Shown: positions 1 to 64,000 of the stretch, piece by piece
Layout of the letters: each line of letters begins with the position of its first letter
Position numbering within the stretch: the stretch's first letter is position 1
Origin: Takakia lepidozioides
Taxonomy: Eukaryota; Plantae; Bryophyta
Reading direction: 5' to 3'
DNA: 64,000 nt
Assembly (NCBI GenBank): GCA_030704615.1
Contig: CM060732.1
Span: forward strand, 46,624,001 to 46,688,000
Position numbers and translations under genes: made by a program
Notes under the pieces: generated by a model
The model's input: the letters and a program-made list of their open reading frames with translations, nothing else
Database searches by the model: none
Told to the model about the DNA's origin: nothing

Positions 1-6
1 CACATT

Positions 7-1344
7 CTAAGCTAGAACTGCTCCCAAAGCAATGCCTGATGCATCACTGTGTACATGAAATCGTAAATCCCATCTTGGATTTATCAGAATTGGTATTGCT
101 GTGAGTGCCATTTTTAGTGAATCAAATGATTCTTGGCAAGCTGGAGACCATCGGTATTCGGCATCTTGCTTCAGCACTCTATAGACTGGTGCCGCTCTGT
201 GAGCATATTTGTCCATGTACCTTCTGTAATAGCTCGTCTGTCCCATAAATCTCTTGAGTTTCTTGGGATTTTTTGGTGGTGGTATTTTCTGGATAACCTC
301 CACTTTCTTTGGATCCACCAGAATTCCCTGTTGGCACACAATGTGTCCCAACAATAATCCTAAATTCACACAAAATGTACATTTTTCCGGGTTGAGACTT
401 ACTCCATTGTTTCTGCAGGCTTGTAGGCAAAGTTTTAACTATGCCAAGCGTTTGGATTTCTGTCCGAAGACATTGAAATCATCCAAAAATACCTGCATAA
501 AATCGTTGAGATAATTCTTGAATATCTCAGATACTGCTCGCTGAAACGTGGCTGGTGCATTGCAAAGTCCAAATGGCATGACTTTGTAAGCATAGGCTCC
601 ACATTCAGTGATTAATGCGGTCTTTTCTCGGTCTTCTTCTGCCATCTGCACCTGGTTGTACCCACTAAACCCGTCCATGAATGAGTACATCTCATGTTCG
701 GCCACTGTATCCAACACTATTTCGGTGAAAGATAGTGGAAAGGGGTCTTTCTTGGTTCCTGCGTTTAACTTGCGGTAGTCCACACATACTCGTAATTTTC
801 CATTTTTCTTGGGTACTATCACAATGGGCGATAACCATTGTGGTGTCTCTACTGGGTATATAAATCTTGCATCCAGTAATTTCTTGATTTCTTCCCAAAC
901 TTTAGCTGCATAGTTGGGGTTCATTCTGTAACGGTTCTGACGAATTGGTTTTGTGTCAACTTCCAATTCAATGCGGTGTTGACAGATGTTGGAAGGTATA
1001 CCCTTCAAATCTTTGTAGTTCCAGGCAAATACATCCTTGTATTCAGTGAATAATGTAGTGGCTTCTTGTAGAAATGATTCTTCAAGACCTGCACTTACTC
1101 GTATTATCTGTGGTTCTTCCATGGTTCCCAGATTCACTTGAATCAATTGAGTTTCTTCCGTTACTGTCCATCCTGCAATTTCTTGTCCGATGGTTGCGAT
1201 CGTGGCAGATATCTCACTGATTTTAATGTCTTCTTCCCGTTCTTGATAAAAATGGGCAGGGTGTTGAGGTGTGTCCATAGCTTCTTCCTCCGGATCTTCC
1301 GTTCTTGAAGTATTCGGTTCTCCTTGGGTTTCACCATGTGACAC
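7..1344 (-). pseudogene. G1 reverse transcriptase and start of RNase H (disrupted)
   Basis: KKNGKLRVCVDYRKLN, MDGFSGYNQ, MPFGLCNAPATFQR, FLDD; then LLGHIV and FHVHSDASGIALGAVLA. Split across ORFs 439-1344 and 7-369. Confidence 0.95.
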
Positions 1345-2075
1345 CCTACTGTTGTGGTATGCTTGACCACTAATTGCCTAATAGGTTCCAACTGTGGATG
1401 TGCTGCATATACTGTGGCTACTGTAGCTTCATCCAACAGTCCACTGGACCAATCATACTCTTCCACTATGCAAGGTCGTTTCTCTCGTGGAATGGTACCT
1501 CGTTGCTTTGTAGTGATGGTGACTTGTTCTGATCCCTTTCTGATCGTGAGAGTTTGACTTCCCCAATCGTGGTGTGATTGGGCTTGTGTTAACCATGGTC
1601 GGCCAAGTAGTAGTGAATATCCTTTGGCCACATCCTCCATTCTGAGAATGGTTACTGATACTTCGTATACCAGTCCTGCTACTTCCATTGCAAGTCGTCT
1701 GATGATACCCAATGGTTGCACTTCTCATTGATCAACCATTCGTACCGTGAATGGAGCAGGTTCCATGTGCCCCAACCCTAGTGACTTCTTCATCTTCTCT
1801 GTCATGATATTCACTCCGGATCCTCCATCGATGAGTACATCCGTTACCATCTTCCGTCCAATACGTACTTGTATTACGGGTATTGCTTCGTCGTAGTTTG
1901 GAGTTTGTCGTATAGTTGTGGGTTTAATCGTGTAAACCTCTGGTGTTGGTTTTTGTTTTGGTGAGGGGGTCGATGCCTCGATTGCCCGAAATAAAGTTTT
2001 CTTGCAGTGTGGAGCAATTTTTAATAATTGTCCAATGGTAATTTGGGTCTTGGTCTGGTAGATTACTTCAGCCAA
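1161..2075 (-). pseudogene. G1 aspartic protease region
   Basis: VLIDGGSGVNIM (D-G-G-S active site) and YSLLLGRPWL. In-frame stop at about 1725. Confidence 0.9.
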
Positions 2076-2393
2076 TTATGTTTCCGTGGTTGCATTCGTG
2101 GTCTTCATCATTGGTCTGATTTGATTATCTGGAGTTGGCTCTCCAGAAGGTATATGGGTTCCCTCTTGCATTTGAGCTATGCCTTTACTTACCTCCCGAT
2201 GTAAGCTTTTTTCTTCCTGCCATGTTGCACTTTCTGGTTATTGTTTCCGTTCTTCTTCAATCTCCTTATCTGGAGGTTTCTGTTTCTTGGCCTGAGTTCG
2301 GGTTACAACAAGGGTATCCACTATAGGGGTTACCACACTCACGGCTACACTCGGTCCCGCTTCCATATTTCCCACTTCTCCCTCATGCTTGAT

Positions 2394-4001
2394 TCACAAC
2401 TGGCATTCATGTTTCCAGTGTCCCTTTTTCTTGCAATAGTGACATCTCGTGATTTCTATGTTTCTGGGTTGATGTTCTCTATCCCGTGGTGGATAGTCAT
2501 CTCGTGGCCTCTGATAACGATTACCCATATTGTATCGTCTTGGTCCATCCGATCCTCCCCGTCGGATCTGGACTTGGTGTACCCCCACCTCTCGTGTGTA
2601 CCCACTTTTCTTGGCCCGTTGATTGTAAATACAATGGTTGGTATTATGATTGTTCATATGACAAATATCACAGTATTTGTCTTTCATGTGGCATTCCGTT
2701 GCCAAGTGTTCTGCAGTCCCGCATTTGTGACACCATATTGCCTTCCGCGGCCTTTCGTCTTTAAAATTCTTGATAGCCTCTGCTATCTTCTGATCCAAAG
2801 TGGTTTTGTCAATCACTTCTTTCTTCTTTTGTTTGGGTTTTTCTTCATCATCATAGTCTTCTTCTTCCAAGGGATCATTGGAATCTTTACTTCTGCTCTG
2901 ATGAAATCCCAATTCCAATTTCTTTGCAGTTCCTAGTGCTTCAGCCAAAGTGTTGTTAGGCATGACTGTAACCATGGTTACATATTGAGGACGAAATCCG
3001 TTGATGAACCATGATTTTTGTAAGTCATCACCTGGTGCTTGAGGTAGTTTCTTTATCAGAGTCTTCATTCTCTCCAGGTAGTCGACTACCAATTTTTTCT
3101 TTTTTTGTCTCAGGTTTTGTAATCCTGTGAAGATTTCATATGTGGATTTGTTGGATCTATATCTTTCTTGAAACGCGGCTCTCATATCCGCCCAATTTGC
3201 AAAGTGATTGGCTAGAAAGGTTGCCAACCATGCAATGCCTTTCCTAGCCATTGAACAAGGAAATAATCGGATCTTTTCCTAGTATGTTGCTTCATTGTAA
3301 ATGGTGCACATGTTCTCAAATTGATTAAGATGGATATCCGGATCGGATTTCCCATCATATAAAGGAAACGACGGTCTGGTTTTGCTTGCTACTAAAGCCA
3401 TTAGTGAAGCTGGTGCAACTGGTTGTCCAAACTGTGATGGTCCCACTGCCGCTGGCTGTGGTGTTGTTGGTGTTTGTCTTCCAAACAATGATTCAAAGCT
3501 AGGAGGTCCTTGTCCCAATGATAGCCGTCTTCCAGCTGTTGTCCCTACTAAGCTTAATGAATCTTTAAAAGCTTTGAGTGCAATCCTGGTTATCCTTTCT
3601 GGAGAAGTAGTTTCACTTCTTTCACCTTCTTCACTCAGAATATTCTCAAATCTTTCTTCCAATATTTCAGCAAAGCCTCGATTTGGACTTGTTATTGTAG
3701 AAGGTCCTTCAGATCTTTCTTGTGGTAACCATTCATCAAGTGTATTACTGGCGACTCCTTCTGGAGTAGTGTTCTCACTTTCCAACAATCCGATTTCCTG
3801 ATCTTCTGGTTTATCACTGTCAATTTGTCTTGATGTCTCACCTTGAATAATATTCAAGTTTTGTAATTCCGGGAACTCTTTTCTCAACCGAGCTTCCCTT
3901 TCTGCAGCATATTTCTCTATTCTTTCAGCTCTATCTTGTTTAGCTTTGTCTTTAATTTCCTCATTCATTCCCACATCATATATAGAATTCCTTTTCAACA
4001 C
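2394..4001 (-). pseudogene. G1 gag with three CCHC zinc knuckles
   Basis: YDGKSDPDIHLNQFE capsid motif; CHKCGTAEHLATEC, CDICHMNNHNTNHC, CHYCKKKGHWKHEC. In-frame stop at 3279. Confidence 0.9.
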
Positions 4002-4071
4002 CCTTTAATCAGTCTTGGTATGTCAGTAAAGAAAAATTATAGTGGTCTTTACCATTTCTCCAAGATTTATC

Positions 4072-4442
4072 CTATCTTGCCAGAATTATGATCATATGAC
4101 AATATTCATAATTTGAACATCCTTCCCTGAAAATATAACTAGTGTAGCAAACTTTTCTGATTGGGATTAGAGTAATCAATAAAGCTAGACGGGACAACCA
4201 TTCTTCACTTCTGATTCTACATTCCCAAGGTGCTCGTGTAATGCTGATCACTCCTCCCTTTAATCCCCATTTGTCATCTTCTTTCGCATTGAAGAAAGAT
4301 CTTTCTGTTGTATTGCTATTGGTAAGCCATGAAATTTTTTCAGGAATGCTTTCCATTCCTCTGCTTCCATTGACTCGTTCTTTTGTGATTTCAAGAAATT
4401 ACTGAGTAACCATCCTTCCTTGAGTTCACTTCAACTCAACAT
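4072..4442 (-). pseudogene. G1 extra 5' ORF (ORF0) between PBS and gag, unknown function
   Basis: Aligns by eye with G2 ORF 39733-40428: GWLLSNF/GWTIKEF, FLKKFHGLP/FFQRFLELP, DDKWGLKGGVISI/DPEWGLEKGVIKI, WLSRL/WLPTL. One stop and one frameshift in G1. Confidence 0.7.
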
Positions 4443-4450
4443 ACCGTTAG

Positions 4451-4468
4451 TCCCCAGTATGGTCGCCA
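4451..4468 (-). promoter_or_regulatory. G1 primer-binding site TGGCGACCATACTGGGGA (probably tRNA-Arg type)
   Basis: Lies 2 nt from the LTR end, starts TGG, identical to G2 PBS at 40301-40318. Complementary to a tRNA ending GGTCG-CCA. Confidence 0.85.
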
Positions 4469-4470
4469 AA

Positions 4471-5760
4471 TGTTAACCGCTGGATTATGACTTAGACAAA
4501 ACAGGCTATCAACATTACTGCCCATTTTCTAAGACATGCAACAGAGGTTGTCCGACGATATGCTTTCAGAAACGATAACGAAGTAATCGTTTTAAGGATA
4601 GCTAAACCATGAACGTCGTATGAAGCCATATCCCTGCAGGCTGCTTAATCCAATTGATTAAGCCCAATCTACAGTCTCTTTAGCATAAAAGATCTTAGTC
4701 GAAATGACTGAAGCCTCTTTGTTCATACAAGCAGATGGTAGTCAAGACAAAACAAGAATTATTCTGAGATGATACACATTCTCACAATCTCACGTTCTCT
4801 CATAATGCACATTATCTCCATCTCACATTCACTTTACACAGAGATACTTCGAATAGTATGGCTTTTCTTCAGAGTTCGTCACATCATCACAGAAGTACAC
4901 ACTGAATACACACTGATCACTGATACTCATACTCATATTGCTCCCTCTCCTAAGTTGCGTGCAGCTTTTTTATACTATGTTCGAAAGAGCCGTTACAGCC
5001 TGCGATCGTTAATGACCGTTTGCCTAACTGTCTACGCAACCTAAAGGGTTTGCTAAAAAAATGACTCGTTGTAGTGGTCGTGAGCCATAGTGGTAAACGG
5101 TCCACTACTCCCTCTATTGGTTAAAGCCGATGCTAACGTGGCCGTATGATATCGTGGTTCACAGCCCACAGTCACTACACTATCCACTATTGCTTCCGTG
5201 GTAATGTACCCTTGTTCCGCCATTTGCTAAGTACCGCGTACTTAGCTTTTTTTGCCCGTGACCAGGAAGTGTACACCAATCACCACCCGGTATGTCCCGT
5301 TGTGACCCTCGCTCTCTGGCCCTCGTAGCATAGCCATTATCAAGCATCGTTCTCGGCGTTTATGCATGTATTCACTACATACGTGTCCCCCTCCCAGCGG
5401 CACACTCGTCCATTCTGCAGTGGCTGCCGTCTGTCATTATGGAGGTATGGCCATCGCATAGATTCGATACGGATGGATGACTTATTTTTGGATTCTCCCG
5501 GTTCAACATCTTCCATTCGTTTGTCGCCGATTTCTCTTAAACCCTACACTCAATGCATTGTCGGGTTCCACGTGGCTGAACACATTGGGATGGCATGGGA
5601 TGTCGGTCTCCACTGTCATTTCACATGGGTCAGTAAAGGCACATAATTGCTTACCAACTGTTTTATGAACTGTTTTGACAACTGTTTCTAAAAGACTCTT
5701 TAACGGTCTGTCAGCTTTTTAAATAGGTTTTGGCTGACCCTTCCAGAATGGTTTAGGACA
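4471..5760 (-). repeat. G1 5' LTR (distal boundary approximate)
   Basis: TGTT..(minus-strand AACA) abuts the PBS; minus-strand TATAAAAA near 4966-4974; candidate end GTTTAGGACA at 5760. No second LTR or TSD in the window to confirm. Confidence 0.6.
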
Positions 5761-8700
5761 TACATGATGTGTTGTCCTTGGCCAACCTCGTTAGTAAGGT
5801 TAATGGTTTGAAATGCAAAGCATGAGAAATGTAATCCTCACTATCGTTTGTAACAAGAATCCGCACAGAAGTTGTGGTTTCTGCATTTTGTGCGAGGGAA
5901 TTTCTCTTGCAGTAGCTGTGGATGCATATATTGGTACAAATTTCTTTTTAGATCGTTTTTGATCTTAAGGCAAACAGTTTAGGCATTGTACTGCCAAAGC
6001 AGGGCAGTTTGCGAGTTATCTGGGAATCGCTGGTAAAGCACGTATGAATTTAGATTATGTCTGAGACGACCATGGAGGAGCTTTGGCGTCAAAATGACCG
6101 TAGGAAGCTGCATTGATAGCGAGTTAGGTTGTCAATTCGGTACTAGTAACGACAACATGCACCGTTTCGAAACAATACATGACGACTGTTCCAGTCCCGG
6201 ATTGCGATCTCTCTATTCTCCCGCTTTTCAAGTCCAATATGAGCACGCGGCGAGGAGTCTTGGCAATTGGAGGCCAAAATCTGTATAGCGATGAAATATC
6301 GCGACAAAGCAAGTGCTGCATCTGAGCAAACGACGGGTGAATGAGCTTCCCGACGAAGTTTTGAACTCCTCAGTGATGCAAAATGTGTAGGAGGGAACTC
6401 TAGATGATCTGTGACCCAGTGGCAGGGCCAAAGACCCCCTGGGGGCACCACCAGTATTTTTACTGCCAGGAAGCGGCAGACTGTCTATATGGCAAAACCA
6501 TGGAAACCAACCAAAGGTGTGGCTTTTCTTTCCCGATTCCCTTGAGATTTTACGGGCAAGTACAATGCATCTAATTATAATTTGTCCCAAGTTTGGGGAT
6601 TTTTGGAGGCGATGAAAGATGACATCAAATTATCAAGCCGAAGGCAGTTGCGAAAGGCGATTAAATGGAATTCTAGTTCATCCAATGGATGAAAACTGGA
6701 AATTCGACCTGCAAGCTGGATGGATGAGAAGACAACCTAGCGCCAACCGGTCATCCATTGGATGGATGAAAAACCAGATTTATCATTAACACCAAGGTTT
6801 TCCATCCATGGTTATTATTTTATGGTGTTCTATCGTTTTTAAATTATAGACTCATGTAGGAAATAATAGTTTAAAGACTATCCTTCACTAGTTTAAGAGG
6901 CCCCAGAAACACAATAAAAGAAGAGCAGACTCCTCTTGTTCTTCATCTAGTCTCATTTCCTTGCTTTGGCCTCTTGCTTGTGTAGTTAGTTTTGAGTTTG
7001 AGGGAGCTAGATCCTAGAGGGTTGAGCTTGTGGCTCTCTAGTAGTAGAAGCAAGCATAGTGAGAGCAAGATAGTCCTAGCTCAAGGCCTTGTGGCCATTT
7101 GAGGCAAGAAGTAGAGGAAGTGCTCCATGAAGTGGGAGACTTGAGAACGAGTAGGAGTGTCGGAGGAGGACCAGATTTGAGTACCATTCTACCGAGCGAT
7201 TTAGTGCATCCCAAACACCACTTGTTTCAGAGGGTGACTTACTATATTATCTTGACCTTTGAATTCATTTGTTTCATTTGTTGTTCAAGCTTGTTCCAAG
7301 AAGGGACCTTATAGCATTGCTTGCTAGAAATATATAAAAACTAACCCTCTTTCAAAGAGGATGTGTGTGCATTTCTATGTGCATGTGTGAAGCCCTAGGA
7401 GACAGGGCCTTAGGAATCTAACCCAATTATGTCATGGAAGTGAGGGTAGATGTCCATTATTATGTTTAAGGAGAGGGTGAGCTTGCATGAAGTGGCGAAA
7501 CTCTTGTCAAATTTCCATTTCTAGCTTAGTGGCAATGGACATATTCCATGAGACGGCGAAGCTATCGCCAAAATTTCCATATTATTAAGTTCATATCTAT
7601 GATCATAAGCCCCCAGGCCATAGAGGACCATAGGAGGCAGTGCTAACTAGCTTTATAAGTGGTTAAGCTATTTTGTAGAGATCTGCCAAAAAAGGCAGAG
7701 CCCAGCACTAAAGTGTCGGCGCCTTAGGCGCCTCTAGGCTAGAGGTCAACCAAGGAGGTTGCTTAGAATCGCCATGGAAAGGCGAATCTAACACGGGTGG
7801 CGCGGCCTTCCCCTGTGAGGAGAGTTGACCCCTGGAGCAAAGTACAGGTTGTTGGTACACTGTGTGGCAGCACCAGGCACCATAACTGGGTCCGCGCAGG
7901 TACGACACGAATGGCAGAGACGACGGAGCCTGCTATTACCCACTGGACCGGGCCGGCGGAGGGCCAGTCACGTCGCACCACGTAGTGCTAGCCGCGGGGT
8001 ATCGGTTTTAACCACTGGATATTACGACAGATCCCGCCAGGAACTGTTGGTCCCTGGTACGGGTATTTTAAGGGGGGTTTTCTCCCTATGCCTTTGATTT
8101 CTTGTGCACTATTCATGGTGTTCTTCTTGCATGGGAATGAAGGCGTGTTTTAGCAAAGGATAAGAAATGGTTGGAACCATTGGATAGGCCCCATTGAGGC
8201 CATCAATTTGATATGTATCTTGGGGCTTGTGAAAGCACGGCTCACGGGTGGATGCTACAGGTAGAGAGAGAGAGCCCAGAGACAGGAGGAGAGAATCCCT
8301 GGTAGGGGTTTCACAAGGTAGAAGATGACATGTTCCAACTTCGTTCTAGGCTGGTTGCTTGCGTAAATTAATCAAATTATATTGGAAGTAAGTGGAAGAG
8401 GAGTAGGGAATGGACCCTTAGACCCACTGAATGTTTAATCATTGTTTACACACAAGGGTGACGATCAGATGAGAAACTGATGGGCGACAGATTTCATTCA
8501 TTCTGGCCCGGTGATTGTTTAAGTTGTTAATGCATTATTGATTGGTTTGGTATAGGAATTTAGGGGTGCTCCCAAGTGGAGAGCGGTTCCCCAATGCTCC
8601 CGACATAAAGGGAGTTCCCAGGGCGTTCCCCTGGTACCTTGAGGGTAATTTAGTTAGCTAAATCCTACGATGATTCTCTATTTCTACGAATTTCATGCAT

Positions 8701-9313
8701 TTGTAGGAAGGTTTTAATTATTTGTTCTTTACTATTCAGCAGGGTAATTCGCCTTTAATAAGGGATTTATCGGACTCCTTAACTTAAAAACGGAAGTTTT
8801 AATGGAGGTATCACCCCCTTCCGCCGAGGATATTTGAAGGCAAGTACCCGGCCGCTGGGGGGCCCTTGGGCCAAGGAACGGCCATTGTTTTATTATATCT
8901 CGGGAATTACCTAGAGGTTTGAATTGTTATCATTCACCCGATGGACTGACCATTGAGGTTGAAACTTGGATCGCTCTAAGCTGGGGAGACTGACTTGGGA
9001 AAGCGGATCCGGTCCCTTCCTAGGAGGTATGAAACTAATCCACCTCGGGATTTGGGGGGGGGGCATTGGGCGGGAGATAGATGATCCTCGTCTCCCTGGG
9101 CTCGGGATTCGTTTTGTGAAGGGATTTGAAGGTTCGTCCCGGCTATAAGTGTGTTGGGAGTCCAGGCATGTATGAAGTAGTAATAAACAAAGACTTGGAA
9201 GGCAATTACGATTAAAGACGTAGAAAACCCATCAACAAAACGTAGGACTAGGAAACGCAAATCGCCCTGTGAAGTGGAGTTGTTAAGCTTTGCTTTGCCG
9301 GTAGGAAGTTAGA

Positions 9314-11208
9314 ATGTTTAGATCCATCCATAGCTGCCACGGACCCCTCCACTTACCGCAGCCAGGTAGGCGGTTCGTTGAGCCCAACCTACACCGCAAC
9401 TTGCCACGACCCCCTAGGCTAGTATGCCGTCACCCTGGCCACGCGCGACCAGGGCTCGTCAGCAGCATGGCTTCCTCCAAAGCGGAGTTTTACTCTGTGG
9501 AGAAACCAGTACCTTTCTCGAAGGATACCGATGACAATGGTTTTGCAATTATGGATGAACATCTCCTAGCCACGAGTTTCGAGTTCCAGTATGGTACTGT
9601 GTGGCTCGAAAGAGAGGTTTACGGTGTTGATGGGAAGTTGATGAAGTATGTCTTCCAGAAATCGGATGAAAACGCACTTATGAGTCAGTGGAGAGTTCAT
9701 CCAGGAAGATATAGGGTTCTTGGAGCTCCTCGCCGGCAGTTGATTGGTTCGTATGTCATGTTGGGAACTGCTGCTTCTGTTGTTCAAGACAAGAGGAATG
9801 TGGTCATGAAGATGGAGCCCACAACTTCCAGACAAATTGTTGAGCTCTCCGACTCCTCGGAGGAGGACGTTCCGAAAATTCCTTCTGTGGTTCCTTCTCC
9901 GGTGGTCGTGGTGCCGGACTTGAAGGACCTATCTAGTGTCATTCCTAAACTGAAGTCAATGGGAAGAATGCCTGGTTTCAAGAGTGAGTTGCGGGGGATT
10001 GACTGGGACACTGTCCCTGTTGAGCGTGTGCAATACCTTTCGGGGTCTTTTGATGGGGATGTCGTCTTCGAGCTCCCTCCACCTGGGCGGGGTGGACCTG
10101 TTTCGAGCCTCATGCATGGAATGGACAAGAGACACGATGGACACCCATGGTGCAAAACGAAGACATCCAATATTGAAAATGATGACAAGCTCATGTTCAG
10201 GAGAGCAATGTGCAATGGGCACCTGAGGTGCGAGAATTTGAGTTGCAGACATTTCTTGCGGTCAGAGGTTCAGAACCAGAGCGAGTGGGAGGGTGTCACC
10301 GAGAATCCTTTCAAGCCCGGTGAAGCACCTCCAAGCTCCAACACTTTCGTTTGCAAATTCTGCAAACGAGCGCCTTCCTGTCTGGCAATGTGTGGTGCAA
10401 GAATGTACTATGTGGTGCACCGTTTTCCAACCTTGACTAGAGCCGGTGTGCATTTCGGCTTCCACAACCATCCAGTGTCGAAGGGGGATTACATGGAAAG
10501 TGTTGAAACAGTCTCCAGGTTGATAAGACAAGAGTATGAGAGCAATCCAACAGTCACCACCTCCACAATTGTTCTTGGAGCAAGCAAGACTTTCCTGGAA
10601 ACCCATATTCTTAGTGAAGGAGATTCTGTGGGCAGGAAACTCGACGGGCCAGCCTTGGACAATGTTATGGATCACTTCCCTACCTTGAGCTCGCCGAATA
10701 TTAAAAACCGGGTGAATGCATTGAGGATCATGGGCTCTGCTAACAGAGGGTACGTTGATAATATTTTCGAATTGAAGCGACAGAGCAAGTATGACTACAT
10801 TCAAGAGAGTGTGTTCCCAGGTCAAAGGTCGAACAAAGTGTATCTTTTCAAAATGTCCACAGCCGGGGAGGGCAGCGGAGACAGTCTTGTGAAGCGCATG
10901 TAGAAGGGTGGTTATCTTCAGAACTGTTTCCTTATGTTTGATCACGTCAAACGAGTGTAAGACTGGACAACAATGGCGTGTTATGTTTACGATCATTTCT
11001 ACCAGCGAGTCATGACAATTGCAGTGTGTGACATGCAATCAGAGGATGCGGATTCGCAATAGCTAATGTGGAGAAGTCTCATTTGCGTGATGGACTCCCA
11101 GGGCGTCTCATCTCCAAATTTCGTCGGATTTGGCCGAAAGTGCTCAAGCGAATTTCAATGTTGTTCGCATTGTGTTTGGATCAGGAGATCCAAAGGTGCC
11201 AATGCCAG
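9314..11208 (+). pseudogene. MULE/Mutator-like transposase, 5' part: GCM/WRKY-like zinc-binding domain plus first half of DDE core
   Basis: C-NGHLRC-ENLSC...CKFC...C...HFGFHNHP zinc ligands; FDHVKR; TIAVCDMQSED; GF-AESAQANFNVVRIVFGSGDPKVPMP. Several stops and a frameshift after 10903. Confidence 0.75.
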
Positions 11209-12149
11209 CAATACAACAGATCCGACTTTTACGTCTGTTATTTTCCAGTCGTATCAGCCTTTTATGACTGCATGACTGCCCAGTCAGATAGACCTAGTCA
11301 GTTGTGACAAATGAGTCGTAAGCGCCATAGAGTCGTATTTGCCAGTCGTGGAGCTCACTGTTGACGTGGCAACTGAGACGCCTAATCATAGTCATTGATA
11401 AGACCGTAGTAAATGACTGCGAATCCATGTCAGTTTCATGTGGAACTGAAGGGATATGCCACGTGTCACGTCAAAGGGAAGGCGACAGGGTCTTTACGAC
11501 TGGCATATACGACTTCCGCAGATTAACCCCATGACAACACGTGGAGAAGACTGGACATGACACGTGGAGTCAAATTATGCACGATGGGGGTGGTCGTTAT
11601 GACTGGGACATATGACTTCCATGGCGCACTCTAGATACTGCACGTGGCACAAGTATGGGCGAACACGAGGGGTGAAAGTGGCACGTGGCGGAGGCCCTGT
11701 GGATGGGAGGTAGTCGTGTACATGACCGTAGTCATGGGCCTAACTCTAGCTGCATTGAAACATGAAAGCACAATTAAAAGCACACGAAAACACATTTGAA
11801 ACATGAAAGCACATTTGAAATTGGAACATCGATTCAAATACAACGTGACTTAATGTTCAAAGATCCGTTCCATAATCTAATCCGGTGCTGCTACAAAAAT
11901 GCACAAGCTGCAAAGTCTATGTAGACTTCCAAATGCCTGAGCAGAAGATGCATACACTGGCATCTCTTGACCTTCAGCAATCCACTACCTTCATTAGCAG
12001 TGCCTGATTTTATCAATTGTGTCGCAGCTGCTGTGGCTTCATGTTGACCATCTACCCATGCAGGTTTCTTCTAGCTATCCTTCCACAACGAATCATAGGT
12101 AATCTGGAGCTTGAAAAGCCGGCCCTCTTGGATGAATCTGCACCCACAC

Positions 12150-13200
12150 TCTATCATTGCTCCTCAGCTATCCATGCCCATGAGGGTATTGTTCCGAATC
12201 ACATCTGGTACAATTCCAGCTTTGGTGATGCAACCATGTACCTCTTTGCATGTGCTTTCCAGGGAAGCCAGGCTTGCACACGCACTGCAAACACACACAA
12301 ACATGATGTGGTCGAGCTGCACCCTTTCCCCCATCATTTGCTTTCAGGTCTCCAAAGCCCCATCCAGCTCTCCTGCTCTGCACGCCCTCACCACAAGGGC
12401 ATATTTCAGAATGACATCAATTCAATTCCAGCTTGGATGATGTCACCACAAACCCCGTCTTCACTCATTGCCTACTCTAGTTAAGTGCAATTATGGGCTA
12501 GGCTGATACCACATCTCATTCAGCCATATTATCAAACTGCATGCCATTTGTATCCTTGTAGTTGTACCCAAACTTGGCATACATGTCCACTACGGCAACA
12601 TTCAGAATCACATCAGATACAATACCAACTTTGACGATATTACCGTGGACCTTTGCACCATTTTTCATGGCTGCCAGGCTTGCATTTGACATACATATCC
12701 ACCAAGGCAGTGTTTAGAGACATCTAGTGGTACAATTCCAGCTTTGACAATGTCACCATAGACCTTGCGTCCTTTCCAGGGCTACCAGGCTCGCATTTGA
12801 CATACATGTACACCAAGGGAATGTTCAAAATGACATCAGAATGTCATCGCATTTGACATGAATTCCAGCTTTGATGATGTCACCATGAACCTCTTGGCCC
12901 CTTCCCAGGGCTTCTAGGCTCGCATATGCATATTACAAACACAAATGAACATGACCTGGTCTGGCTTCATCCTTTCCCACATCATTTGCTCTTAGGTTTC
13001 CAAAGCCTTAATCCCACATCCATGCTGCACATACCTTGCAATCATGGCACTCCACAACACCACATCTCATTTAGCCATGTTGTCGAACTCTCCCTTCGCA
13101 TCAGGCTTGCTGCACCCACATTTGGCATACATGTCCACCAGGGCAGTGTTCAGAATGACAACTAGTACAATTTCAGCTTTGACGATGGCACATGGCCAAG
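12150..13200 (-). pseudogene. Captured PLS-class pentatricopeptide repeat fragments
   Basis: Minus-strand NTALVDMYAKCG...FDNM..DVVLWSAMIARYVQHG...ALE...QM...MKPDQVMF...ASLEAL..G.EVHGDIIKAG. The VHG.I.KAG / VDMY block recurs several times with stops. Confidence 0.85.
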
Positions 13201-14885
13201 AGTTACAATATCCCGCTACCAATGAGTTCAATGCATATCCTTGTCACATTGGCAATATCATGTCAAAGTCACTCCCAACTAGATTCACTCAACAACTAAC
13301 TTGCAGAATTCAACATGAAAATTGAGGGCCGATTCTGATAAGAGGGGAAAACAGGGTGAAATGTGTTGAAGAAGGTGCCTTCATTAGCACTGCCTGATTT
13401 TATCAATTGTTCCGCTGCTGCTACGGCTTCCAGTTGACCATCTACCCATGCAGGTTTTTTGTATCTATCCTTCCACGGGGAATCATAGGTAATGTGGAGC
13501 TTGAAATCCAGCCCTCTTGGATGAATCTGGACTCACACTCTATCTGTGCTCCTTCAGCTATCTATGCCTCTGCACAAAATCATGCATACATCTTTGCCTT
13601 CTTGCTAGCAGCTGACAATGACAGCCTAGAATTGTTCCAGCAAACACCCCCAACCCTACTTATCAACGAGCAACGAGCTAACTTACAGAATTCAACATGC
13701 ATCTCAGGGCCGAGTCTGGTGAGAGGGCAAAACATACTGAAATAGGTCGAAGAAGAAGGTGCCCTTGCGACATTGTCCTTGACCTTGTGTCATGACCCAA
13801 CTGAAATGAATCACACGGCAAATCCCTAGCATTGCCAAAGGAAGGAAAGTTATATGGGCCCAGGTTTCTGTGCAAGGAAGATTGTTACCGTGCGAAGCCC
13901 AACCACTTCAACTTCCTCGCCAACCTTAATTATCCCCTGTTCTACACGCCCTGTGACCACTGTTCCACGCCCCTGTACATTCACATACCCACATGTAGAC
14001 CAGCATCATCAGCGAAGGAGGGCACCTAATTACATCATGTCGACTACATTTCATCTTCACACTTTCTTTCTGTCTCTTCAAATATCAAGATTGTCCACAT
14101 TCATCAATGTCTTGCCAAAGCACAGATGATAGAGAAAACACAGAATAATTTCAAAGCATACACTGCAGGACTGTGCCATTCCAGAGTGTTATAGAATACG
14201 GACTACATGTTTGCCTATGCATGTCCAAAAGAAGGCACACATTACATTACATAGATCAAAGTGAAGATCTAGACTTCTTACCGTATTTGTTTGCTGAAGA
14301 AGGACTTGGAACATTGGGTGTCCAAGTTTACGTACCACTGGATACAAAGCACCAGCAAAACTCTATAAGGCACTTCAAACACTATCCAAGTTGAGAATCT
14401 CTTTCTATGAGTTATCGCACGCGGCTTCAAACAAATAGTCGCAGCTGCTCAGTGCTAATCTGATAAGAATGATTGATCATCATGTTGGCCAGGGAGGTCT
14501 ACAGATTAGAATAACACTGTAGAAAGCTGGCAAACCAAAACCATGATAAGCTTTATAACATCCATGAAAGTCCAACAGTAAAGCAGAAACCAGACCAAAA
14601 TCGCTGCAGGGAGAGAAAAAAAACAAACTGGATGAGTCCACATGGACCACAGGTCCTATAGGACAAAATAAAATAACAAGAAAAGCCCATCAATCAGTTG
14701 TATTCAAGAGAAAAGAGAGAGAGTGTGTGGAGCAAACAATCTCGTTGAACAGCTGACCTTGGGTATCAAAGCATCAGAAGGTCCGGAGCTAGACTTCGAG
14801 CTGTCGGAGCCCATTTATCTCCCACCCCAAGCGCTGACAAAACCGACTCTCTCTGACTGAGCTTTCCGCAGACGTTAGAAAATAC

Positions 14886-14925
14886 CATTTCATTTCATTT
14901 CATTTCATTTCATTTCATTTCATTT
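14886..14925 (+). repeat. (CATTT)n microsatellite
   Basis: About 8 tandem CATTT units. Confidence 0.9.
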
Positions 14926-15319
14926 CTCTACCTGAAGTTCATCAATATTTGAGTGGTCACTTCGAACCAGACAATCAAAGACAGGAGGTGAAAATTGAAA
15001 GCACTTGATCGACATATCTGCACATCCATATGATATTCCTGTTTGTGAGTGCTTGTATCCAGTTTATCCTCGAAAACATCAACACAAGCATCCAAAAACT
15101 GAGTCATCCCACCTACAGCCAAACAAGATGACCACAGTGCAGCTGAGCGAGCAAAGATTGAAACACGACATGCTAAGACCAAGCTGACTCTCCGAAGAAC
15201 CTTGTAAACAGCAGGAAGAATACCAAATCATGGTACTAACAGTCGCCGAGAGCCCACATTTGCAGGATGGACAAACTTCTTCACATCGTACATTGAGAAA
15301 AAGCCACACCTTGAGACTG

Positions 15320-15420
15320 CGGTTGTCCATCGTGAAGGTGCCCAGCCGCTTCCCATAGTAGTCGATGGCCACATTGTGCACCACATCTTCATGCCTCGAT
15401 TCTAGGGTTTGAGTCCCTGT
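15320..15420 (-). pseudogene. Captured SEC13-like N-terminal WD40 fragment
   Basis: TQTLESRHEDVVHNVAIDYYGKRLGT matches the SEC13 start (H.D.VHD..MDYYGKRLAT). Confidence 0.75.
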
Positions 15421-16584
15421 CTGCCCCCTATCCCACCAGCTCCGCTCGTCGTCTCTCATGATCAGACTCGACCCTAAAACAAAACAAACATAGCTCCGTC
15501 GATGTCTCTCATGATCAGACTCGACACTAAAAGAAAGCAAACACAGCTCCGTCCTGTTTGTCATCTCTCACGATCAAACTCGACACAAAGAAAACAAACA
15601 GATGGCAGGGGAGACAAAAAAAACGCTAAGTCCCCTCTAACTCATGACTAGATGGATGAATGTAGCAATAGATGGATGAATTTTGGGTTTTCCATCAATA
15701 TATCCATCCATTCATTTGTTTTTCCATGTTTTGGCCATTTTAATTTCATCCATTCATCCAAAATAAATCTTTAAATGAGTTTCACTGTCAGTTCATCCAA
15801 TAGCTGCTAGCTCAAAGTTTGCATTATCATTCGTTCCTACGTTCATCCAATAGTTGCCAGCAAGGCATTTGTTGTATCATTCGTTCATACATTCATCCAA
15901 TGCACAAAAGTTATGTTTGATATGTTCATCCAATAGTTGCCAGCAAGGCATTTGTGTATCATTCGATGAGATAATACAGTTGCTTTGTTTCACTAACCTT
16001 AACCAGCAGTCGATTAGTTTTACTGTTAATTTGCTGGATTAGTGAAACAGTAGTTAAATATTTTTACTACTTATTATCCTCATACTTAATACTGCAACCT
16101 AACAACCCTAAACTCGAGCACATTCATCCTAGTTCACTTATCCTAATTCATCCTAATCATTCATTCATCCATTCATTCATTCATTCACATGGTGTGGTTT
16201 AGTGCCCGCGAGCAATGATATGTCGACACGTCGTCATTTGCAATCACATCCTACATCTGTTTCATCCATTTGCATCGTCCACGTAGACACTCCTTGGGCA
16301 ACCGGCAATCGCCACGTGCAGTCGTGAATACTGGCAGTCATACATTCCCATGCCCACGTCATCCTGTTGCAGTTTTGGCCATGACTTCTAGTCGTATCTA
16401 CCATCTTCCCCTATCTGGTCAAACGTGTTTGACCACAGATCCTGACGTGGTGGAGGTACAAGGTGGCATATACGACTTCTGGTGGTCACAATTGGCAACC
16501 AGGACTGCCCCCTTGCATTTTGTAGATATATATGCTACGACTGGGCAAATGTGGCAGACGTTAAAGCCGAGATCTGTTGTAGTG

Positions 16585-18340
16585 CAAGAAGAGAGCGAAC
16601 ATGTCTTTTCCATTGGACGCAGTCCCTTGAGAAACATACAAAGGCAGACATCAAACCGGAAATGCAGCCTACTCATCTTAGGCTATGCAAACAGTACAAA
16701 GATGCCAAAAGCATGGTAGAGGCGAATACATTATTCCAGACAATTCGTGCCTGGTGGTTCTCATTTGGGGCTGCATCAAAAGACAGTATGAGAGCGCTAG
16801 AAGACTGGCTGGCATTTTGGCACTTCCGGTACAGACAATGGGGAGCATGCATGACATCGGTACGTGAATTTGAGAGCATGCGAATTTCGTTGGTTTTGTA
16901 TATATTTGCAATCATGTGTGTTGTGGTGGGGTGTGCCTGTTCTCTATTTGATGTATGTTTTCCCATTCTGTAGCACTTGTCAATTGAAGAGATGGCGGAC
17001 ATGCCCTCTTGCAATCTGGCAGAGACAGTGCACAATGTATGGTTGCAGCAATCTGGAAAGCGGGGCCGGTGGCCACGACAGATGATTTGATTTAAACTCT
17101 ACTACAACAGACGAGATATCGGGAGTTCTTGCGGGGTGGCGTTGGTGGCAAGGGTCCAGACAAGTCTGAGTTGATGTTGCGAGCAGCAAGAAGATCAGGG
17201 GATCCAAACAAGATTGCCAGGGCTGTCAGTATGTGTGCGGAAGGAACTCCACTGGTGCGTTCCCCATCTGGAGTTCAAAGAGAGATTCGGGTCTTGTAAA
17301 CGGAAATTGAGCACCCCTCCTGGGTTGGATGCGGACTCCCACTGGCCAGACATGGACAACTTCTCCATGCCGCGTGTTCCATTTCATCAGAGGTTCGTTT
17401 CCAGCATATCCAGTGCAGACGATCCTTTGTCACAAGCCAAAGGCAGCCATCTCCCATAGTGAATGCAATGGGGCAAGAGACCAACGTGCTCCCCCCCTGT
17501 GGTGGAGTCCATGTGCCCCGACGAAGTCTGGCACATAGAACGCACCACTGTTGGCTCTCCAGTGAAGTGCACGGCAATCAGAGCAACCAATCGTGAGAAA
17601 TGCAAGTCCCTCATATCCAGAGACAAGGTCCGCACTCCGGCTCCGACCTTCACTGGTTTGTTTTGCCTTACGGGCAAGCCGAGGCAAAGAACCACAAATT
17701 CTAGTTCTGCCCTGACGACTGTGGTAGGTGCATGCGTGGGACTGTGCGACCATCGGTTGTCATAAAGCCTCCTCCACCAAGCGTTTGGCCTGTGAAGGTG
17801 GGGACACATCTCACAACTCAGGAGATTGTCATGTTGGAGGAGGCAGGCTTCACCCTTCAACGAGCCCCCTCTGTACATGCAAGTGCTTCTACTTCAGCAA
17901 GTTCTCGAGTGCCACCACCCAACGTTGATGCATGGCCAACAAAACGAAATGGGAAGCTGGTTCGTCGTTTCCCTCCGACTGCCGAACACTTCGGCAAGGT
18001 GGAATCCGCTCGAATGCTTCAAGGTCGTGTTACAGGCACTATGGAAGTTCCACATCCCGGGTATGGACGAATCTACACTATGATGACCTCCCCATCCGAT
18101 ATGCACGACCGGTTGTACGACATCATAGTTTCAAATTTCCCCAATTGCACTTGTCCTGATTTTGTTGGCATGCTTACAACAAGTTTGGGAAAGACAGGAA
18201 AATTTATACCCTGCAAGCATCTATATTTTATCTTCTTGAACAGAATGGTTTGTGATCCCAGACGCGACATCTTCATTCACCAGGCCACCATGAGTTTCAA
18301 CGAGGTGGATACACTTATGCAGTGGGATATGAGCACATAA
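16585..18340 (+). pseudogene. MULE-like transposase, 3' part with intron and C-terminal SWIM zinc finger
   Basis: RERTCLFHWTQSL (CxxH motif); GT..AG intron 16860-16973; CNLAETVHN (catalytic E motif); FPNCTCPDF...IPCKHLYFIF (SWIM). Confidence 0.8.
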
Positions 18341-18849
18341 CATCCTCTTCACTTTAGTCATCTGCAAATTCCATTACTGGATTTCAGAAGAGTTGAAATT
18401 TGAACTTGATGTCCCTTTGTATATTTGGTGCCAATGCAGTCTCCAATTATGTTGTGCAATGTGTGCCATTTCTTTCTTGTGTATAGTCGTTCGAAAATAA
18501 ATGGAATGGATGCGAATGCTTTCAAAAGTCGTTCCTGCATTTTAATTTTTGGTGTTTTGGATGAATGAATGCCACGGCTATAGGCCCCTCGGCTATAGGT
18601 GCTATATATTTATGATGACATGGCATTTGGCAAGTTGTCCAGATGCCATGTCATTCTGACGACTGCCACGTCAGACGGATAACAACATGTCAGCAGGCCC
18701 TCGCCACGTCAGCCTTACGCTCGCACCACGTCAACGTGACCCCACGTTCACGCCACATCAGCTGGTGTGAGCCTGCGCTCACGCCACATCACCATCGCGT
18801 GAGCGTACACTCTCGCGCTCACGCTCACGCGGAAGTCACGTCCGGCTTA

Positions 18850-20035
18850 GATGGGCCTCGACATAGGAGACGCACTTAGAGACATAGGAAATTACACTTG
18901 GTCTTAGATTTCAATTCTTCACATATGGGCCAAACGGCATAGGCTACACTAGAGGTCGCACTTGGACCTCGACATAGGAGCCACACTTGGATACATAGGG
19001 GATTGCACTTGGACTTAGGTGACACTTGACAATTGGGCCAACAGCACAAGCTACGCTATCAATATATGAAGCGAGACGTTTGTTTTGTTTTGTTTTGTTT
19101 TGTCACGTTGAGATGTCCCAAACTGCGAGGCCCCAGCCCCGGTGCTTGGTACCGTTGGAAAGCCCTCGACGAGGAGGGGTGCACGGGCTTGCTCTCATAA
19201 TTTTTGGACATGCGGTGTGGGAGATGTGGAATTCCAAGTACTTTTGGTCGCTGGAAAAAAATAGCATAATGGGCATTCCTAGACAATGGTTGGAGCCTCG
19301 ACAGGAGAGATATCAAGGGAAAGGTCTCCGGTTCAAATGTGGTCGTAGGCTCTGTGGAAAAAAATTGATTAGATATGGCTTGCTTCATATATTGATGCAC
19401 TTGGACTTAGATGACATTGGACACTTGGGCCAACGGCATAGGCTACCCAGAAATTCGGGAAAAATAGCAAAGTGGGCTTTTCTGGACAATGATTGGAGCC
19501 TCGATAGGACATATATCAATAATGATTGGATATATTACTACTCAATAAATTCATGAAAAATGAAAAAAAAAAATTGGGCCTTAACGTGGGAGACGAACTT
19601 GGATACATAGGAGATTGCACTTGGGCTTAGATGACACTGGACACTTGGGCCTCTACAGAGAGATGCACTTGGATACATGAATAGAAGATTGCACTTGGGC
19701 TTAAATGGGCCTTGACATAGGAGACGCACTTGCATACATAGGAAATTTCACTTGGTCTTAGGTTTCAATTCTTCACACATATGCCAAAGGCGTAGGCTAC
19801 ACTAGAGGTTGCACTTGGGCCTCAACATAGGAGACGCACTGGGATAGATAGGAAATTGTACTTGGTCTTAGATTTCAATTCTTCACACACATGGGCCAAA
19901 GGCACATGCTACCCTAGAGGTCGCACTTGGGCCTCGACAGACGTAGAAGATCTTACACTTGGGCTTAGATGACGGTGGATCTTTGGGCTTAGATGACACT
20001 GGACACTTGGGCCAGCGGCACAGGCTACCCTAGTA
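18850..20035 (+). repeat. Degenerate tandem array built from GCACTTGGGC(C/T) and ACATAGGAG modules
   Basis: Many recurrences of acataggagacgcacttgg / cacttgggcttagatgacac; longer blocks repeat (cttggtcttagatttcaattcttcac at about 18897, 19751, 19861). Confidence 0.75.
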
Positions 20036-20134
20036 CACTTTATCTCTAATATGAAATAAATGACAATGTTGTCATAATTAACATCGAGATAGACACTCCA
20101 AGTATAAATTATGGTGTCCCTTTAACATCCCAAC

Positions 20135-20417
20135 CAGTGTTTTTTAATCTGGCAAAAAATTGCCAGATTTCGACCTCGAAAATGGGTCAGCTACTTTTTC
20201 TAAGGAATTATGGGAATAAAAATCAAGAAAATCGCCAGAAAGCACCAAAGGTTATCTACCAGGAGCCAGATTCCTACGTGGACCTGTTAAAATATGACAT
20301 CTGCAATGTAGCCTCTTTTCTAGCTCTGTCACCTCGTGATTCTCGCCACAAGGGCGTTGGGTAGAATCTACATGTCGCCCTGCCTGCGATTTTGGAGAAG
20401 TGAAAAAAAAAACACTG
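20135..20417. mobile_element. hAT-type MITE, 283 bp
   Basis: TIR CAGTGTTTTTT...AAAAAACACTG and perfect 8-bp TSD ATCCCAAC (20127-20134 and 20418-20425). Confidence 0.92.
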
Positions 20418-21188
20418 ATCCCAACTGCAAAAGGGGATGATTGAGGCCAACTCGCGAAGAAAAACATGGATGGACGCTCTCGGCGCTCCACGTTTCGCGG
20501 TGAGAGAAGAACTAACGGTCGCTTCGTCTCTCTAGTGAGGTTTCTCCCAGGCTGCTGGACGCTACATGTTGTCATTGCCTGGATTCTCAAGTGGTTTGCG
20601 TATAGCATAGAATTATAATGTTTTTCCCTGTTCTCATAAAACTGGTTTATGTGTGTTTTTCGCGCTTCTGCGTGTTTTTTCGCTCTTCCTAATATCCAAA
20701 ACGAATCATCCCAACCCTCCATGTTTCATTCATCATTTCGTGCGTGCTATCGCCGCCTTCGTCTAATTACTTCGACCTTCCCCCCTCTCAGCAGCCGGCT
20801 ACCATTTATGGTGAGACAAGCGGTCCCTATCACTTCGATTCAAAGTGGTGCCACCTTTGTGAACTGGCTACATTCCAGCTCAAGCTAGACGAAGTATCTC
20901 TCTCGTCTAGTTAATCGAGCTTCACTCCTCCCTTTCCAACTGCCCACTGCTCCTATCTATGTGTTCTAATTCTTGAATTCTGCTTTAGTTTCTAGACAGC
21001 GTGCATTCCTTCTTCACTATCAATGTTTTCTTCTCCAATCATATCTCGGATCGGAGTTTGCTTTTTCTGCTGTTCCCTGTTAGTTCGACCTCCACCGGCG
21101 TCCCCTCCGGTGCCTTCCGTTCTGACTCTAACTACATCTGAGTGCTAAGTCTCTCTCCCTCTACCCCGTCCCTCTTGCCTTCCTTCCA

Positions 21189-22552
21189 ATGGGTCCCAGC
21201 TACATGTCTCACCAGCGATCCAAATCCTCAGTTTGGCCCCGTCGCCACCAAGGCCAGCAGAGCTCGCGGCTTCCTGGTGTGTCCCAGCCATCCTCAAGCT
21301 TCGGCTTCTTCATGGCCCACCAGGCAAGATCCGTAGGAGCTCGGCAAATTTATAGGCCAAAGCAGCTCCCTCACCCCACGGCTCCTCTCCCTCCCCACGT
21401 CCTTCCCAAGGTGGTAGGATCCTCATCCGTTCCGGCGCAGTTCATCTCCACGCCAGAGCTGGAGGAAGTGGAGTTCAGCCCTGACCACCTCGAAGAGCAA
21501 GTATCTATGAACAAGGATCTCCCCCTCATCAAGTTGGACATCCCGGATCTGCACAGCAGAATCACAGGTATGGAAGAATCTGGTATCTTGCTACATTTCC
21601 CTGGTAGAAAGGTGTCGCGTTCTTACGTAAGAGATTGGGCGACTCGGTACTTTGGGGGTCACGGCGACCTCACGCATCACTTCTGCATAGCCAAAGGGCG
21701 TGGTTTCTTTTCTATCATGTTTGAATCTCCTGCAGCTGCTGATAAGGCCCTGCAGTTCAACCCGCATCAAAGGGGATTTAACGTGAATATTTTCCTGTGG
21801 TCCTCCAAGCTCGGAAACAAAAACGACAAGTTGTGGGGTCCTAGAATTGTTTCCATTCCGTTTATACCGGATCAGTACCTGGTCAACCTGCCAGACATAG
21901 CCAATCATTTCGGCTCTTACCTGGGCTGTCTAGGGGTCTTTGATCCCCTCATGAATACTGATACCCTCTGGAAAAACCCGGCGTGGAAATCTGCCACCAT
22001 TGCTACCAAGATGAATGAAAACGGGTGCCCCAAAATGGTGCTTATGATGCCTTATGAGGCGGTTCTGCCAGATTATGTGCGTCTGCCAAATGACTTGGAA
22101 GGGAACTACTACACGATTAGGCTGATAGAGGATGTCTCTTATTCAGCCTGCTTCGGCTGTGGCAAGCAAGGTCACATCAAAATCAACTGCCCCCTTTCCA
22201 AAAGGAAAAGATCCCCTAGTGTTCTGCACAATGTCCACCCCTCCTCCAATGATCAATTCAATTCGGTCTCCTCAACCCCTACCCCGCCTCCCCCTCCCCA
22301 TGTCCCTCCATTTCCCTCCCTCTCGCTTCTGTCTCCTCCCCTTTCTCTATCAGCAAATTTGCTCCAGTTTAGCCCGGTTCACATTGCAAAAAAACAAAAA
22401 GATCCTATGGACCCAATGCATCTAGAGGCCAACTTCTCAATGCCGGTCCCTAATGGTGTGGAGATGCCCCCCCGCCCTGTCACTGTGCATGCAACTTGCC
22501 ATGGGAGTCCTTCTCCTCCGGTTCAAGACACTGCAGGGTGCGATCCCCCCAA
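21189..22552 (+). CDS. L1-clade LINE ORF1-like protein, truncated by the assembly gap
   Basis: RRM-like GRGFFSIMFESPAAADKAL segment, IANHFG, CFGCGKQGHIKINC zinc knuckle, Pro-rich tail. Pyrimidine-rich 5' leader. No stop before the gap. Confidence 0.75.
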
Positions 22553-23052
22553 NNNNNNNNNNNNNNNNNNNNNNNNNNNNNNNNNNNNNNNNNNNNNNNN
22601 NNNNNNNNNNNNNNNNNNNNNNNNNNNNNNNNNNNNNNNNNNNNNNNNNNNNNNNNNNNNNNNNNNNNNNNNNNNNNNNNNNNNNNNNNNNNNNNNNNNN
22701 NNNNNNNNNNNNNNNNNNNNNNNNNNNNNNNNNNNNNNNNNNNNNNNNNNNNNNNNNNNNNNNNNNNNNNNNNNNNNNNNNNNNNNNNNNNNNNNNNNNN
22801 NNNNNNNNNNNNNNNNNNNNNNNNNNNNNNNNNNNNNNNNNNNNNNNNNNNNNNNNNNNNNNNNNNNNNNNNNNNNNNNNNNNNNNNNNNNNNNNNNNNN
22901 NNNNNNNNNNNNNNNNNNNNNNNNNNNNNNNNNNNNNNNNNNNNNNNNNNNNNNNNNNNNNNNNNNNNNNNNNNNNNNNNNNNNNNNNNNNNNNNNNNNN
23001 NNNNNNNNNNNNNNNNNNNNNNNNNNNNNNNNNNNNNNNNNNNNNNNNNNNN
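22553..23052. other. Assembly gap (500 N)
   Basis: Run of N. The round size suggests a placeholder. Confidence 0.99.
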
Positions 23053-23205
23053 TGTATAGGCAGTGCAGAGTCCAGCTCGTCAAAAAAAAAAAAAAAACCC
23101 GTCCACTCGCCTCAGGTTCCGTGCATTACAGAAAAAAACAGGAAGGATCCCCCAACGAAAGACACAAAGGGAAACAAACATAAGAAGGAAATTTTTTTTT
23201 TTATC

Positions 23206-23834
23206 TTAAGAAGGACCAGAAAGGATCTCACCATTTAGTCCATGGACGGAAAGTGGTTCGCAGGAAGGCAACCTTCGGGTATTTGGCTGAAGGTTAGCCT
23301 TCTCCAAATTCGTGTGCGCCTTCACTGCTTCCACCGCTGTAATTCTCTTGGTGCTATTTCTTGTCTTAGTTTTTCGTGGCGGCATTGTCCCACGACATTG
23401 TTCACGTGGATCCATTGAGCAGGATCTGACGGGTTGTACTCCCAACGTTTTGACCAGCAGTCCCTGTACCTCTGAAAGTCTGAGGGTTACCTCCTTTCTC
23501 GTCTCCACCACTCCACCTTCACTTTCTTAATTAGGATCTTCCCCTTTCTCGGACGACATCTGAAATTGCCATCCCATCCAGATCGGGCACGTCGTTGGGT
23601 CATGAGGGCGAACGAGCGTATCATTGGACGCTCGCACCTAGGGCCCATTAAAGTCTGGAACTTCATCCTCATCTTTCATATCTTCCACTATCTGTGGCTG
23701 GATGCCATCCCTCCGATGGTTTGAGGACCAATTTGTTTTTGGCCAGAATCCCTCAAGAAGCTGAATACGATTCGGAATTTCCTGCATTGGCTTATCAAGT
23801 TCGGCGAGAATATTTCCCCAGTATTGGTCGTATT
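23206..23834 (-). pseudogene. Sola-like transposase, 3' part (continuation of 48310-50854)
   Basis: Removing 23835-48309 and one TATT gives in-frame MLLDDHYRGVME*YDQYWGNILAELDKPMQEIPNRIQLLEGFWPKTNW. Confidence 0.7.
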
Positions 23835-24143
23835 TGTTCAGTTATTTACCACTAGTGTGAAGTTAGCTAGGAATAGCTAGCTTTATATATTGACATTTGG
23901 GATTGACCCAAGTGTCAATCCAGGGGCCATACATGTTTGGGCACCTGGCGTTGTTATCTTCACGGCAGATCGCGGTGGGCTCATCTTTCTCGAGTTGAGC
24001 CTCACGCGTCTAGCTATGCGCCGAGTGTGGATTTCCCTGGCGTGGGGTTCACTTGGCTCGACTTAATATATGAGTGATGTTTTCATGTGCGGGTGTGTGA
24101 GTTTGAGAGAGCTTGTATGCTTGTATCATTCTTTTCCTTATCA
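23835..24143 (+). repeat. M1 terminal repeat B1
   Basis: Direct repeat of 47721-48035; TGTTCAG...CCTTATCA; TATA-like TTTATATA at about 23882, followed by hairpin TGACATTTGGG..CCCAAGTGTCA. Confidence 0.9.
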
Positions 24144-24159
24144 CTCGAGAAAGATGAGC
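24144..24159 (+). promoter_or_regulatory. Putative self-priming PBS
   Basis: CTCGAGAAAGATGAGC abuts the repeat end and is the exact reverse complement of GCTCATCTTTCTCGAG at 23979-23994. No TGG tRNA site is present. Confidence 0.75.
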
Positions 24160-26329
24160 TCGAGTCTGTGAGTGCCAGGTTCGAGTTGTTTTGTAGCACT
24201 TGTGTTTTCATGAGAAGCGGTTCAGCCTCTAGTGCAGGGATCCATGCGTGAGCCTATCCAAAGCGAATAGAGTGCAAAGGCGAACATGTTGCAGGTTTGC
24301 AATGAATAGAGAGGCGGGTAGCCTATGTTGAAGAGCGGCGTTGCATAGCTCAATGCTATGGCAACCAAGTTTGGCTTCTGGTGTGAAACGGAGGAGATGC
24401 TGGCCACGAGTGGACGAACTGGTGGTCATCTTCTTCAGCTGCAGGCCGAGTTACGGAGCTGCAGGAATGTGGGCTGCGCATGGGAAGTTAGCATGCTGCA
24501 GGTTGGAGATGATATGATCAGCTCCAGGTATCTGCCTGAAACTAGTTGTTGCAGGTAGATGAGGAGCAGCCGAATGGTGGAGCTGCGAGGGGATGCATCG
24601 CAGCCCGTTGGGAGCTTCAGTTCCCAACTCATGAAGAGGTATAAGTTAAGAGAGGGGGCAGGTCAATCTTGTGTGCAAGTTAGTGCACTTGTGAAACCTG
24701 TGCTGAGTTGAAGTTTCAATCTAAAACTCACAGTGTAATGCTCTTGGAGTGGCAAGAGCGGGGGGCTGGAAGGGCAGCAACAAGGCGTCCTAGAGCCAGG
24801 GAATGTGCAGTAGAACTGCAGGTGCACCAAGTTTGTAAATGTGTGTATTTTCAGATTCGTTTTTGTGAGCTTCATGAAGAAATGGAGCTTGTTGGGCAGC
24901 ATATAGCTTGCTTGTTGAGTTGAGGGTGCCTCTGATGGGTCGTGAGAGCCCAAGAGAGCATGGCAGCAGGTGCAGGAGCAAACCCAGCTCGGGAACGTCG
25001 GGAACGCCTCGGGAACGCCTCGGGAACTCGTTGGGAGTTCCAGGGAACGCAAGGAATAGTGGCCGTGATGGCCGTTGGGGCGGTATCACGAGATACCACG
25101 AGCCCAGATCGTGATGTTGACCGTGACCGGTGGAAGCCGTTGTGCGGACACAACGGTTAGCACGGTGACCAGATCGTGAGGATGGCGGGCCGTGAAGGCT
25201 GTTGGGATTGGTACCACGGGGTATCACTGGCAGCCCGTGGCCAATGAGCGCCTAGGGCGGGCCGTGAGGAATAGTGGCGGCTGGAGCCACGGAAGGCCGC
25301 GAACAGTTAGAGTGCAAAAAATAAAATATATATATATATATCTTTTTTTCACTCGTTTCGTGGGACGTTGATGGGGAGGCTGGGCCCTGACGAACACGGT
25401 TCTGAGCTAGCTGATCCGGCAGAAAAGTCAGAATTGCCTCCTGTTGCGTTTTAACAAAGGGATTACTTCCCTGCAGGTAATCTTTTTGGGTTTCAGCCCA
25501 ATTCTTACTATGGGTTAGACCAGCCTGCATGTAATTCCTTTGGACAGAATGTTGTGGGGCCTATATGTACCTCTATTTGCTCTATTTTTGAACCTTCAGT
25601 GAACGGTGTGGTTTCCTGAGGTGGTTCCATTCGGAGGAATAGCCGGTGGACGTAAGGAGGCACTGGCGGACCCTGTGGAGGCTTGCATAGGGCCTTGGAG
25701 GCCAAGTTTCATGAGCTCGTGGAGGGCGGTTTGAGGAGTGTCTACAGGATGCTCTCACGGTCATGCAAGTGAGAGAAGAGAGAAAAAAGGGTGTTGGGAT
25801 GAGAGCGTGCTTGGGATAGGCATTGCTTTAGCTTCTCTTCCTCGTAGCTTCCCTTTCTCTGTAGGCCGAGACCTTTCTGTAGGTGGAGGCAAGAGTCAGT
25901 CCGGGTTTGGGCTGGGTTGCAGGAGCGACACTATGGAGTTGTTTTTGGTGTGGGGGAGTTGTTGTTTTCATTCTTGTGTTTGGATCCCCTCCACACCTGC
26001 ATGGTTGATTGTGCGCCGTGCTAGTTTGGTGTGGGCACTTGATTTTATAGGTGGTGGACTCGGGCTTGATCGCCGATCCCACCCTAGAGCATGCTGTCGA
26101 TGGTGAGGTTGGGGTGATGACCAGTCAGACCATCTTTGTTTCTCTTGTGGTGAGGTTGGAGGTGATGACCACCAACCATAGGAGTACCTGCGATGGATGC
26201 AGGTGCAGGTGCAGGCTATGTTAGGAACCTAGTATTCCAAACCATAAGCCGCATCAGGTTCTCTACCGGTTACCATGTGGAGAGGGGGTTAGGACAGGTT
26301 CATGACCGGTTGAGTGCCAGTTTGTCAAT

Positions 26330-27906
26330 ATGGAGGTGCCACGAGTTGCTGGGGAAAGTGCCGGTACGAGCACTAGCGATATTAGCGGGTATACGAGACG
26401 AGGTGTGCGGTTTAGGCCACCTTCACCTCTTGTGTCTTCTACGGAAGGTTTTGATTCGGATTGTGAATCAGGAGGACTCACACCGGCGGTGCAAGTTGTT
26501 TCCTTGTCATTGTTGTGGGACACGATGGAGGAGATGTATGGAGCCACCAAGGGGCCACGAAGGTACTCTGGGGCGGTGGGCACCATTGAGTTGGATGATT
26601 TTATCCAAGAGTTTGATAGTTGGTGTGACTTGCAGCAAATGTGCAATCCACAACTGTTTACGCCTTTCATGGCATGGAAGGGGTTGTTTCAGCACCTTGA
26701 GGGGCCGCCCATGGATGATTACCATGAGTTTAGGCGGGGGCACGATGTTGAGATCGAGGAGTGGAGGATGTACTGGTCACCCGACTATGTCTCCATCACT
26801 AGAGGCACTAGAGGCACAAGGGCAGCAGCCACACCGGCAGCTGCACTAGCAGCAGCAGCTACAACAACAGCTTCCACGAGCAGTAGTGAGACTAGTGGTA
26901 CAGCAACTACGACGTCCACCCAAGCTATTGCTGCACCAGCACCAGTGGCGGTGCTTGCCTTAACCCTATTTGTGGAGTTCTTCGAAGAGTTGAAAGGAAC
27001 TACCAAGGGGTGAGGACAGAGAAGTTGAGGAGCTTGCAAGAGTTCCAACGGAAGCCTACTGAGAGCTTGAGGGAGGCTTTTACTCGCATGAGGCGCTTGA
27101 TTAATGTAACCCAAGGGGTTATGGAGGATCAGGCAGTCCAGTTCTGATACGGGATATTGGACAAGGAGTTGAGGAGAAGGGTGCAGGATGCAACTCTCCT
27201 ACAAGCGGCCCAACCCACCTTAGCAAATGTGTTTTGCTGGCAGAGCGGATAGAACTCAACATGGTGGAGGAACGAGTGGTCATGGTGGGATTTGCTAAGG
27301 AGGCACCACGGGTAGTGGTGCTCCTAGCCAGCCACTACCTCAACGTGCTCAAGGCAGCAAGGGGGCTCAGGTAAAGCCCAGGGAGGCAGAGAGGACCTCA
27401 GATGCAGGGGTCTCTCCCTTCATTTGCTGGCCAACAACGGGCGGATGTGGTGTGGTAGACATGCGGAGGACCCCATGTCAAGAAGGATTGGCCAGAGGGA
27501 GACAATGGTTTGGCATACGCACAGCCTACACAGGTGCAGTATGGGCATTGTGGCAGGTACGGGTATGGAGAGGCCCAGTATATGTTTGGCACCCTGAGTT
27601 GCGCCCAGGCCAGTTCCAAGGAACAATGGTGCCGGGGGCGAGGTGAGCAGCCCAGAGAGGATGAGTGGCCAGGCAGATGTGCAGGCTCAACATGGCCATG
27701 ATGCGGAGGTCAGTGTGGTGACCAAGCATGGCAACCGGCTTCAGCAGCTAGAGCCGAGGCTCGCTGCCATGGCCACAGCTCAGGTGGTACCGGCTCCAAG
27801 GCTGGATGGTCCACTCCTGCTCCTGAGGGATGAGACTTAGAAGGCATGGGATTCATCTTCGGGTCAGCACTACCACTAGTGAGGGGTGCCACTACCACTA
27901 CGGGTG
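26330..27906 (+). pseudogene. M1 gag (frameshifted)
   Basis: Near-identical to M2 gag (RRYSGAVGTIELDDFIQEFDSWCDLQQM; LQEFQRKPTESLREAFTRM); degenerate zinc knuckles. Confidence 0.9.
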
Positions 27907-28998
27907 TGTCGCGCGGTTTTACTCACCCATCCCTTCGCTATCCGAGGCGGAAACTCCAAGATAGAAGAGTTGGAAATCTCTAAGTACTCAGCCCGCGCAG
28001 AACAATCAGTCATGACCTACAGCTAGTGTATCATGGGGGTGTTTCCTATTTGTTTCCTTTTCCGCATTCATCTTAGCTACCTTACCATTGATAATTAAGT
28101 ATCAGTTTGCTTCATCAATTTATCGGTTTCCTTAACTCCTCCATTCAATCCACAGCTTCACTCAGATCTCTCTACACAGTGTGATTGTATCGTATAAGTA
28201 TCAGATTATGATTTATCAGGTATCAGGCCGAATCCATTATGTCTCTAATCTGCTCTACAATATCACTCTCGCTTTGCATATGACAAGCATCTACTAATCC
28301 TCTTTTCTCCTTCATCGTGCTCTCCGATCTCCGCTCCCGCCTGTCTCCGAAGTCCTCCCCGAATAATGATCCCTCCTATTCCCCGTTCTTCCCTTTATCC
28401 TCCTATCCGCGGTTCTAACCGTTTCCCTCTCTAACCGTCGTATGTGAACTAACATGTTCCCTTCACTGGTGTTGTTCCCCACAGTCGTTCCCTGTCCTAC
28501 TCTTCGTTCCCTATTATCGTGACAGCTGTGTCAAGCGGTGACTGGCTGTGTTTGGCTGTGTCGGGCTGTGACTGGCTGTGTGGCTGTGTCTGCTGTGTGA
28601 CGGGCTGTGTGGGCTGTGTGGGCTGTGACGACTGTGACGGCTGTGTGGGCTGTGTGGGCTGTGACGACTGTGACGGCTGTGTGGGCTGTGACGACTGTGA
28701 CGGGCTTGTGCTGTGTGGGCTGTGACGGCTGTGTGGGCTGTGTGGGCTGTGACGACTGTGACGGGCTGTGTTGGCTGTGGGCTGTGACGGCTGTGTGGGC
28801 TGTGTGGCTGTGACGACTGTGACGGGCTGTGTTGGCTGTGTGGGCTGTGACTGCTGTGTCGGCTGTGTGGGCTATGTAACCCCTTCTACAGTGCGCTGCT
28901 GTCACCCCTAAGGTTCCTGTTTGTCTCAGTCTGTGCAAAATTTAAGGGTACCCTACAGATCCCGTATAAGTGTCTAAGTCCCCTACAGTCCTCTAACA
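27907..28998 (-). repeat. G2 3' LTR (1092 bp) with GGCTGTG/GCTGTGAC minisatellite at about 28520-28875
   Basis: Matches 40321-41373 apart from a few substitutions or indels and the minisatellite copy number. Confidence 0.97.
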
Positions 28999-29014
28999 TT
29001 ACCCCTTCCCCCTC
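28999..29014 (-). promoter_or_regulatory. G2 polypurine tract
   Basis: Minus-strand GAGGGGGAAGGGGTAA immediately before the 3' LTR. Confidence 0.9.
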
Positions 29015-29035
29015 AAAAAGCCGTGTCCTCACGGT

Positions 29036-32000
29036 TTACTGTTTCCGAGTAGCAACCTTTGTGAGTGAGCACCTTGTTGACGTTGAGAGTTTCGTGGTGG
29101 GCTGTGTGTACGAGCCCGAGGTCTGTCTCTGGTTGATGAGATGGTTGATCACTACCTGGATAAGTGAGGCCTTCTGGAGGCTGATATCGAGGTAATCTTT
29201 CCGGCATAGGAGATCCCCTTTGTTTCTTCTCTTCCATCTGAATTGCATAGTCTTCTCCATGTCAAAAGAATTTTGTGAAGAAACAGTTGTATCAGAATCC
29301 TCATCGCCTCTCAGGTGTTTTAATTTTCGAACTTTTTGTGGAATCATCTGGGGCATACAATGCTGTCCTACCATGTCTGGAAGTTTGCATTTTACAACTT
29401 GGTGTAACCGTTGAACAGCAAAATTGGTGTAGACACTGAGCTCCTTGTCTGTCCAGATGAGTGGGGTACCAATTACTGGTGCCGCGTGCAAGTATTTCCA
29501 TGCGATATGTCCCTTATAGAAAATGTCATCAAGTCCGAATTTCTGTGTTGACAAATTGTTGCAGGCTGCTTGAAACCATGAACGAATTTGAGAATCCTTC
29601 TGTATCATAACTTTTGGGTCATATAGGTACATATGAGGTGGCACCGAAGGTAATACCCAATGATCTCCACTGGAGTAACTTTGAAAGCGTGCTTGCATCT
29701 TTTGTTGCTCTATGTGGTAACGTATCAGAAAACAACAGCGTAGTATAGCCCGCACCCCATGACAATACTTGCTATCTCCTTGGTCTTGGTATAAATGAGT
29801 CCATGTACAACCTGGAAAGCAACCAATTCCCTCAACATGGTACCTGCTCGTGCCAGTATTGTGCAAAGTGATGATCTTCAATATGTCGATTGTTTGGAAG
29901 AACTTTAGTCCTGGTTGCCACTGGCAGCCAATACGCATGATTTGGTAGTAATGTGCGAATGACTGCGGAGGACTAAATTCTTTCCAAGCCAAATCCAACA
30001 TGATGGGAATTTGGTTGAAGGGCATAATCATAGCCCTACTGTACTCCCTGGCAGCTGGAGTTTTAGGTGGGTTAAAAGCTGCATTGCCCCATACCTCCGG
30101 CTGTGGTGGCTGTGGTGTGGTTGTAGTAACCACAGGTTCAGCTACTGGTACACTGACCTGTTGTGGTGGTGGTGGTACTGGTTCCTGTACCATTGGCATC
30201 TCCTGCACCTCCTGTGAAGACTGAAAAGCCAGAGTTCTGGCTTGCAAATAAGAAGCCATTAGCTGTTCCTGAGGGATATAGACTCTTTGGTCGATGTTTG
30301 AAGTGAGGTCTTCCACTTGAGTCTGGAGTCCGTCTACATCCTCTTGTAACTCTGCTATCCTACTATAGACATTGTCTATAGTAGTTGTGGCAATGTTCTG
30401 CACCTGCAGTCTGAGCTCATTCATCTCGCTTTGGGTGAGCTTCCGTGGGCTTTTGCCCTCTACTGGCCCTTGTGCTAACCAGACCTGCATAAGGCTGTTA
30501 TCCACCAAGCTGCTTGTGGTTCCCCTGAGAGTTTGCTCCTCTCTTAGCTTATACAATTCCAACTGCTGTTGTAAAGCCTTCATGCGCTTCGCCTGTGGCT
30601 CAACCAATTGCGCATAGGCAGCAAGTAGATTATTGGCTTCTTTCGAAGCCTTGTTACTGACCGCGATTTCATTTCTATTGGCCACGATGGTTTGTTGCAA
30701 CTCCACGATGTATTTCTCATTCTCAGCTTCCATCTGCCTGTATTGCTTGAAAGTATCTTCATTGCGACAGATTGTATTCTTCATATCGACAATGAGCTTC
30801 ATGTGCTCCACATTCTCTTCTTCTGCCTTCGTACATTTTTCCGCTTGACTGTTTATTTCTTTTGTTGATTGGTCAAGCATAGTTGTAAATGTAGCGCATT
30901 GTATCTCCATCCTGTTATGCACTGTCTGCAACTCCGTATGTAGTGCATTCAGTTCTTGCAACTTGCTTTCATGCTGCACCTGCATTTGGTATAGCTGTTG
31001 CTTATGTGCTTCGTGCAACTGGTCTTGCGCGAGGCCTGCCTCAATCAATTGTTGCTTGGCCAATTGCAAAGCCATTTCTGTATTGGCCAAGTCCTGCTTC
31101 ATCTTGAGAGTGACCTCTTCATCGACCTTGTTTGAACACTCAGTGGCAAGTCGAGCCTCAAACTCCTTCCTGAGTTCTTCTTTCAAGGCTGTCAATTGGG
31201 TAATTGGAACATGGGTTTTGACATAAGTCCCCAACAAATTAAGTGTCCTGCCTATGGAATTCATCAGCATTGCCTGTTGAGGGTCATCATGGTGAGGTTG
31301 CTGCTGTTCCTCCCGATCTTCAACAGTATGATGTCTCACTAACCATTCAGACCATTGTCCCACCGGATTTTCTTCCTGAACTACTTCATTTATGACCGGT
31401 GCTACAGTGTCATGGCCTTCCGCCTGTGGTACCTCCGACACAGGTGTGTGCATTATATGTACCTCAGGATTTTTCTTGGGCAACTGTTGCACCTCTGGGA
31501 TTTCTGTCTGCTTGACCAGACCAGAATATTCATAGAGAAGGTCCCCTTTCTCTATTTCCGCCACTATCTGTTCTGTAGTTGGAATATCTATCCCTTCACT
31601 TTCCAAATCAATTATTTCGGGTTGAGCTGCATGGATAACTTGTGACCTTGTGACAAGTCGTTCAAGTGGCTGTGTTGGTTGTGATGCAGAAGTAACTTCT
31701 TCCTCCCTCTCTGAAGGTCCTGCTTCCAGTAATAACATTCTTTTGTGCTGCTGTGCCCCTCCCTGGTCATGAGCTTGGGAAACATTATCATGCGGAATCC
31801 GTGAAGCCAGTGGATCCGCCACTACAGTCTTTCCCCTTCTCTGCCTCTTAGTCTCGGGTTGTGCTGCTAGTCCACCCTCACTGTGTGAAGAGCCTTGCTC
31901 TTCCATTGCAGTTGTTTCTGGCTCAAACACTCCCATTTCCTTCCTTTCTTGTGCATTAAGTATGCCAGAACTAAGGATTATTTGAGCAATGATTGGGCCA

Positions 32001-33334
32001 GACACTATGATAGGAGATTTTGCGGTAGTACCTTGTAATCTTTTCATCTCCTCTACCAGTGCGTTGTACATTATGTCCGCCCATGGTACCTCTTGTCCCT
32101 TCAAGCCTTTGAGGATTTCCTCTGTGAAGGATCTGCTCAAATATTGTTGGTTCTGTTTCAGGGCAATCAGAACGTTCAATACTTGGCCTATGTCTTTTAA
32201 CCCTGGGTACACAGCTTTGGTACAAGCATAACCCTGAGTTTTAAAGAAACTCCCTTCTTGGAATAAATCCCCTATTTGCAGTCTTTCTCTGTGTTCCTCC
32301 ACATACACATGACCTTCTGGCAATCGAAACAATTGCTGGAGGTATAGGGGAGTAATCATTAATTCAACTCCCTTCACCGTTGTTGTTCCTGTCTTTGGCT
32401 CAAAGTTCTGCAAAAATTGTAACATGTACTGTCTATGGTGTAGTGTCCAATCCATGCTTTGCAATCCTTCCAATCTCAGCTCCTTCAGTATCTTTATCGC
32501 CTGTGGGGTAGCCATCGTTTGTTTCTGCAGAATTGTGGTGCTCTTCACCCTGATTTCCTCCATTCCTCTCACTCTCTTCATCTTAGACTCACAGAACTGC
32601 TTTGGCTGTAACAACTGCAGGAATGCCTGTAGTGCACAAAGCAGAAACGTATGGTTGCCGCAGAAAGCTATGGGTAATCTCTTGTAAGCCTGCGGGGCTT
32701 GCAAGCATTGTTCAAGAGAAAAGCTCTGCTCTTTCGTTTCGTGTCTCTGCCATTGCGTAAGTAATATTGCGAGCGTATAGTCTGTTAGTTCCTCCATAGT
32801 TTCCAAGTTATAGCATTTATGGCCTGTCCTGTCGAGACGCCCGTTACTCAGAACGACGCCGCCTCTTGCGCTTAATTTCCCTCCATTTTCTTGATCATTT
32901 CTCTGGTTTTCTATTGGCTGTATCCGCTGTGACTGGATTTTAACTTTTATCTTCTTTAGTGGACTTTCCCTGTTGGATAGTCCACTAGGATCACACATGC
33001 GACATGAATTCAGTTTTTCTGTACTTGCCGTTCGTTCTGTTTCCCTTTTTCCGTATTCATTAATGGGCCCGCCTTTCATCCCTTTTGACGGCCGTTCTTG
33101 TCCTCTTTCTTTTTGACACCTGTCCTTGCACTTCATTCTCTGCTGTGTGTCGCACCCTGACCTCCACGTGTCTATTTTTAAATTAATTTCCGTTTCTTCT
33201 TCCTTCAGCCATTTTCCTGAAGTTTTTATGTGTCCACTTGTCACTGATTCTATGGATCGTGTAACTTTAGTAGGCTGTGTTGAGCTGTGACAGGCTGTGT
33301 CATACTGTGTTACGCTGTGATAGGCTGTGTGCAC
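29036..33334 (-). CDS. G2 extra 3' ORF (up to 1432 aa; real start probably about 32800-32510), coiled-coil protein of unknown function
   Basis: 4.3 kb without a stop between IN and PPT. QFLQNF...VKGVELMITPLYLQQLFRLP resembles plant retrotransposon accessory domains. Long E/Q/K/L heptad region; aromatic/Cys/His-rich C-terminal domain. Confidence 0.8.
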   Translation of the reverse strand: MHTAYHSVTQYDTACHSSTQPTKVTRSIESVTSGHIKTSGKWLKEEETEINLKIDTWRSGCDTQQRMKCKDRCQKERGQERPSKGMKGGPINEYGKRETERTASTEKLNSCRMCDPSGLSNRESPLKKIKVKIQSQRIQPIENQRNDQENGGKLSARGGVVLSNGRLDRTGHKCYNLETMEELTDYTLAILLTQWQRHETKEQSFSLEQCLQAPQAYKRLPIAFCGNHTFLLCALQAFLQLLQPKQFCESKMKRVRGMEEIRVKSTTILQKQTMATPQAIKILKELRLEGLQSMDWTLHHRQYMLQFLQNFEPKTGTTTVKGVELMITPLYLQQLFRLPEGHVYVEEHRERLQIGDLFQEGSFFKTQGYACTKAVYPGLKDIGQVLNVLIALKQNQQYLSRSFTEEILKGLKGQEVPWADIMYNALVEEMKRLQGTTAKSPIIVSGPIIAQIILSSGILNAQERKEMGVFEPETTAMEEQGSSHSEGGLAAQPETKRQRRGKTVVADPLASRIPHDNVSQAHDQGGAQQHKRMLLLEAGPSEREEEVTSASQPTQPLERLVTRSQVIHAAQPEIIDLESEGIDIPTTEQIVAEIEKGDLLYEYSGLVKQTEIPEVQQLPKKNPEVHIMHTPVSEVPQAEGHDTVAPVINEVVQEENPVGQWSEWLVRHHTVEDREEQQQPHHDDPQQAMLMNSIGRTLNLLGTYVKTHVPITQLTALKEELRKEFEARLATECSNKVDEEVTLKMKQDLANTEMALQLAKQQLIEAGLAQDQLHEAHKQQLYQMQVQHESKLQELNALHTELQTVHNRMEIQCATFTTMLDQSTKEINSQAEKCTKAEEENVEHMKLIVDMKNTICRNEDTFKQYRQMEAENEKYIVELQQTIVANRNEIAVSNKASKEANNLLAAYAQLVEPQAKRMKALQQQLELYKLREEQTLRGTTSSLVDNSLMQVWLAQGPVEGKSPRKLTQSEMNELRLQVQNIATTTIDNVYSRIAELQEDVDGLQTQVEDLTSNIDQRVYIPQEQLMASYLQARTLAFQSSQEVQEMPMVQEPVPPPPQQVSVPVAEPVVTTTTPQPPQPEVWGNAAFNPPKTPAAREYSRAMIMPFNQIPIMLDLAWKEFSPPQSFAHYYQIMRIGCQWQPGLKFFQTIDILKIITLHNTGTSRYHVEGIGCFPGCTWTHLYQDQGDSKYCHGVRAILRCCFLIRYHIEQQKMQARFQSYSSGDHWVLPSVPPHMYLYDPKVMIQKDSQIRSWFQAACNNLSTQKFGLDDIFYKGHIAWKYLHAAPVIGTPLIWTDKELSVYTNFAVQRLHQVVKCKLPDMVGQHCMPQMIPQKVRKLKHLRGDEDSDTTVSSQNSFDMEKTMQFRWKRRNKGDLLCRKDYLDISLQKASLIQVVINHLINQRQTSGSYTQPTTKLSTSTRCSLTKVATRKQ

Positions 33335-33575
33335 TGTGGTAAGCTGTGATAGGCTGTGACACGCTGCGGTAGGTTGTGATAGGCTGTGTCACGTCGTGAC
33401 GGGCTGTGATAGGCTGTGTTGCGCCTTGCTGGGCTGTGATAGGCTGTGTCACGCCGTGCTGGGCTGTGATAGGCTGTGTTGCGCCTTGCTGGGCTGTGAT
33501 AGGCTGTGTCACGCCGTGATGGGCTGTGATAGGCTGTGTCACGCCGTGATGGGCTGTGATAGGCTGTGTCACGTT
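33270..33575. repeat. 30-bp-unit minisatellite between IN and the extra ORF
   Basis: About 10 units of gggctgtgataggctgtgtcacgccgtgat and variants. Confidence 0.9.
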
Positions 33576-33599
33576 TGTTTTGCCCACCCCGGTCATATA

Positions 33600-34958
33600 T
33601 ACTGGGCCTAGCGACAAGTGTTCCATACTCCGTTCGTAACACTGGTGCAGCCCGTGACTGCTCTTGCGGTTCAACATGCAAATCATGCTGCAGGGGTTTG
33701 TCATGGATACCACTGTACCCCTTCAACTTATTTGCATTGACTCTTCCCAGCATTTCTTTGTTAATGGTTTGTAACATGGCTGTGTTGTTATCATACATCT
33801 TTTGTATGACATAAGGTCCTTTCCATGGTGATTTAAGCTTAGAAGCTTGAATCTTTCCTTTCTTCTGCAACCATAGAACCAAATCCCCCGTCTTAAAAGT
33901 CTTTAATTGCCTTCATCAAACTGTTCCTTTCGCTTCATCTGAATTCTGGTCATATTATCAGCTGCATCAGCACGTACTTCTTCCACATGGTATAATTCAT
34001 GTTTCCTGACCTTGATGGAGTCTTGCAATTCCATTCTTTTTCCCCACTCCGTTCTCATGGTAGGTAACAGGAATTCCACTGGAAGTAAGGCTTCCATACC
34101 ATAAACTAATTGGAATGGTGTATACTTTGTGGTGACTTTATACGAAGTCCTGTATGACCATAAAGCTGTCAGCAGCTTTGTATCCCAATCCGTTCTGTTT
34201 GCATTGACTATCTTAGCCAAGATAGTACATAGTATTTTGTTGGTAGCCTCTGCCTGTCCATTACCCTGTGGGTAATATGTTGTACTCTTTCTATGCACAA
34301 TCATAAACTCTTTAGTCAATAACTCAATGGTCTCATTCATGAAGTGACTTCCTTGATCACTGATAAATTCTAAGGGACATCCAAATCGTGTAAGTATGTT
34401 CTCGTACAGGAACCTTGCTGTGGACTTGGCTGTGTTGTCCCTCAAAGCTTTAGCTTCCACCCACTTTGTAGTATAATCAGTGGCTGTAATTATGTACCTG
34501 TTTTGTGTATTCTTGGATGGTGGATTAATTGGTCCAACAAAGTCTAGTCCCCATTTCTGAAATGGTTCCGTAGGCATTGTAGGATGCAAGGCCATTCTTC
34601 CAGATCTCTGCAAAGGTCCTAGCCTCTGACATTCATCACACTTCTGACAATACTCATGTACATCTTTGAACAAAGTAGGCCACCAGTATCCTGCGAGTAG
34701 TATCTTTCTACTGGTAGTCTCTTCTCCAAAATGACCTCCAGCCACTCCTTTATGAACTTCCTCCAAGACTTTATTTACTTCATGGTGGTACAAGCATCGT
34801 TTTAGTACTCCATCAGGTCCTAACTTATACATTCTGCTTCCTACCATAGTATAAGGTAAAGCTCTGATAGCAATTCTCTTCCTCTGCTCCTTACCATAAC
34901 TAGGTGGGCACTGACCATGACAAGGTAGTATCTGATTGGCCACTGCCAATCTAACCAT
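33600..34958 (-). CDS. G2 integrase (HHCC, DDE, GPY), frameshifts at both ends
   Basis: HKGVAGGHF...CQKCDECQR; WGLDFVGP; FISDQGSHF; GNGQAEATNK; KSPWKGPY. Confidence 0.95.
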
Positions 34959-36547
34959 TCATCTGCACTTCCTTGCACCTCCATTACAAATAAACTCGCA
35001 TCAGGTAACTGATCGTCCACTCCTGTGGCGGCCTCTCCTGTTGTTAGTCGTGACAAATGATCTGCCACAAGATGCAAACGGCCAGGCTTGTAAATAACCT
35101 CGAACTCAAACTCATGCAAGATTATTAACCACCTCGCTATCCTTCCACTTATCAAAGGTTTGTTCACCAGATATATCAGAGCCTGGTGATCCACATAAAA
35201 CATAAACTTTCTTCCCAATAGGTAATGCCTGAATTTCTTCACTGCATAGATCATTGCCAATGCTTCTCTTTCCGTTGTGCTATAGTTCCTCTCAGCACTG
35301 TTCATCAACCGGCTAGCATAGTACACAGGTGAATCTATATTCCCTGTAACATTCTGGGCTAACACCGCTCCCAACGCTTCTCCTGATGCATCGCAGTGAA
35401 CATGAAATACTACATGCCAGTGAGGGTTAATCAGCACAGGTGTAGTTGTTACTGACAGTGTAAGTTCCTCAAACGCCTGTTGACATTCAGCTGTCCATGC
35501 AAACACTGCATCTTTCTTCAGAAGCTTGCTCAATGGTGCTGCTATTTGTGCATACCTTTTGACAAATCTTCTGTAATAACTGGTTTGCCCAAGGAATCTC
35601 CTTAAACTCTTAACATTCACTGGTGGTGGAGAGACTTTAATGGACTCTGTCTTCCTGGGATCCACAAGGAGTCCCTTCTTACACACAATGTGTCCCAGAA
35701 GCACCCCTGAGTTCACACAGAAAGTACACTTCTCTGGGTTCAAGCCCAGACCTCTCATCCTGCATCTGGCCAGGCATAACTCCAATTTATGCAAGTGCTC
35801 ATTCTTAGAGCTGTACACACTGAAATCATCCAAAAACACCTGCATGAAATCATCCAGATACTCTTGAAAAGATTCACTTATCACTCTCTGAAAGGTCGCT
35901 GGTGCATTACAAAGTCCAAAGGGCATGACTTTGTATGCATAAGCCCCCCAGTCTGTGATGAAAGCTGTTTTCCCTTGGTCTTCTTCTGCCACTTGCACTT
36001 GATTATAACCACTGAAGCCATCCATGAATGAGTACATCTCATGGCCTGCCACAGTGTCTAATACTGCTTCTGTGAATGGCAAAGGGAAAGGATCTTTCTT
36101 CGTACAAGCATTCAGCTTCTTATAGTTCACACATACTCTTAGTTTGCCATTCTTCTTGGGAACTATAACAATGGGTGACAACCAAGTTGTATACTCTATT
36201 GGGTATATAAACTTAGCCTCAGCCAACTTCTTTATCTCTTCTCCAACCTTCTGTGCGTAGTTGGGATTCATTCTATACCTCGCCTGCTTGATTGGTACTG
36301 ACCCTGGTTCCAGTTCAATTTTATGCTGACAGACTTCAGGTGGTATCCCTTTTAGATCCTCATAGCTCCAAGCAAATACATCTCTGTATTTGATGAACAA
36401 GCTTTTAGCTTCTTCGAAGAATTCCGGCTCCAAATCAGCTCCTACTTTCACCATTCTCGGTTCCTCCTGAGTTCCCACATTTACTTCTCTCACCTGCTCA
36501 TCAGCTGTGATTGTCCAACCAGTCACCACTTCATCCTTTAAGCTCAC
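34841..36547 (-). CDS. G2 reverse transcriptase and RNase H
   Basis: MDGFSGYNQ, MPFGLCNAPATFQR, FLDDF, HCDASGEALGAVL, NYSTTEREALA, VDHQAL, VADHLSR. Confidence 0.97.
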   Translation of the reverse strand: MSLKDEVVTGWTITADEQVREVNVGTQEEPRMVKVGADLEPEFFEEAKSLFIKYRDVFAWSYEDLKGIPPEVCQHKIELEPGSVPIKQARYRMNPNYAQKVGEEIKKLAEAKFIYPIEYTTWLSPIVIVPKKNGKLRVCVNYKKLNACTKKDPFPLPFTEAVLDTVAGHEMYSFMDGFSGYNQVQVAEEDQGKTAFITDWGAYAYKVMPFGLCNAPATFQRVISESFQEYLDDFMQVFLDDFSVYSSKNEHLHKLELCLARCRMRGLGLNPEKCTFCVNSGVLLGHIVCKKGLLVDPRKTESIKVSPPPVNVKSLRRFLGQTSYYRRFVKRYAQIAAPLSKLLKKDAVFAWTAECQQAFEELTLSVTTTPVLINPHWHVVFHVHCDASGEALGAVLAQNVTGNIDSPVYYASRLMNSAERNYSTTEREALAMIYAVKKFRHYLLGRKFMFYVDHQALIYLVNKPLISGRIARWLIILHEFEFEVIYKPGRLHLVADHLSRLTTGEAATGVDDQLPDASLFVMEVQGSADEWLDWQWPIRYYLVMVSAHLVMVRSRGRELLSELYLILW

Positions 36548-36570
36548 AGTGGCTGGTTCTTCTAGGATTT

Positions 36571-39500
36571 CTATTTCTCCTCCTTTTCTTCATAGAAATG
36601 TGGTGGGTAACAGTTGGTTTCCTCTTCAATTGGTGTTGCTGTCACTACACCACAGCAGATACCTCTCAAACAACTTAGGCTTTCCAGCCGCATCTCTGCA
36701 ACCTGCTCCCATTCTGGGTGTGCAGCAAATAGGGTAGCTTCCTGCTCCTCATCCAGTCCTCCCTTCCAGTCATACTCTCTGACTCCTCGAGGTCTTCTTG
36801 TAGCAGGTAATCTACTAGATTTCTTTGTGGTAATTTGTATCTCGTGCATCCCATTATGCACAGTTAGTAACTGAGAATTCCAGTCATGGAATACCCTGGC
36901 CTGTTTCAGCCACGGACGTCCCAATAATAAGGAGTAAGCCTCCATGACTTCATCCATTTTTAATACAGTTACTGTGATCATAAAGATCATTTTCTGTATC
37001 TGTATCTTAACTCCTCTTATTAATCCCAATGGCTGTACACTTCTTTGATCTGCCATTGTTACTGTAAATGGGGCTGGTTTCATGTTACTTAGACCAAGCT
37101 TCTTCCTTAATTGGTCTGTCATGATATTTACTCCAGAACCACCATCTATCAGTACATCAGTTAGTTCTGTGCTTCCAATTCTCAATTGGATTACTGGCAT
37201 AGAATCATCAAAGTCCATGACTGGTTCTCGCCCTTCCGGCTTCACATTATAACTGGTCACCTTGCTGTTCAGGTCTGTGTTTCCTGTCTCTTGGGCAATT
37301 CGATTGATTGCCTGATACAGCCTGTGCCTACAATAAGGTGCCACAGCTAATAGCTGTCCAATGGTAATTTCTGCTTTGGTCTGACATATTACTTCAGCCA
37401 AAGTCTCTTCATTACTTTGCATGTCTGCATCTTCTTTTTTCCTTTCTTCCTCACTCCCCTCTTTTTCTCCATCCGAATCAGAGGAATCTGCCACAGGAAT
37501 ATCCGTACTCTTTTGCATTTCCCTTATAGTATCTGCCACTTCCTTGTGCAGTTCCTTCTCATCCTTCCAAGTCTCTTCATCTTCAGGCATATCATTGCCA
37601 CTTCCAGTCTCATCTTCTTCCTCTTCTACTGGAGGTATTAGTTTGGCTTTACTTCTTGTTACTATCATTGTACTTACTTCTGGTACAACACATGGCCTAA
37701 CCATGTGAGCTGCCACCACTGGGCCCTCATTCACAGGAGCTCTCATCTCATTCTGGTGTCTTATCCAGAATGAACAGGCTGCCTTGCGATGTCCTGGCTG
37801 ATTACAATAGTAACATAGCTCTTCACCATTGGGTCCTCGCCCTTGGTCTGGTCTTGGATTATTTCTATAATCCTGATTCCCGGGCTGGTAATTCCCCCTT
37901 GGATTACCCTGATAGTTGCCTCTGGAATTTCCTTGGTAATTCCCTCTTGAATTACCTCTCCCTTCCATGCCATTGTTATAACCACCAGACCTACCATAGT
38001 GGTCCTGATCATTGCTTCTTCTTGGCTGGGGCTGCACCTGATGCACCCTCACTTGCCTAGGTTCTCTTGCAGCTGTCCTTCTGTTGTAGTAACAATTCTC
38101 AGTAGAATGGTTATCCATTTTACAGATAGTACAGTGTTTCTCCTTCATGTGGCATTCTGTAGTGGTATGGCCTTCATTCTGGCACTTTGCACACCATACA
38201 CCCTTCCTCCAATGTGTTGCAGCCTCTGTGGCATACTTCTTCAAGATTTCTTCCAATCTTTTCTCATAGTTATCCCTCTTCAACTTTTCCTTTCTCTTAC
38301 TCTTTCTTTTTAGTTCTTGCTCTTCTTCTTCATCTGACTCATCTTCAGAGTCCTCATCTTCCTTTTTCTCTCTCCTGAGCATTCCCAATTGCTCAATTCT
38401 GTTTGCAGTTTCAAATGCCTCCTCCACTGTATTATGGGGTAACATATCCACTTTCTTCTGCAACTCTGGTCTTAGTCCACTCACAAACCAAGTCTTCTGT
38501 AAACCGGGTGCTGGTACTGCAGCCAGCTTTTTCATCATCAATTCCATCTTCTCCATATACTCTTCAACAGTTTCATGCTTCTTCTGCTTCAGCTGTTGTA
38601 AACTTCCATACACTTCATCCTCAGTTTTACTTGTCCTGAACCTATTTCGAAATGCTGTATTCAAGCCATTCCAGGTTAGGAAATGATTATCAGGGAATCT
38701 TGCATACCATTCACTTGCTTTCTTGATAAGTGAACAAGGAAACAGTCTCATCTTGGCATCATCGCCATTCTCATTGTTCACTATACACATGTGCTCAAAT
38801 TGGCTAATGTGTACATCGGGATCCCCTTTTCCTGAATATATTGGAAAGGGTGGTTTTGCCCGTGTTGGTTGTAACGCCATCTGTGGCCCTACCTTCTGCC
38901 CACTGACAGGTGCTGGCACCCTTGCTGGTGCTGGTCCTTCTGGACCTGTTGTTTTTGTGGTGGATCTTCCACCAAGTGGTGGCCCTTGAGCACTCCCTGC
39001 TTCTGGCCCCACGATATTCACAGTATTCCCAGCTTCAGTTGCACTACTTCCCACACTCCCTGTCCCCCCAGAGCCAGATCCAGGCAGCCCGCCTGATCCC
39101 CCTGAGCCGACACCTTCGTTGGCCTGTGATCCAAGTGCTCCACTTGATCCAGGTCCAACGGGTTGGGATGTCCTGGTTGTAGTCTCAACCTCAGCTGTTG
39201 GGTCTACTTCTTCATATTCTTCCTCTTCCAATTTCTTCTCTCTGTTTTCATCCTCCAAGTTCTGCCCTTGGGTTTCTTCTTCACTCATGTAACTCAACTG
39301 TAATGGTGTTGGAGAGTCTGAACTCTCCGTTGGCTCTGCCACATCCTCATCTCCTTCTTCATCTTCTGCTTCAGAAACTGGAGTTCCTGCTTTTGGTGTT
39401 CCATGCCAACTCTTATCAAAGATTTCTGTCAAGTCTTTTATCCAAGGATGTACCTCAGATCTTTCACCTCGTGATTGATCTTCTTCCTGTACCAATTCCC

Positions 39501-39711
39501 TTAATCTTTCTTGCAAAGAAACAGAAGGAGTGGCATCCAACTCTAGTTCTTCCGGTATAGGTGATGCACTTTTTGATCTTGATGGTGTGAGAGGTCCAGA
39601 TGATTCCCCTATGTCTATTCCTCTCTCCCAAAGATATGGATAATTAGCTTTCAGATAGCTTTCTCTTTTTGATGAATATCTTTGTCGTCTAGCTTCTCTT
39701 TCATCACTCAT
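36571..39711 (-). CDS. G2 Gag-protease, 1046 aa
   Basis: YSGKGDPDVHISQFE, three CCHC knuckles, VLIDGGSGVNIM, LLLGRPWL. Confidence 0.95.
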   Translation of the reverse strand: MSDEREARRQRYSSKRESYLKANYPYLWERGIDIGESSGPLTPSRSKSASPIPEELELDATPSVSLQERLRELVQEEDQSRGERSEVHPWIKDLTEIFDKSWHGTPKAGTPVSEAEDEEGDEDVAEPTESSDSPTPLQLSYMSEEETQGQNLEDENREKKLEEEEYEEVDPTAEVETTTRTSQPVGPGSSGALGSQANEGVGSGGSGGLPGSGSGGTGSVGSSATEAGNTVNIVGPEAGSAQGPPLGGRSTTKTTGPEGPAPARVPAPVSGQKVGPQMALQPTRAKPPFPIYSGKGDPDVHISQFEHMCIVNNENGDDAKMRLFPCSLIKKASEWYARFPDNHFLTWNGLNTAFRNRFRTSKTEDEVYGSLQQLKQKKHETVEEYMEKMELMMKKLAAVPAPGLQKTWFVSGLRPELQKKVDMLPHNTVEEAFETANRIEQLGMLRREKKEDEDSEDESDEEEEQELKRKSKRKEKLKRDNYEKRLEEILKKYATEAATHWRKGVWCAKCQNEGHTTTECHMKEKHCTICKMDNHSTENCYYNRRTAAREPRQVRVHQVQPQPRRSNDQDHYGRSGGYNNGMEGRGNSRGNYQGNSRGNYQGNPRGNYQPGNQDYRNNPRPDQGRGPNGEELCYYCNQPGHRKAACSFWIRHQNEMRAPVNEGPVVAAHMVRPCVVPEVSTMIVTRSKAKLIPPVEEEEDETGSGNDMPEDEETWKDEKELHKEVADTIREMQKSTDIPVADSSDSDGEKEGSEEERKKEDADMQSNEETLAEVICQTKAEITIGQLLAVAPYCRHRLYQAINRIAQETGNTDLNSKVTSYNVKPEGREPVMDFDDSMPVIQLRIGSTELTDVLIDGGSGVNIMTDQLRKKLGLSNMKPAPFTVTMADQRSVQPLGLIRGVKIQIQKMIFMITVTVLKMDEVMEAYSLLLGRPWLKQARVFHDWNSQLLTVHNGMHEIQITTKKSSRLPATRRPRGVREYDWKGGLDEEQEATLFAAHPEWEQVAEMRLESLSCLRGICCGVVTATPIEEETNCYPPHFYEEKEEK

Positions 39712-39732
39712 GTCCCATGTCTTTCATTTCTT

Positions 39733-40428
39733 TTAATGTGGCAATAACCAAAACTCTCTTCTGTAATATCTCTCGTATATGCCTGGATTTCTTTCAAGCT
39801 TCAATGCACCCTTGGCTATACTTGAAGTCTCCGTTACCATATAACCATATGGCAAACAAGTCTGAAAAGCTGTTCTTGGTGTGAGTTTGATCCACAAAAT
39901 ATCCTTTGGAATCCAATTCTTTACCAGTACAAGCTCTTCATGCATATGAGTATAAACATTCACCTTTCTTTCTTCCCAGCCTTCAAACTCTACTCGTTTA
40001 ATGGATAGCAACGCTATCACATAAACTAATGTTGGTAACCAACGTGCTCTTCCTCTACAGGCTACCTGATAAATCTTTATCACTCCTTTCTCCAGACCCC
40101 ATTCTGGATCAGCATCATGCACTCGTTTAAGAATATTTTCTTTACATCCGTCTGGCAATTCCAAGAACCTTTGAAAGAATTGTTTGGACAATCTTTCTTC
40201 CTTCGTTCCACAGGGAATTTGATTCACTTCAAACTCTTTAATGGTCCAACCACCATGATCCCACCAGATGCCTGTCACATCTGGTTGTTCATGTCCCAGG
40301 TCCCCAGTATGGTCGCCAAATGTCGCGCGGCTTTTACTCACCCATCCCTTCGCTATCCGAGGCGGAAACTCCAAGATAGAAGAGTTGGAAATCTCTAAGT
40401 ACTCAGCCCGCGCAGAACAATCAGTCAT
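39733..40428 (-). CDS. G2 extra 5' ORF (ORF0), 231 aa, unknown function
   Basis: Open frame stopping about 20 nt before the gag ATG; homologous to G1 ORF0. The only upstream in-frame ATG lies inside the LTR. Confidence 0.7.
   Translation of the reverse strand: MTDCSARAEYLEISNSSILEFPPRIAKGWVSKSRATFGDHTGDLGHEQPDVTGIWWDHGGWTIKEFEVNQIPCGTKEERLSKQFFQRFLELPDGCKENILKRVHDADPEWGLEKGVIKIYQVACRGRARWLPTLVYVIALLSIKRVEFEGWEERKVNVYTHMHEELVLVKNWIPKDILWIKLTPRTAFQTCLPYGYMVTETSSIAKGALKLERNPGIYERYYRREFWLLPH
40301..40318 (-). promoter_or_regulatory. G2 primer-binding site (probably tRNA-Arg type)
   Basis: TGGCGACCATACTGGGGA, 2 nt from the LTR. Confidence 0.9.
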
Positions 40429-41373
40429 GACCTACAGCTAGTGTATCATGGGGGTGTTTCCTATTTGTTTCCTTTTCCGCATTCATCTTAGCTACCTTAC
40501 CATTGATAATTAAGTATCAGTTTGCTTCATCAATTTATCGGTTTCCTTAACTCCTCCATTCAATCCACAGCTTCACTCAGATCTCTCTACACAGTGTGAT
40601 TGTATCGTATAAGTATCAGATTATGATTTATCAGGTATCAGGCCGAAGCCATTATGTCTCTAATCTGCTCTACAATATCACTCTCGCTTTGCATATGACA
40701 AGCATCTACTAATCCTCTTTTCTCCTTCATCGTGCTCTCCGATCTCCGCTCCCGCCTGTCTCCGAAGTCCTCCCCGAATAATGATCCCTTCCTATTCCCC
40801 GTTCTTCCCTTTATCCTCCTATCCGCGGTTCTAACCGTTTCCCTCTCTAACCGTCGTATGTGAACTAACATGTTCCCTTCACTGGTGTTGTTCCCCACAG
40901 TCGTTCCCTGTCCTACTCTTCGTTCCCTATTATCGTGACAGCTGTGTCAAGCGGTGACTGGCTGTGTTTGGCTGTGTCGGGCTGTGACGACTGTGACGGC
41001 TGTGTGGGCTGTGTGGGCTGTGACGACTGTGACGGGCTGTGTGGGCTGTGTGGGCTGTGACGACTGTGACGGCTGTGTGGGCTGTGTGGGCTGTGACGAC
41101 TGTGACGGCTGTGTGGGCTGTGACGACTGTGACGGGCTGTGTTGGCTGTGTGGGCTGTGACGGCTGTGTGGGCTGTGTGGGCTGTGACGACTGTGACGGG
41201 CTGTGTTGGCTGTGTGGGCTGTGACTGCTGTGTCGGCTGTGTGGGCTATGTAACCCCCTTCTACAGTGCGCTGCTGTCACCCCTAAGGTTCCTGTTTGTC
41301 TCAGTCTGTGCAAAATTTAAGGGTACCCTACAGATCCCGTATAAGTGTCTAAGTCCCCTACAGTCCTCTAACA
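40321..41373 (-). repeat. G2 5' LTR (1053 bp)
   Basis: Direct repeat of 27907-28998. Confidence 0.97.
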
Positions 41374-41473
41374 GGGTGGGGCACCACTACCACTGATGAG
41401 GGGTGCCACTACCACTACCACTGTGGGTGGGGCACCACTACCACTAGTGCCAGGCAATACTACCACTACCACT

Positions 41474-42580
41474 ATGTGCGGGGCAGGACTACCACTAGTG
41501 CAAGTGGAGTCAGTTGCGGCAGTGACTCGAGGAGCAGCACGAGTTCCTGAGCCACGGGGTGCGGAGGTGGAGTTGGATCCACAGCGTGGGGAGGCAAGCC
41601 ATCAGGCCAGGCTTTCTCAGTCATTCACATTGGCGGAGACAGTGTCGACGCCGTCCATGGCACCTAGTTCCCACCCGACTGTTACCAAGGCGGAGGTTAC
41701 TATGCCATTGGGGAGAGCTACACGGGCAACACCACTACCTAGTGTTGCCAAGGCTACGACAGCTAGTGTGCTGCTGGGGGCAGCCACAGCTGTGTGCCAG
41801 GCTCCATTGTTCTCGGCTACCATGATTGCGACGCCGGAGGTAAGACCAGCTGAGGTGTTCAGGCTGGCAGCGACACTCTGTGAGAGTGGGGAGGTTATCT
41901 CATCTTCTGCGGAGATAGTATGAGGTGCAGTGCCGGAGGGATCCTCGGATGTGAGGGTCAAGATTGCCACGGCGGCGTCATGGCAAGCTGCAGCTGCCAG
42001 GTTGATAGAGTTGTCAGCTAGGCCAGCCATTGAGCGCGCCATGGTGACACCTGGAGTTGTCATGTTAGACAACCAGGATGGCATTTTCTGTTTGAGTGGA
42101 CCGGCAGGCAAGAGGTACCGGCCACTACGGGTCTTGTTGGACTCGGGAGCTCAGCCATTGATGCTGAGCAGAGCTGCTATTGCACGCTTGGGCCTCACGG
42201 AGGCGGATATGGAGCCGTGCCCTTTCCAGATACAAACATCTCTGGGAGGATCAGAGCAGGCTCGGGGCATGACACGGCATGAGTTGGCTATCAGACTACA
42301 GTCGGATCATCCTACAGATGGCTCAGTGATGAGAGCCAAGGCCATTGTGACAGACGCGGTCTCCTACGATGTCCTTATTGGTGGGGCAGTGTTGCACCCC
42401 ATGGGCTTCACCTTGGATTTTTGGGAGGAGTCAGCTTCTTATAGGCCTGGATGGCAGTCAGGGGAGGGCCGGCGTGTGCAGCTCCATGTGACGTTCAAAG
42501 GAGGAGTTGCGGTTGCCCAACGAGGCAAGATGCCAACTCTGGCAGCATTCACAGCTGCAGTGACTTGGCTTGAAGAGTTG
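41474..42580 (+). pseudogene. M1 gag-pol linker and aspartic protease
   Basis: LRVLLDSGAQPLML and YDVLIGG; one stop at 41921. Colinear with M2 ORF 57360-59810. Confidence 0.9.
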
Positions 42581-43560
42581 CCTGGTCTACCTTGGTCAGC
42601 TTGGTTAGAGCCTTTGCAATAGCACTAAATCCCTTGACAAACTGTCTATAGTAGTTTGCCAACCCCATGAAAGCTCGAACTCAGCTCACATCCGTGGGAC
42701 GTGGAATCTGTGCGATGGCCTCTACCTTAGTCTGCTGCACCCCCAATCCTCCAGGATATATCATGTGGCCCAGATACTCAATCTGGTTGTGGAAGAACTT
42801 GCACTTCCCCGGATGTAATTTCAATCCGTGCGCTCTCAAGCGCTCAAACACCACCTGAAGGTGTCTCTCGTGCTCCTCCACCGTAGCACTAAAGATGATG
42901 ATGTCATCTATGTAGCACTGAGCAAAGTCTACCCCTGCTAAAATCCTGTCCATGACTCTCTGGAACTCTGCAGGAGCGTTCTTAAGCCCGAATGGTAAGA
43001 ATCGCCACTGATATAGGCAATCCTTCCCGTGCTCATTGATCCCCCAGAATGTCGTCTTCTACTTGTCCGCCTCCTTGATCAGCAACTGGTGATATCCGGA
43101 CCGCAAGTCCAAAGTGCTAAAGACCTTGGCATGCCCAATGGCATCAAAGATCTCCTCCGGTGTGGGCATGGCATACTTATCGGACTTGGTCTGACGATTT
43201 ACAGGCCGGTAATCACCGCACATACGTCTCTCCGTCCAATTGCCATAGACATCCTTCTTGGCTGGCATCACCGTGGCTGAAGCATACTCTCCACCAGAGA
43301 GCTCCACCAAACCAGCCTCCCAGAGATCTTGAGTCCTCATCTGAATCAAAGTCCTCTCCATGTCACTGTATCTATAGGGTCTCCAAAAGATTGGCGTGTC
43401 TGTGGCCAACTCAATACGAATCTCCTGACCCTTCAGTGCTCCCAAATCCTTCAAACTGAAGGCAAAGCAATTCCTGTAAGCCCTCAGGAACCGCCGTATA
43501 CGTCGACACTCTCCTCCAGTAACAATGGGTCCAATGTCAGGCTCCCAATTGTCCTCCGTA
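42581..43560 (-). pseudogene. M1 reverse transcriptase (inverted)
   Basis: RMCGDYRPVN, STLDLRSGYHQ, LPFGLKNAP, CYIDDIIIFS, YLGH. Confidence 0.93.
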
Positions 43561-43919
43561 ACTGCAACCTTAAGTCCAGCAGACTTAGAGATAGGAGACG
43601 CATCCCGTGGTTGCTATGCCGCAACCTCATGAACAATACTCCCTGCCTGCTCAGTCAATGACAAGGCCTCATCCTGCCCCATCATCTCATCCTTGAGGAC
43701 CTCCTCAACCCGAGAAGAATCCCCAACCTTATCCATCACAGCCGCCTTGGCTGTCAACTCCCTCTGAACCTCAAGCACCTCCCACGTGTGCCATGGATGT
43801 CTACACCCCGTGGTCCTCACCGGCTCGCCCCCACTCACTGCTTGTACCGTCTCGGTAGACAGAGAGACCGTCAAGGGAAGTGCACTCCGCACTCTACGTT
43901 GCTCAGCCATAGCCAAGCT

Positions 43920-44870
43920 GATAATCCAGGTCAAGCAATTTAGATCCATTGCTTGCCCCAACACCTGACGACGTGATGCCTCAGAAAGAGAAGGCACCGC
44001 CGTGGTCCCAGTGGAAAAACCCATAGCCCACTCTCGCTCGTCGGCATTAGGCTCCACTAACTACTGCAACTGAGCATCCCACAGGAGGCCAGGTCCGCTA
44101 TCCCGGAAAGCATGCGATCCTGGGAAGCTGAGCAGTGTAGGTAGTGCTGTTCGTGGTCGACCCACCTTGTTGACCACTGCCAAAGACGAACGGTCATCGT
44201 GTCTCACACGCTGAGACTGCCTCCCTGTGTCCAAAATGCTATCCATTGTGAGGTGTGCTGGCCGCTGCACCCCATCAAATGCACGCTTGAGCAGTGCAGG
44301 TGGCATCAAGTTAGTCCACCATAACCGTGGACGATGAGCCTGTGACCCCACTGCAGCTGCATCCAGCAACACTGCTGACCCAAGCCACAACCGGACTTGA
44401 TGCACACAGGCCATCACCCTGGCCCGAGAATTGCCCATCAGTGGCACATTCTCCAAGATGTATGTTGGAGATACAGCTTGATGAAGCTGTAAGTGGTGCA
44501 AAACCCGCACCATCTCCCAAAACAGACCCGACCTCGAGTCTCGCAATCCATTGTCATGACCGGCTGATGAATGCCCTTGGTAGGGCCAACCTACCACTAC
44601 CAAATCAATGGAGCCAACCCGCTCCAAATCCTGCGCCCCCAGCAATGAAATGTCTGCTGGCAAGGCCTGCTGATATCCACGAACTGCAGACACCGGCAAC
44701 AACTCAGGGTAGTGCTGCACCAACTGAGCAACATGGCGTAGGGAGACGCGTCGTGCAGTCTCATTCCTCTCCACATACAGGTAACGCCGTACCCGTACAC
44801 CTGCCTGTAGAACAGCAGCCAATCCGGTGTTGATCCCGCCAAACAAGTCCAGAAGGCAAATGCCTTCATC
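43920..44870 (-). pseudogene. M1 DNMT3-like C5 cytosine methyltransferase domain (catalytic Cys to Tyr, one stop)
   Basis: DLFGGI, YVER, GWPYQG, ENV, AHRPRLWWTNL, EREWAMGF, RRQVLGQAMD. Confidence 0.9.
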
Positions 44871-45114
44871 CGGACACTACCACATGATCGGTGTGGTGTC
44901 CAATGGTGACAACTGAGGTGGACCTGGTGCAATCCCCACACTGTCCTCCTCTCTTGACGGTACAAAAGCCTCTACCCAGGCTTGTTGCACACGACAATCA
45001 GCAACCCGCTGCAAATCCTTGCTCGAGCCCCACAATGGAGTGTGAGCAACCATGGCAGGCAATTCCGCCATACCATACATGTCATCTTGCTCTCCCGGAG
45101 GTGACACATCCTCT

Positions 45115-47217
45115 GAGTGGCAATGGGAAGATGAGCAAGAGCGAGCTTTTCAGGAGCTCAAGGCGAGGCTGACCACGGCGCCGATCTTGAGACGACCTAT
45201 CAGGGGGCGTCCCTTTCAGGTGCATACAGATTGGAGCATGCTGGGGCTTGGAGCGGTGCTCACACATGTGGATGATGAGGGAAGAGAGTTCGTAGTGGCT
45301 TATGCTAGCCGCTCGAACAACGCTGCAGAGGCTAAGTACAGCTCATATGAGGGAGAATGCTTAGCTGCAGTGTGGGCCGTGGCACACTTCAGGTGCTATC
45401 TATATGGCAATCTTTTCACCCTTGTCACGGATCACCAGCCACTCAAGTGGTTGATGGAGTCAGACAAGCTTACGGGGAAGCTTGCACGGTGGGCACTCAT
45501 ACTCCAGGAGTATGACTTTTAGGTTGTGCATCGACCCGGTTTGGTCAATCGGGATGCGGATGGATTGAGTCGCAATCCATGTATGAGCCAGCAGGATGAC
45601 ACAGGAGCTCGGTGGCATGGTGAGACGGACGAGGAGATGGTGTCGGGATGGCACGCATTTGCATTTTTGTGTATCTTGGCATCGGGAGGTCAGGTTGGAC
45701 CTACAACAGGGATGACTGTAGATGGAGTGTTTGAGGACCCTGAGGCTAGTGATGAGCCAGGTGGTGCCATAGATATACATGAGGATTCGGCTGTGTTGGA
45801 CTACCTCCGCACGGGAGACACGACAGCCACTCTGACTGCCAGGGAGAGGGATCGGATCCTGCAACGAGCCAAGAGGTTCAAGTGGGAGGGGATACACCTA
45901 CTTCGAGTGTGGGAGGATGGTCGGGTGAGGATTGTGCCTCACCCCACACAGCATGCACGGTTAGTGCGGCATGCCCATGAGGAGTTGGGGCATTTTGGAG
46001 TGCGACGCACTCACAGTTTACTGCAGGGGCAGTATTGGTGGCGTGGTATGCATACAGAGGTGCAACAGTTCGTGGCTAGGTGCATGGTGTGTGACAGGGT
46101 GCGTGCTTCATTCAACGCCCCTACACCACAGTTGCATCCTTTACCAATCATGGGATTGGGCTACAGGTGGAGTCTTGACTTCGCAGGACCGTTGCCACTG
46201 ACTATGCGCCACCACAGATATGTGTTGGTGATGGTGGAGCACTTCTCCAAGTGGATTGAGTTGGTTCCATTGCCTGACAAGGCTAGTGAGGGGGCTACGT
46301 ATGCATTCTTGGATCGTGTGCTTAGCCGATTTGGTGCTCCAGCTGAGGTACTCACGGACCAAGGGAGAGAGTTCTTGGGGGAGTTTAAGGCTTTGTGTGA
46401 TAAAGCCTTGATAGACCACTGTACCACTTCTCGGGATCATCCTGAGGCCGATGGCTTGGCAGAGAGAGTGGTGCAGACGGTAAAGAGGGGTTTGCGCAAG
46501 TATGGCTTGCAAAAGGGACACCTAGGAGATTGGGATCTTCATGTACCTTGGTTAGCCATGGGCTACAGGTTCAGCAAGCAAGCATCACTTGCCTCCTTCT
46601 CACCATATTTCCTTCTCTTTGGCCGAGAGCCGGATTTGCTTGCATCTATTCACAGGGAGGCTGCAGTAGTCCTCAACCTTGATGATCCGGATGTGTGGAC
46701 ACAAGCATGTGCCCAACGGGCAGAGTTGTTCAAGAGAGTCATGCCTATGGCTTTTGAGAATCTTGCTATTGCCCAACACCGAGACACATTGAGGTATGCC
46801 ACTATACATGGAGGGGGATATCGGCCATGTGTTTGGCGTTTCCACCCTGGGGACTACGTGTATCTGTAGCAGACAGCGCCTACGACCTTGGATGTCACAA
46901 CAGGACGTGTGATTCTAAGGGTCAGGGAGGTGTTACTTTCAAGAGTGTTGATTCTGGAGGGTCGAGATGGCATGGTATGGAAGGATCATGTGCGCAATTG
47001 TGCGCCATGTCACATTCCACATGTGGATGGGAGGATAGATCCCAACCTTGCAGTGGTATATGCAGGATTGCGTTGCATGCTATGTGGGCATGCTTGTGGT
47101 GCCGCCACTATGCTGGTGTGTGATCGATGCTCAAGAGGTTGGCACATGGGATGCTTGACACCACCTCTTGAGAGGGTTCCTGATGGAGATTGGTTATATC
47201 CACCCTGCTTGGGATAG
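45115..47217 (+). pseudogene. M1 RNase H, integrase and C-terminal PHD finger
   Basis: HTDWSMLGLGAVL, YEGECLA, TDHQPL, DADGLSR; HEELGH..CMVC; SLDFAGP, LTDQGREF, DGLAER; CMLC..CDRC..WH..C..W.YPPC. Two in-frame TAG stops. Confidence 0.93.
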
Positions 47218-47465
47218 TGGCAGTGGATATGACTAGTGGCAGCTCACAAGACATGGGAGGCCAAGCTCATAGAAGTCAATACCCAAGATCTCAGGCCTAA
47301 GTTCACAGGTTGCAAGATGACGACTAACGATGGGGCAACTCTTGTACCCGGCCTCTTGATCTATTGAGTTTGAGTGTAGTAGGGACAGTGGTGGAGGACC
47401 TAGTGAGGCTATGGTCACTTTCACATCTTGTGGCTATCTGGACTTAGAGGGACCTAAGCGCCAGC

Positions 47466-47477
47466 TAGGGGGGCGAT
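47466..47477 (+). promoter_or_regulatory. M1 polypurine tract
   Basis: TAGGGGGGCGAT directly before the TG of repeat A1; identical in M2 (53860-53871, minus). Confidence 0.85.
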
Positions 47478-47718
47478 TGTGATGGACTAGTGGCTGCACT
47501 AGTGGTGGCTAGTAGCAGCCTAGTGGTGGACTAGTGGCTGCACTAGTGGTGGCTAGTGGCAGCCTAGTGGTTGGACTAGTGGCTGCACTAGTGGTGGCTA
47601 GTGACAGCCTAGTGATGGACTAGTGGCTGCACTAGTGATAGACTAGTGTTTGGTGTGCATATATGTTGTGTGGTTTGGACAACGATGTAGTTATGTAGCG
47701 ATATGTATGCGCACGACA
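47478..47718 (+). repeat. M1 terminal repeat A1 (U3-like, 11-bp CTAGTGG array)
   Basis: TGTGATGG...GCACGACA; repeated at 48037-48309 and, inverted, at 53673-53859. Confidence 0.9.
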
Positions 47719-47720
47719 GC

Positions 47721-48035
47721 TGTCAAGTTATTTTACCACTAGTGTGAAATTAGCTAGAAAATAACTTTATTTTATACTGACATTTGGGATTGACCCAAGT
47801 GTCAATCTAGGGGCCAATACATGTTTGGGCACCTGACGTTGTTATCTTCACTTCAGATCGCGGTGGACTCATCTTTCTCGAGTTGAGCCTCACTGCGTCT
47901 AGCTATAGCGCCGTAGTGTGGATTCCCCATGGCGTGGGGTGCACTTGGCTCGACTTAATATATGAGTGATGTTTTCATGTGCGGGTGTGTGAGTTTGAGA
48001 GAGCTTGTATGCTTGTATCATTCCTTTCCTTATCA
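47721..48035 (+). repeat. M1 terminal repeat B2
   Basis: TGTCAAG...CCTTATCA; direct repeat of 23835-24143. Confidence 0.9.
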
Positions 48036-48036
48036 T

Positions 48037-48309
48037 TGTGAATGGACTAGTGGCAGCCTAGTGATGGACTGGTGGCTGCACTAATGGTGGCTAGTGGCAG
48101 CCTAGTGGTGGACTCGTGGCTGCACTAGTGGTGGCTAGTGATAGCCTAGTGGTTGACTAGTGGCTGCACTAGTGGTGACTAGTGGTTGTCTAGTGGCAGC
48201 CTAGTGGTGCACTAGTGGTGCACTAGTGATAGACTAGTGTTTGGTGTGCACATATGTTGTGTGGTTTGGACAGCGATGTAGTTGTGTAGCGATATGTATG
48301 CGCACGACA
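48037..48309 (+). repeat. M1 terminal repeat A2
   Basis: TGTGAATGG...GCACGACA followed by the TSD TATT. Confidence 0.9.
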
Positions 48310-50854
48310 TATTATTCCATTACACCCCGGTAATGATCATCAAGCAACATTCCTTTGATCCAAAAATCTCTGTATTTCTAAATACTATTCTTGATGAAGG
48401 ACTATTTTTCGGAGGAGTCGTCCCCGACTCCCCATATCGGTCTTCTTGGAACGGCATCTGGGTCTCCTTCAGGGAGATTTGGAGTCCCATTAGGGTTGGA
48501 CTTCCACATCTTAACACTGGAGTTTGTAGGAAGTCACTCCGAATCAGTAGCTGACTTCTTGTACTTCATAACGGGCCAACCATCCGCATCCTTAAAAAAT
48601 CGAAAGACGTGCATCTTTGAGATCCCGACCAAAGCCTCTTTTCCATCAAGAATACAACCCTTAACAAACTTCTTGAAGTCGGGAACCTCCTGAATAATTT
48701 GAGGAATGAATTGCATATCTTGGGAGATCATGAATGACCTCATCAAATCCGGAAGAATGTAGGTGCTGCGTTCCTTTAGCTTATTCGAGAAATAGCTAAA
48801 GAATCCGTCAATATCCTCATGGGTGTACCCGACCATGAGAAAACCAAGCTAGATCTCTTCAAAGACATCTTTGGCAGTGAGGAGGGATATGAAAACAAAC
48901 ATCCATATGTTCTTATTGTCCTTGGAGGAGTTGTCCATCTGCAAATAAAGTCGTCTAGGAAGTGGTCGAGCACCACGTTTATCTTGCGGCCTGTAGGGGT
49001 TCAGAGCCTCCAAACATCTCAATTTACCTCTCATGAGCATTTCAAAAAAATCATTTTGAACTTCAGTATCAAAAATGTTCCTGGATTCCCGGCATGTCGG
49101 CTTTTCCAGTTGGCGCAGGCACCGAGCCAACGACCCAATTGTGAAGTGTGAATTGCCCTTCCAGAACTCAAGAGAAAATTGAGCGTAAGCTCCAATACCA
49201 TATCCGTGCGTAACCATTCATGTCAATGAGACAGACAACTGACCCAATCCTGAGACCATCTTGTTCGTCGTCTGTAGCCTCGGAATAGCTGTTTTTCTAT
49301 GATCCATCTTATCGTGAATAATACACAGGAACTCCTCCAGAATCATAACGGACTCATCCTCAGCAGCTATGGTACAGCCTTGACTCTTGCATGACTAAAT
49401 CAAGATGCCTCAAGCGTAAATCAAGCTACCCGCTAGACTTCTTGATCAAGTTCGCTTCTCCTCTTAATAGACTTCTTGATCAAGTCCTCTCGATTCTGTG
49501 CACTTAGCAAAGGTGCTTCCGGTTTTCCGAACCTCCACACGTGTTAGGAAATATTCGATTACGTATACAGCTTACAGCTGGCTGCGAGACTCCTTTCAAA
49601 CCGAGAAGTATGTTCGTTGCACCCCAACTCCCCAAAAATGTCAACGTCCACTGGGCAGTGGAGGTTCTACAAAGTAGAGACCACAGAAGGTATGATGGCA
49701 TCAACACGAATAAAATCAGCCCACATATTTTGAAAAATGAAAAGGGGGACAACGATAAAAGTAACCTCTCGTTGGACTCCTCTCGAATTCTCTTCCAGTT
49801 CATTTCGAGTGGCAAAACTCTCAAAGTATCCCGACGTCCCTCTCCAATGCAACGTGTTTTGTGAGACATAAGGTCAGTATGGATTGATAATGGACATAAT
49901 GTTCCCCTCTACCTAGAGTGTCCCTGGTCGAGGCCGCTTGACGCCACGATTTCCGTGGAAAGATGATAAACGGCCCTCTTTACTGAGCTTTTTGTACTCC
50001 ATGTACGTTGACCTTCCAATTCCGTGTATTATCCACCATGCTTTCTCACACAACATCAACACTTCTATCGTAACATACGACCTGCGCGATGCCCCTTCCA
50101 TGATGTGAAGTCGTTTTGAAACATTCAATCCAAGTTCTCTCATTCATCGAATGACGAACCCAAAATGCCAGTACGAATTACCAAGGTTTTTCTCCAATCA
50201 AAGTACTGACAGCACTGAGCCGGCTGCAGTAAGTTGTTGCTGCTCACCGACCTCACTTCCTCTAAAGTAAAAATTTTCTTGCACTTTTTTGAGTCCTCCA
50301 AATTGGATGGTTCTTTCTTCCTAGTAAAATGCCTATATAATGCTTTCTTCACGCCTCATCCTTCTCCTTGTCACTGCATGATCGCAGGAAATTTTTGAGA
50401 TCAACGGAGAGTATCCGGCCATTTTCAAGAAGTCTTGTTTTTGTTAACGGCCATTTCACAATGGACATCAGATAACCGGATTCTCCAAAGATTGTTTTGG
50501 TGACCAGAACCCAACATCGTCATCTCCGAGTTTGTCATTCAGAACGATCTCGTTAGGAATGCATGCCTGAATTCGGCCTTCGAACAGGGCGTTTCCGTCC
50601 TCACCAAGAAGAAGACACTGCAAGTTTCTCCAACAATCTCTCCCAAGACCTACAGCCGGATCCCCTTTAGTCTCATAGTTGGACGGAATGTCATTGCTTT
50701 TAGTGCTTTGTCCTTGATAATCATCTTCTTCTGTGATGGAATGACATACCGGGTTTCTTTGAGATGCTGAATCCACAGTTCCATGCGGGTGAACACAGGA
50801 GACGTCCCACACAACTTGAATCCCAATCGCCTCCTTCAATGTGTCAGCATCCAA
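48310..50854 (-). pseudogene. Sola-like (DUF7869-type) DNA transposase, 5' and catalytic part, fragmented
   Basis: CIIHDKMD, RLYLQMDNSSKDNKN, FLMVGYTHEDIDGFFS acidic triad motifs; probable intron at about 49668-49768; many stops and frameshifts. Superfamily name is from memory of the motif. Confidence 0.7.
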
Positions 50855-51599
50855 TGTAATCTTTTTATTAATTTTCAGATTTTAGAACTAGAGTTTAAGA
50901 TGATTTGAATAGTATTATATAAACTTGTGACCTCTATCATGTCAAACATGAACAAAGTTTTATTCAAATGTTTGAGAACTCAATCGACTTTCACGTCCAT
51001 GAAATTGTGGTAAGTAAAGGCTGATATATTAGAATTATCTGTTTAAGTAGAGGGGATGAAGGGTGAGTTAGGCCAGTTTGGCCAAAGACAGGCTAAAGTG
51101 CAATAAATGTCAGAAGAGCATGCGAGCAAAGTACAAGGGAAAAAAATAAAGGGACCAAACTCCAAATAGCATAGAAATGTGTTTACAACGCGTTTGATCT
51201 TGTATTTGGTTTTTGGCATCCCTCCTCGGGTACGTGGCGTAGCGTGGAACGAAGCAGACAGGGAGGCTTGGGCGGGGGCCACACTGTCATGAGGCTAACA
51301 TTTAGAGTGGGCCCGCTGCTGCAGGCTCACGTCCCTAGTTTCTCTCTTTTGGTTCTGCGTTTGCTCGACTTGGCGGATACGCGCAAGTGCCTACGGGAGG
51401 CATTGTGGGGATGTATCGGGGTGGAAGGGAGGGTGACTTAACGGATAACTTTATTATAACATAGAATCTGACTCCCAATATGACCATCGATTTGAGTCCT
51501 ACTTGATGTAGGAATAGATAATATTGCTTACAAAATTTGTTCGTAACTGGTTGGTTGCTTAACCATGAAGAGGTACGGTGTGTCGGATAGAACGGAGCC

Positions 51600-51760
51600 T
51601 CATTAGGGGTAGTTGTGGTTTTCATCACAAAAGATGTGGCCGCATCTACTTGATGATTTGCCTCACCAACAAGAAAACCTGATACCCTATTCCATGGGAT
51701 GTATGCCATATGCATAAGTTGGTGATGTGCACCCCCCTCCAAGTAGGTTGGCCTGAAGTC
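51600..51760 (-). pseudogene. Possible N-terminal fragment of a plant SWIM/MULE-derived protein
   Basis: AYIPWNRVSGFLVGE..AATSF resembles the A.IP..RV..F..GE motif of that family. Short and isolated. Confidence 0.35.
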
Positions 51761-51979
51761 GGTAAGTTAATCCAAGCTCCCATTCAAACGCAAATTATAT
51801 GTGTGAATGCATTAGGTGATGTAATTGATAAGTTGAAGGGATATATTGGTCTTGCTTCTATAATTACAAGTTGTAATGATCATCAAACCTTTATAATGTG
51901 TCCAAACAACTTAGAAATGTCCAAGAATTTAACCTCCCAACCTAAAGACCTGTCTTGCTACAAAGCAAAATAATATTAG

Positions 51980-53267
51980 AACCATCTACCCATGCAAGTT
52001 TTTTGTAGCTATCCTTCCACAGGGAATCGTAGGTAATCTGGAGCTTGAAATCCGGCCCTCGCATTCACCTTTTTTCTCCAGTGTCCCACCATTGACTGGG
52101 GTCAGAAAAGTGTTCGTTCCAAAGCTTGTCCTCATCTCTGTTATGTTTTTGGATACTTTCCTGCTGCCACATCGGCAGTAACTTATCAAAGTCACTCCAA
52201 ACGGGGATTGCTACTTTGTTAGCGATCAGCGATCAGCGATCAGTACGTCGTGGATACACGAAAAATTGGCCATGTGGCAAAGGGTCGTCCATTTTTTTTC
52301 TCGGGCTGCCCGTAAATCCAAAACTGAATGATAGTTGTTTTCCAGTAGGAAATGAACGAGAACAACACTATATTGCTTGTCAACATCGGATAACTAACAT
52401 TGACACCTAACAAGGTAAGATACAAAACCCTTTAATTATCACATAAGGCTGGCAAAGGTGGGGTATGAGTTGTGGACTTGAAGGACAACAGTCGTAGGCT
52501 AGATGGCCGTGGAGAACACCTTCGCTGGCCAAAGGTGGAGGATGAAGAAGATGATCGGGGTGAAGTTGGGAAAAATGAGAATTTTCGGGGTTTGTTTGTT
52601 TGTTTGTTTTGTTTTGTTTTGTTTTTTTTCGCTATATCATCCTCCACCTTCGATGGACGAAGGTACGGGTTGAAGTGGGGAAAATTGATATTTTTGGCTG
52701 GCTGAAATGTTGTCACTTCGTTAGTCAAAGGTGCAATTTTGGGAGGTTCATGGGTAGGGGCAAATGTTCGTGCTGACCTTCGTTGACCTTCGTCACTGAT
52801 GGAATTGAGCTGTTTACTGACAGAATAGGAGCTCTCACCAAACCACCACAGATCTATCCAACGAGCTAACTTACAGAATTCAATATGCATCTCAGGGCCG
52901 AGTCTGATGAGCAAAACAGGCTGAAATAGGTCGAAGAAGAAGGTGCCCTTACCACATTGTCCTTGACCTTGTGTCATAACCCATGGAGGATTTGACCGAC
53001 CATCAATCCAAAAGGACCTCTTGTGCGTGCTGCTTGTGTCTGTAGTTAGGTAATGTCGGATTGGTCTGAGAACCACCACGGTGCAGCTGAGCAGGTAGAG
53101 ATTGAAATGCGGCAGGTGCTAAGACCAAGCTCACTCTCCCAAAAACCTTGTAAACATCATGAAGAATACCAAATCATGGTACTAACGGAGCCAAGAGCCC
53201 ACCTTTGTAGGATAAACAAACTTCTTCACATTGTACATTAGAAAAAAACCACACCTTGCGACCGCAG
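51980..53267. repeat. Second copy of gene-like fragments also found inside the CACTA element
   Basis: 51983-52060 matches 12048-12128 and 13438-13516; 52860-52985 matches 13671-13798; 53118-53265 matches 15170-15318. Same order and orientation. Confidence 0.85.
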
Positions 53268-53859
53268 TGTGAAAGGAGAAAACCTAAGCAAACTTACACA
53301 CTAGTGTGAGTTGCAAGACATATAGTAAGTGAGTTGATTTTTCAACCAATCTCTAGATAAGCATGAATCTGAGCACTTTACCTAATATGTCTGCTTCTTG
53401 TATGTGATAGGCCGATTTTGCCCTCAACAATATGTATTGGTATTTTGTAGGGTTCCAATCTTAGGTTGATCTTTAATTGTGATCAGTATGTAAGAAGGAC
53501 ATTTCCTCTTACACAAGGCTTTTTTTTATGTGCAACTTGAAGCACTTCAACCGGGCGTCTATAAGAGTGTGAAGGAATATGACAACCGCTATTGCATGGG
53601 TGTAGGATTTGTTCGACCTTCTCTCTCACCCTCCATTTTTCTTGGTGGATTGTTCTTTTAACATATCTCAGCTGTCGTGCGCATACATATCGCTGCACAA
53701 CTACATCGCTGTCCAAAACCACACAACACATGTGCACACCACACACTAGTATCCACTAGTCCACCACTAGTCCAGCCACTAGTCCAACCACTAGGCTACA
53801 ACTAGTCAGTCACTAGGCTGCCACTATGCTGCCCACTATGGCAGTCACTAGTCCACACA
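53268..53859 (-). repeat. M2 3' terminal repeat: module A (53673-53859) plus unrelated module B' (53268-53670)
   Basis: Minus strand reads PPT-TGTGTGG...GCACGACA-GC-TGAGATATG...CCTTTCACA, then host fragment. Confidence 0.7.
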
Positions 53860-54119
53860 ATCGCCCCCCTAGCTGGTGCTTAGGTCCCTCTAAATCCAGG
53901 TAGCCACAAGATGTGATAGTGACCATAGCCTCACTAAGTCCTCCACCACTATCCCTACTACACTCAAACTCGATAGATCAAGAGGCCGGGTGCAAGAGTT
54001 GCCCCATCGTTAGTCGCCGTCTTGCAACCTGTGAACTTGAGCTTGGGATCTCATGTATTGACTCCTATGAGCTTGGCCTCCCATGTCTTATTAGCTGCCT
54101 CCAGTCATGTCCACTGCCA

Positions 54120-56340
54120 CTATCCCAAGCAGTGTGGACACAACCAATCTCCATCAGGAACCTTCTCAAGAGGTGATGTCAAGCATCCCATATGCCAACC
54201 CCTTGAGCATTGATCACACACCACCATGGTGGCTGCCCCTTTGGCAGACCCACAGAGCATGCACCTCAAACCTGCAGGTACCACTGCCAAGTTTGGGTCA
54301 ACTCTGCCATCGACATTGGGAAGGTGACATGGCGCACAATTACGCACATGGTCCTTCCAAGTCATGCCATCCCGACCCTCTAAGATCAGGACCCCTGAGG
54401 GCAACACCTCTCGAACCCTTAGAATAACACGCCCTGCAGTAACATCCAGAGTCGTAGGAGCAGTCTGCTGCAAATAAACATAGTCACCAGGGCTAAACCT
54501 CCAAACCCCAGGACGATATCCTCCACCACATATAGTGGCATACCTCAGCGTATCACGGTGCTGTGCAATGGCAAGTTTCTCAAAAGCCATGGGCATGATT
54601 TTCTTGAACAACTCTGCACGCTGATCACATGCACGTACCCACATGTCCGGATCGTCAAGGTTAAGGACTTGAGCAGTGTCCCTACGAATGGCTGCAGGCA
54701 AATCCGGCTCTCGGCCAAAGAGAGGAAATATGGTGAGAAGGATGCAAATGATGCTTGTTTGCCGAACCTGTAGCCCATGGCTAACCAAGGAACCTGAAGA
54801 TCCCAATCTCCTAGGTGTCTCTTCTGCAAGCCATACTTGCGCAAACCCCTCTTCACCGTCTGAACACTCTCTCTGCTAAGCCATCGGCCTCAGGATGATC
54901 CCGAGAAGTGGTGCGGTGGTCTATCAAGGCTTTATCACACAAAGCCTGAAACTCCCCCAAGAACTCTCTCCCTTGGTCCGTGAGTACCTCAGCTGGAGCA
55001 CCCAAACGGCTAAGCACACGATCCAAGAATGCATACGCAGCCCCCTCACTAGCCTTGTCAGGCAATGGAACCAACTCAATCCACTTGGAGAAGTGCTCCA
55101 CCATCACCAACACATATCTGTGGTGGCGCACAGTCAGTGGCAACGGTCCTGCGAAGTCAAGACTCCACCTGTAGCCCAATCCCATGATTGGTAAAGGATG
55201 CAACTGTGGTGTAGGGCGTTGAATGAAGCACGCACCCTGTCACACACCATGCACCTAGCCACGAACTGTTGCACCTATGTATGCATACCACGCCACCAAT
55301 ACTGCCCTTGCAGTAAACTGTGAGTGCGTCGCACTCCAAAATGCCCCAACTCCTCATGGGCATGCCGCACTAACCGTGCACGATGTGTGGGATGAGGCAC
55401 AATCCTCACCCGACCATCCTCCCACACTCGAAGTAGGTGTATCCCCTCCCACTTGAACCTCTTGGCTCGTTGCAGGATCCGATCCCTCTCCCTGGCAGTC
55501 AGAGTGGCTGCCGTGTCTCCCGTGCGGAGGTAGTCCAACACAGCCGAATCCTCATGTATATCTATGGCACCACCTGGCTCATCACTAGCCTCAGGGTCCT
55601 CAGACACTCCATCTACAATCATCCCTGTTGTAGGTCCAACCTGACTCCCGATGCCAAGATACACAAAATGCAGATGCGTGCCATCCCGACACCATCTCCT
55701 CGTCCGTCTCACCATGCCACCGAGCTCCTGTGTCATCCTGCTGGCTCATGCATGGATTGCGACTCAATCCATCCGCATCCCGATTGACCAAACCTGGTCG
55801 ATGCACAACTTGAAAGTCATACTCCTGGAGTATGAGTGCCCACCGTGCAAGCTTTCCCGTAAGCTTGTCTGACTCCATCAACCACTTGAGTGGCTGGTGA
55901 TCCGTGACAAGGGTGAAAAGATTTCCGTATAGATAGCACCTGAAGTGTGCCACGGCCCACACTGCAGCTAAGCATTCTCCCTCATATGAGCTGTACTTAG
56001 CCTCTGCAGCATTGTTCGAGCGGCTAGCATAAGCCACTACGAACTCTCTTCCTCATCATCCACCATGTGTGAGCACCGCTCCAAGCCCCAGCATGCTCCA
56101 ATCCGTATGCAGCTGAAAGGGACGCCCCCTGATAGGTCGTCTCAGGATAGGCGCCGAGGTCAATCTCGCCTTGAGCTCTTGAAAAGCTCGTTCCTGCTCA
56201 TCTTCCCACTGCCACTCCTGGTCCACCTTGGTCAGCTTGGTTAGAGCATTTGCAATGGTACTAAATCCCTTGACAAACCGTCTATAATAGTTTGCCAACC
56301 CCATGAAAGCTCAAACTCAGCTTACATCCGTGGGGCGTGG
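54120..56340 (-). pseudogene. M2 RNase H, integrase and intact PHD finger (several 1-nt frameshifts)
   Basis: CMLCGSAKGAATMVVCDQCSRGWHMGCLTSPLEKVPDGDWLCPHC is a complete C4HC3; DDE motifs intact. Confidence 0.93.
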
Positions 56341-57200
56341 AATTTGTGCAATGGCCTCTACCTTAGTCTGCTGTACCCCCAATCCTCTAGGATATATCAT
56401 GTGACCCAAATACTCAATCTGGTTGTGGAAAAACTTGCACTCCCCAGATGCAACTTCAATCCGTGCGCTCTCAAGCGCTCCAATACTACCTGAAGGTGTC
56501 TCTCATGCTCCTCCATCGTAACACTAAAGATGATGATGTCATCTATGTAGCACCGAGCAAAGTCCACCCCTACTAGAATCCTATCCATGACTCTCTGAAA
56601 CTCTGCAGGAGGAGCATTTTTAAGCCCAAATGGTAAGAACCGCCACTGATATAGGCAATCCTTGCCGTGCTCATTGATCCCCCAGAATGTCGTCTTCTGC
56701 TTGTCCGCCTCCTTGATTGGCAACTGGTGATATCCGGATCGTAAATCCAAAGTGCTAAAGGCCTTAGCATGCCCGATGGCATCAAAGATCTCATCTGGTG
56801 TTGGCATGGCATACTTATCGGACTTGGTCTGACGATTTACAGACCGGTAATCACCGCACATACGTCTCTCCATCCAATTGCCATAGACATCCTTCTTGGC
56901 TGGCATCACTGTGGCTGAAGCATACTCTCCACCAAACCTGCCTCCCAGAGATCTTGAGTCCTCATATGAATCAAAGACCTCTCCATGTCACTGTATCTAT
57001 AGGGTCTCCGAAAGATTGGCGTGTCAGTGGCCAACTCAATACGGATCTCTTGACCCTTCAGTGCTCCCAAGTCCTTCAAACTGAAGGCAAAGCAATTCCT
57101 GTAAGCCCTCAGGAACCGCCGTATACGTCGTCTCTCTCCTCTGGTGACAATGGGTCCAATGTCAGGCTCCCAATTGTCCTCCGTAACTGCAACCTTAAGT
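56340..57200 (-). pseudogene. M2 reverse transcriptase
   Basis: RMCGDYRSVN, DLRSGYHQ, LPFGLKNAP, CYIDDII. Confidence 0.93.
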
Positions 57201-57359
57201 CCAGTGGGCTTAGAGGTAGAGGACGCTCCAGTGGTTGCTATGTTGCAACCTCATGAGCAGTACTCCCTGCCTGCTCAGTCAATGACAATGCCTCATCCTG
57301 CCCTATCATCTCATCCTTGAGGACCTCCTCAACCCGAGAAGAATCCCCAACCTCATCCA

Positions 57360-59810
57360 TCACAGCCGCCTTGGCTGCCAACTCCCTCTGAACCTCAAGC
57401 ACCTCCCACGTGTGCCATGGATGCATGCACCCGTGGTCCTCACATGCTCGCCCCCACTCACTACCTGTACCGTCTCGGTAGGCAGAGAGACCATTGAGGG
57501 AAGTGTACTCCGCACTCTGCGTTGCTCAGCCAGAGCCAAGCTGATAATCCAGGTCAAGCAATTGAGATCCATTGCTTGCCCCAACACTTGACGACGTGAT
57601 GCCTCAGAAAGAGACGACACCGCCGTGGTACCAGTGGTAAAACCCATTGCCCGCTCACGCTCGTCAGCATTAGGCTCCACTAACTGCTGCAACTGAGCAT
57701 CCCACAGGAGGCCAGGTCCACTATCCCGGAAAGCATGCGATCCTGGGAAGCTGAGCAGTGTAGGTAATGCTGCTCGTGGTTGACCCACCTTGTTGACCAC
57801 TGCCAAAGGCGAACGGTCATCGTGTCTCACACGCTGAGATTGCCTCCTTGTGTCCAGAATGTTATCCACTGTGAGATGTGCTGGCCGCTGCACCCCATCA
57901 AATGCACGCTTGAGCAGTGCGGGTGGCATCAAGTTAGTCCACCATAGCCGTGGACGATGAGCCCGTGACCCCACTGTAGCTGCATCTAGCAACACTGCTG
58001 ACCCAAGCCACGGCCGGACTTGATGCACACTGGCCATCACCCTGGCCCGAGAATCGCCCATCAGTGGCACATTCTCCAAGATGTATGCTGGAGATACAGC
58101 TTGATGAAGCTGCAAGTGGCGCAAAACCCGCACCATCTCCCAAAACAGACCCGACCTCGAGTCTCGCAATCCATTGCCATGCCCGGCTGATGAATGCCCT
58201 TGGCAGGGCCAACCTGCCACTACCAGATCAATGGAGCCAACCCGCTCCAAATCCTGCGCCCCCAGCAACGAAATGTCTGCTGGCAAGGCCTGCTGATATC
58301 CACGAATTGCAGACACCGACAACAACTCAGGGTACCGCTGCACCAACTGAGCAACATGGCGAAGTGAAACGCGTCGTGCAGTCTCATCCCTCTCCACATA
58401 CAGGTAACGCCAAACTCGTACACCTGCCTGTAACACAGCAGCCAATCCGGTGCTGATCCCGCCAAACAAGTCTAGAAGACAAATGCCTTCATCCAGATAC
58501 TGCCACACAATAGGTGTGGTGTCCAATGGAGACAATTGAGGTGGTCCTGGTGCAATCCCCGCACTCTCCTCCTCTCTTGACGGTACAAAAGCCTCCACCC
58601 AGGCTTGTTGCACCCGTCGATTAGCATCCCGCTGCAAATCCTTGCTCGTGCCCCACAATGGAGTCTGAGCAACCATGGTAGGCAACTCCGCCATACCATA
58701 CATGTCATCCTGCTCTCCCGGAGGTGGTACATCCTCTGAATGAGCATTGCCCTCAAGCAACTCTCTAGGCCAACTCACTGCCGCTGTGAATGCTGCTAGT
58801 GTCGGCATCTTGCCTCGCTGGGCAACCGCAACTCCTCCTATGAACGTCACAGGGAGTAGTCTGATAGCCAACTCACGCCGTGTCATGCCCCGAGCTTGCT
58901 CCGATCCTCCCAGAGACGTCTGTATCTGGAAAGGACAAGGCTCCATATCCGCCTCCGTGAGGCCCAAGCCTGCAATAGCAGCTCTGCCCAGCATCAGTGG
59001 CTGAGCTCCCGAGTCCAACAAGACCCGCAGTGGCCGGTACCTCTTGCTTGCCGGTCCACTCAAACAGAAAATGCCATCCTGGTTGTCTAACATGACAACT
59101 CTAGGTGTCACCATGGCGCGCTCAATGGCTGGCCTAGCTCGAAGCTCCATCAACCTGGCAGCTGTAGCTTGCCATGGCGCCGCCGTGGCAGTCTTGACCC
59201 TCAAATCCGAGGATCCCTTCGGCACTGCATCTCCCAGTATCTCCGCAGAAGATGAAGTAACCTCCCCACTCTCACAGAGTGTAGCTGCCAGCCTGAACAC
59301 CTCAGCTGGTGTTACCCCCGGCATCGCAATCATGGTAGCCGAGAACAATGGAGCCTGGCACACAGATGTGGCCGCTCCTAGCAGCACACTAGATGCCGTA
59401 GCCTTGGCGACACTAGGTAGTGGTGCTACCCGTGTAGCTCTCCCCAATGGCATAGTAACCTCCGCCTCGGTAACAGTCGGGCGAGAACTAGGTGCCATGG
59501 ATGGCGTCGACACTGTCTCCGCCAATGTGAATGACTGAGGAAGCCTAGCCTGACGGCTTGCCTCCCCACGCTGTGGATCCAACGCCACCTCTGCACCTCG
59601 TGGCTCAGGAACTCGTGCTGCTCCTCGAGTCACGGCTGCAGCAGACTCCACCTGCACTAGTGGTAGTGCTGCTCCACACATGAATCCCATGCCTCCCATA
59701 TCTCCTCCCTCAGGAGCAGGAGGTGGACCATCCGGCCTTAGAGCCGGTACCACCTGAGCTGTAGCCATGGCAGCAAGCCTTTGCTCTAGCTGCTGAAGCC
59801 GGTTGGCCAT
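57360..59810 (-). CDS. M2 protease fused in frame to a DNMT3-like C5 cytosine methyltransferase (MTase at about 57541-58490)
   Basis: LLDSGA, then motifs I DLFGGISTG, II YVERD, IV AGWPCQG, VI ILENV, VIII AHRPRLWWTNL, IX ERERAMGF, X RRQVLGQAMD, with no stop. Confidence 0.93.
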   Translation of the reverse strand: MANRLQQLEQRLAAMATAQVVPALRPDGPPPAPEGGDMGGMGFMCGAALPLVQVESAAAVTRGAARVPEPRGAEVALDPQRGEASRQARLPQSFTLAETVSTPSMAPSSRPTVTEAEVTMPLGRATRVAPLPSVAKATASSVLLGAATSVCQAPLFSATMIAMPGVTPAEVFRLAATLCESGEVTSSSAEILGDAVPKGSSDLRVKTATAAPWQATAARLMELRARPAIERAMVTPRVVMLDNQDGIFCLSGPASKRYRPLRVLLDSGAQPLMLGRAAIAGLGLTEADMEPCPFQIQTSLGGSEQARGMTRRELAIRLLPVTFIGGVAVAQRGKMPTLAAFTAAVSWPRELLEGNAHSEDVPPPGEQDDMYGMAELPTMVAQTPLWGTSKDLQRDANRRVQQAWVEAFVPSREEESAGIAPGPPQLSPLDTTPIVWQYLDEGICLLDLFGGISTGLAAVLQAGVRVWRYLYVERDETARRVSLRHVAQLVQRYPELLSVSAIRGYQQALPADISLLGAQDLERVGSIDLVVAGWPCQGHSSAGHGNGLRDSRSGLFWEMVRVLRHLQLHQAVSPAYILENVPLMGDSRARVMASVHQVRPWLGSAVLLDAATVGSRAHRPRLWWTNLMPPALLKRAFDGVQRPAHLTVDNILDTRRQSQRVRHDDRSPLAVVNKVGQPRAALPTLLSFPGSHAFRDSGPGLLWDAQLQQLVEPNADERERAMGFTTGTTAVSSLSEASRRQVLGQAMDLNCLTWIISLALAEQRRVRSTLPSMVSLPTETVQVVSGGEHVRTTGACIHGTRGRCLRFRGSWQPRRL

Positions 59811-61213
59811 GCCTTGGTCAACACCTGACCTCCGCGTCCTTGGCCATGTTGAGCTTGCCCTTGGCCTGCACCTCGTGGCTGGCCACCTCGTCCTCTCTGG
59901 GCTGCTCCACCTCGCCCCCGACCACCATTGTTCCGTTGGAACTGGTCTGGGCGCAACTCAGGATGCAAACCATAACACTGGGCCTCTCCATGCCCGTGCT
60001 TGCCACAATGCCCACACTGCAACTGTGCAGGCTGTGCATGTGCTGGCCCTTTGCCTCCCTCTGGGCAATCCTTCTTGACATGGGGTCCTCCACATGTCCA
60101 GCACACCACATCCGCCCGTTGTTGGCCAGCAAATGAAGGGAGAGACCCCTGCATCTGAGGTCCTCTCTGCCATTCCCTGAGCTTCACCTGAGCCCCCTTG
60201 TTGCCTTGAGCACGTTGAGGTAGTGGTTGGCTAGGAGCACCACTACCCCGTGGTGTCTCCTTAGCAAATCCCACCGTGACCACTCGTTCCTCCACCATGT
60301 TGAGCTCTATCCGCTCTGCCAGCAAAAACACATTTGCTAAGGTGGGTTGGGCCGCTTGTAGGAGAGTTGCATCCCGCACCCTTCTCCTCAGCTCCTTGTC
60401 CAATATCCCATACCAGAATTGGACTGCCTGAGCTTCCGTAACCCCTTGGGTTATATTTATCAAGCACCTCATGCGAGTGAAAGCCTCCCTCAAGCTCTCG
60501 GTCGGCTTCCGTTGGAACTCTTGCAAGCTTCGCAACTTCTCTGTCCTCACCCCTTGGTAGTTCCCTCTCAACTCTTCGAGGAACTCCACAACAGGGTTGA
60601 AGGCAGGCACGAGTGTTAGCGTTGGTGCGGTAGTGGCTTGGGTGGACGTCGTAGCTACTGTACCGCTACTTGCTGAAGCTGCCGGTGCAGCGGCAGGTGT
60701 AGCCACTGCCCTCGTGGCTCTAGTGCCCCTAGTGATGGAGACATAGTCGGGTGACCAGTACATCCTCCACTCCTCGATCTCAACCTCATGCCCCCGCCTG
60801 AACTCATGGTAATCATCCATAGGTGGCTCCTCAAGGTGCTGAAACAGCCCCTTCCATGCCATGAAAGGCGTAAATAGTTGTGGATTGCGCATTTGCTGCA
60901 AATCACACCAACTATCAAACTCTTGGATAAAATCATCCAACTCGATGGTGCCCACCGCCCCAGAGTACCTTCGTGGCCCCTTGGTAGCTCCATACATCTC
61001 CTCCATTGTGTCCCACAACAATGGCAAAGAAACAACTTGCACCGCCGGTATGAGTCCTCCTGATTCACAATCCGAATCAGAACCTTCCGTAGAAGACACA
61101 GGAGGTGAAGGTGGCCTAAACCGCACACCTTGTCTCGTGTACCCACTAGTATCGCTAGTGCTCGAACGGGCACTGTCCCCAGCAACTAGTGGCACCTCCG
61201 TGTTGACACTCAA
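59786..61213 (-). CDS. M2 Gag, 475 aa, two CCHC knuckles
   Basis: CWTCGGPHVKKDC, CGHCGKHGHGEAQC, RG-rich tail, QKPTESLREAFTRM-type major homology region. Confidence 0.9.
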   Translation of the reverse strand: MSVNTEVPLVAGDSARSSTSDTSGYTRQGVRFRPPSPPVSSTEGSDSDCESGGLIPAVQVVSLPLLWDTMEEMYGATKGPRRYSGAVGTIELDDFIQEFDSWCDLQQMRNPQLFTPFMAWKGLFQHLEEPPMDDYHEFRRGHEVEIEEWRMYWSPDYVSITRGTRATRAVATPAAAPAASASSGTVATTSTQATTAPTLTLVPAFNPVVEFLEELRGNYQGVRTEKLRSLQEFQRKPTESLREAFTRMRCLINITQGVTEAQAVQFWYGILDKELRRRVRDATLLQAAQPTLANVFLLAERIELNMVEERVVTVGFAKETPRGSGAPSQPLPQRAQGNKGAQVKLREWQRGPQMQGSLPSFAGQQRADVVCWTCGGPHVKKDCPEGGKGPAHAQPAQLQCGHCGKHGHGEAQCYGLHPELRPDQFQRNNGGRGRGGAAQRGRGGQPRGAGQGQAQHGQGRGGQVLTKAWPTGFSS

Positions 61214-61959
61214 CCGGTCATGAACATGTCCCTAACCCCCTCTCCACAAGGTAACCGGGTAGAGAACCTGTTGCGGCTTATGGTTTGGAATACTAAGTTC
61301 CTAACATAGCCTACACATGTACCTGCATCCACCGCAAGCACTCCTATGGTTGGCTAGTCATCACCTCCAACCTCACCACAGGAGAAACAATGATGGTCTG
61401 GCTGGTCATCACCCCAGCCTCACCATCGACAGCATGTTCTAGGACTGGCCGGTGATCAAATCCAGACCAATCACCTATAAAAACAAGCGCCCACACAAAA
61501 CTAGCATGGCGCACAGTCAAGCATGCAGGTATGGAGGGGATCCAAACACAAGAAATCAGAACGACAACTCCCCCACACCAAAAAACAACTCCACGGTGTT
61601 GCTCCTGCAAGGACACCCCAGCCCAAACCCGGACTGACTCTTGCCTCCACCTACGGAAAGGTCTTGGCCTAATGAGAGGGTGGAAATTACGAGGAAGAGA
61701 AGCTAAAGCAATGCCTAACCCCAGCATGCCCCCCTCATCCCAACACTCTTCCTCTCCTCTCTTCCCTCACTTGCATGACCATGGGAATATCATGAAGATA
61801 CTCCTCAAACCGCCCTCCACGAGCTTCAAAATTCGGCCTTCAAGACCACATGACAGTCCTTAGGCAGTCCACCAGTGCCTCCACGAGTCAGCACAGGCCG
61901 TCCACAGGTCAACACGGGCCACCACAGACCAGCATAGGCCCACACAGCTCACTGGTCAT

Positions 61960-63065
61960 AGCCGTCACAGTCCCACAAGCCACTGGGCACAGCCTGTCAC
62001 AGCCCCTCATAGCTCGCCACAGCCTGTCACAGCCCGTCACAGCCCCACAGGCCACAGGGCGCAGCTCGCCACAGCCTGTCACAGCCCTGCACAGCCCGTC
62101 ACAGCTCGCCACAGCCTGTCACAGCCCGTCATAGCCCCACAGGCCACTGGGCACAGCCTGTCACAGCCCGTCACAGCCCGTCACAGCCCCAAAGGCCTCA
62201 GGCACGGCCTGACACAGCCCCTCACAGCCTGCCACAGCCCCAAAGGCCTCAGGCACGGCTTGTCACAGCCCCTCACAGCCCCAAAGGCCACGGGCACAGC
62301 CTGTCACAGCCCCTCACAGCCCGTCACAGCCCCACAGGCCTCAGGCCCGGCCTAACACAGCCCCTCACAGCCCGTCACAGCCCCAAAGGCCTCAGGCACG
62401 GCCTGTCACAGCCCCTCACAGCCCGTCACAGCCCCAAAGGCCTCAGGCACGGCCTGTCATAGCCCCTCACAGCCCATCACCCTAAAGGCCACGGGCACAG
62501 CCTGTCACAGCCCCAAAAGGCCACCGGCGCAGCCCCTCACAGCCCATCACAGCCCCCAAGACCACCGGCGTAGCCCGTCACAGGCCCTCACAGCCCGTCA
62601 CGACCCCGAAGGCCACCGGCGCAGCCCGGCACAGCCCCTCGTAGCCCGGCACAGCCCTCGCAACCCGGCACAGCCCGTCACAGCCCGTCACAGCCCCAAA
62701 GGCCTCAGGCACGGCCTGACACAGCCCCTCACAGCCCGCCACAGCCCCAAAGGCCTCAGGCACGGCCTGTCACAGCCCCTCACAGCCCGTCACAGCCCCA
62801 AAGGCCTGAGGCACGGCCTGTCACAGCCCTCACAGCCCATCACAGCCCCAAAGGCCATGGGCACAGCCCGTCACAGCCCCACAGGCCACTGGGCACAGCC
62901 TGTCACAGCCCCGCGCAGCCCGTCACAGCTCGCCACAGCCCCTCACAGCCCCAAAGGCCTTAGGCAGGGCCCGTCACAGCCCCTCACAGCCCCAAAGGCC
63001 TTAGGCAGGGCCCGTCACAGCCCGTCACAGCCCCCAAGGCCACAGGGACAGCCCGTCACAGCCCC
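61960..63065. repeat. CACAGCC-core minisatellite in the M2 5' leader (11-bp subunits, about 54-bp higher-order unit)
   Basis: Repeating acagcccgtc / acagccccaaaggcctcaggcacggcctgtc blocks. Confidence 0.92.
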
Positions 63066-64000
63066 ATCCATGGCCGCTCTGGCAGTTTAGCCATTTCTCC
63101 AAGGGGTTTAGCCACGCCAAGCTAGGGTTTGTGTCTCTTGGACTCTAGGCTTCTTTCCACCGAGCTATGGCGGCTGTGAGGAAATCAGCAAGGTATTCTT
63201 GCTCTTTCGGCTCCCACACACCACCGTAGTAGCCCTAAGCCATGAGGTGGTTGCCACAAACCAAGCCTTCTTTCTCACTTAGCCTTCCCAAACACGCCAC
63301 TAAACTCAATGGCAAACAACCAAGCCCTGCTGGTTCCCAGCCCTTATGAGCACTCATTCAAGCACTCTCCTTGGCCATAGCATCTGTCTTAGAGCCTATT
63401 CCAGCCCCCTACACCTGCTGCTTCAAAAGTTGCGCTCCCTTCAAGCTTGAAGTTGAAACCCCAACTCACATAGGCCCTACAAGTGCTTTTCTTTCACTCC
63501 AAGTGGAAACCAGCCCTAGACCTTCCGTTCTAGCTCTCTAAAGCTTGAAAACAAGAGCCTCAATGGGCTGAAGGCATGCTCCACACATGCCCCACTCTCA
63601 CCATAAGAGAATCAGCTCATTTGCTTCATTTCTTGCACCCACAAACCTGAAAATACAAGCTTCAGCAGGCTGAAAGCATGCTCCACATGCCCTACAGGGA
63701 AACCAGCCCCTTCCTTCCTTTCTTGCACTCCCACACCTGAAAGTGCAAGCCTTCACCAGGCTGATAGCATGCTCCACACATGCATTGCCCTCACATAAGG
63801 GAAGTCAGCCCTTCCCTCTTCCTTGCTTGCCCTCCAAGCTTGAAGATGGAAGCTTCAATGAGCTGAATACATGCTCCACACATGCAACCTCTTCACACAA
63901 GAGATATCAGCCCCCTATCTTGGCTCCTTGGCTCCTTGATGCTCTCTAAGACAAGACTAAGCACTCCACAGCCTTTGCCAAGCTCCTGAAACCCTAAGGC

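Follow-up and report, generated by a model that had tools for sequence, protein, structure and literature searches.

Whether LTR circles are true precursors of integration is a long-running question in retrovirology, and in other elements such circles are regarded as dead ends or a side route. PAT, Ngaro and VIPER, which are tyrosine-recombinase retrotransposons, integrate through a junction in a circle model, in which they would resemble the plant lineage described here. Their split direct repeats follow the order X...Y-X-Y (PMC6681497, in part), as the initial annotation of our locus had stated for PAT and Ngaro. A split layout has also been recorded for KnitGypsy-Dnmt3 of Klebsormidium nitens: one figure legend in de Mendoza et al. 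2018 (PMC5890265) describes its repeats as arranged like those of DIRS elements, whose arrangement is given as A-coding-B-A-B. The parts of that article covered here give no termini, target-site duplication (TSD), primer, attachment site or mechanism for the element. The layout we describe was thus already on record, a precedent missed earlier.

Here, we analyze an element, M1, in a window comprising the whole 64,000-nucleotide stretch of Takakia lepidozioides DNA. M1 has the order B...PPT-A-GC-B-A flanked by the 4-bp TSD TATT, and the module coordinates and TSD of the initial annotation were reproduced. On the forward strand, the left TATT (23831–23834) is followed by the 5' terminal module B1 (23835–24143), which begins with TG at the putative left attachment site and probably contains promoter, R and U5. 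Downstream, a polypurine tract (PPT, 47467–47476) precedes A1 (47477–47718), a candidate distal U3 with 11/22/44-bp tandem units; GC, B2 (47721–48035) and A2 (48036–48309) follow, B2 and A2 being joined bluntly, and A2 ends with CACGACA, the putative right attachment site, before the right TATT (48310–48313). Four is the only TSD length between 2 and 9 without a mismatch. Of the 308 bases aligned between B1 and B2, 291 are identical; there are eight single-base gaps, seven of them losses in B1, which sits 0.8 kb from an N gap. A1 and A2 agree at 228 of 239 bases, apart from indels of tandem units.

Both A modules had first been taken to start one base later (47478 and 48037), with a separate T in a CA-T-TG junction. 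The T at 48036 belongs to A, because A1 too begins with T (47477) directly after the PPT; A therefore starts with TTG, and the TG..CA ends ascribed to every module are incidental. When M1 and one TATT are excised in silico, the minus-strand host frame (48314–49217, resuming left of 23834), which matches Pfam DUF7869, becomes continuous; the rejoining of this frame that had been reported thus stands as to continuity, and the insertion point itself falls at a stop codon.

Between its terminal modules M1 carries a broken gag-like region (26306–41923, plus strand), divided by a nested canonical Ty3/gypsy element that lies outside the family (27907–41373, minus strand; two LTRs of about 1.1 kb, TG..CA ends, 5-bp TSD GGGTG, DD35E integrase). 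On the plus strand, domain searches identify an aspartic protease (41924–42580), a Ty3-type RNase H (45120–45519; RT_RNaseH, E 3e-36), an integrase of the rve DDE type (45523–46866; H2C2 finger and rve core, D219-D279-E314, with 34 residues between D and E) and an integrase C-terminal part with a PHD finger (46870–47214). A minus-strand inversion (42581–45119) holds the DNMT3-like methyltransferase (44064–44876) and the reverse transcriptase (RT, 42684–43613), and it is the sole deviation of M1 from the colinear order PR-DNMT-RT-RH-IN-PHD of its relatives and of M2, a second copy in the window (53673–61882, minus strand; no 5' end recognized within the window) that is 87–93% identical to M1. 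M2 ends with PPT-A-GCTG; in the 400 bp beyond, nothing resembles B or any other sequence compared, so the A-B' end that the initial annotation gave it is unsupported.

The best solved-structure matches of the RT are 4ol8 and the Ty3-G Gag-Pol 7q5b (E about 1e-19 to 1e-18). The methyltransferase matches the DNA_methylase profile and, among solved structures, best DNMT3A/3B (E 1.5e-9); it was found at 35 of 80 relative loci, and of its putative motifs M2 retains PCQ and ENV while M1 has PYQ. In Marchantia, Calypogeia and Sphagnum, DNMT3-like open reading frames of such elements are already annotated as hypothetical genes. Integrase spacing is DD34E in all 85 homologues that match the motif, 35 of 120 lying outside the motif pattern. 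K. nitens integrases, 42–57% identical to that of M1 with DD34E in common, group in the tree among the split-repeat families (clade support 94/91), with no link to DNMT there, and two DNMT searches returned no K. nitens protein. Tyrosine recombinase families matched none of the 55 M1 frames of at least 75 aa outside the nested element (8 + 47), in keeping with the initial annotation of a DDE integrase and no recombinase; 34 frames of locus L011 and 25 of L067 gave no match either, at a sensitivity lowered by the decay of these copies. No Chromo domain was matched in M1, M2 or L011, which have the PHD finger alone.

The PR-RT-RH-IN order, Ty3-type RT and RNase H, DDE integrase, TG..CA ends and a TSD within 4–6 bp are those of Ty3/gypsy elements, but a full LTR closes the inserted copy at 0 of 43 3' ends and opens it at 0 of 13 5' ends. 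Judged from its sequence, M1 belongs to a green-plant Ty3/gypsy lineage that has DNMT3-like and PHD domains and a DD34E integrase, and is itself decayed; the element works like gypsy, its inserted form being permuted.

The initial annotation had left open whether the layout is a family rule or a single event. We compared 80 loci of relatives, mostly from metagenome assemblies, which may chimerize or collapse repeats. In three related families (F1, F2 and F3), A is the last module at all 43 independent 3' ends, in 24 as A-B-A, in 18 as A alone (including L062, with just 58 nt of A) and in one as B-A; none runs through a whole A-B into flank, nor did any canonical A-B...A-B copy come to light. 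These counts omit 23 of the 80 loci, which have no recognized downstream module, four "A-B" loci that reach a contig end (L041, L064) or hold only 56–62 nt of B (L033, L059), and L029, which has too little flank. Every visible 5' end (13/13 insertions) begins at B with no A upstream, L004 and L005 showing B1 only in part. In these 13 insertions the 4-bp TSD is exact in six, has one mismatch in three and two in two, and is absent in two; an exact TSD of any other length from 2 to 9 never occurred. A1 and A2, like B1 and B2, lack fixed differences, and insertion-private alleles are common to both copies; A and B are barely alignable between families.

Contigs assembled from one sample of the host's kin, which make branch points visible but not molecules, point the same way. 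In X2, one of four runs, the contigs listed include at least 17 with unlike loose ends before the start of B (agreement 0.41) and at least 25 with unlike loose ends behind the end of A (0.39), while at least seven loose ends behind the end of B all continue into the internal primer site (1.0 among those listed). A separate contig comparison gave the same two flank sites, with 32 contigs at 48309. The B...PPT-A-B-A layout is therefore a rule of the lineage and not a single event. Two further candidates were set aside: the reverse B-A of L029 is not a clean insertion and hence no solo element, and the self-repeats of L008 and L074 are not A modules. No relative was found in the viral contigs searched, and no RNA data set among the runs listed contained the family.

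A second inserted form, B...PPT-A, is also present. A comparison of B...A with B...A-B-A copies, made to see if the former are older, gave no consistent difference (p = 0.21, 0.51 and 0.10 in F1; 0.03, with A-only copies GC-richer, 0.24 and 0.13 in F2), and it does not tell whether B...A arises from one-LTR circles or through recombination after insertion.

At the A|B joint lies a conserved palindrome, CACGACA-GC-TGTCATG, the putative integrase attachment site, of which M1 has an intact copy (47712–47727, CACGACA-GC-TGTCAAG). Its 2-nt spacer occurs in 25 of 25 copies; relative to CACGACAGCTGTCATG, 43 of 400 cells are changed, and C>T or G>A accounts for 37 of these. The start of A and the end of B are not conserved as TG and CA (F2 has PPT|ATACATG and a B ending in TCAAT); instead, A starts next to the PPT and B ends next to the self-primer site. 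In M1, a predicted self-primer within B1 (23976–23994, plus strand) is complementary over 19 nt to a predicted primer-binding site (PBS) just after B1 (24144–24162, plus strand), whose first base adjoins the end of B; 0 of 200 control windows gave as long a duplex. A duplex of at least 10 nt from the first base after B1 exists in nine of 13 insertions, its sequences differing among the three families, and four have no clear duplex. In five of six F2 copies TATAAA lies 42–44 nt upstream of the primer 3' end, and in the sixth it occupies the corresponding position of B. In 15 of 22 copies, the PBS-defined end meets the PPT-defined end bluntly and exactly at the B|A joint, a count that omits three F3 copies with no B1 to define the end of B; the joint is irregular in seven, three of them with PPT-like extra bases. 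Among the eight copies that have two A modules and show both of their ends, none is the mirror product B-A-B...A (p = 0.004 under equal use of both palindromes).

The conserved palindrome, the RT-defined outer ends and the blunt B|A joins together make it likely that the cDNA is an ordinary LTR cDNA with internal attachment sites. The initial annotation had placed a second attachment site inside the LTR; the palindrome looks instead like the only one, since TG and CA are not conserved at the outer ends of the LTR and no canonical copy was seen. The lineage thus appears to lack usable attachment sites at the ends of linear cDNA. We estimate a probability of about 0.75 that inserted copies start and end at the LTR-internal palindrome because integrase cuts end-joined cDNA there, in what is now a decayed green-plant Ty3/gypsy element.

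This mechanism is inferred from inserted copies. RNA would begin inside B1 and prime itself on the bases after B1, where the complementarity lies. Ordinary LTR reverse transcription would then yield linear A-gc-B-internal-PPT-A-gc-B, whose ends have no conserved attachment motif, and the two ends would be newly joined, mostly bluntly and most likely into a 2-LTR circle, as the B|A joint suggests. Cleavage of both strands at CA^GC-TG by integrase would leave recessed CA-3'OH ends with 2-nt 5' overhangs that resemble processed retroviral ends, to be inserted with a 4-bp stagger; the TSD and the loss of GC are observed in the products. The geometry in the initial annotation (LTR = A-gc-B, with the inserted form an end-joined 2-LTR molecule opened at CA-GC-TG) agrees with this. 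Opening the PBS-side palindrome would give B...A-gc-B-A, a form that retains the promoter, R and the PPT and could cycle again, whereas B...A could come from an opened one-LTR circle or from A1 x A2 recombination at a later time. Because the two palindromes of a finished 2-LTR circle are equal, the absence of the mirror product calls for an extra asymmetry; speculatively, the PBS-side preference may be kinetic, because the PBS-side joint would be double-stranded long before the other. Integrase cutting of a circle-junction palindrome has precedent (PMC1180852, PMC4372172, in part), and in the literature covered, with most subscription papers and Repbase Reports outside scope, we found no mechanism for such a layout.

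That M1 is a one-off or artefact, whether through misassembly, through insertion of M1 into a solo A element or as a rare, aberrantly inserted member of a family with canonical A-B...A-B copies, is extremely improbable. The N gap near B1 and its seven lost bases would suit such an origin, and no contig bridges M1's own flank junctions among those listed from runs holding the family; but the B-to-A join is present in other contigs of these runs, TSD and host frame are clean, and the eight insertions represented by two or three loci each keep an identical layout. At the family level the idea is contradicted by the flank branching and the 43 3' ends, the layout recurring in 24 independent insertions of three other families. 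An order variant that we include in the main reading dispenses with the free circle: the PBS-side palindrome of linear cDNA would be cut and inserted, and the host would join the end of B to the start of A in the chromosome. It yields the identical product and fits the one-sided choice and the imprecise joints (7/22), but would need chromosomal break repair at every insertion, which sits poorly with 15 exact joints; we regard it as possible though unlikely.

Less probable still, but well above an artefact, is a PAT/Ngaro-like cycle run with a DDE integrase, in which RNA would extend from B1 to A2, B|A would be inherited and the inner A-gc-B would template cDNA ends that integrase uses directly. 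It explains the missing mirror product without extra assumptions, its repeat order equals that of PAT, Ngaro and VIPER (PMC6681497, in part), and joint inheritance fits L060 and L066, mutual nearest neighbours with the same irregular B|A joint. However, a self-primer site after B1 and a PPT before A1 are maintained in three families, B|A coincides exactly with these two boundaries set by reverse transcription and shows private insertions as well as remnants that resemble the PPT, and RT and RNase H are Ty3-type; priming after B1 would, moreover, presumably leave RNA beyond B2 uncopied.

A broader view, to which we give even odds, is that an old green-plant lineage of Ty3/gypsy elements (relatives in liverworts, mosses, Klebsormidium and perhaps chlorophytes) moved its attachment sites from the cDNA ends to an LTR palindrome, with LTR circles becoming the obligatory substrate, two-LTR circles giving live copies, one-LTR circles dead B...A copies, and the DD34E integrase serving as a site-specific endonuclease. 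With linear cDNA ends apparently unusable, the lineage would be a natural system that requires end-joining and cleavage of an internal palindrome, and the palindrome offers a defined 16-bp test substrate. The lineage also shows a DDE-integrase element converging on a repeat order known from tyrosine-recombinase retrotransposons. In bryophyte genomes, programs that search for LTR pairs would overlook such elements or place their limits wrongly; one survey demanded paired LTRs with TSD and would therefore likely miss the M1 lineage (PMC6317226, in part).

Among known systems, Troyka, to which the initial annotation had attributed a three-repeat layout, shares with M1 only the standing of an LTR retroelement with unusual ends. 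The portion of PMC12440569 covered gives it CG..CG termini, 3-bp TSDs, ordinary LTR pairs, no three-repeat layout and animal hosts only, against TG..CA and 4 bp in M1; identity is rejected, as ends, TSD and hosts all differ. KnitGypsy-Dnmt3 resembles M1 in its Gypsy Pol with an embedded DNMT3-like domain and, by its published description (PMC5890265, one legend), in DIRS-like split repeats, but it belongs to an alga, whereas M1 comes from a land plant and has liverwort elements as its nearest named relatives. Unlike PAT, Ngaro and VIPER, M1 combines its split direct repeats with a DDE integrase, a 4-bp TSD, a PPT, a predicted self-primer and Ty3-type RT and RNase H, without a recombinase match. 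With canonical Ty3/gypsy elements, including the self-priming Tcn1 and Tf1/Sushi (PMC6317226, in part), it shares gag-PR-RT-RH-IN, a PPT, predicted self-priming, TG..CA ends and a 4-bp TSD, but it lacks two full terminal LTRs and its attachment sites are probably LTR-internal; its integrase is DD34E against DD35E in the nested element, and it has PHD and DNMT with no chromodomain match, unlike the chromoviruses Tcn1 and Chlamyvir. In foamy virus and HIV-1 2-LTR circles, integrase likewise cuts a palindrome of two attachment sites, but there, as described in parts of PMC1180852 and PMC4372172, the palindrome consists of the joined cDNA ends and a normal provirus results, whereas in the M1 lineage the palindrome is fixed inside the LTR, the join lies elsewhere and the route looks obligatory.

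Re-examining the sequence, we confirmed the module coordinates, spacers and TATT target-site duplication (TSD) that the initial annotation had assigned to the retrotransposon M1 (23835..48309). Its LTR is split into two halves, A and B, arranged as B1...PPT-A1-GC-B2-A2, where PPT is the polypurine tract, and the interrupted host frame reads continuously through DUF7869 over the 4-bp duplication. M1 is a dead copy; it carries stops and frameshifts, an inversion at 42581-45119 and, nested within it at 27907-41373 (minus strand), a nearly intact gypsy element of canonical type with near-identical LTRs and a 5-bp TSD (GGGTG). The domain set of M1 comprises gag, PR, a DNMT3-like methyltransferase, Ty3-like RT, RNase H, integrase and PHD, and profile comparison of the frames of M1 and two relatives (L011 and L067) gave no match to recombinase families. 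Among named organisms, liverworts (Calypogeia, Riccia, Marchantia) supply the closest homologues, followed by Sphagnum, Klebsormidium and chlorophytes, which makes a bryophyte host probable. Integrase spacing is DD34E in 85/85 motif-matching homologues, including those of Klebsormidium and chlorophytes, whereas the nested element has DD35E.

The split-repeat layout is real and lineage-wide. From a metagenome scan we kept the best 80 of at least 402 relatives. By their repeats these sort into three families (F1-F3); integrase identity to M1 is 44-78%, and the A/B sequences of one family show almost no similarity to those of the next. Downstream patterns in these 80 were A-B-A (30), A (22), partial A-B (4), B-A (1) and none (23). 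Merging loci with shared flanks left 43 independent 3' ends (24 A-B-A, 18 A and 1 B-A), and a whole A-B followed by flank occurred at 0 of the 43. Between the family rule and the single event that the initial annotation had weighed, this classification of termini decides for the rule, and the layout was unchanged in all eight insertions seen repeatedly. Wherever the 5' end of an insertion is visible (13/13, M1 and relatives from the 80), B is the first module; the 4-bp TSD of these insertions is exact in six, has one mismatch in three and two in two, and is absent in two. Relative L063, without a 4-bp TSD, has a candidate 8-bp duplication (2798-2805 / 11867-11874, three transitions apart), and its left flank also has -AGC directly before TG. 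At L033 (1743-1798) and L059 (2553-2614), just 56-62 nt of B follow A before foreign sequence.

Four contig runs from a single sample, which may be the source itself or a relative, contain 36-57% of sampled words. Among the matches listed for one run (6 of 82 loose-end rows), 17 contigs diverge into unlike sequence upstream of B's first base (agreement 0.41) and 25 beyond A's last base (0.39), while 7/7 read the internal primer site beyond B's last base. A second contig comparison revealed the same two flank sites, plus joins of B end to A start; no contig among those listed bridges M1's own flanks.

The A|B joint is near-palindromic with a 2-nt spacer (GC 11, AC 7, GT 4, AT 2, AA 1) in 25/25 copies. 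Compared with CACGACAGCTGTCATG, 43/400 cells deviate, and 37 of these 43 are C>T or G>A, the pattern expected for methylation decay. The outer ends of inserted elements are the two palindrome halves. A start and B end, by contrast, differ between families (M1 CA|TTG, F1 CA|GTT, F2 AAT|ATA), and the TG..CA that the initial annotation saw at these positions in M1 is thus incidental.

On the primer side, a self-primer duplex is predicted in which the first base after B1 pairs onward with a mid-B stretch. It spans 19 nt in M1 and 23 nt in L011, and reaches at least 10 nt in 9/13 copies; its sequences are family-specific, and TATAAA lies upstream of it in F2. Tf1/Sushi elements have been described as self-priming, and the same has been predicted of Tcn1 (passages of PMC6317226). 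A G-rich PPT directly precedes A start. In 15/22 copies these two boundaries meet exactly and bluntly at B2|A2; the remaining seven carry small losses, inserts of 16-17 nt or PPT-like bases. A single template per cycle yields all repeats, because fixed differences are absent between A1 and A2 and between B1 and B2, and insertion-private alleles are present in both copies (non-deamination alleles: 6 in F1 A and 38 in F2 A, with 0 and 6 shared by position).

We infer from these termini and boundaries a route of reverse transcription, end-joining and integrase cutting. Ordinary LTR reverse transcription would produce A-gc-B...A-gc-B, both cDNA ends would then be joined, and integrase would cut CA^GC-TG, leaving ends like processed retroviral ones. 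The inserted copy would retain promoter, R and PPT and so could cycle. One-LTR circles or A1 x A2 recombination may be the source of B...A copies; an age test did not separate the two origins.

Two observations are adverse to this route or unexplained by it. The mirror product B-A-B...A, expected half of the time if both palindromes of a 2-LTR circle are used equally, was found in 0/8 two-A copies with both ends visible (p = 0.004), and one irregular B|A joint is common to two nearest-neighbour copies. These keep two rivals alive: integration first with end-joining afterwards, and a PAT-like cycle, which we consider unlikely.

M2, the second copy, diverges from M1 5' of 25656/61882. It had been described as ending A-B'; its 3' end is PPT-A-GCTG, beyond which B homology is absent. 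In the intact palindrome A is likewise followed by GCTG; here (53669-53672, minus strand) these bases are either a TSD that matches by chance (about 1 in 256) or the remnant of a B truncated after 2 nt. Related GGCTGTG tandem arrays with 9-10 bp units (28544-28877, 33271-33573, 40954-41251, 61938-63064) lie in the LTRs of the nested element, at the end of its pol, and upstream of the shared region of M2. The nested element has an additional 1450-aa frame beyond pol (29036-33388) without a Pfam match, and a further decayed gypsy pol fragment at 2-1883 (minus strand) is ~70% like it. A long frame at 21132-22552 (plus strand), with a CX2CX4HX4C knuckle, adjoins a 500-N gap and has no Pfam match; it resembles LINE ORF1 and may be one.

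The layout itself has been noted once before in print. In the literature searched we found no account of a mechanism for it, nor of an attachment palindrome inside the LTR, boundaries set by self-primer and PPT, the B...A form or the end-joining route. Troyka, which the initial annotation had likened to M1, is rejected as a match on comparison with its published description (in part, PMC12440569). KnitGypsy-Dnmt3 combines DIRS-like repeats with Gypsy domains according to the Fig. 4c legend of PMC5890265, whose searched supplement text has no mention of KnitGypsy or TSD; part of a 2026 preprint names the group streptophyte Gypsy-DNMT3. K. nitens integrases are placed among the split-repeat families (94/91). 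DNMT3-like ORFs of such retrotransposons constitute many hypothetical genes in Marchantia, Calypogeia and Sphagnum (P0122-P0143), some fused to RT/RNase H. In laboratory strains of Chlamydomonas, Gypsy-7a_cRei is active; its features include a PHD finger and 'LTR subparts' (Fig. 6 legend, PMC9940879). Integrase cleavage of circle-junction palindromes has been reported for foamy virus (abstract of PMC1180852), and circles have been reported as integration precursors in HIV-1 (abstract of PMC4372172).

Follow-up and report, generated by a model that had tools for sequence, protein, structure and literature searches.

A DNMT3-like methyltransferase on the Gag side of a conserved in-frame stop codon in Ty3/gypsy retrotransposons of land plants

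Since 2018, retrotransposon-borne methyltransferases have raised the question of what role they play, and the Ty3 example came without a tractable host. That example, KnitGypsy-Dnmt3 of Klebsormidium nitens, is a Ty3/gypsy element with an intronless, unpermuted DNMT3-like domain inside its Pol ORF, under purifying selection, and its acquisition was placed in the K. nitens lineage (PMC5890265). Its copies bear CHH and CHG methylation, and its DNMT domain gave no methylation in yeast, a result that the authors call inconclusive (PMC5890265). SymbioDIRS-Dnmt3 and SymbioLINE-Dnmt of Symbiodinium likewise carry a C5 cytosine methyltransferase, and de novo CG methylation in yeast has been demonstrated for the SymbioDIRS-Dnmt3 domains (PMC5890265). 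Another source mentions that LTR and DIRS elements carry DNMT3 in 'streptophytes and dinoflagellates', land plants being unnamed in its available text (PMC12344493). Readthrough, frameshift and Gag have no mention in the available text of PMC5890265; neither KnitGypsy nor Marchantia matches in the searched supplementary text of PMC5890265 and PMC12344493, as distinct from their figures; and the accessible parts of PMC11982613, PMC9406493 and PMC8557442 hold nothing on DNMT-bearing Ty3 elements. Overall, the literature covered, with most subscription papers and figures outside its scope, contains no description of such elements in land plants or of readthrough in them. A gypsy element with DNMT3 and DIRS-like repeats is known, and what differs here is a DNMT on the Gag side of a conserved stop.

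The window, a stretch of 64,000 nucleotides from Takakia lepidozioides, contains two copies of one element family, E3 and M1 (Table 1). E3 is a decayed copy of an abundant Ty3/gypsy retrotransposon. As the initial annotation had described, an open frame of 865 codons (57360-59957, minus strand) joins a protease, marked by its VLLDSGA motif, to a C5 methyltransferase with motifs I, II, IV, VI, VIII, IX and X in canonical, unpermuted order and with PC and ENV intact. Both the Pfam search that the annotation had called for (PF00145, E 2.5e-12, 47.3 bits where the cut-off is 22) and the presence of motifs I, IV, VI, VIII and X place the domain among C5 cytosine methyltransferases.

Within this family the unpermuted order, which is not that of DRM, and the best match both indicate DNMT3. 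Among 44 solved sequences compared, the top relative is human DNMT3A (E 1.7e-11), followed by DNMT3B and then by DRM (E 1e-5 or weaker) and M.HhaI, and an AlphaFold model of the domain (17-sequence alignment, pLDDT 68.8, residues 213-271 unreliable and the TRD region low) has DNMT3A as its best Foldseek match (E 2e-15). Host DNMT3 proteins (PpDNMT3a/b, PMC6453930; human DNMT3A/B) share the unpermuted catalytic domain, whereas the retroelement domain is without their DUF3444, PWWP and ADD domains and has a longer, poorly modelled target-recognition region. The motifs first quoted as DNMT3 signatures are not exclusive to DNMT3, since phage S-CBS2 dcm also has AHRKRLYWTNI and RHELLG, and in BLAST this phage enzyme (83.6 bits) exceeds insect DNMT3 (68.6 bits). 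For this reason the proper label, as far as sequence comparison goes, is 'DNMT3-like'. In the DNMT tree the retroelement domains and insect DNMT3 stand apart from three phage methyltransferases (support 1.0, with one animal and no plant as host sequences); identity to the one insect DNMT3, the sole animal sequence compared, is 26%. The top match among phage records reaches about 27% identity, so that a close phage donor is absent from the records compared, and 34 pattern matches in IMG/VR yielded none that was confirmed. The domain is probably catalytically active on cytosine.

Table 1. Coordinates of the features of E3 and M1 in the window.
Feature	Position	Strand	Basis or remark
E3, 5' leader common to E3 and M1 (25656-26399 in M1)	61007..61882	-	Sequence comparison
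E3, Gag (start codon 61006; CCHC zinc knuckles 60103-60065 and 60016-59975)	59789..61006	-	Frame broken near 59820
E3, aspartic protease (VLLDSGA 59024-59004)	58860..59100	-	Asp_protease_2 E 0.015 (5.7e-5 in M1)
E3, DNMT3-like C5 cytosine methyltransferase domain	57516..58490	-	Pfam, motifs I-X, fold; PC and ENV intact
E3, motif I LDLFGG	58475	-	
E3, motif II YVERD	58400	-	
E3, motif IV DLVVAGWPCQ	58229	-	
E3, motif VI YILENV	58085	-	
E3, motif VIII AHRPRLWWTNL	57962	-	
E3, motif IX ERERAMGF	57662	-	
E3, motif X RRQVLGQAMD	57596	-	
E3, ORF1 C-terminal tail, about 90 codons	57241..57515	-	Frame broken near 57430, continuous in M1
E3, conserved ORF1 stop, TAG CAA CCA, readthrough-type context	57232..57240	-	Junction alignment; frame broken on both sides
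E3, reverse transcriptase and RNase H, several frames (decayed)	55640..57231	-	Pfam RVT_1, RT_RNaseH
E3, integrase (H2C2 zinc finger, rve core) and C-terminal PHD finger, several frames (decayed)	54129..55562	-	Pfam
E3, polypurine-tract-like AGGGGGG just upstream of repeat B	53864..53870	-	Also precedes B in M1 and L028
E3, repeat B and B-A junction (CACGACA-GC-TG); E3 ends 2 nt into second A	53669..53860	-	Repeat comparison
M1, complete outline	23835..48309	+	Repeat and domain mapping; TG...CA ends, 4-bp duplication TATT
M1, first A repeat	23835-24143		
M1, nested Ty3 element interrupting coding region	27907-41373		
M1, internal inversion	42581-45119		
M1, stop TAG CAA CCA	43608..43616	-	In frame with DNMT upstream and RT downstream
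M1, DNMT domain, inactivated	43920..44876	-	PF00145 match; WPYQ for WPCQ, two internal stops
M1, 3' repeats	B 47479-47718, A 47721-48035, B to 48309		

The domain is a family trait, as first proposed, being found also in M1 and in database proteins. In M1 it is present but not intact, and the enzyme there is dead, the catalytic Cys being lost. Further copies were obtained from a metagenome scan, in which 80 of 99 confirmed loci were kept (named in the style of L035). The element layout, seen in M1, L028 and L077, is one of split direct repeats, A-coding-B-A-B, which matches the published DIRS-like layout of KnitGypsy-Dnmt3 and is shared with SymbioDIRS-Dnmt3 (PMC5890265). The Symbiodinium elements, from dinoflagellates, are of tyrosine-recombinase or LINE type, whereas a DDE integrase, TG...CA ends and duplicated target sites characterise the present element. 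TG...CA ends with 4-bp duplications were found in all three elements with both ends examined—TATT/TATT in M1, AATC/AATC in L077 and, with one mismatch, AACA/AATA in L028—and a domain search reported no recombinase family on either ORF of L035. The tyrosine recombinase without target duplication that marks DIRS elements is thus not what is seen, given the rve integrase and the 4-bp duplications, and neither are two ordinary LTRs with a tRNA primer site after the 5' LTR. By inspection only, a TGG-type primer site after A is lacking in M1, L028 and L077 and present in a control Ty3; the window contains no tRNA gene, and no A repeat lies within it upstream of the E3 leader. A purine tract precedes repeat B, and the internal B-A junction reads CACGACA-GC-TGTCA in M1, L005, L010 and L041 and differs by one or two changes in L028, L032, L035, L049 and L077. 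A cut after CA on both strands of this palindromic junction would leave recessed CA-3' ends with 2-nt overhangs, which would be the substrate type of DDE integrases.

The coding region follows the Ty3/gypsy order Gag-PR-RT-RH-IN with a DDE integrase, and the family as a whole has the order Gag-ZK-PR-DNMT, stop, RT-RH-IN-PHD, all in one frame. The 865-codon frame of E3 stops short of RT, and an in-frame stop lies between DNMT and RT in the family. The position of the DNMT between protease and RT therefore stands as to order, but the single uninterrupted polyprotein originally described does not. Nor is the enzyme part of Pol, as had been supposed, because the DNMT ends the Gag-PR ORF upstream of the conserved stop. 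In L035, 1369 open codons (PR, DNMT) are followed by one TAG and then, without a change of frame, by 1047 codons (RT, RH, IN, PHD), and the junction is the same in M1, L003 and L041. Gag shares the frame of PR and DNMT in intact relatives, as in Marchantia P0121, a single Gag-ZK-PR-DNMT protein; the E3 Gag is 58% identical to its Gag end, although its match to Retrotrans_gag is weak (E 0.048). In database proteins the DNMT domain closes an ORF of about 1250-1450 aa that begins with Gag: among 44 Gag/PR-DNMT proteins of at least 600 aa and without RT, some of them from one cluster, 37 end 59-170 aa past the DNMT, while five of the other seven are cut inside the domain and two have tails of less than 20 aa. 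A two-ORF architecture, with DNMT on ORF1, a stop and then Pol, is almost certain. This is the point of difference from KnitGypsy-Dnmt3, whose DNMT is described within the Pol ORF with RT (PMC5890265). The K. nitens protein KFL_009030040 (P0353) shares the order PR-DNMT-RT-RH-IN and is 45% identical in the DNMT, but its gene model runs continuously from DNMT to RT.

The context of the stop was compared in a junction set of the 80 loci plus E3 and M1, of which 60 match the RT N-terminus. At the anchored place 57 of these 60 carry stop+[C/T]A[A/G], a pattern that the junction definition itself required, and 3 do not; 56 of the 57 stops are in frame with RT. Since the bulk of the loci belong to one moss lineage, they amount to about five independent lineages rather than 57. 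The type I readthrough consensus is UAG-CAR-YYA, UAA being functional as well (PMC3542737), and 10 of the junctions have a strict CARYYA (E3, M1, L003, L023 with TAA, L035, L036, L041, L070, L071 and L078), 44 have CARYYC and 3 are decayed, with TAR for CAR; in the background, CARYYA follows 77 of 33,137 stop triplets. Among the strict variants CAA CCA, CAA CTA, CAG TTA and CAA TCA the encoded amino acid differs (Pro, Leu, Ser), whereas CAR-YYA is kept. The most numerous, moss lineage deviates from the consensus with CAA CCC (42/57), and the in-frame ATG that follows would make reinitiation possible. The host-family contigs (two runs of one sample with 2572 and 2485, two others with 41 and 1) have no listed variant of at least 2% at 57231-57242, where depth dips, and 57230, 57243 and 57244 vary. 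Likewise, tobamoviruses, benyviruses and pomoviruses have an in-frame stop followed by CAR-YYA, where the type I stop sets the ratio of upstream product to polymerase, a role to which that of the present stop may be likened (PMC3542737). MuLV, Tca2 and SIRE1 have an in-frame stop at gag/pol or pol/env (PMC2194720), unlike the present one, which follows a protease and an accessory enzyme that are both on the Gag side. From its context and frame, the stop is likely to be read through.

The in-frame gag stop of Tca2 need not be bypassed by local readthrough (PMC2194720), which counts against readthrough. RNA structure 3' of the stop is absent in the host family (z +0.4 and +0.6), and five other loci give z of -1.6 to -3.1 against mononucleotide shuffles. 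In one run guessed to be RNA, a contig spans the stop without a joint, and it is given no weight as evidence.

Relatives of the element are widespread. The DNMT search returned 185 proteins of near length and 74 longer ones, and a profile search that admitted E up to 1e-30 gave 443 clusters (50% identity). In the ESM Atlas, matches to the DNMT and to the RT of a neighbouring Ty3 are mostly Streptophyta. Named DNMT relatives come from Marchantia polymorpha, M. paleacea, Calypogeia, Riccia and Sphagnum, the closest being 70-76% identical; the suspected relation to the Klebsormidium element and the extension of that system to land plants are borne out. At greater distance, an RT-RH search adds Klebsormidium, Closterium, Haematococcus and Volvox, and a Coleochaete transcriptome contains a Pol-only protein. 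Two domain orders occur: PR-DNMT-RT, either fused or separated by a stop, and RT-RH-DNMT-IN-PHD, which includes Volvox (a partial domain) and Haematococcus (a weak partial match) and with which the Chromochloris DNMT groups. In FastTree trees of 115 of 160 RT-RH and 75 of 189 DNMT sequences, the numbers left after removal of near-duplicates and E3 being in the DNMT tree only, the E3 domain groups with those of L003, Calypogeia, Marchantia and Sphagnum (support 1.0), a position that makes a land-plant host likely and probably a seed-free one. The Coleochaete RT is placed as sister of a clade with the bryophyte RTs (0.955), and elements of the RT-RH-DNMT-IN-PHD order make up an RT clade (0.947) that is almost exclusive, a few members being Pol-only or partial. 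In neither tree is P0353 the sister of the bryophyte clade. These trees would fit long descent in which the DNMT domain was relocated once. Because the relatives span bryophytes, charophytes and chlorophytes, the comparison argues for DNMT-bearing elements as an old green-plant lineage rather than a one-off capture, and the range over bryophytes, Coleochaete, Closterium and chlorophytes differs from the acquisition proposed for the K. nitens lineage (PMC5890265).

Our leading reading, which we hold with about even confidence, is that the DNMT ends a Gag-protease frame before a stop that is likely read through, would be packaged at capsid level and would likely methylate the element's own cDNA before integration. 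Most ribosomes would end at the UAG and a few percent would read through to make RT and integrase; readthrough would thus set the Gag:Pol ratio after the DNMT, and protease and DNMT would be made with every Gag and packaged. The protease would free the DNMT within the particle, the freed enzyme would use SAM to methylate the double-stranded cDNA, so that a new copy would land pre-marked, and the DDE integrase would insert the methylated cDNA, with the PHD finger possibly reading chromatin. Since the DNMT is upstream of the stop, the expected amount of enzyme per particle would be higher than as part of Pol, and this prediction of a capsid-level dose of a silencing enzyme is sharper than that from a DNMT in Pol. 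A more detailed scenario is less likely than not: in a Ty3 lineage with split repeats and no tRNA primer site, the recoding point would have moved past a captured DNMT3 on the land-plant branch, giving a TMV-type leaky amber, DNMT at Gag stoichiometry, pre-methylated cDNA and a DDE cut at the CA-GC-TG junction.

The same architecture and readthrough would also accommodate an enzyme that acts in trans in the nucleus, on existing copies, competitors or the insertion site rather than on the packaged cDNA, as a self-limiting copy control. We regard this as unlikely. Proteins made as part of a Gag polyprotein normally co-assemble into the particle, ORF1 has no targeting domain in a domain search (PWWP, ADD, DUF3444 or other), and the family is very abundant, with 92,039 contigs in one run; on the other hand, an enzyme expressed at the level of Gag would far exceed the need of a single cDNA, slowed retrotransposition is a possibility raised by de Mendoza et al., and methylation on K. 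nitens copies is in CHH and CHG (PMC5890265).

Somewhat less likely again is that Pol is reached by another route, with the DNMT still an ORF1 product: splicing with the TAG as 3' acceptor, reinitiation or an internal promoter. Ogre/Tat elements do splice between PR and RT, and the moss lineage has a T-run before the TAG and an ATG two codons after it, although the T-run is absent from M1, L003, L035 and L041. A junction promoter is known in Tca2 (PMC2194720). In 5 of the 8 junctions examined (M1, L003, L035, L070 and L078) the conserved FAF motif at the start of RT has no AUG before it, which counts against these routes. As for splicing, 15 of the 36 de-duplicated moss copies have TAA in place of TAG, whereas G>A at other TAG columns amounts to 14.6%; this would fit a tolerated stop swap rather than an obligatory AG, though TAA is scattered on a poorly resolved tree. 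For the same scatter, TAA as an inherited moss subfamily is unsupported.

The leading reading further implies a working enzyme, and the DNMT domain is under purifying selection. By the Nei-Gojobori method, with several deep pairs saturated, dN/dS of the DNMT is 0.10-0.12 among L035, L036, L041 and L078, 0.19 for L003-L004, 0.45 for L003-L070, 0.30 for E3-M1, the two decayed window copies, and 0.43-0.55 among decayed moss-lineage copies; RT values are usually lower than those of the DNMT. Besides gypsy domains, DNMT3 and DIRS-like repeats, the family thus shares with KnitGypsy-Dnmt3 a Ka/Ks below 0.2, at 0.08-0.19 between lineages. Of the copies covering each residue, 70 of 71 retain the catalytic Cys and 68 of 74 the ENV Glu, and the SAM-binding and catalytic residues FGG, PC and ENV are nearly invariant in the family. 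This near-invariance speaks against a domain retained for a non-catalytic role in the particle, whether in nucleic-acid binding or as a structural module, which we consider improbable; such a role would agree with the lack of activity seen in yeast for the K. nitens domain, a result that the authors call inconclusive (PMC5890265), and with the EC that replaces PC in 59 of 134 RH-DNMT-IN relatives, although these EC relatives retain the Cys. A recent capture of a host DNMT3 fragment as a neutral passenger, to which the decay of both window copies might point, is largely refuted by dN/dS (well below 1 between lineages, contrary to the neutral evolution named at the outset as what would overturn the initial annotation) and by the trees, the domain being common to liverworts, mosses, charophytes and chlorophytes, intronless and without the DUF3444 of plant host DNMT3, and is very improbable.

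CpG depletion was considered as a footprint of self-methylation and was not seen: CpG o/e is 0.52 in the element and in the window alike, and it is lower, at 0.22, in a neighbouring Ty3 that has no DNMT. The Marchantia polymorpha genes Mp4g09160, Mp8g17980 and Mp6g11220, annotated as 'hypothetical', are close relatives, so that activity, readthrough and cDNA methylation become testable in a genetic model for which methylation mutants exist. Some of the DNMTs counted in bryophyte genomes may be transposon copies.

Among the database proteins matched by the domains of the element, which is a decayed Ty3/gypsy copy carrying a DNMT3-like C5-methyltransferase (DNMT), three ENA entries (P0249, P0251 and P0253) are giant retroelement polyproteins of 2311-4799 aa, in which RT, PHD, PCIF1-type adenine methyltransferase, DNMT3-like and RNase H domains lie on a single chain, with an additional OTU-like protease in P0251. 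By their predicted domain content, these polyproteins represent an element that unites adenine and cytosine methyltransferase domains. A large sister lineage (P0161-P0186 and P0386-P0519) has the order RNase H-DNMT-integrase, and motif IV in this lineage reads EC in 59 and PC in 30 of 134 representative matches. A further homolog, P0021 (52% identity), is listed under the name of a bacterial MAG, a label that probably results from eukaryotic contamination of the bin.

Within the window, the 5' half of the sister element M1 is split into two pieces by a nested Ty3/gypsy element, which is young, with largely identical LTRs, and contains an extra ORF of 1450 codons that had no match in a Pfam search. 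The apparent inversion inside M1 may be either a real rearrangement or an assembly artefact.

Features of the window outside the element.
Feature	Position	Strand	Remarks
ORF with Cys/His motifs	9305-10903	+	532 codons
SWIM zinc-finger ORF	17705-18340	+	
Zinc-knuckle ORF	21132-22552	+	adjoins 500-N gap
500-N gap	22553-23052		
M1 5' half (leader, Gag, protease)	25656-27881 and 41474-42584	+	85-93% identity to the element
Nested Ty3/gypsy element in M1	27907-41373	-	
Tandem repeat within nested LTRs	28519-28876, 40935-41250		
Extra ORF in nested element	29036-33388		
Apparent M1 inversion (DNMT and RT)	42581-45119		few-base overlaps at both joints
9-10-nt tandem repeat	61923-63065		upstream of the element

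The Cys/His ORF, for which a Pfam search gave no match, and the SWIM ORF both resemble pieces of Mutator-type transposons, and the zinc-knuckle ORF is similar to a LINE ORF1. Finally, the 9-10-nt tandem repeat is about 70% alike to that of the nested LTRs.
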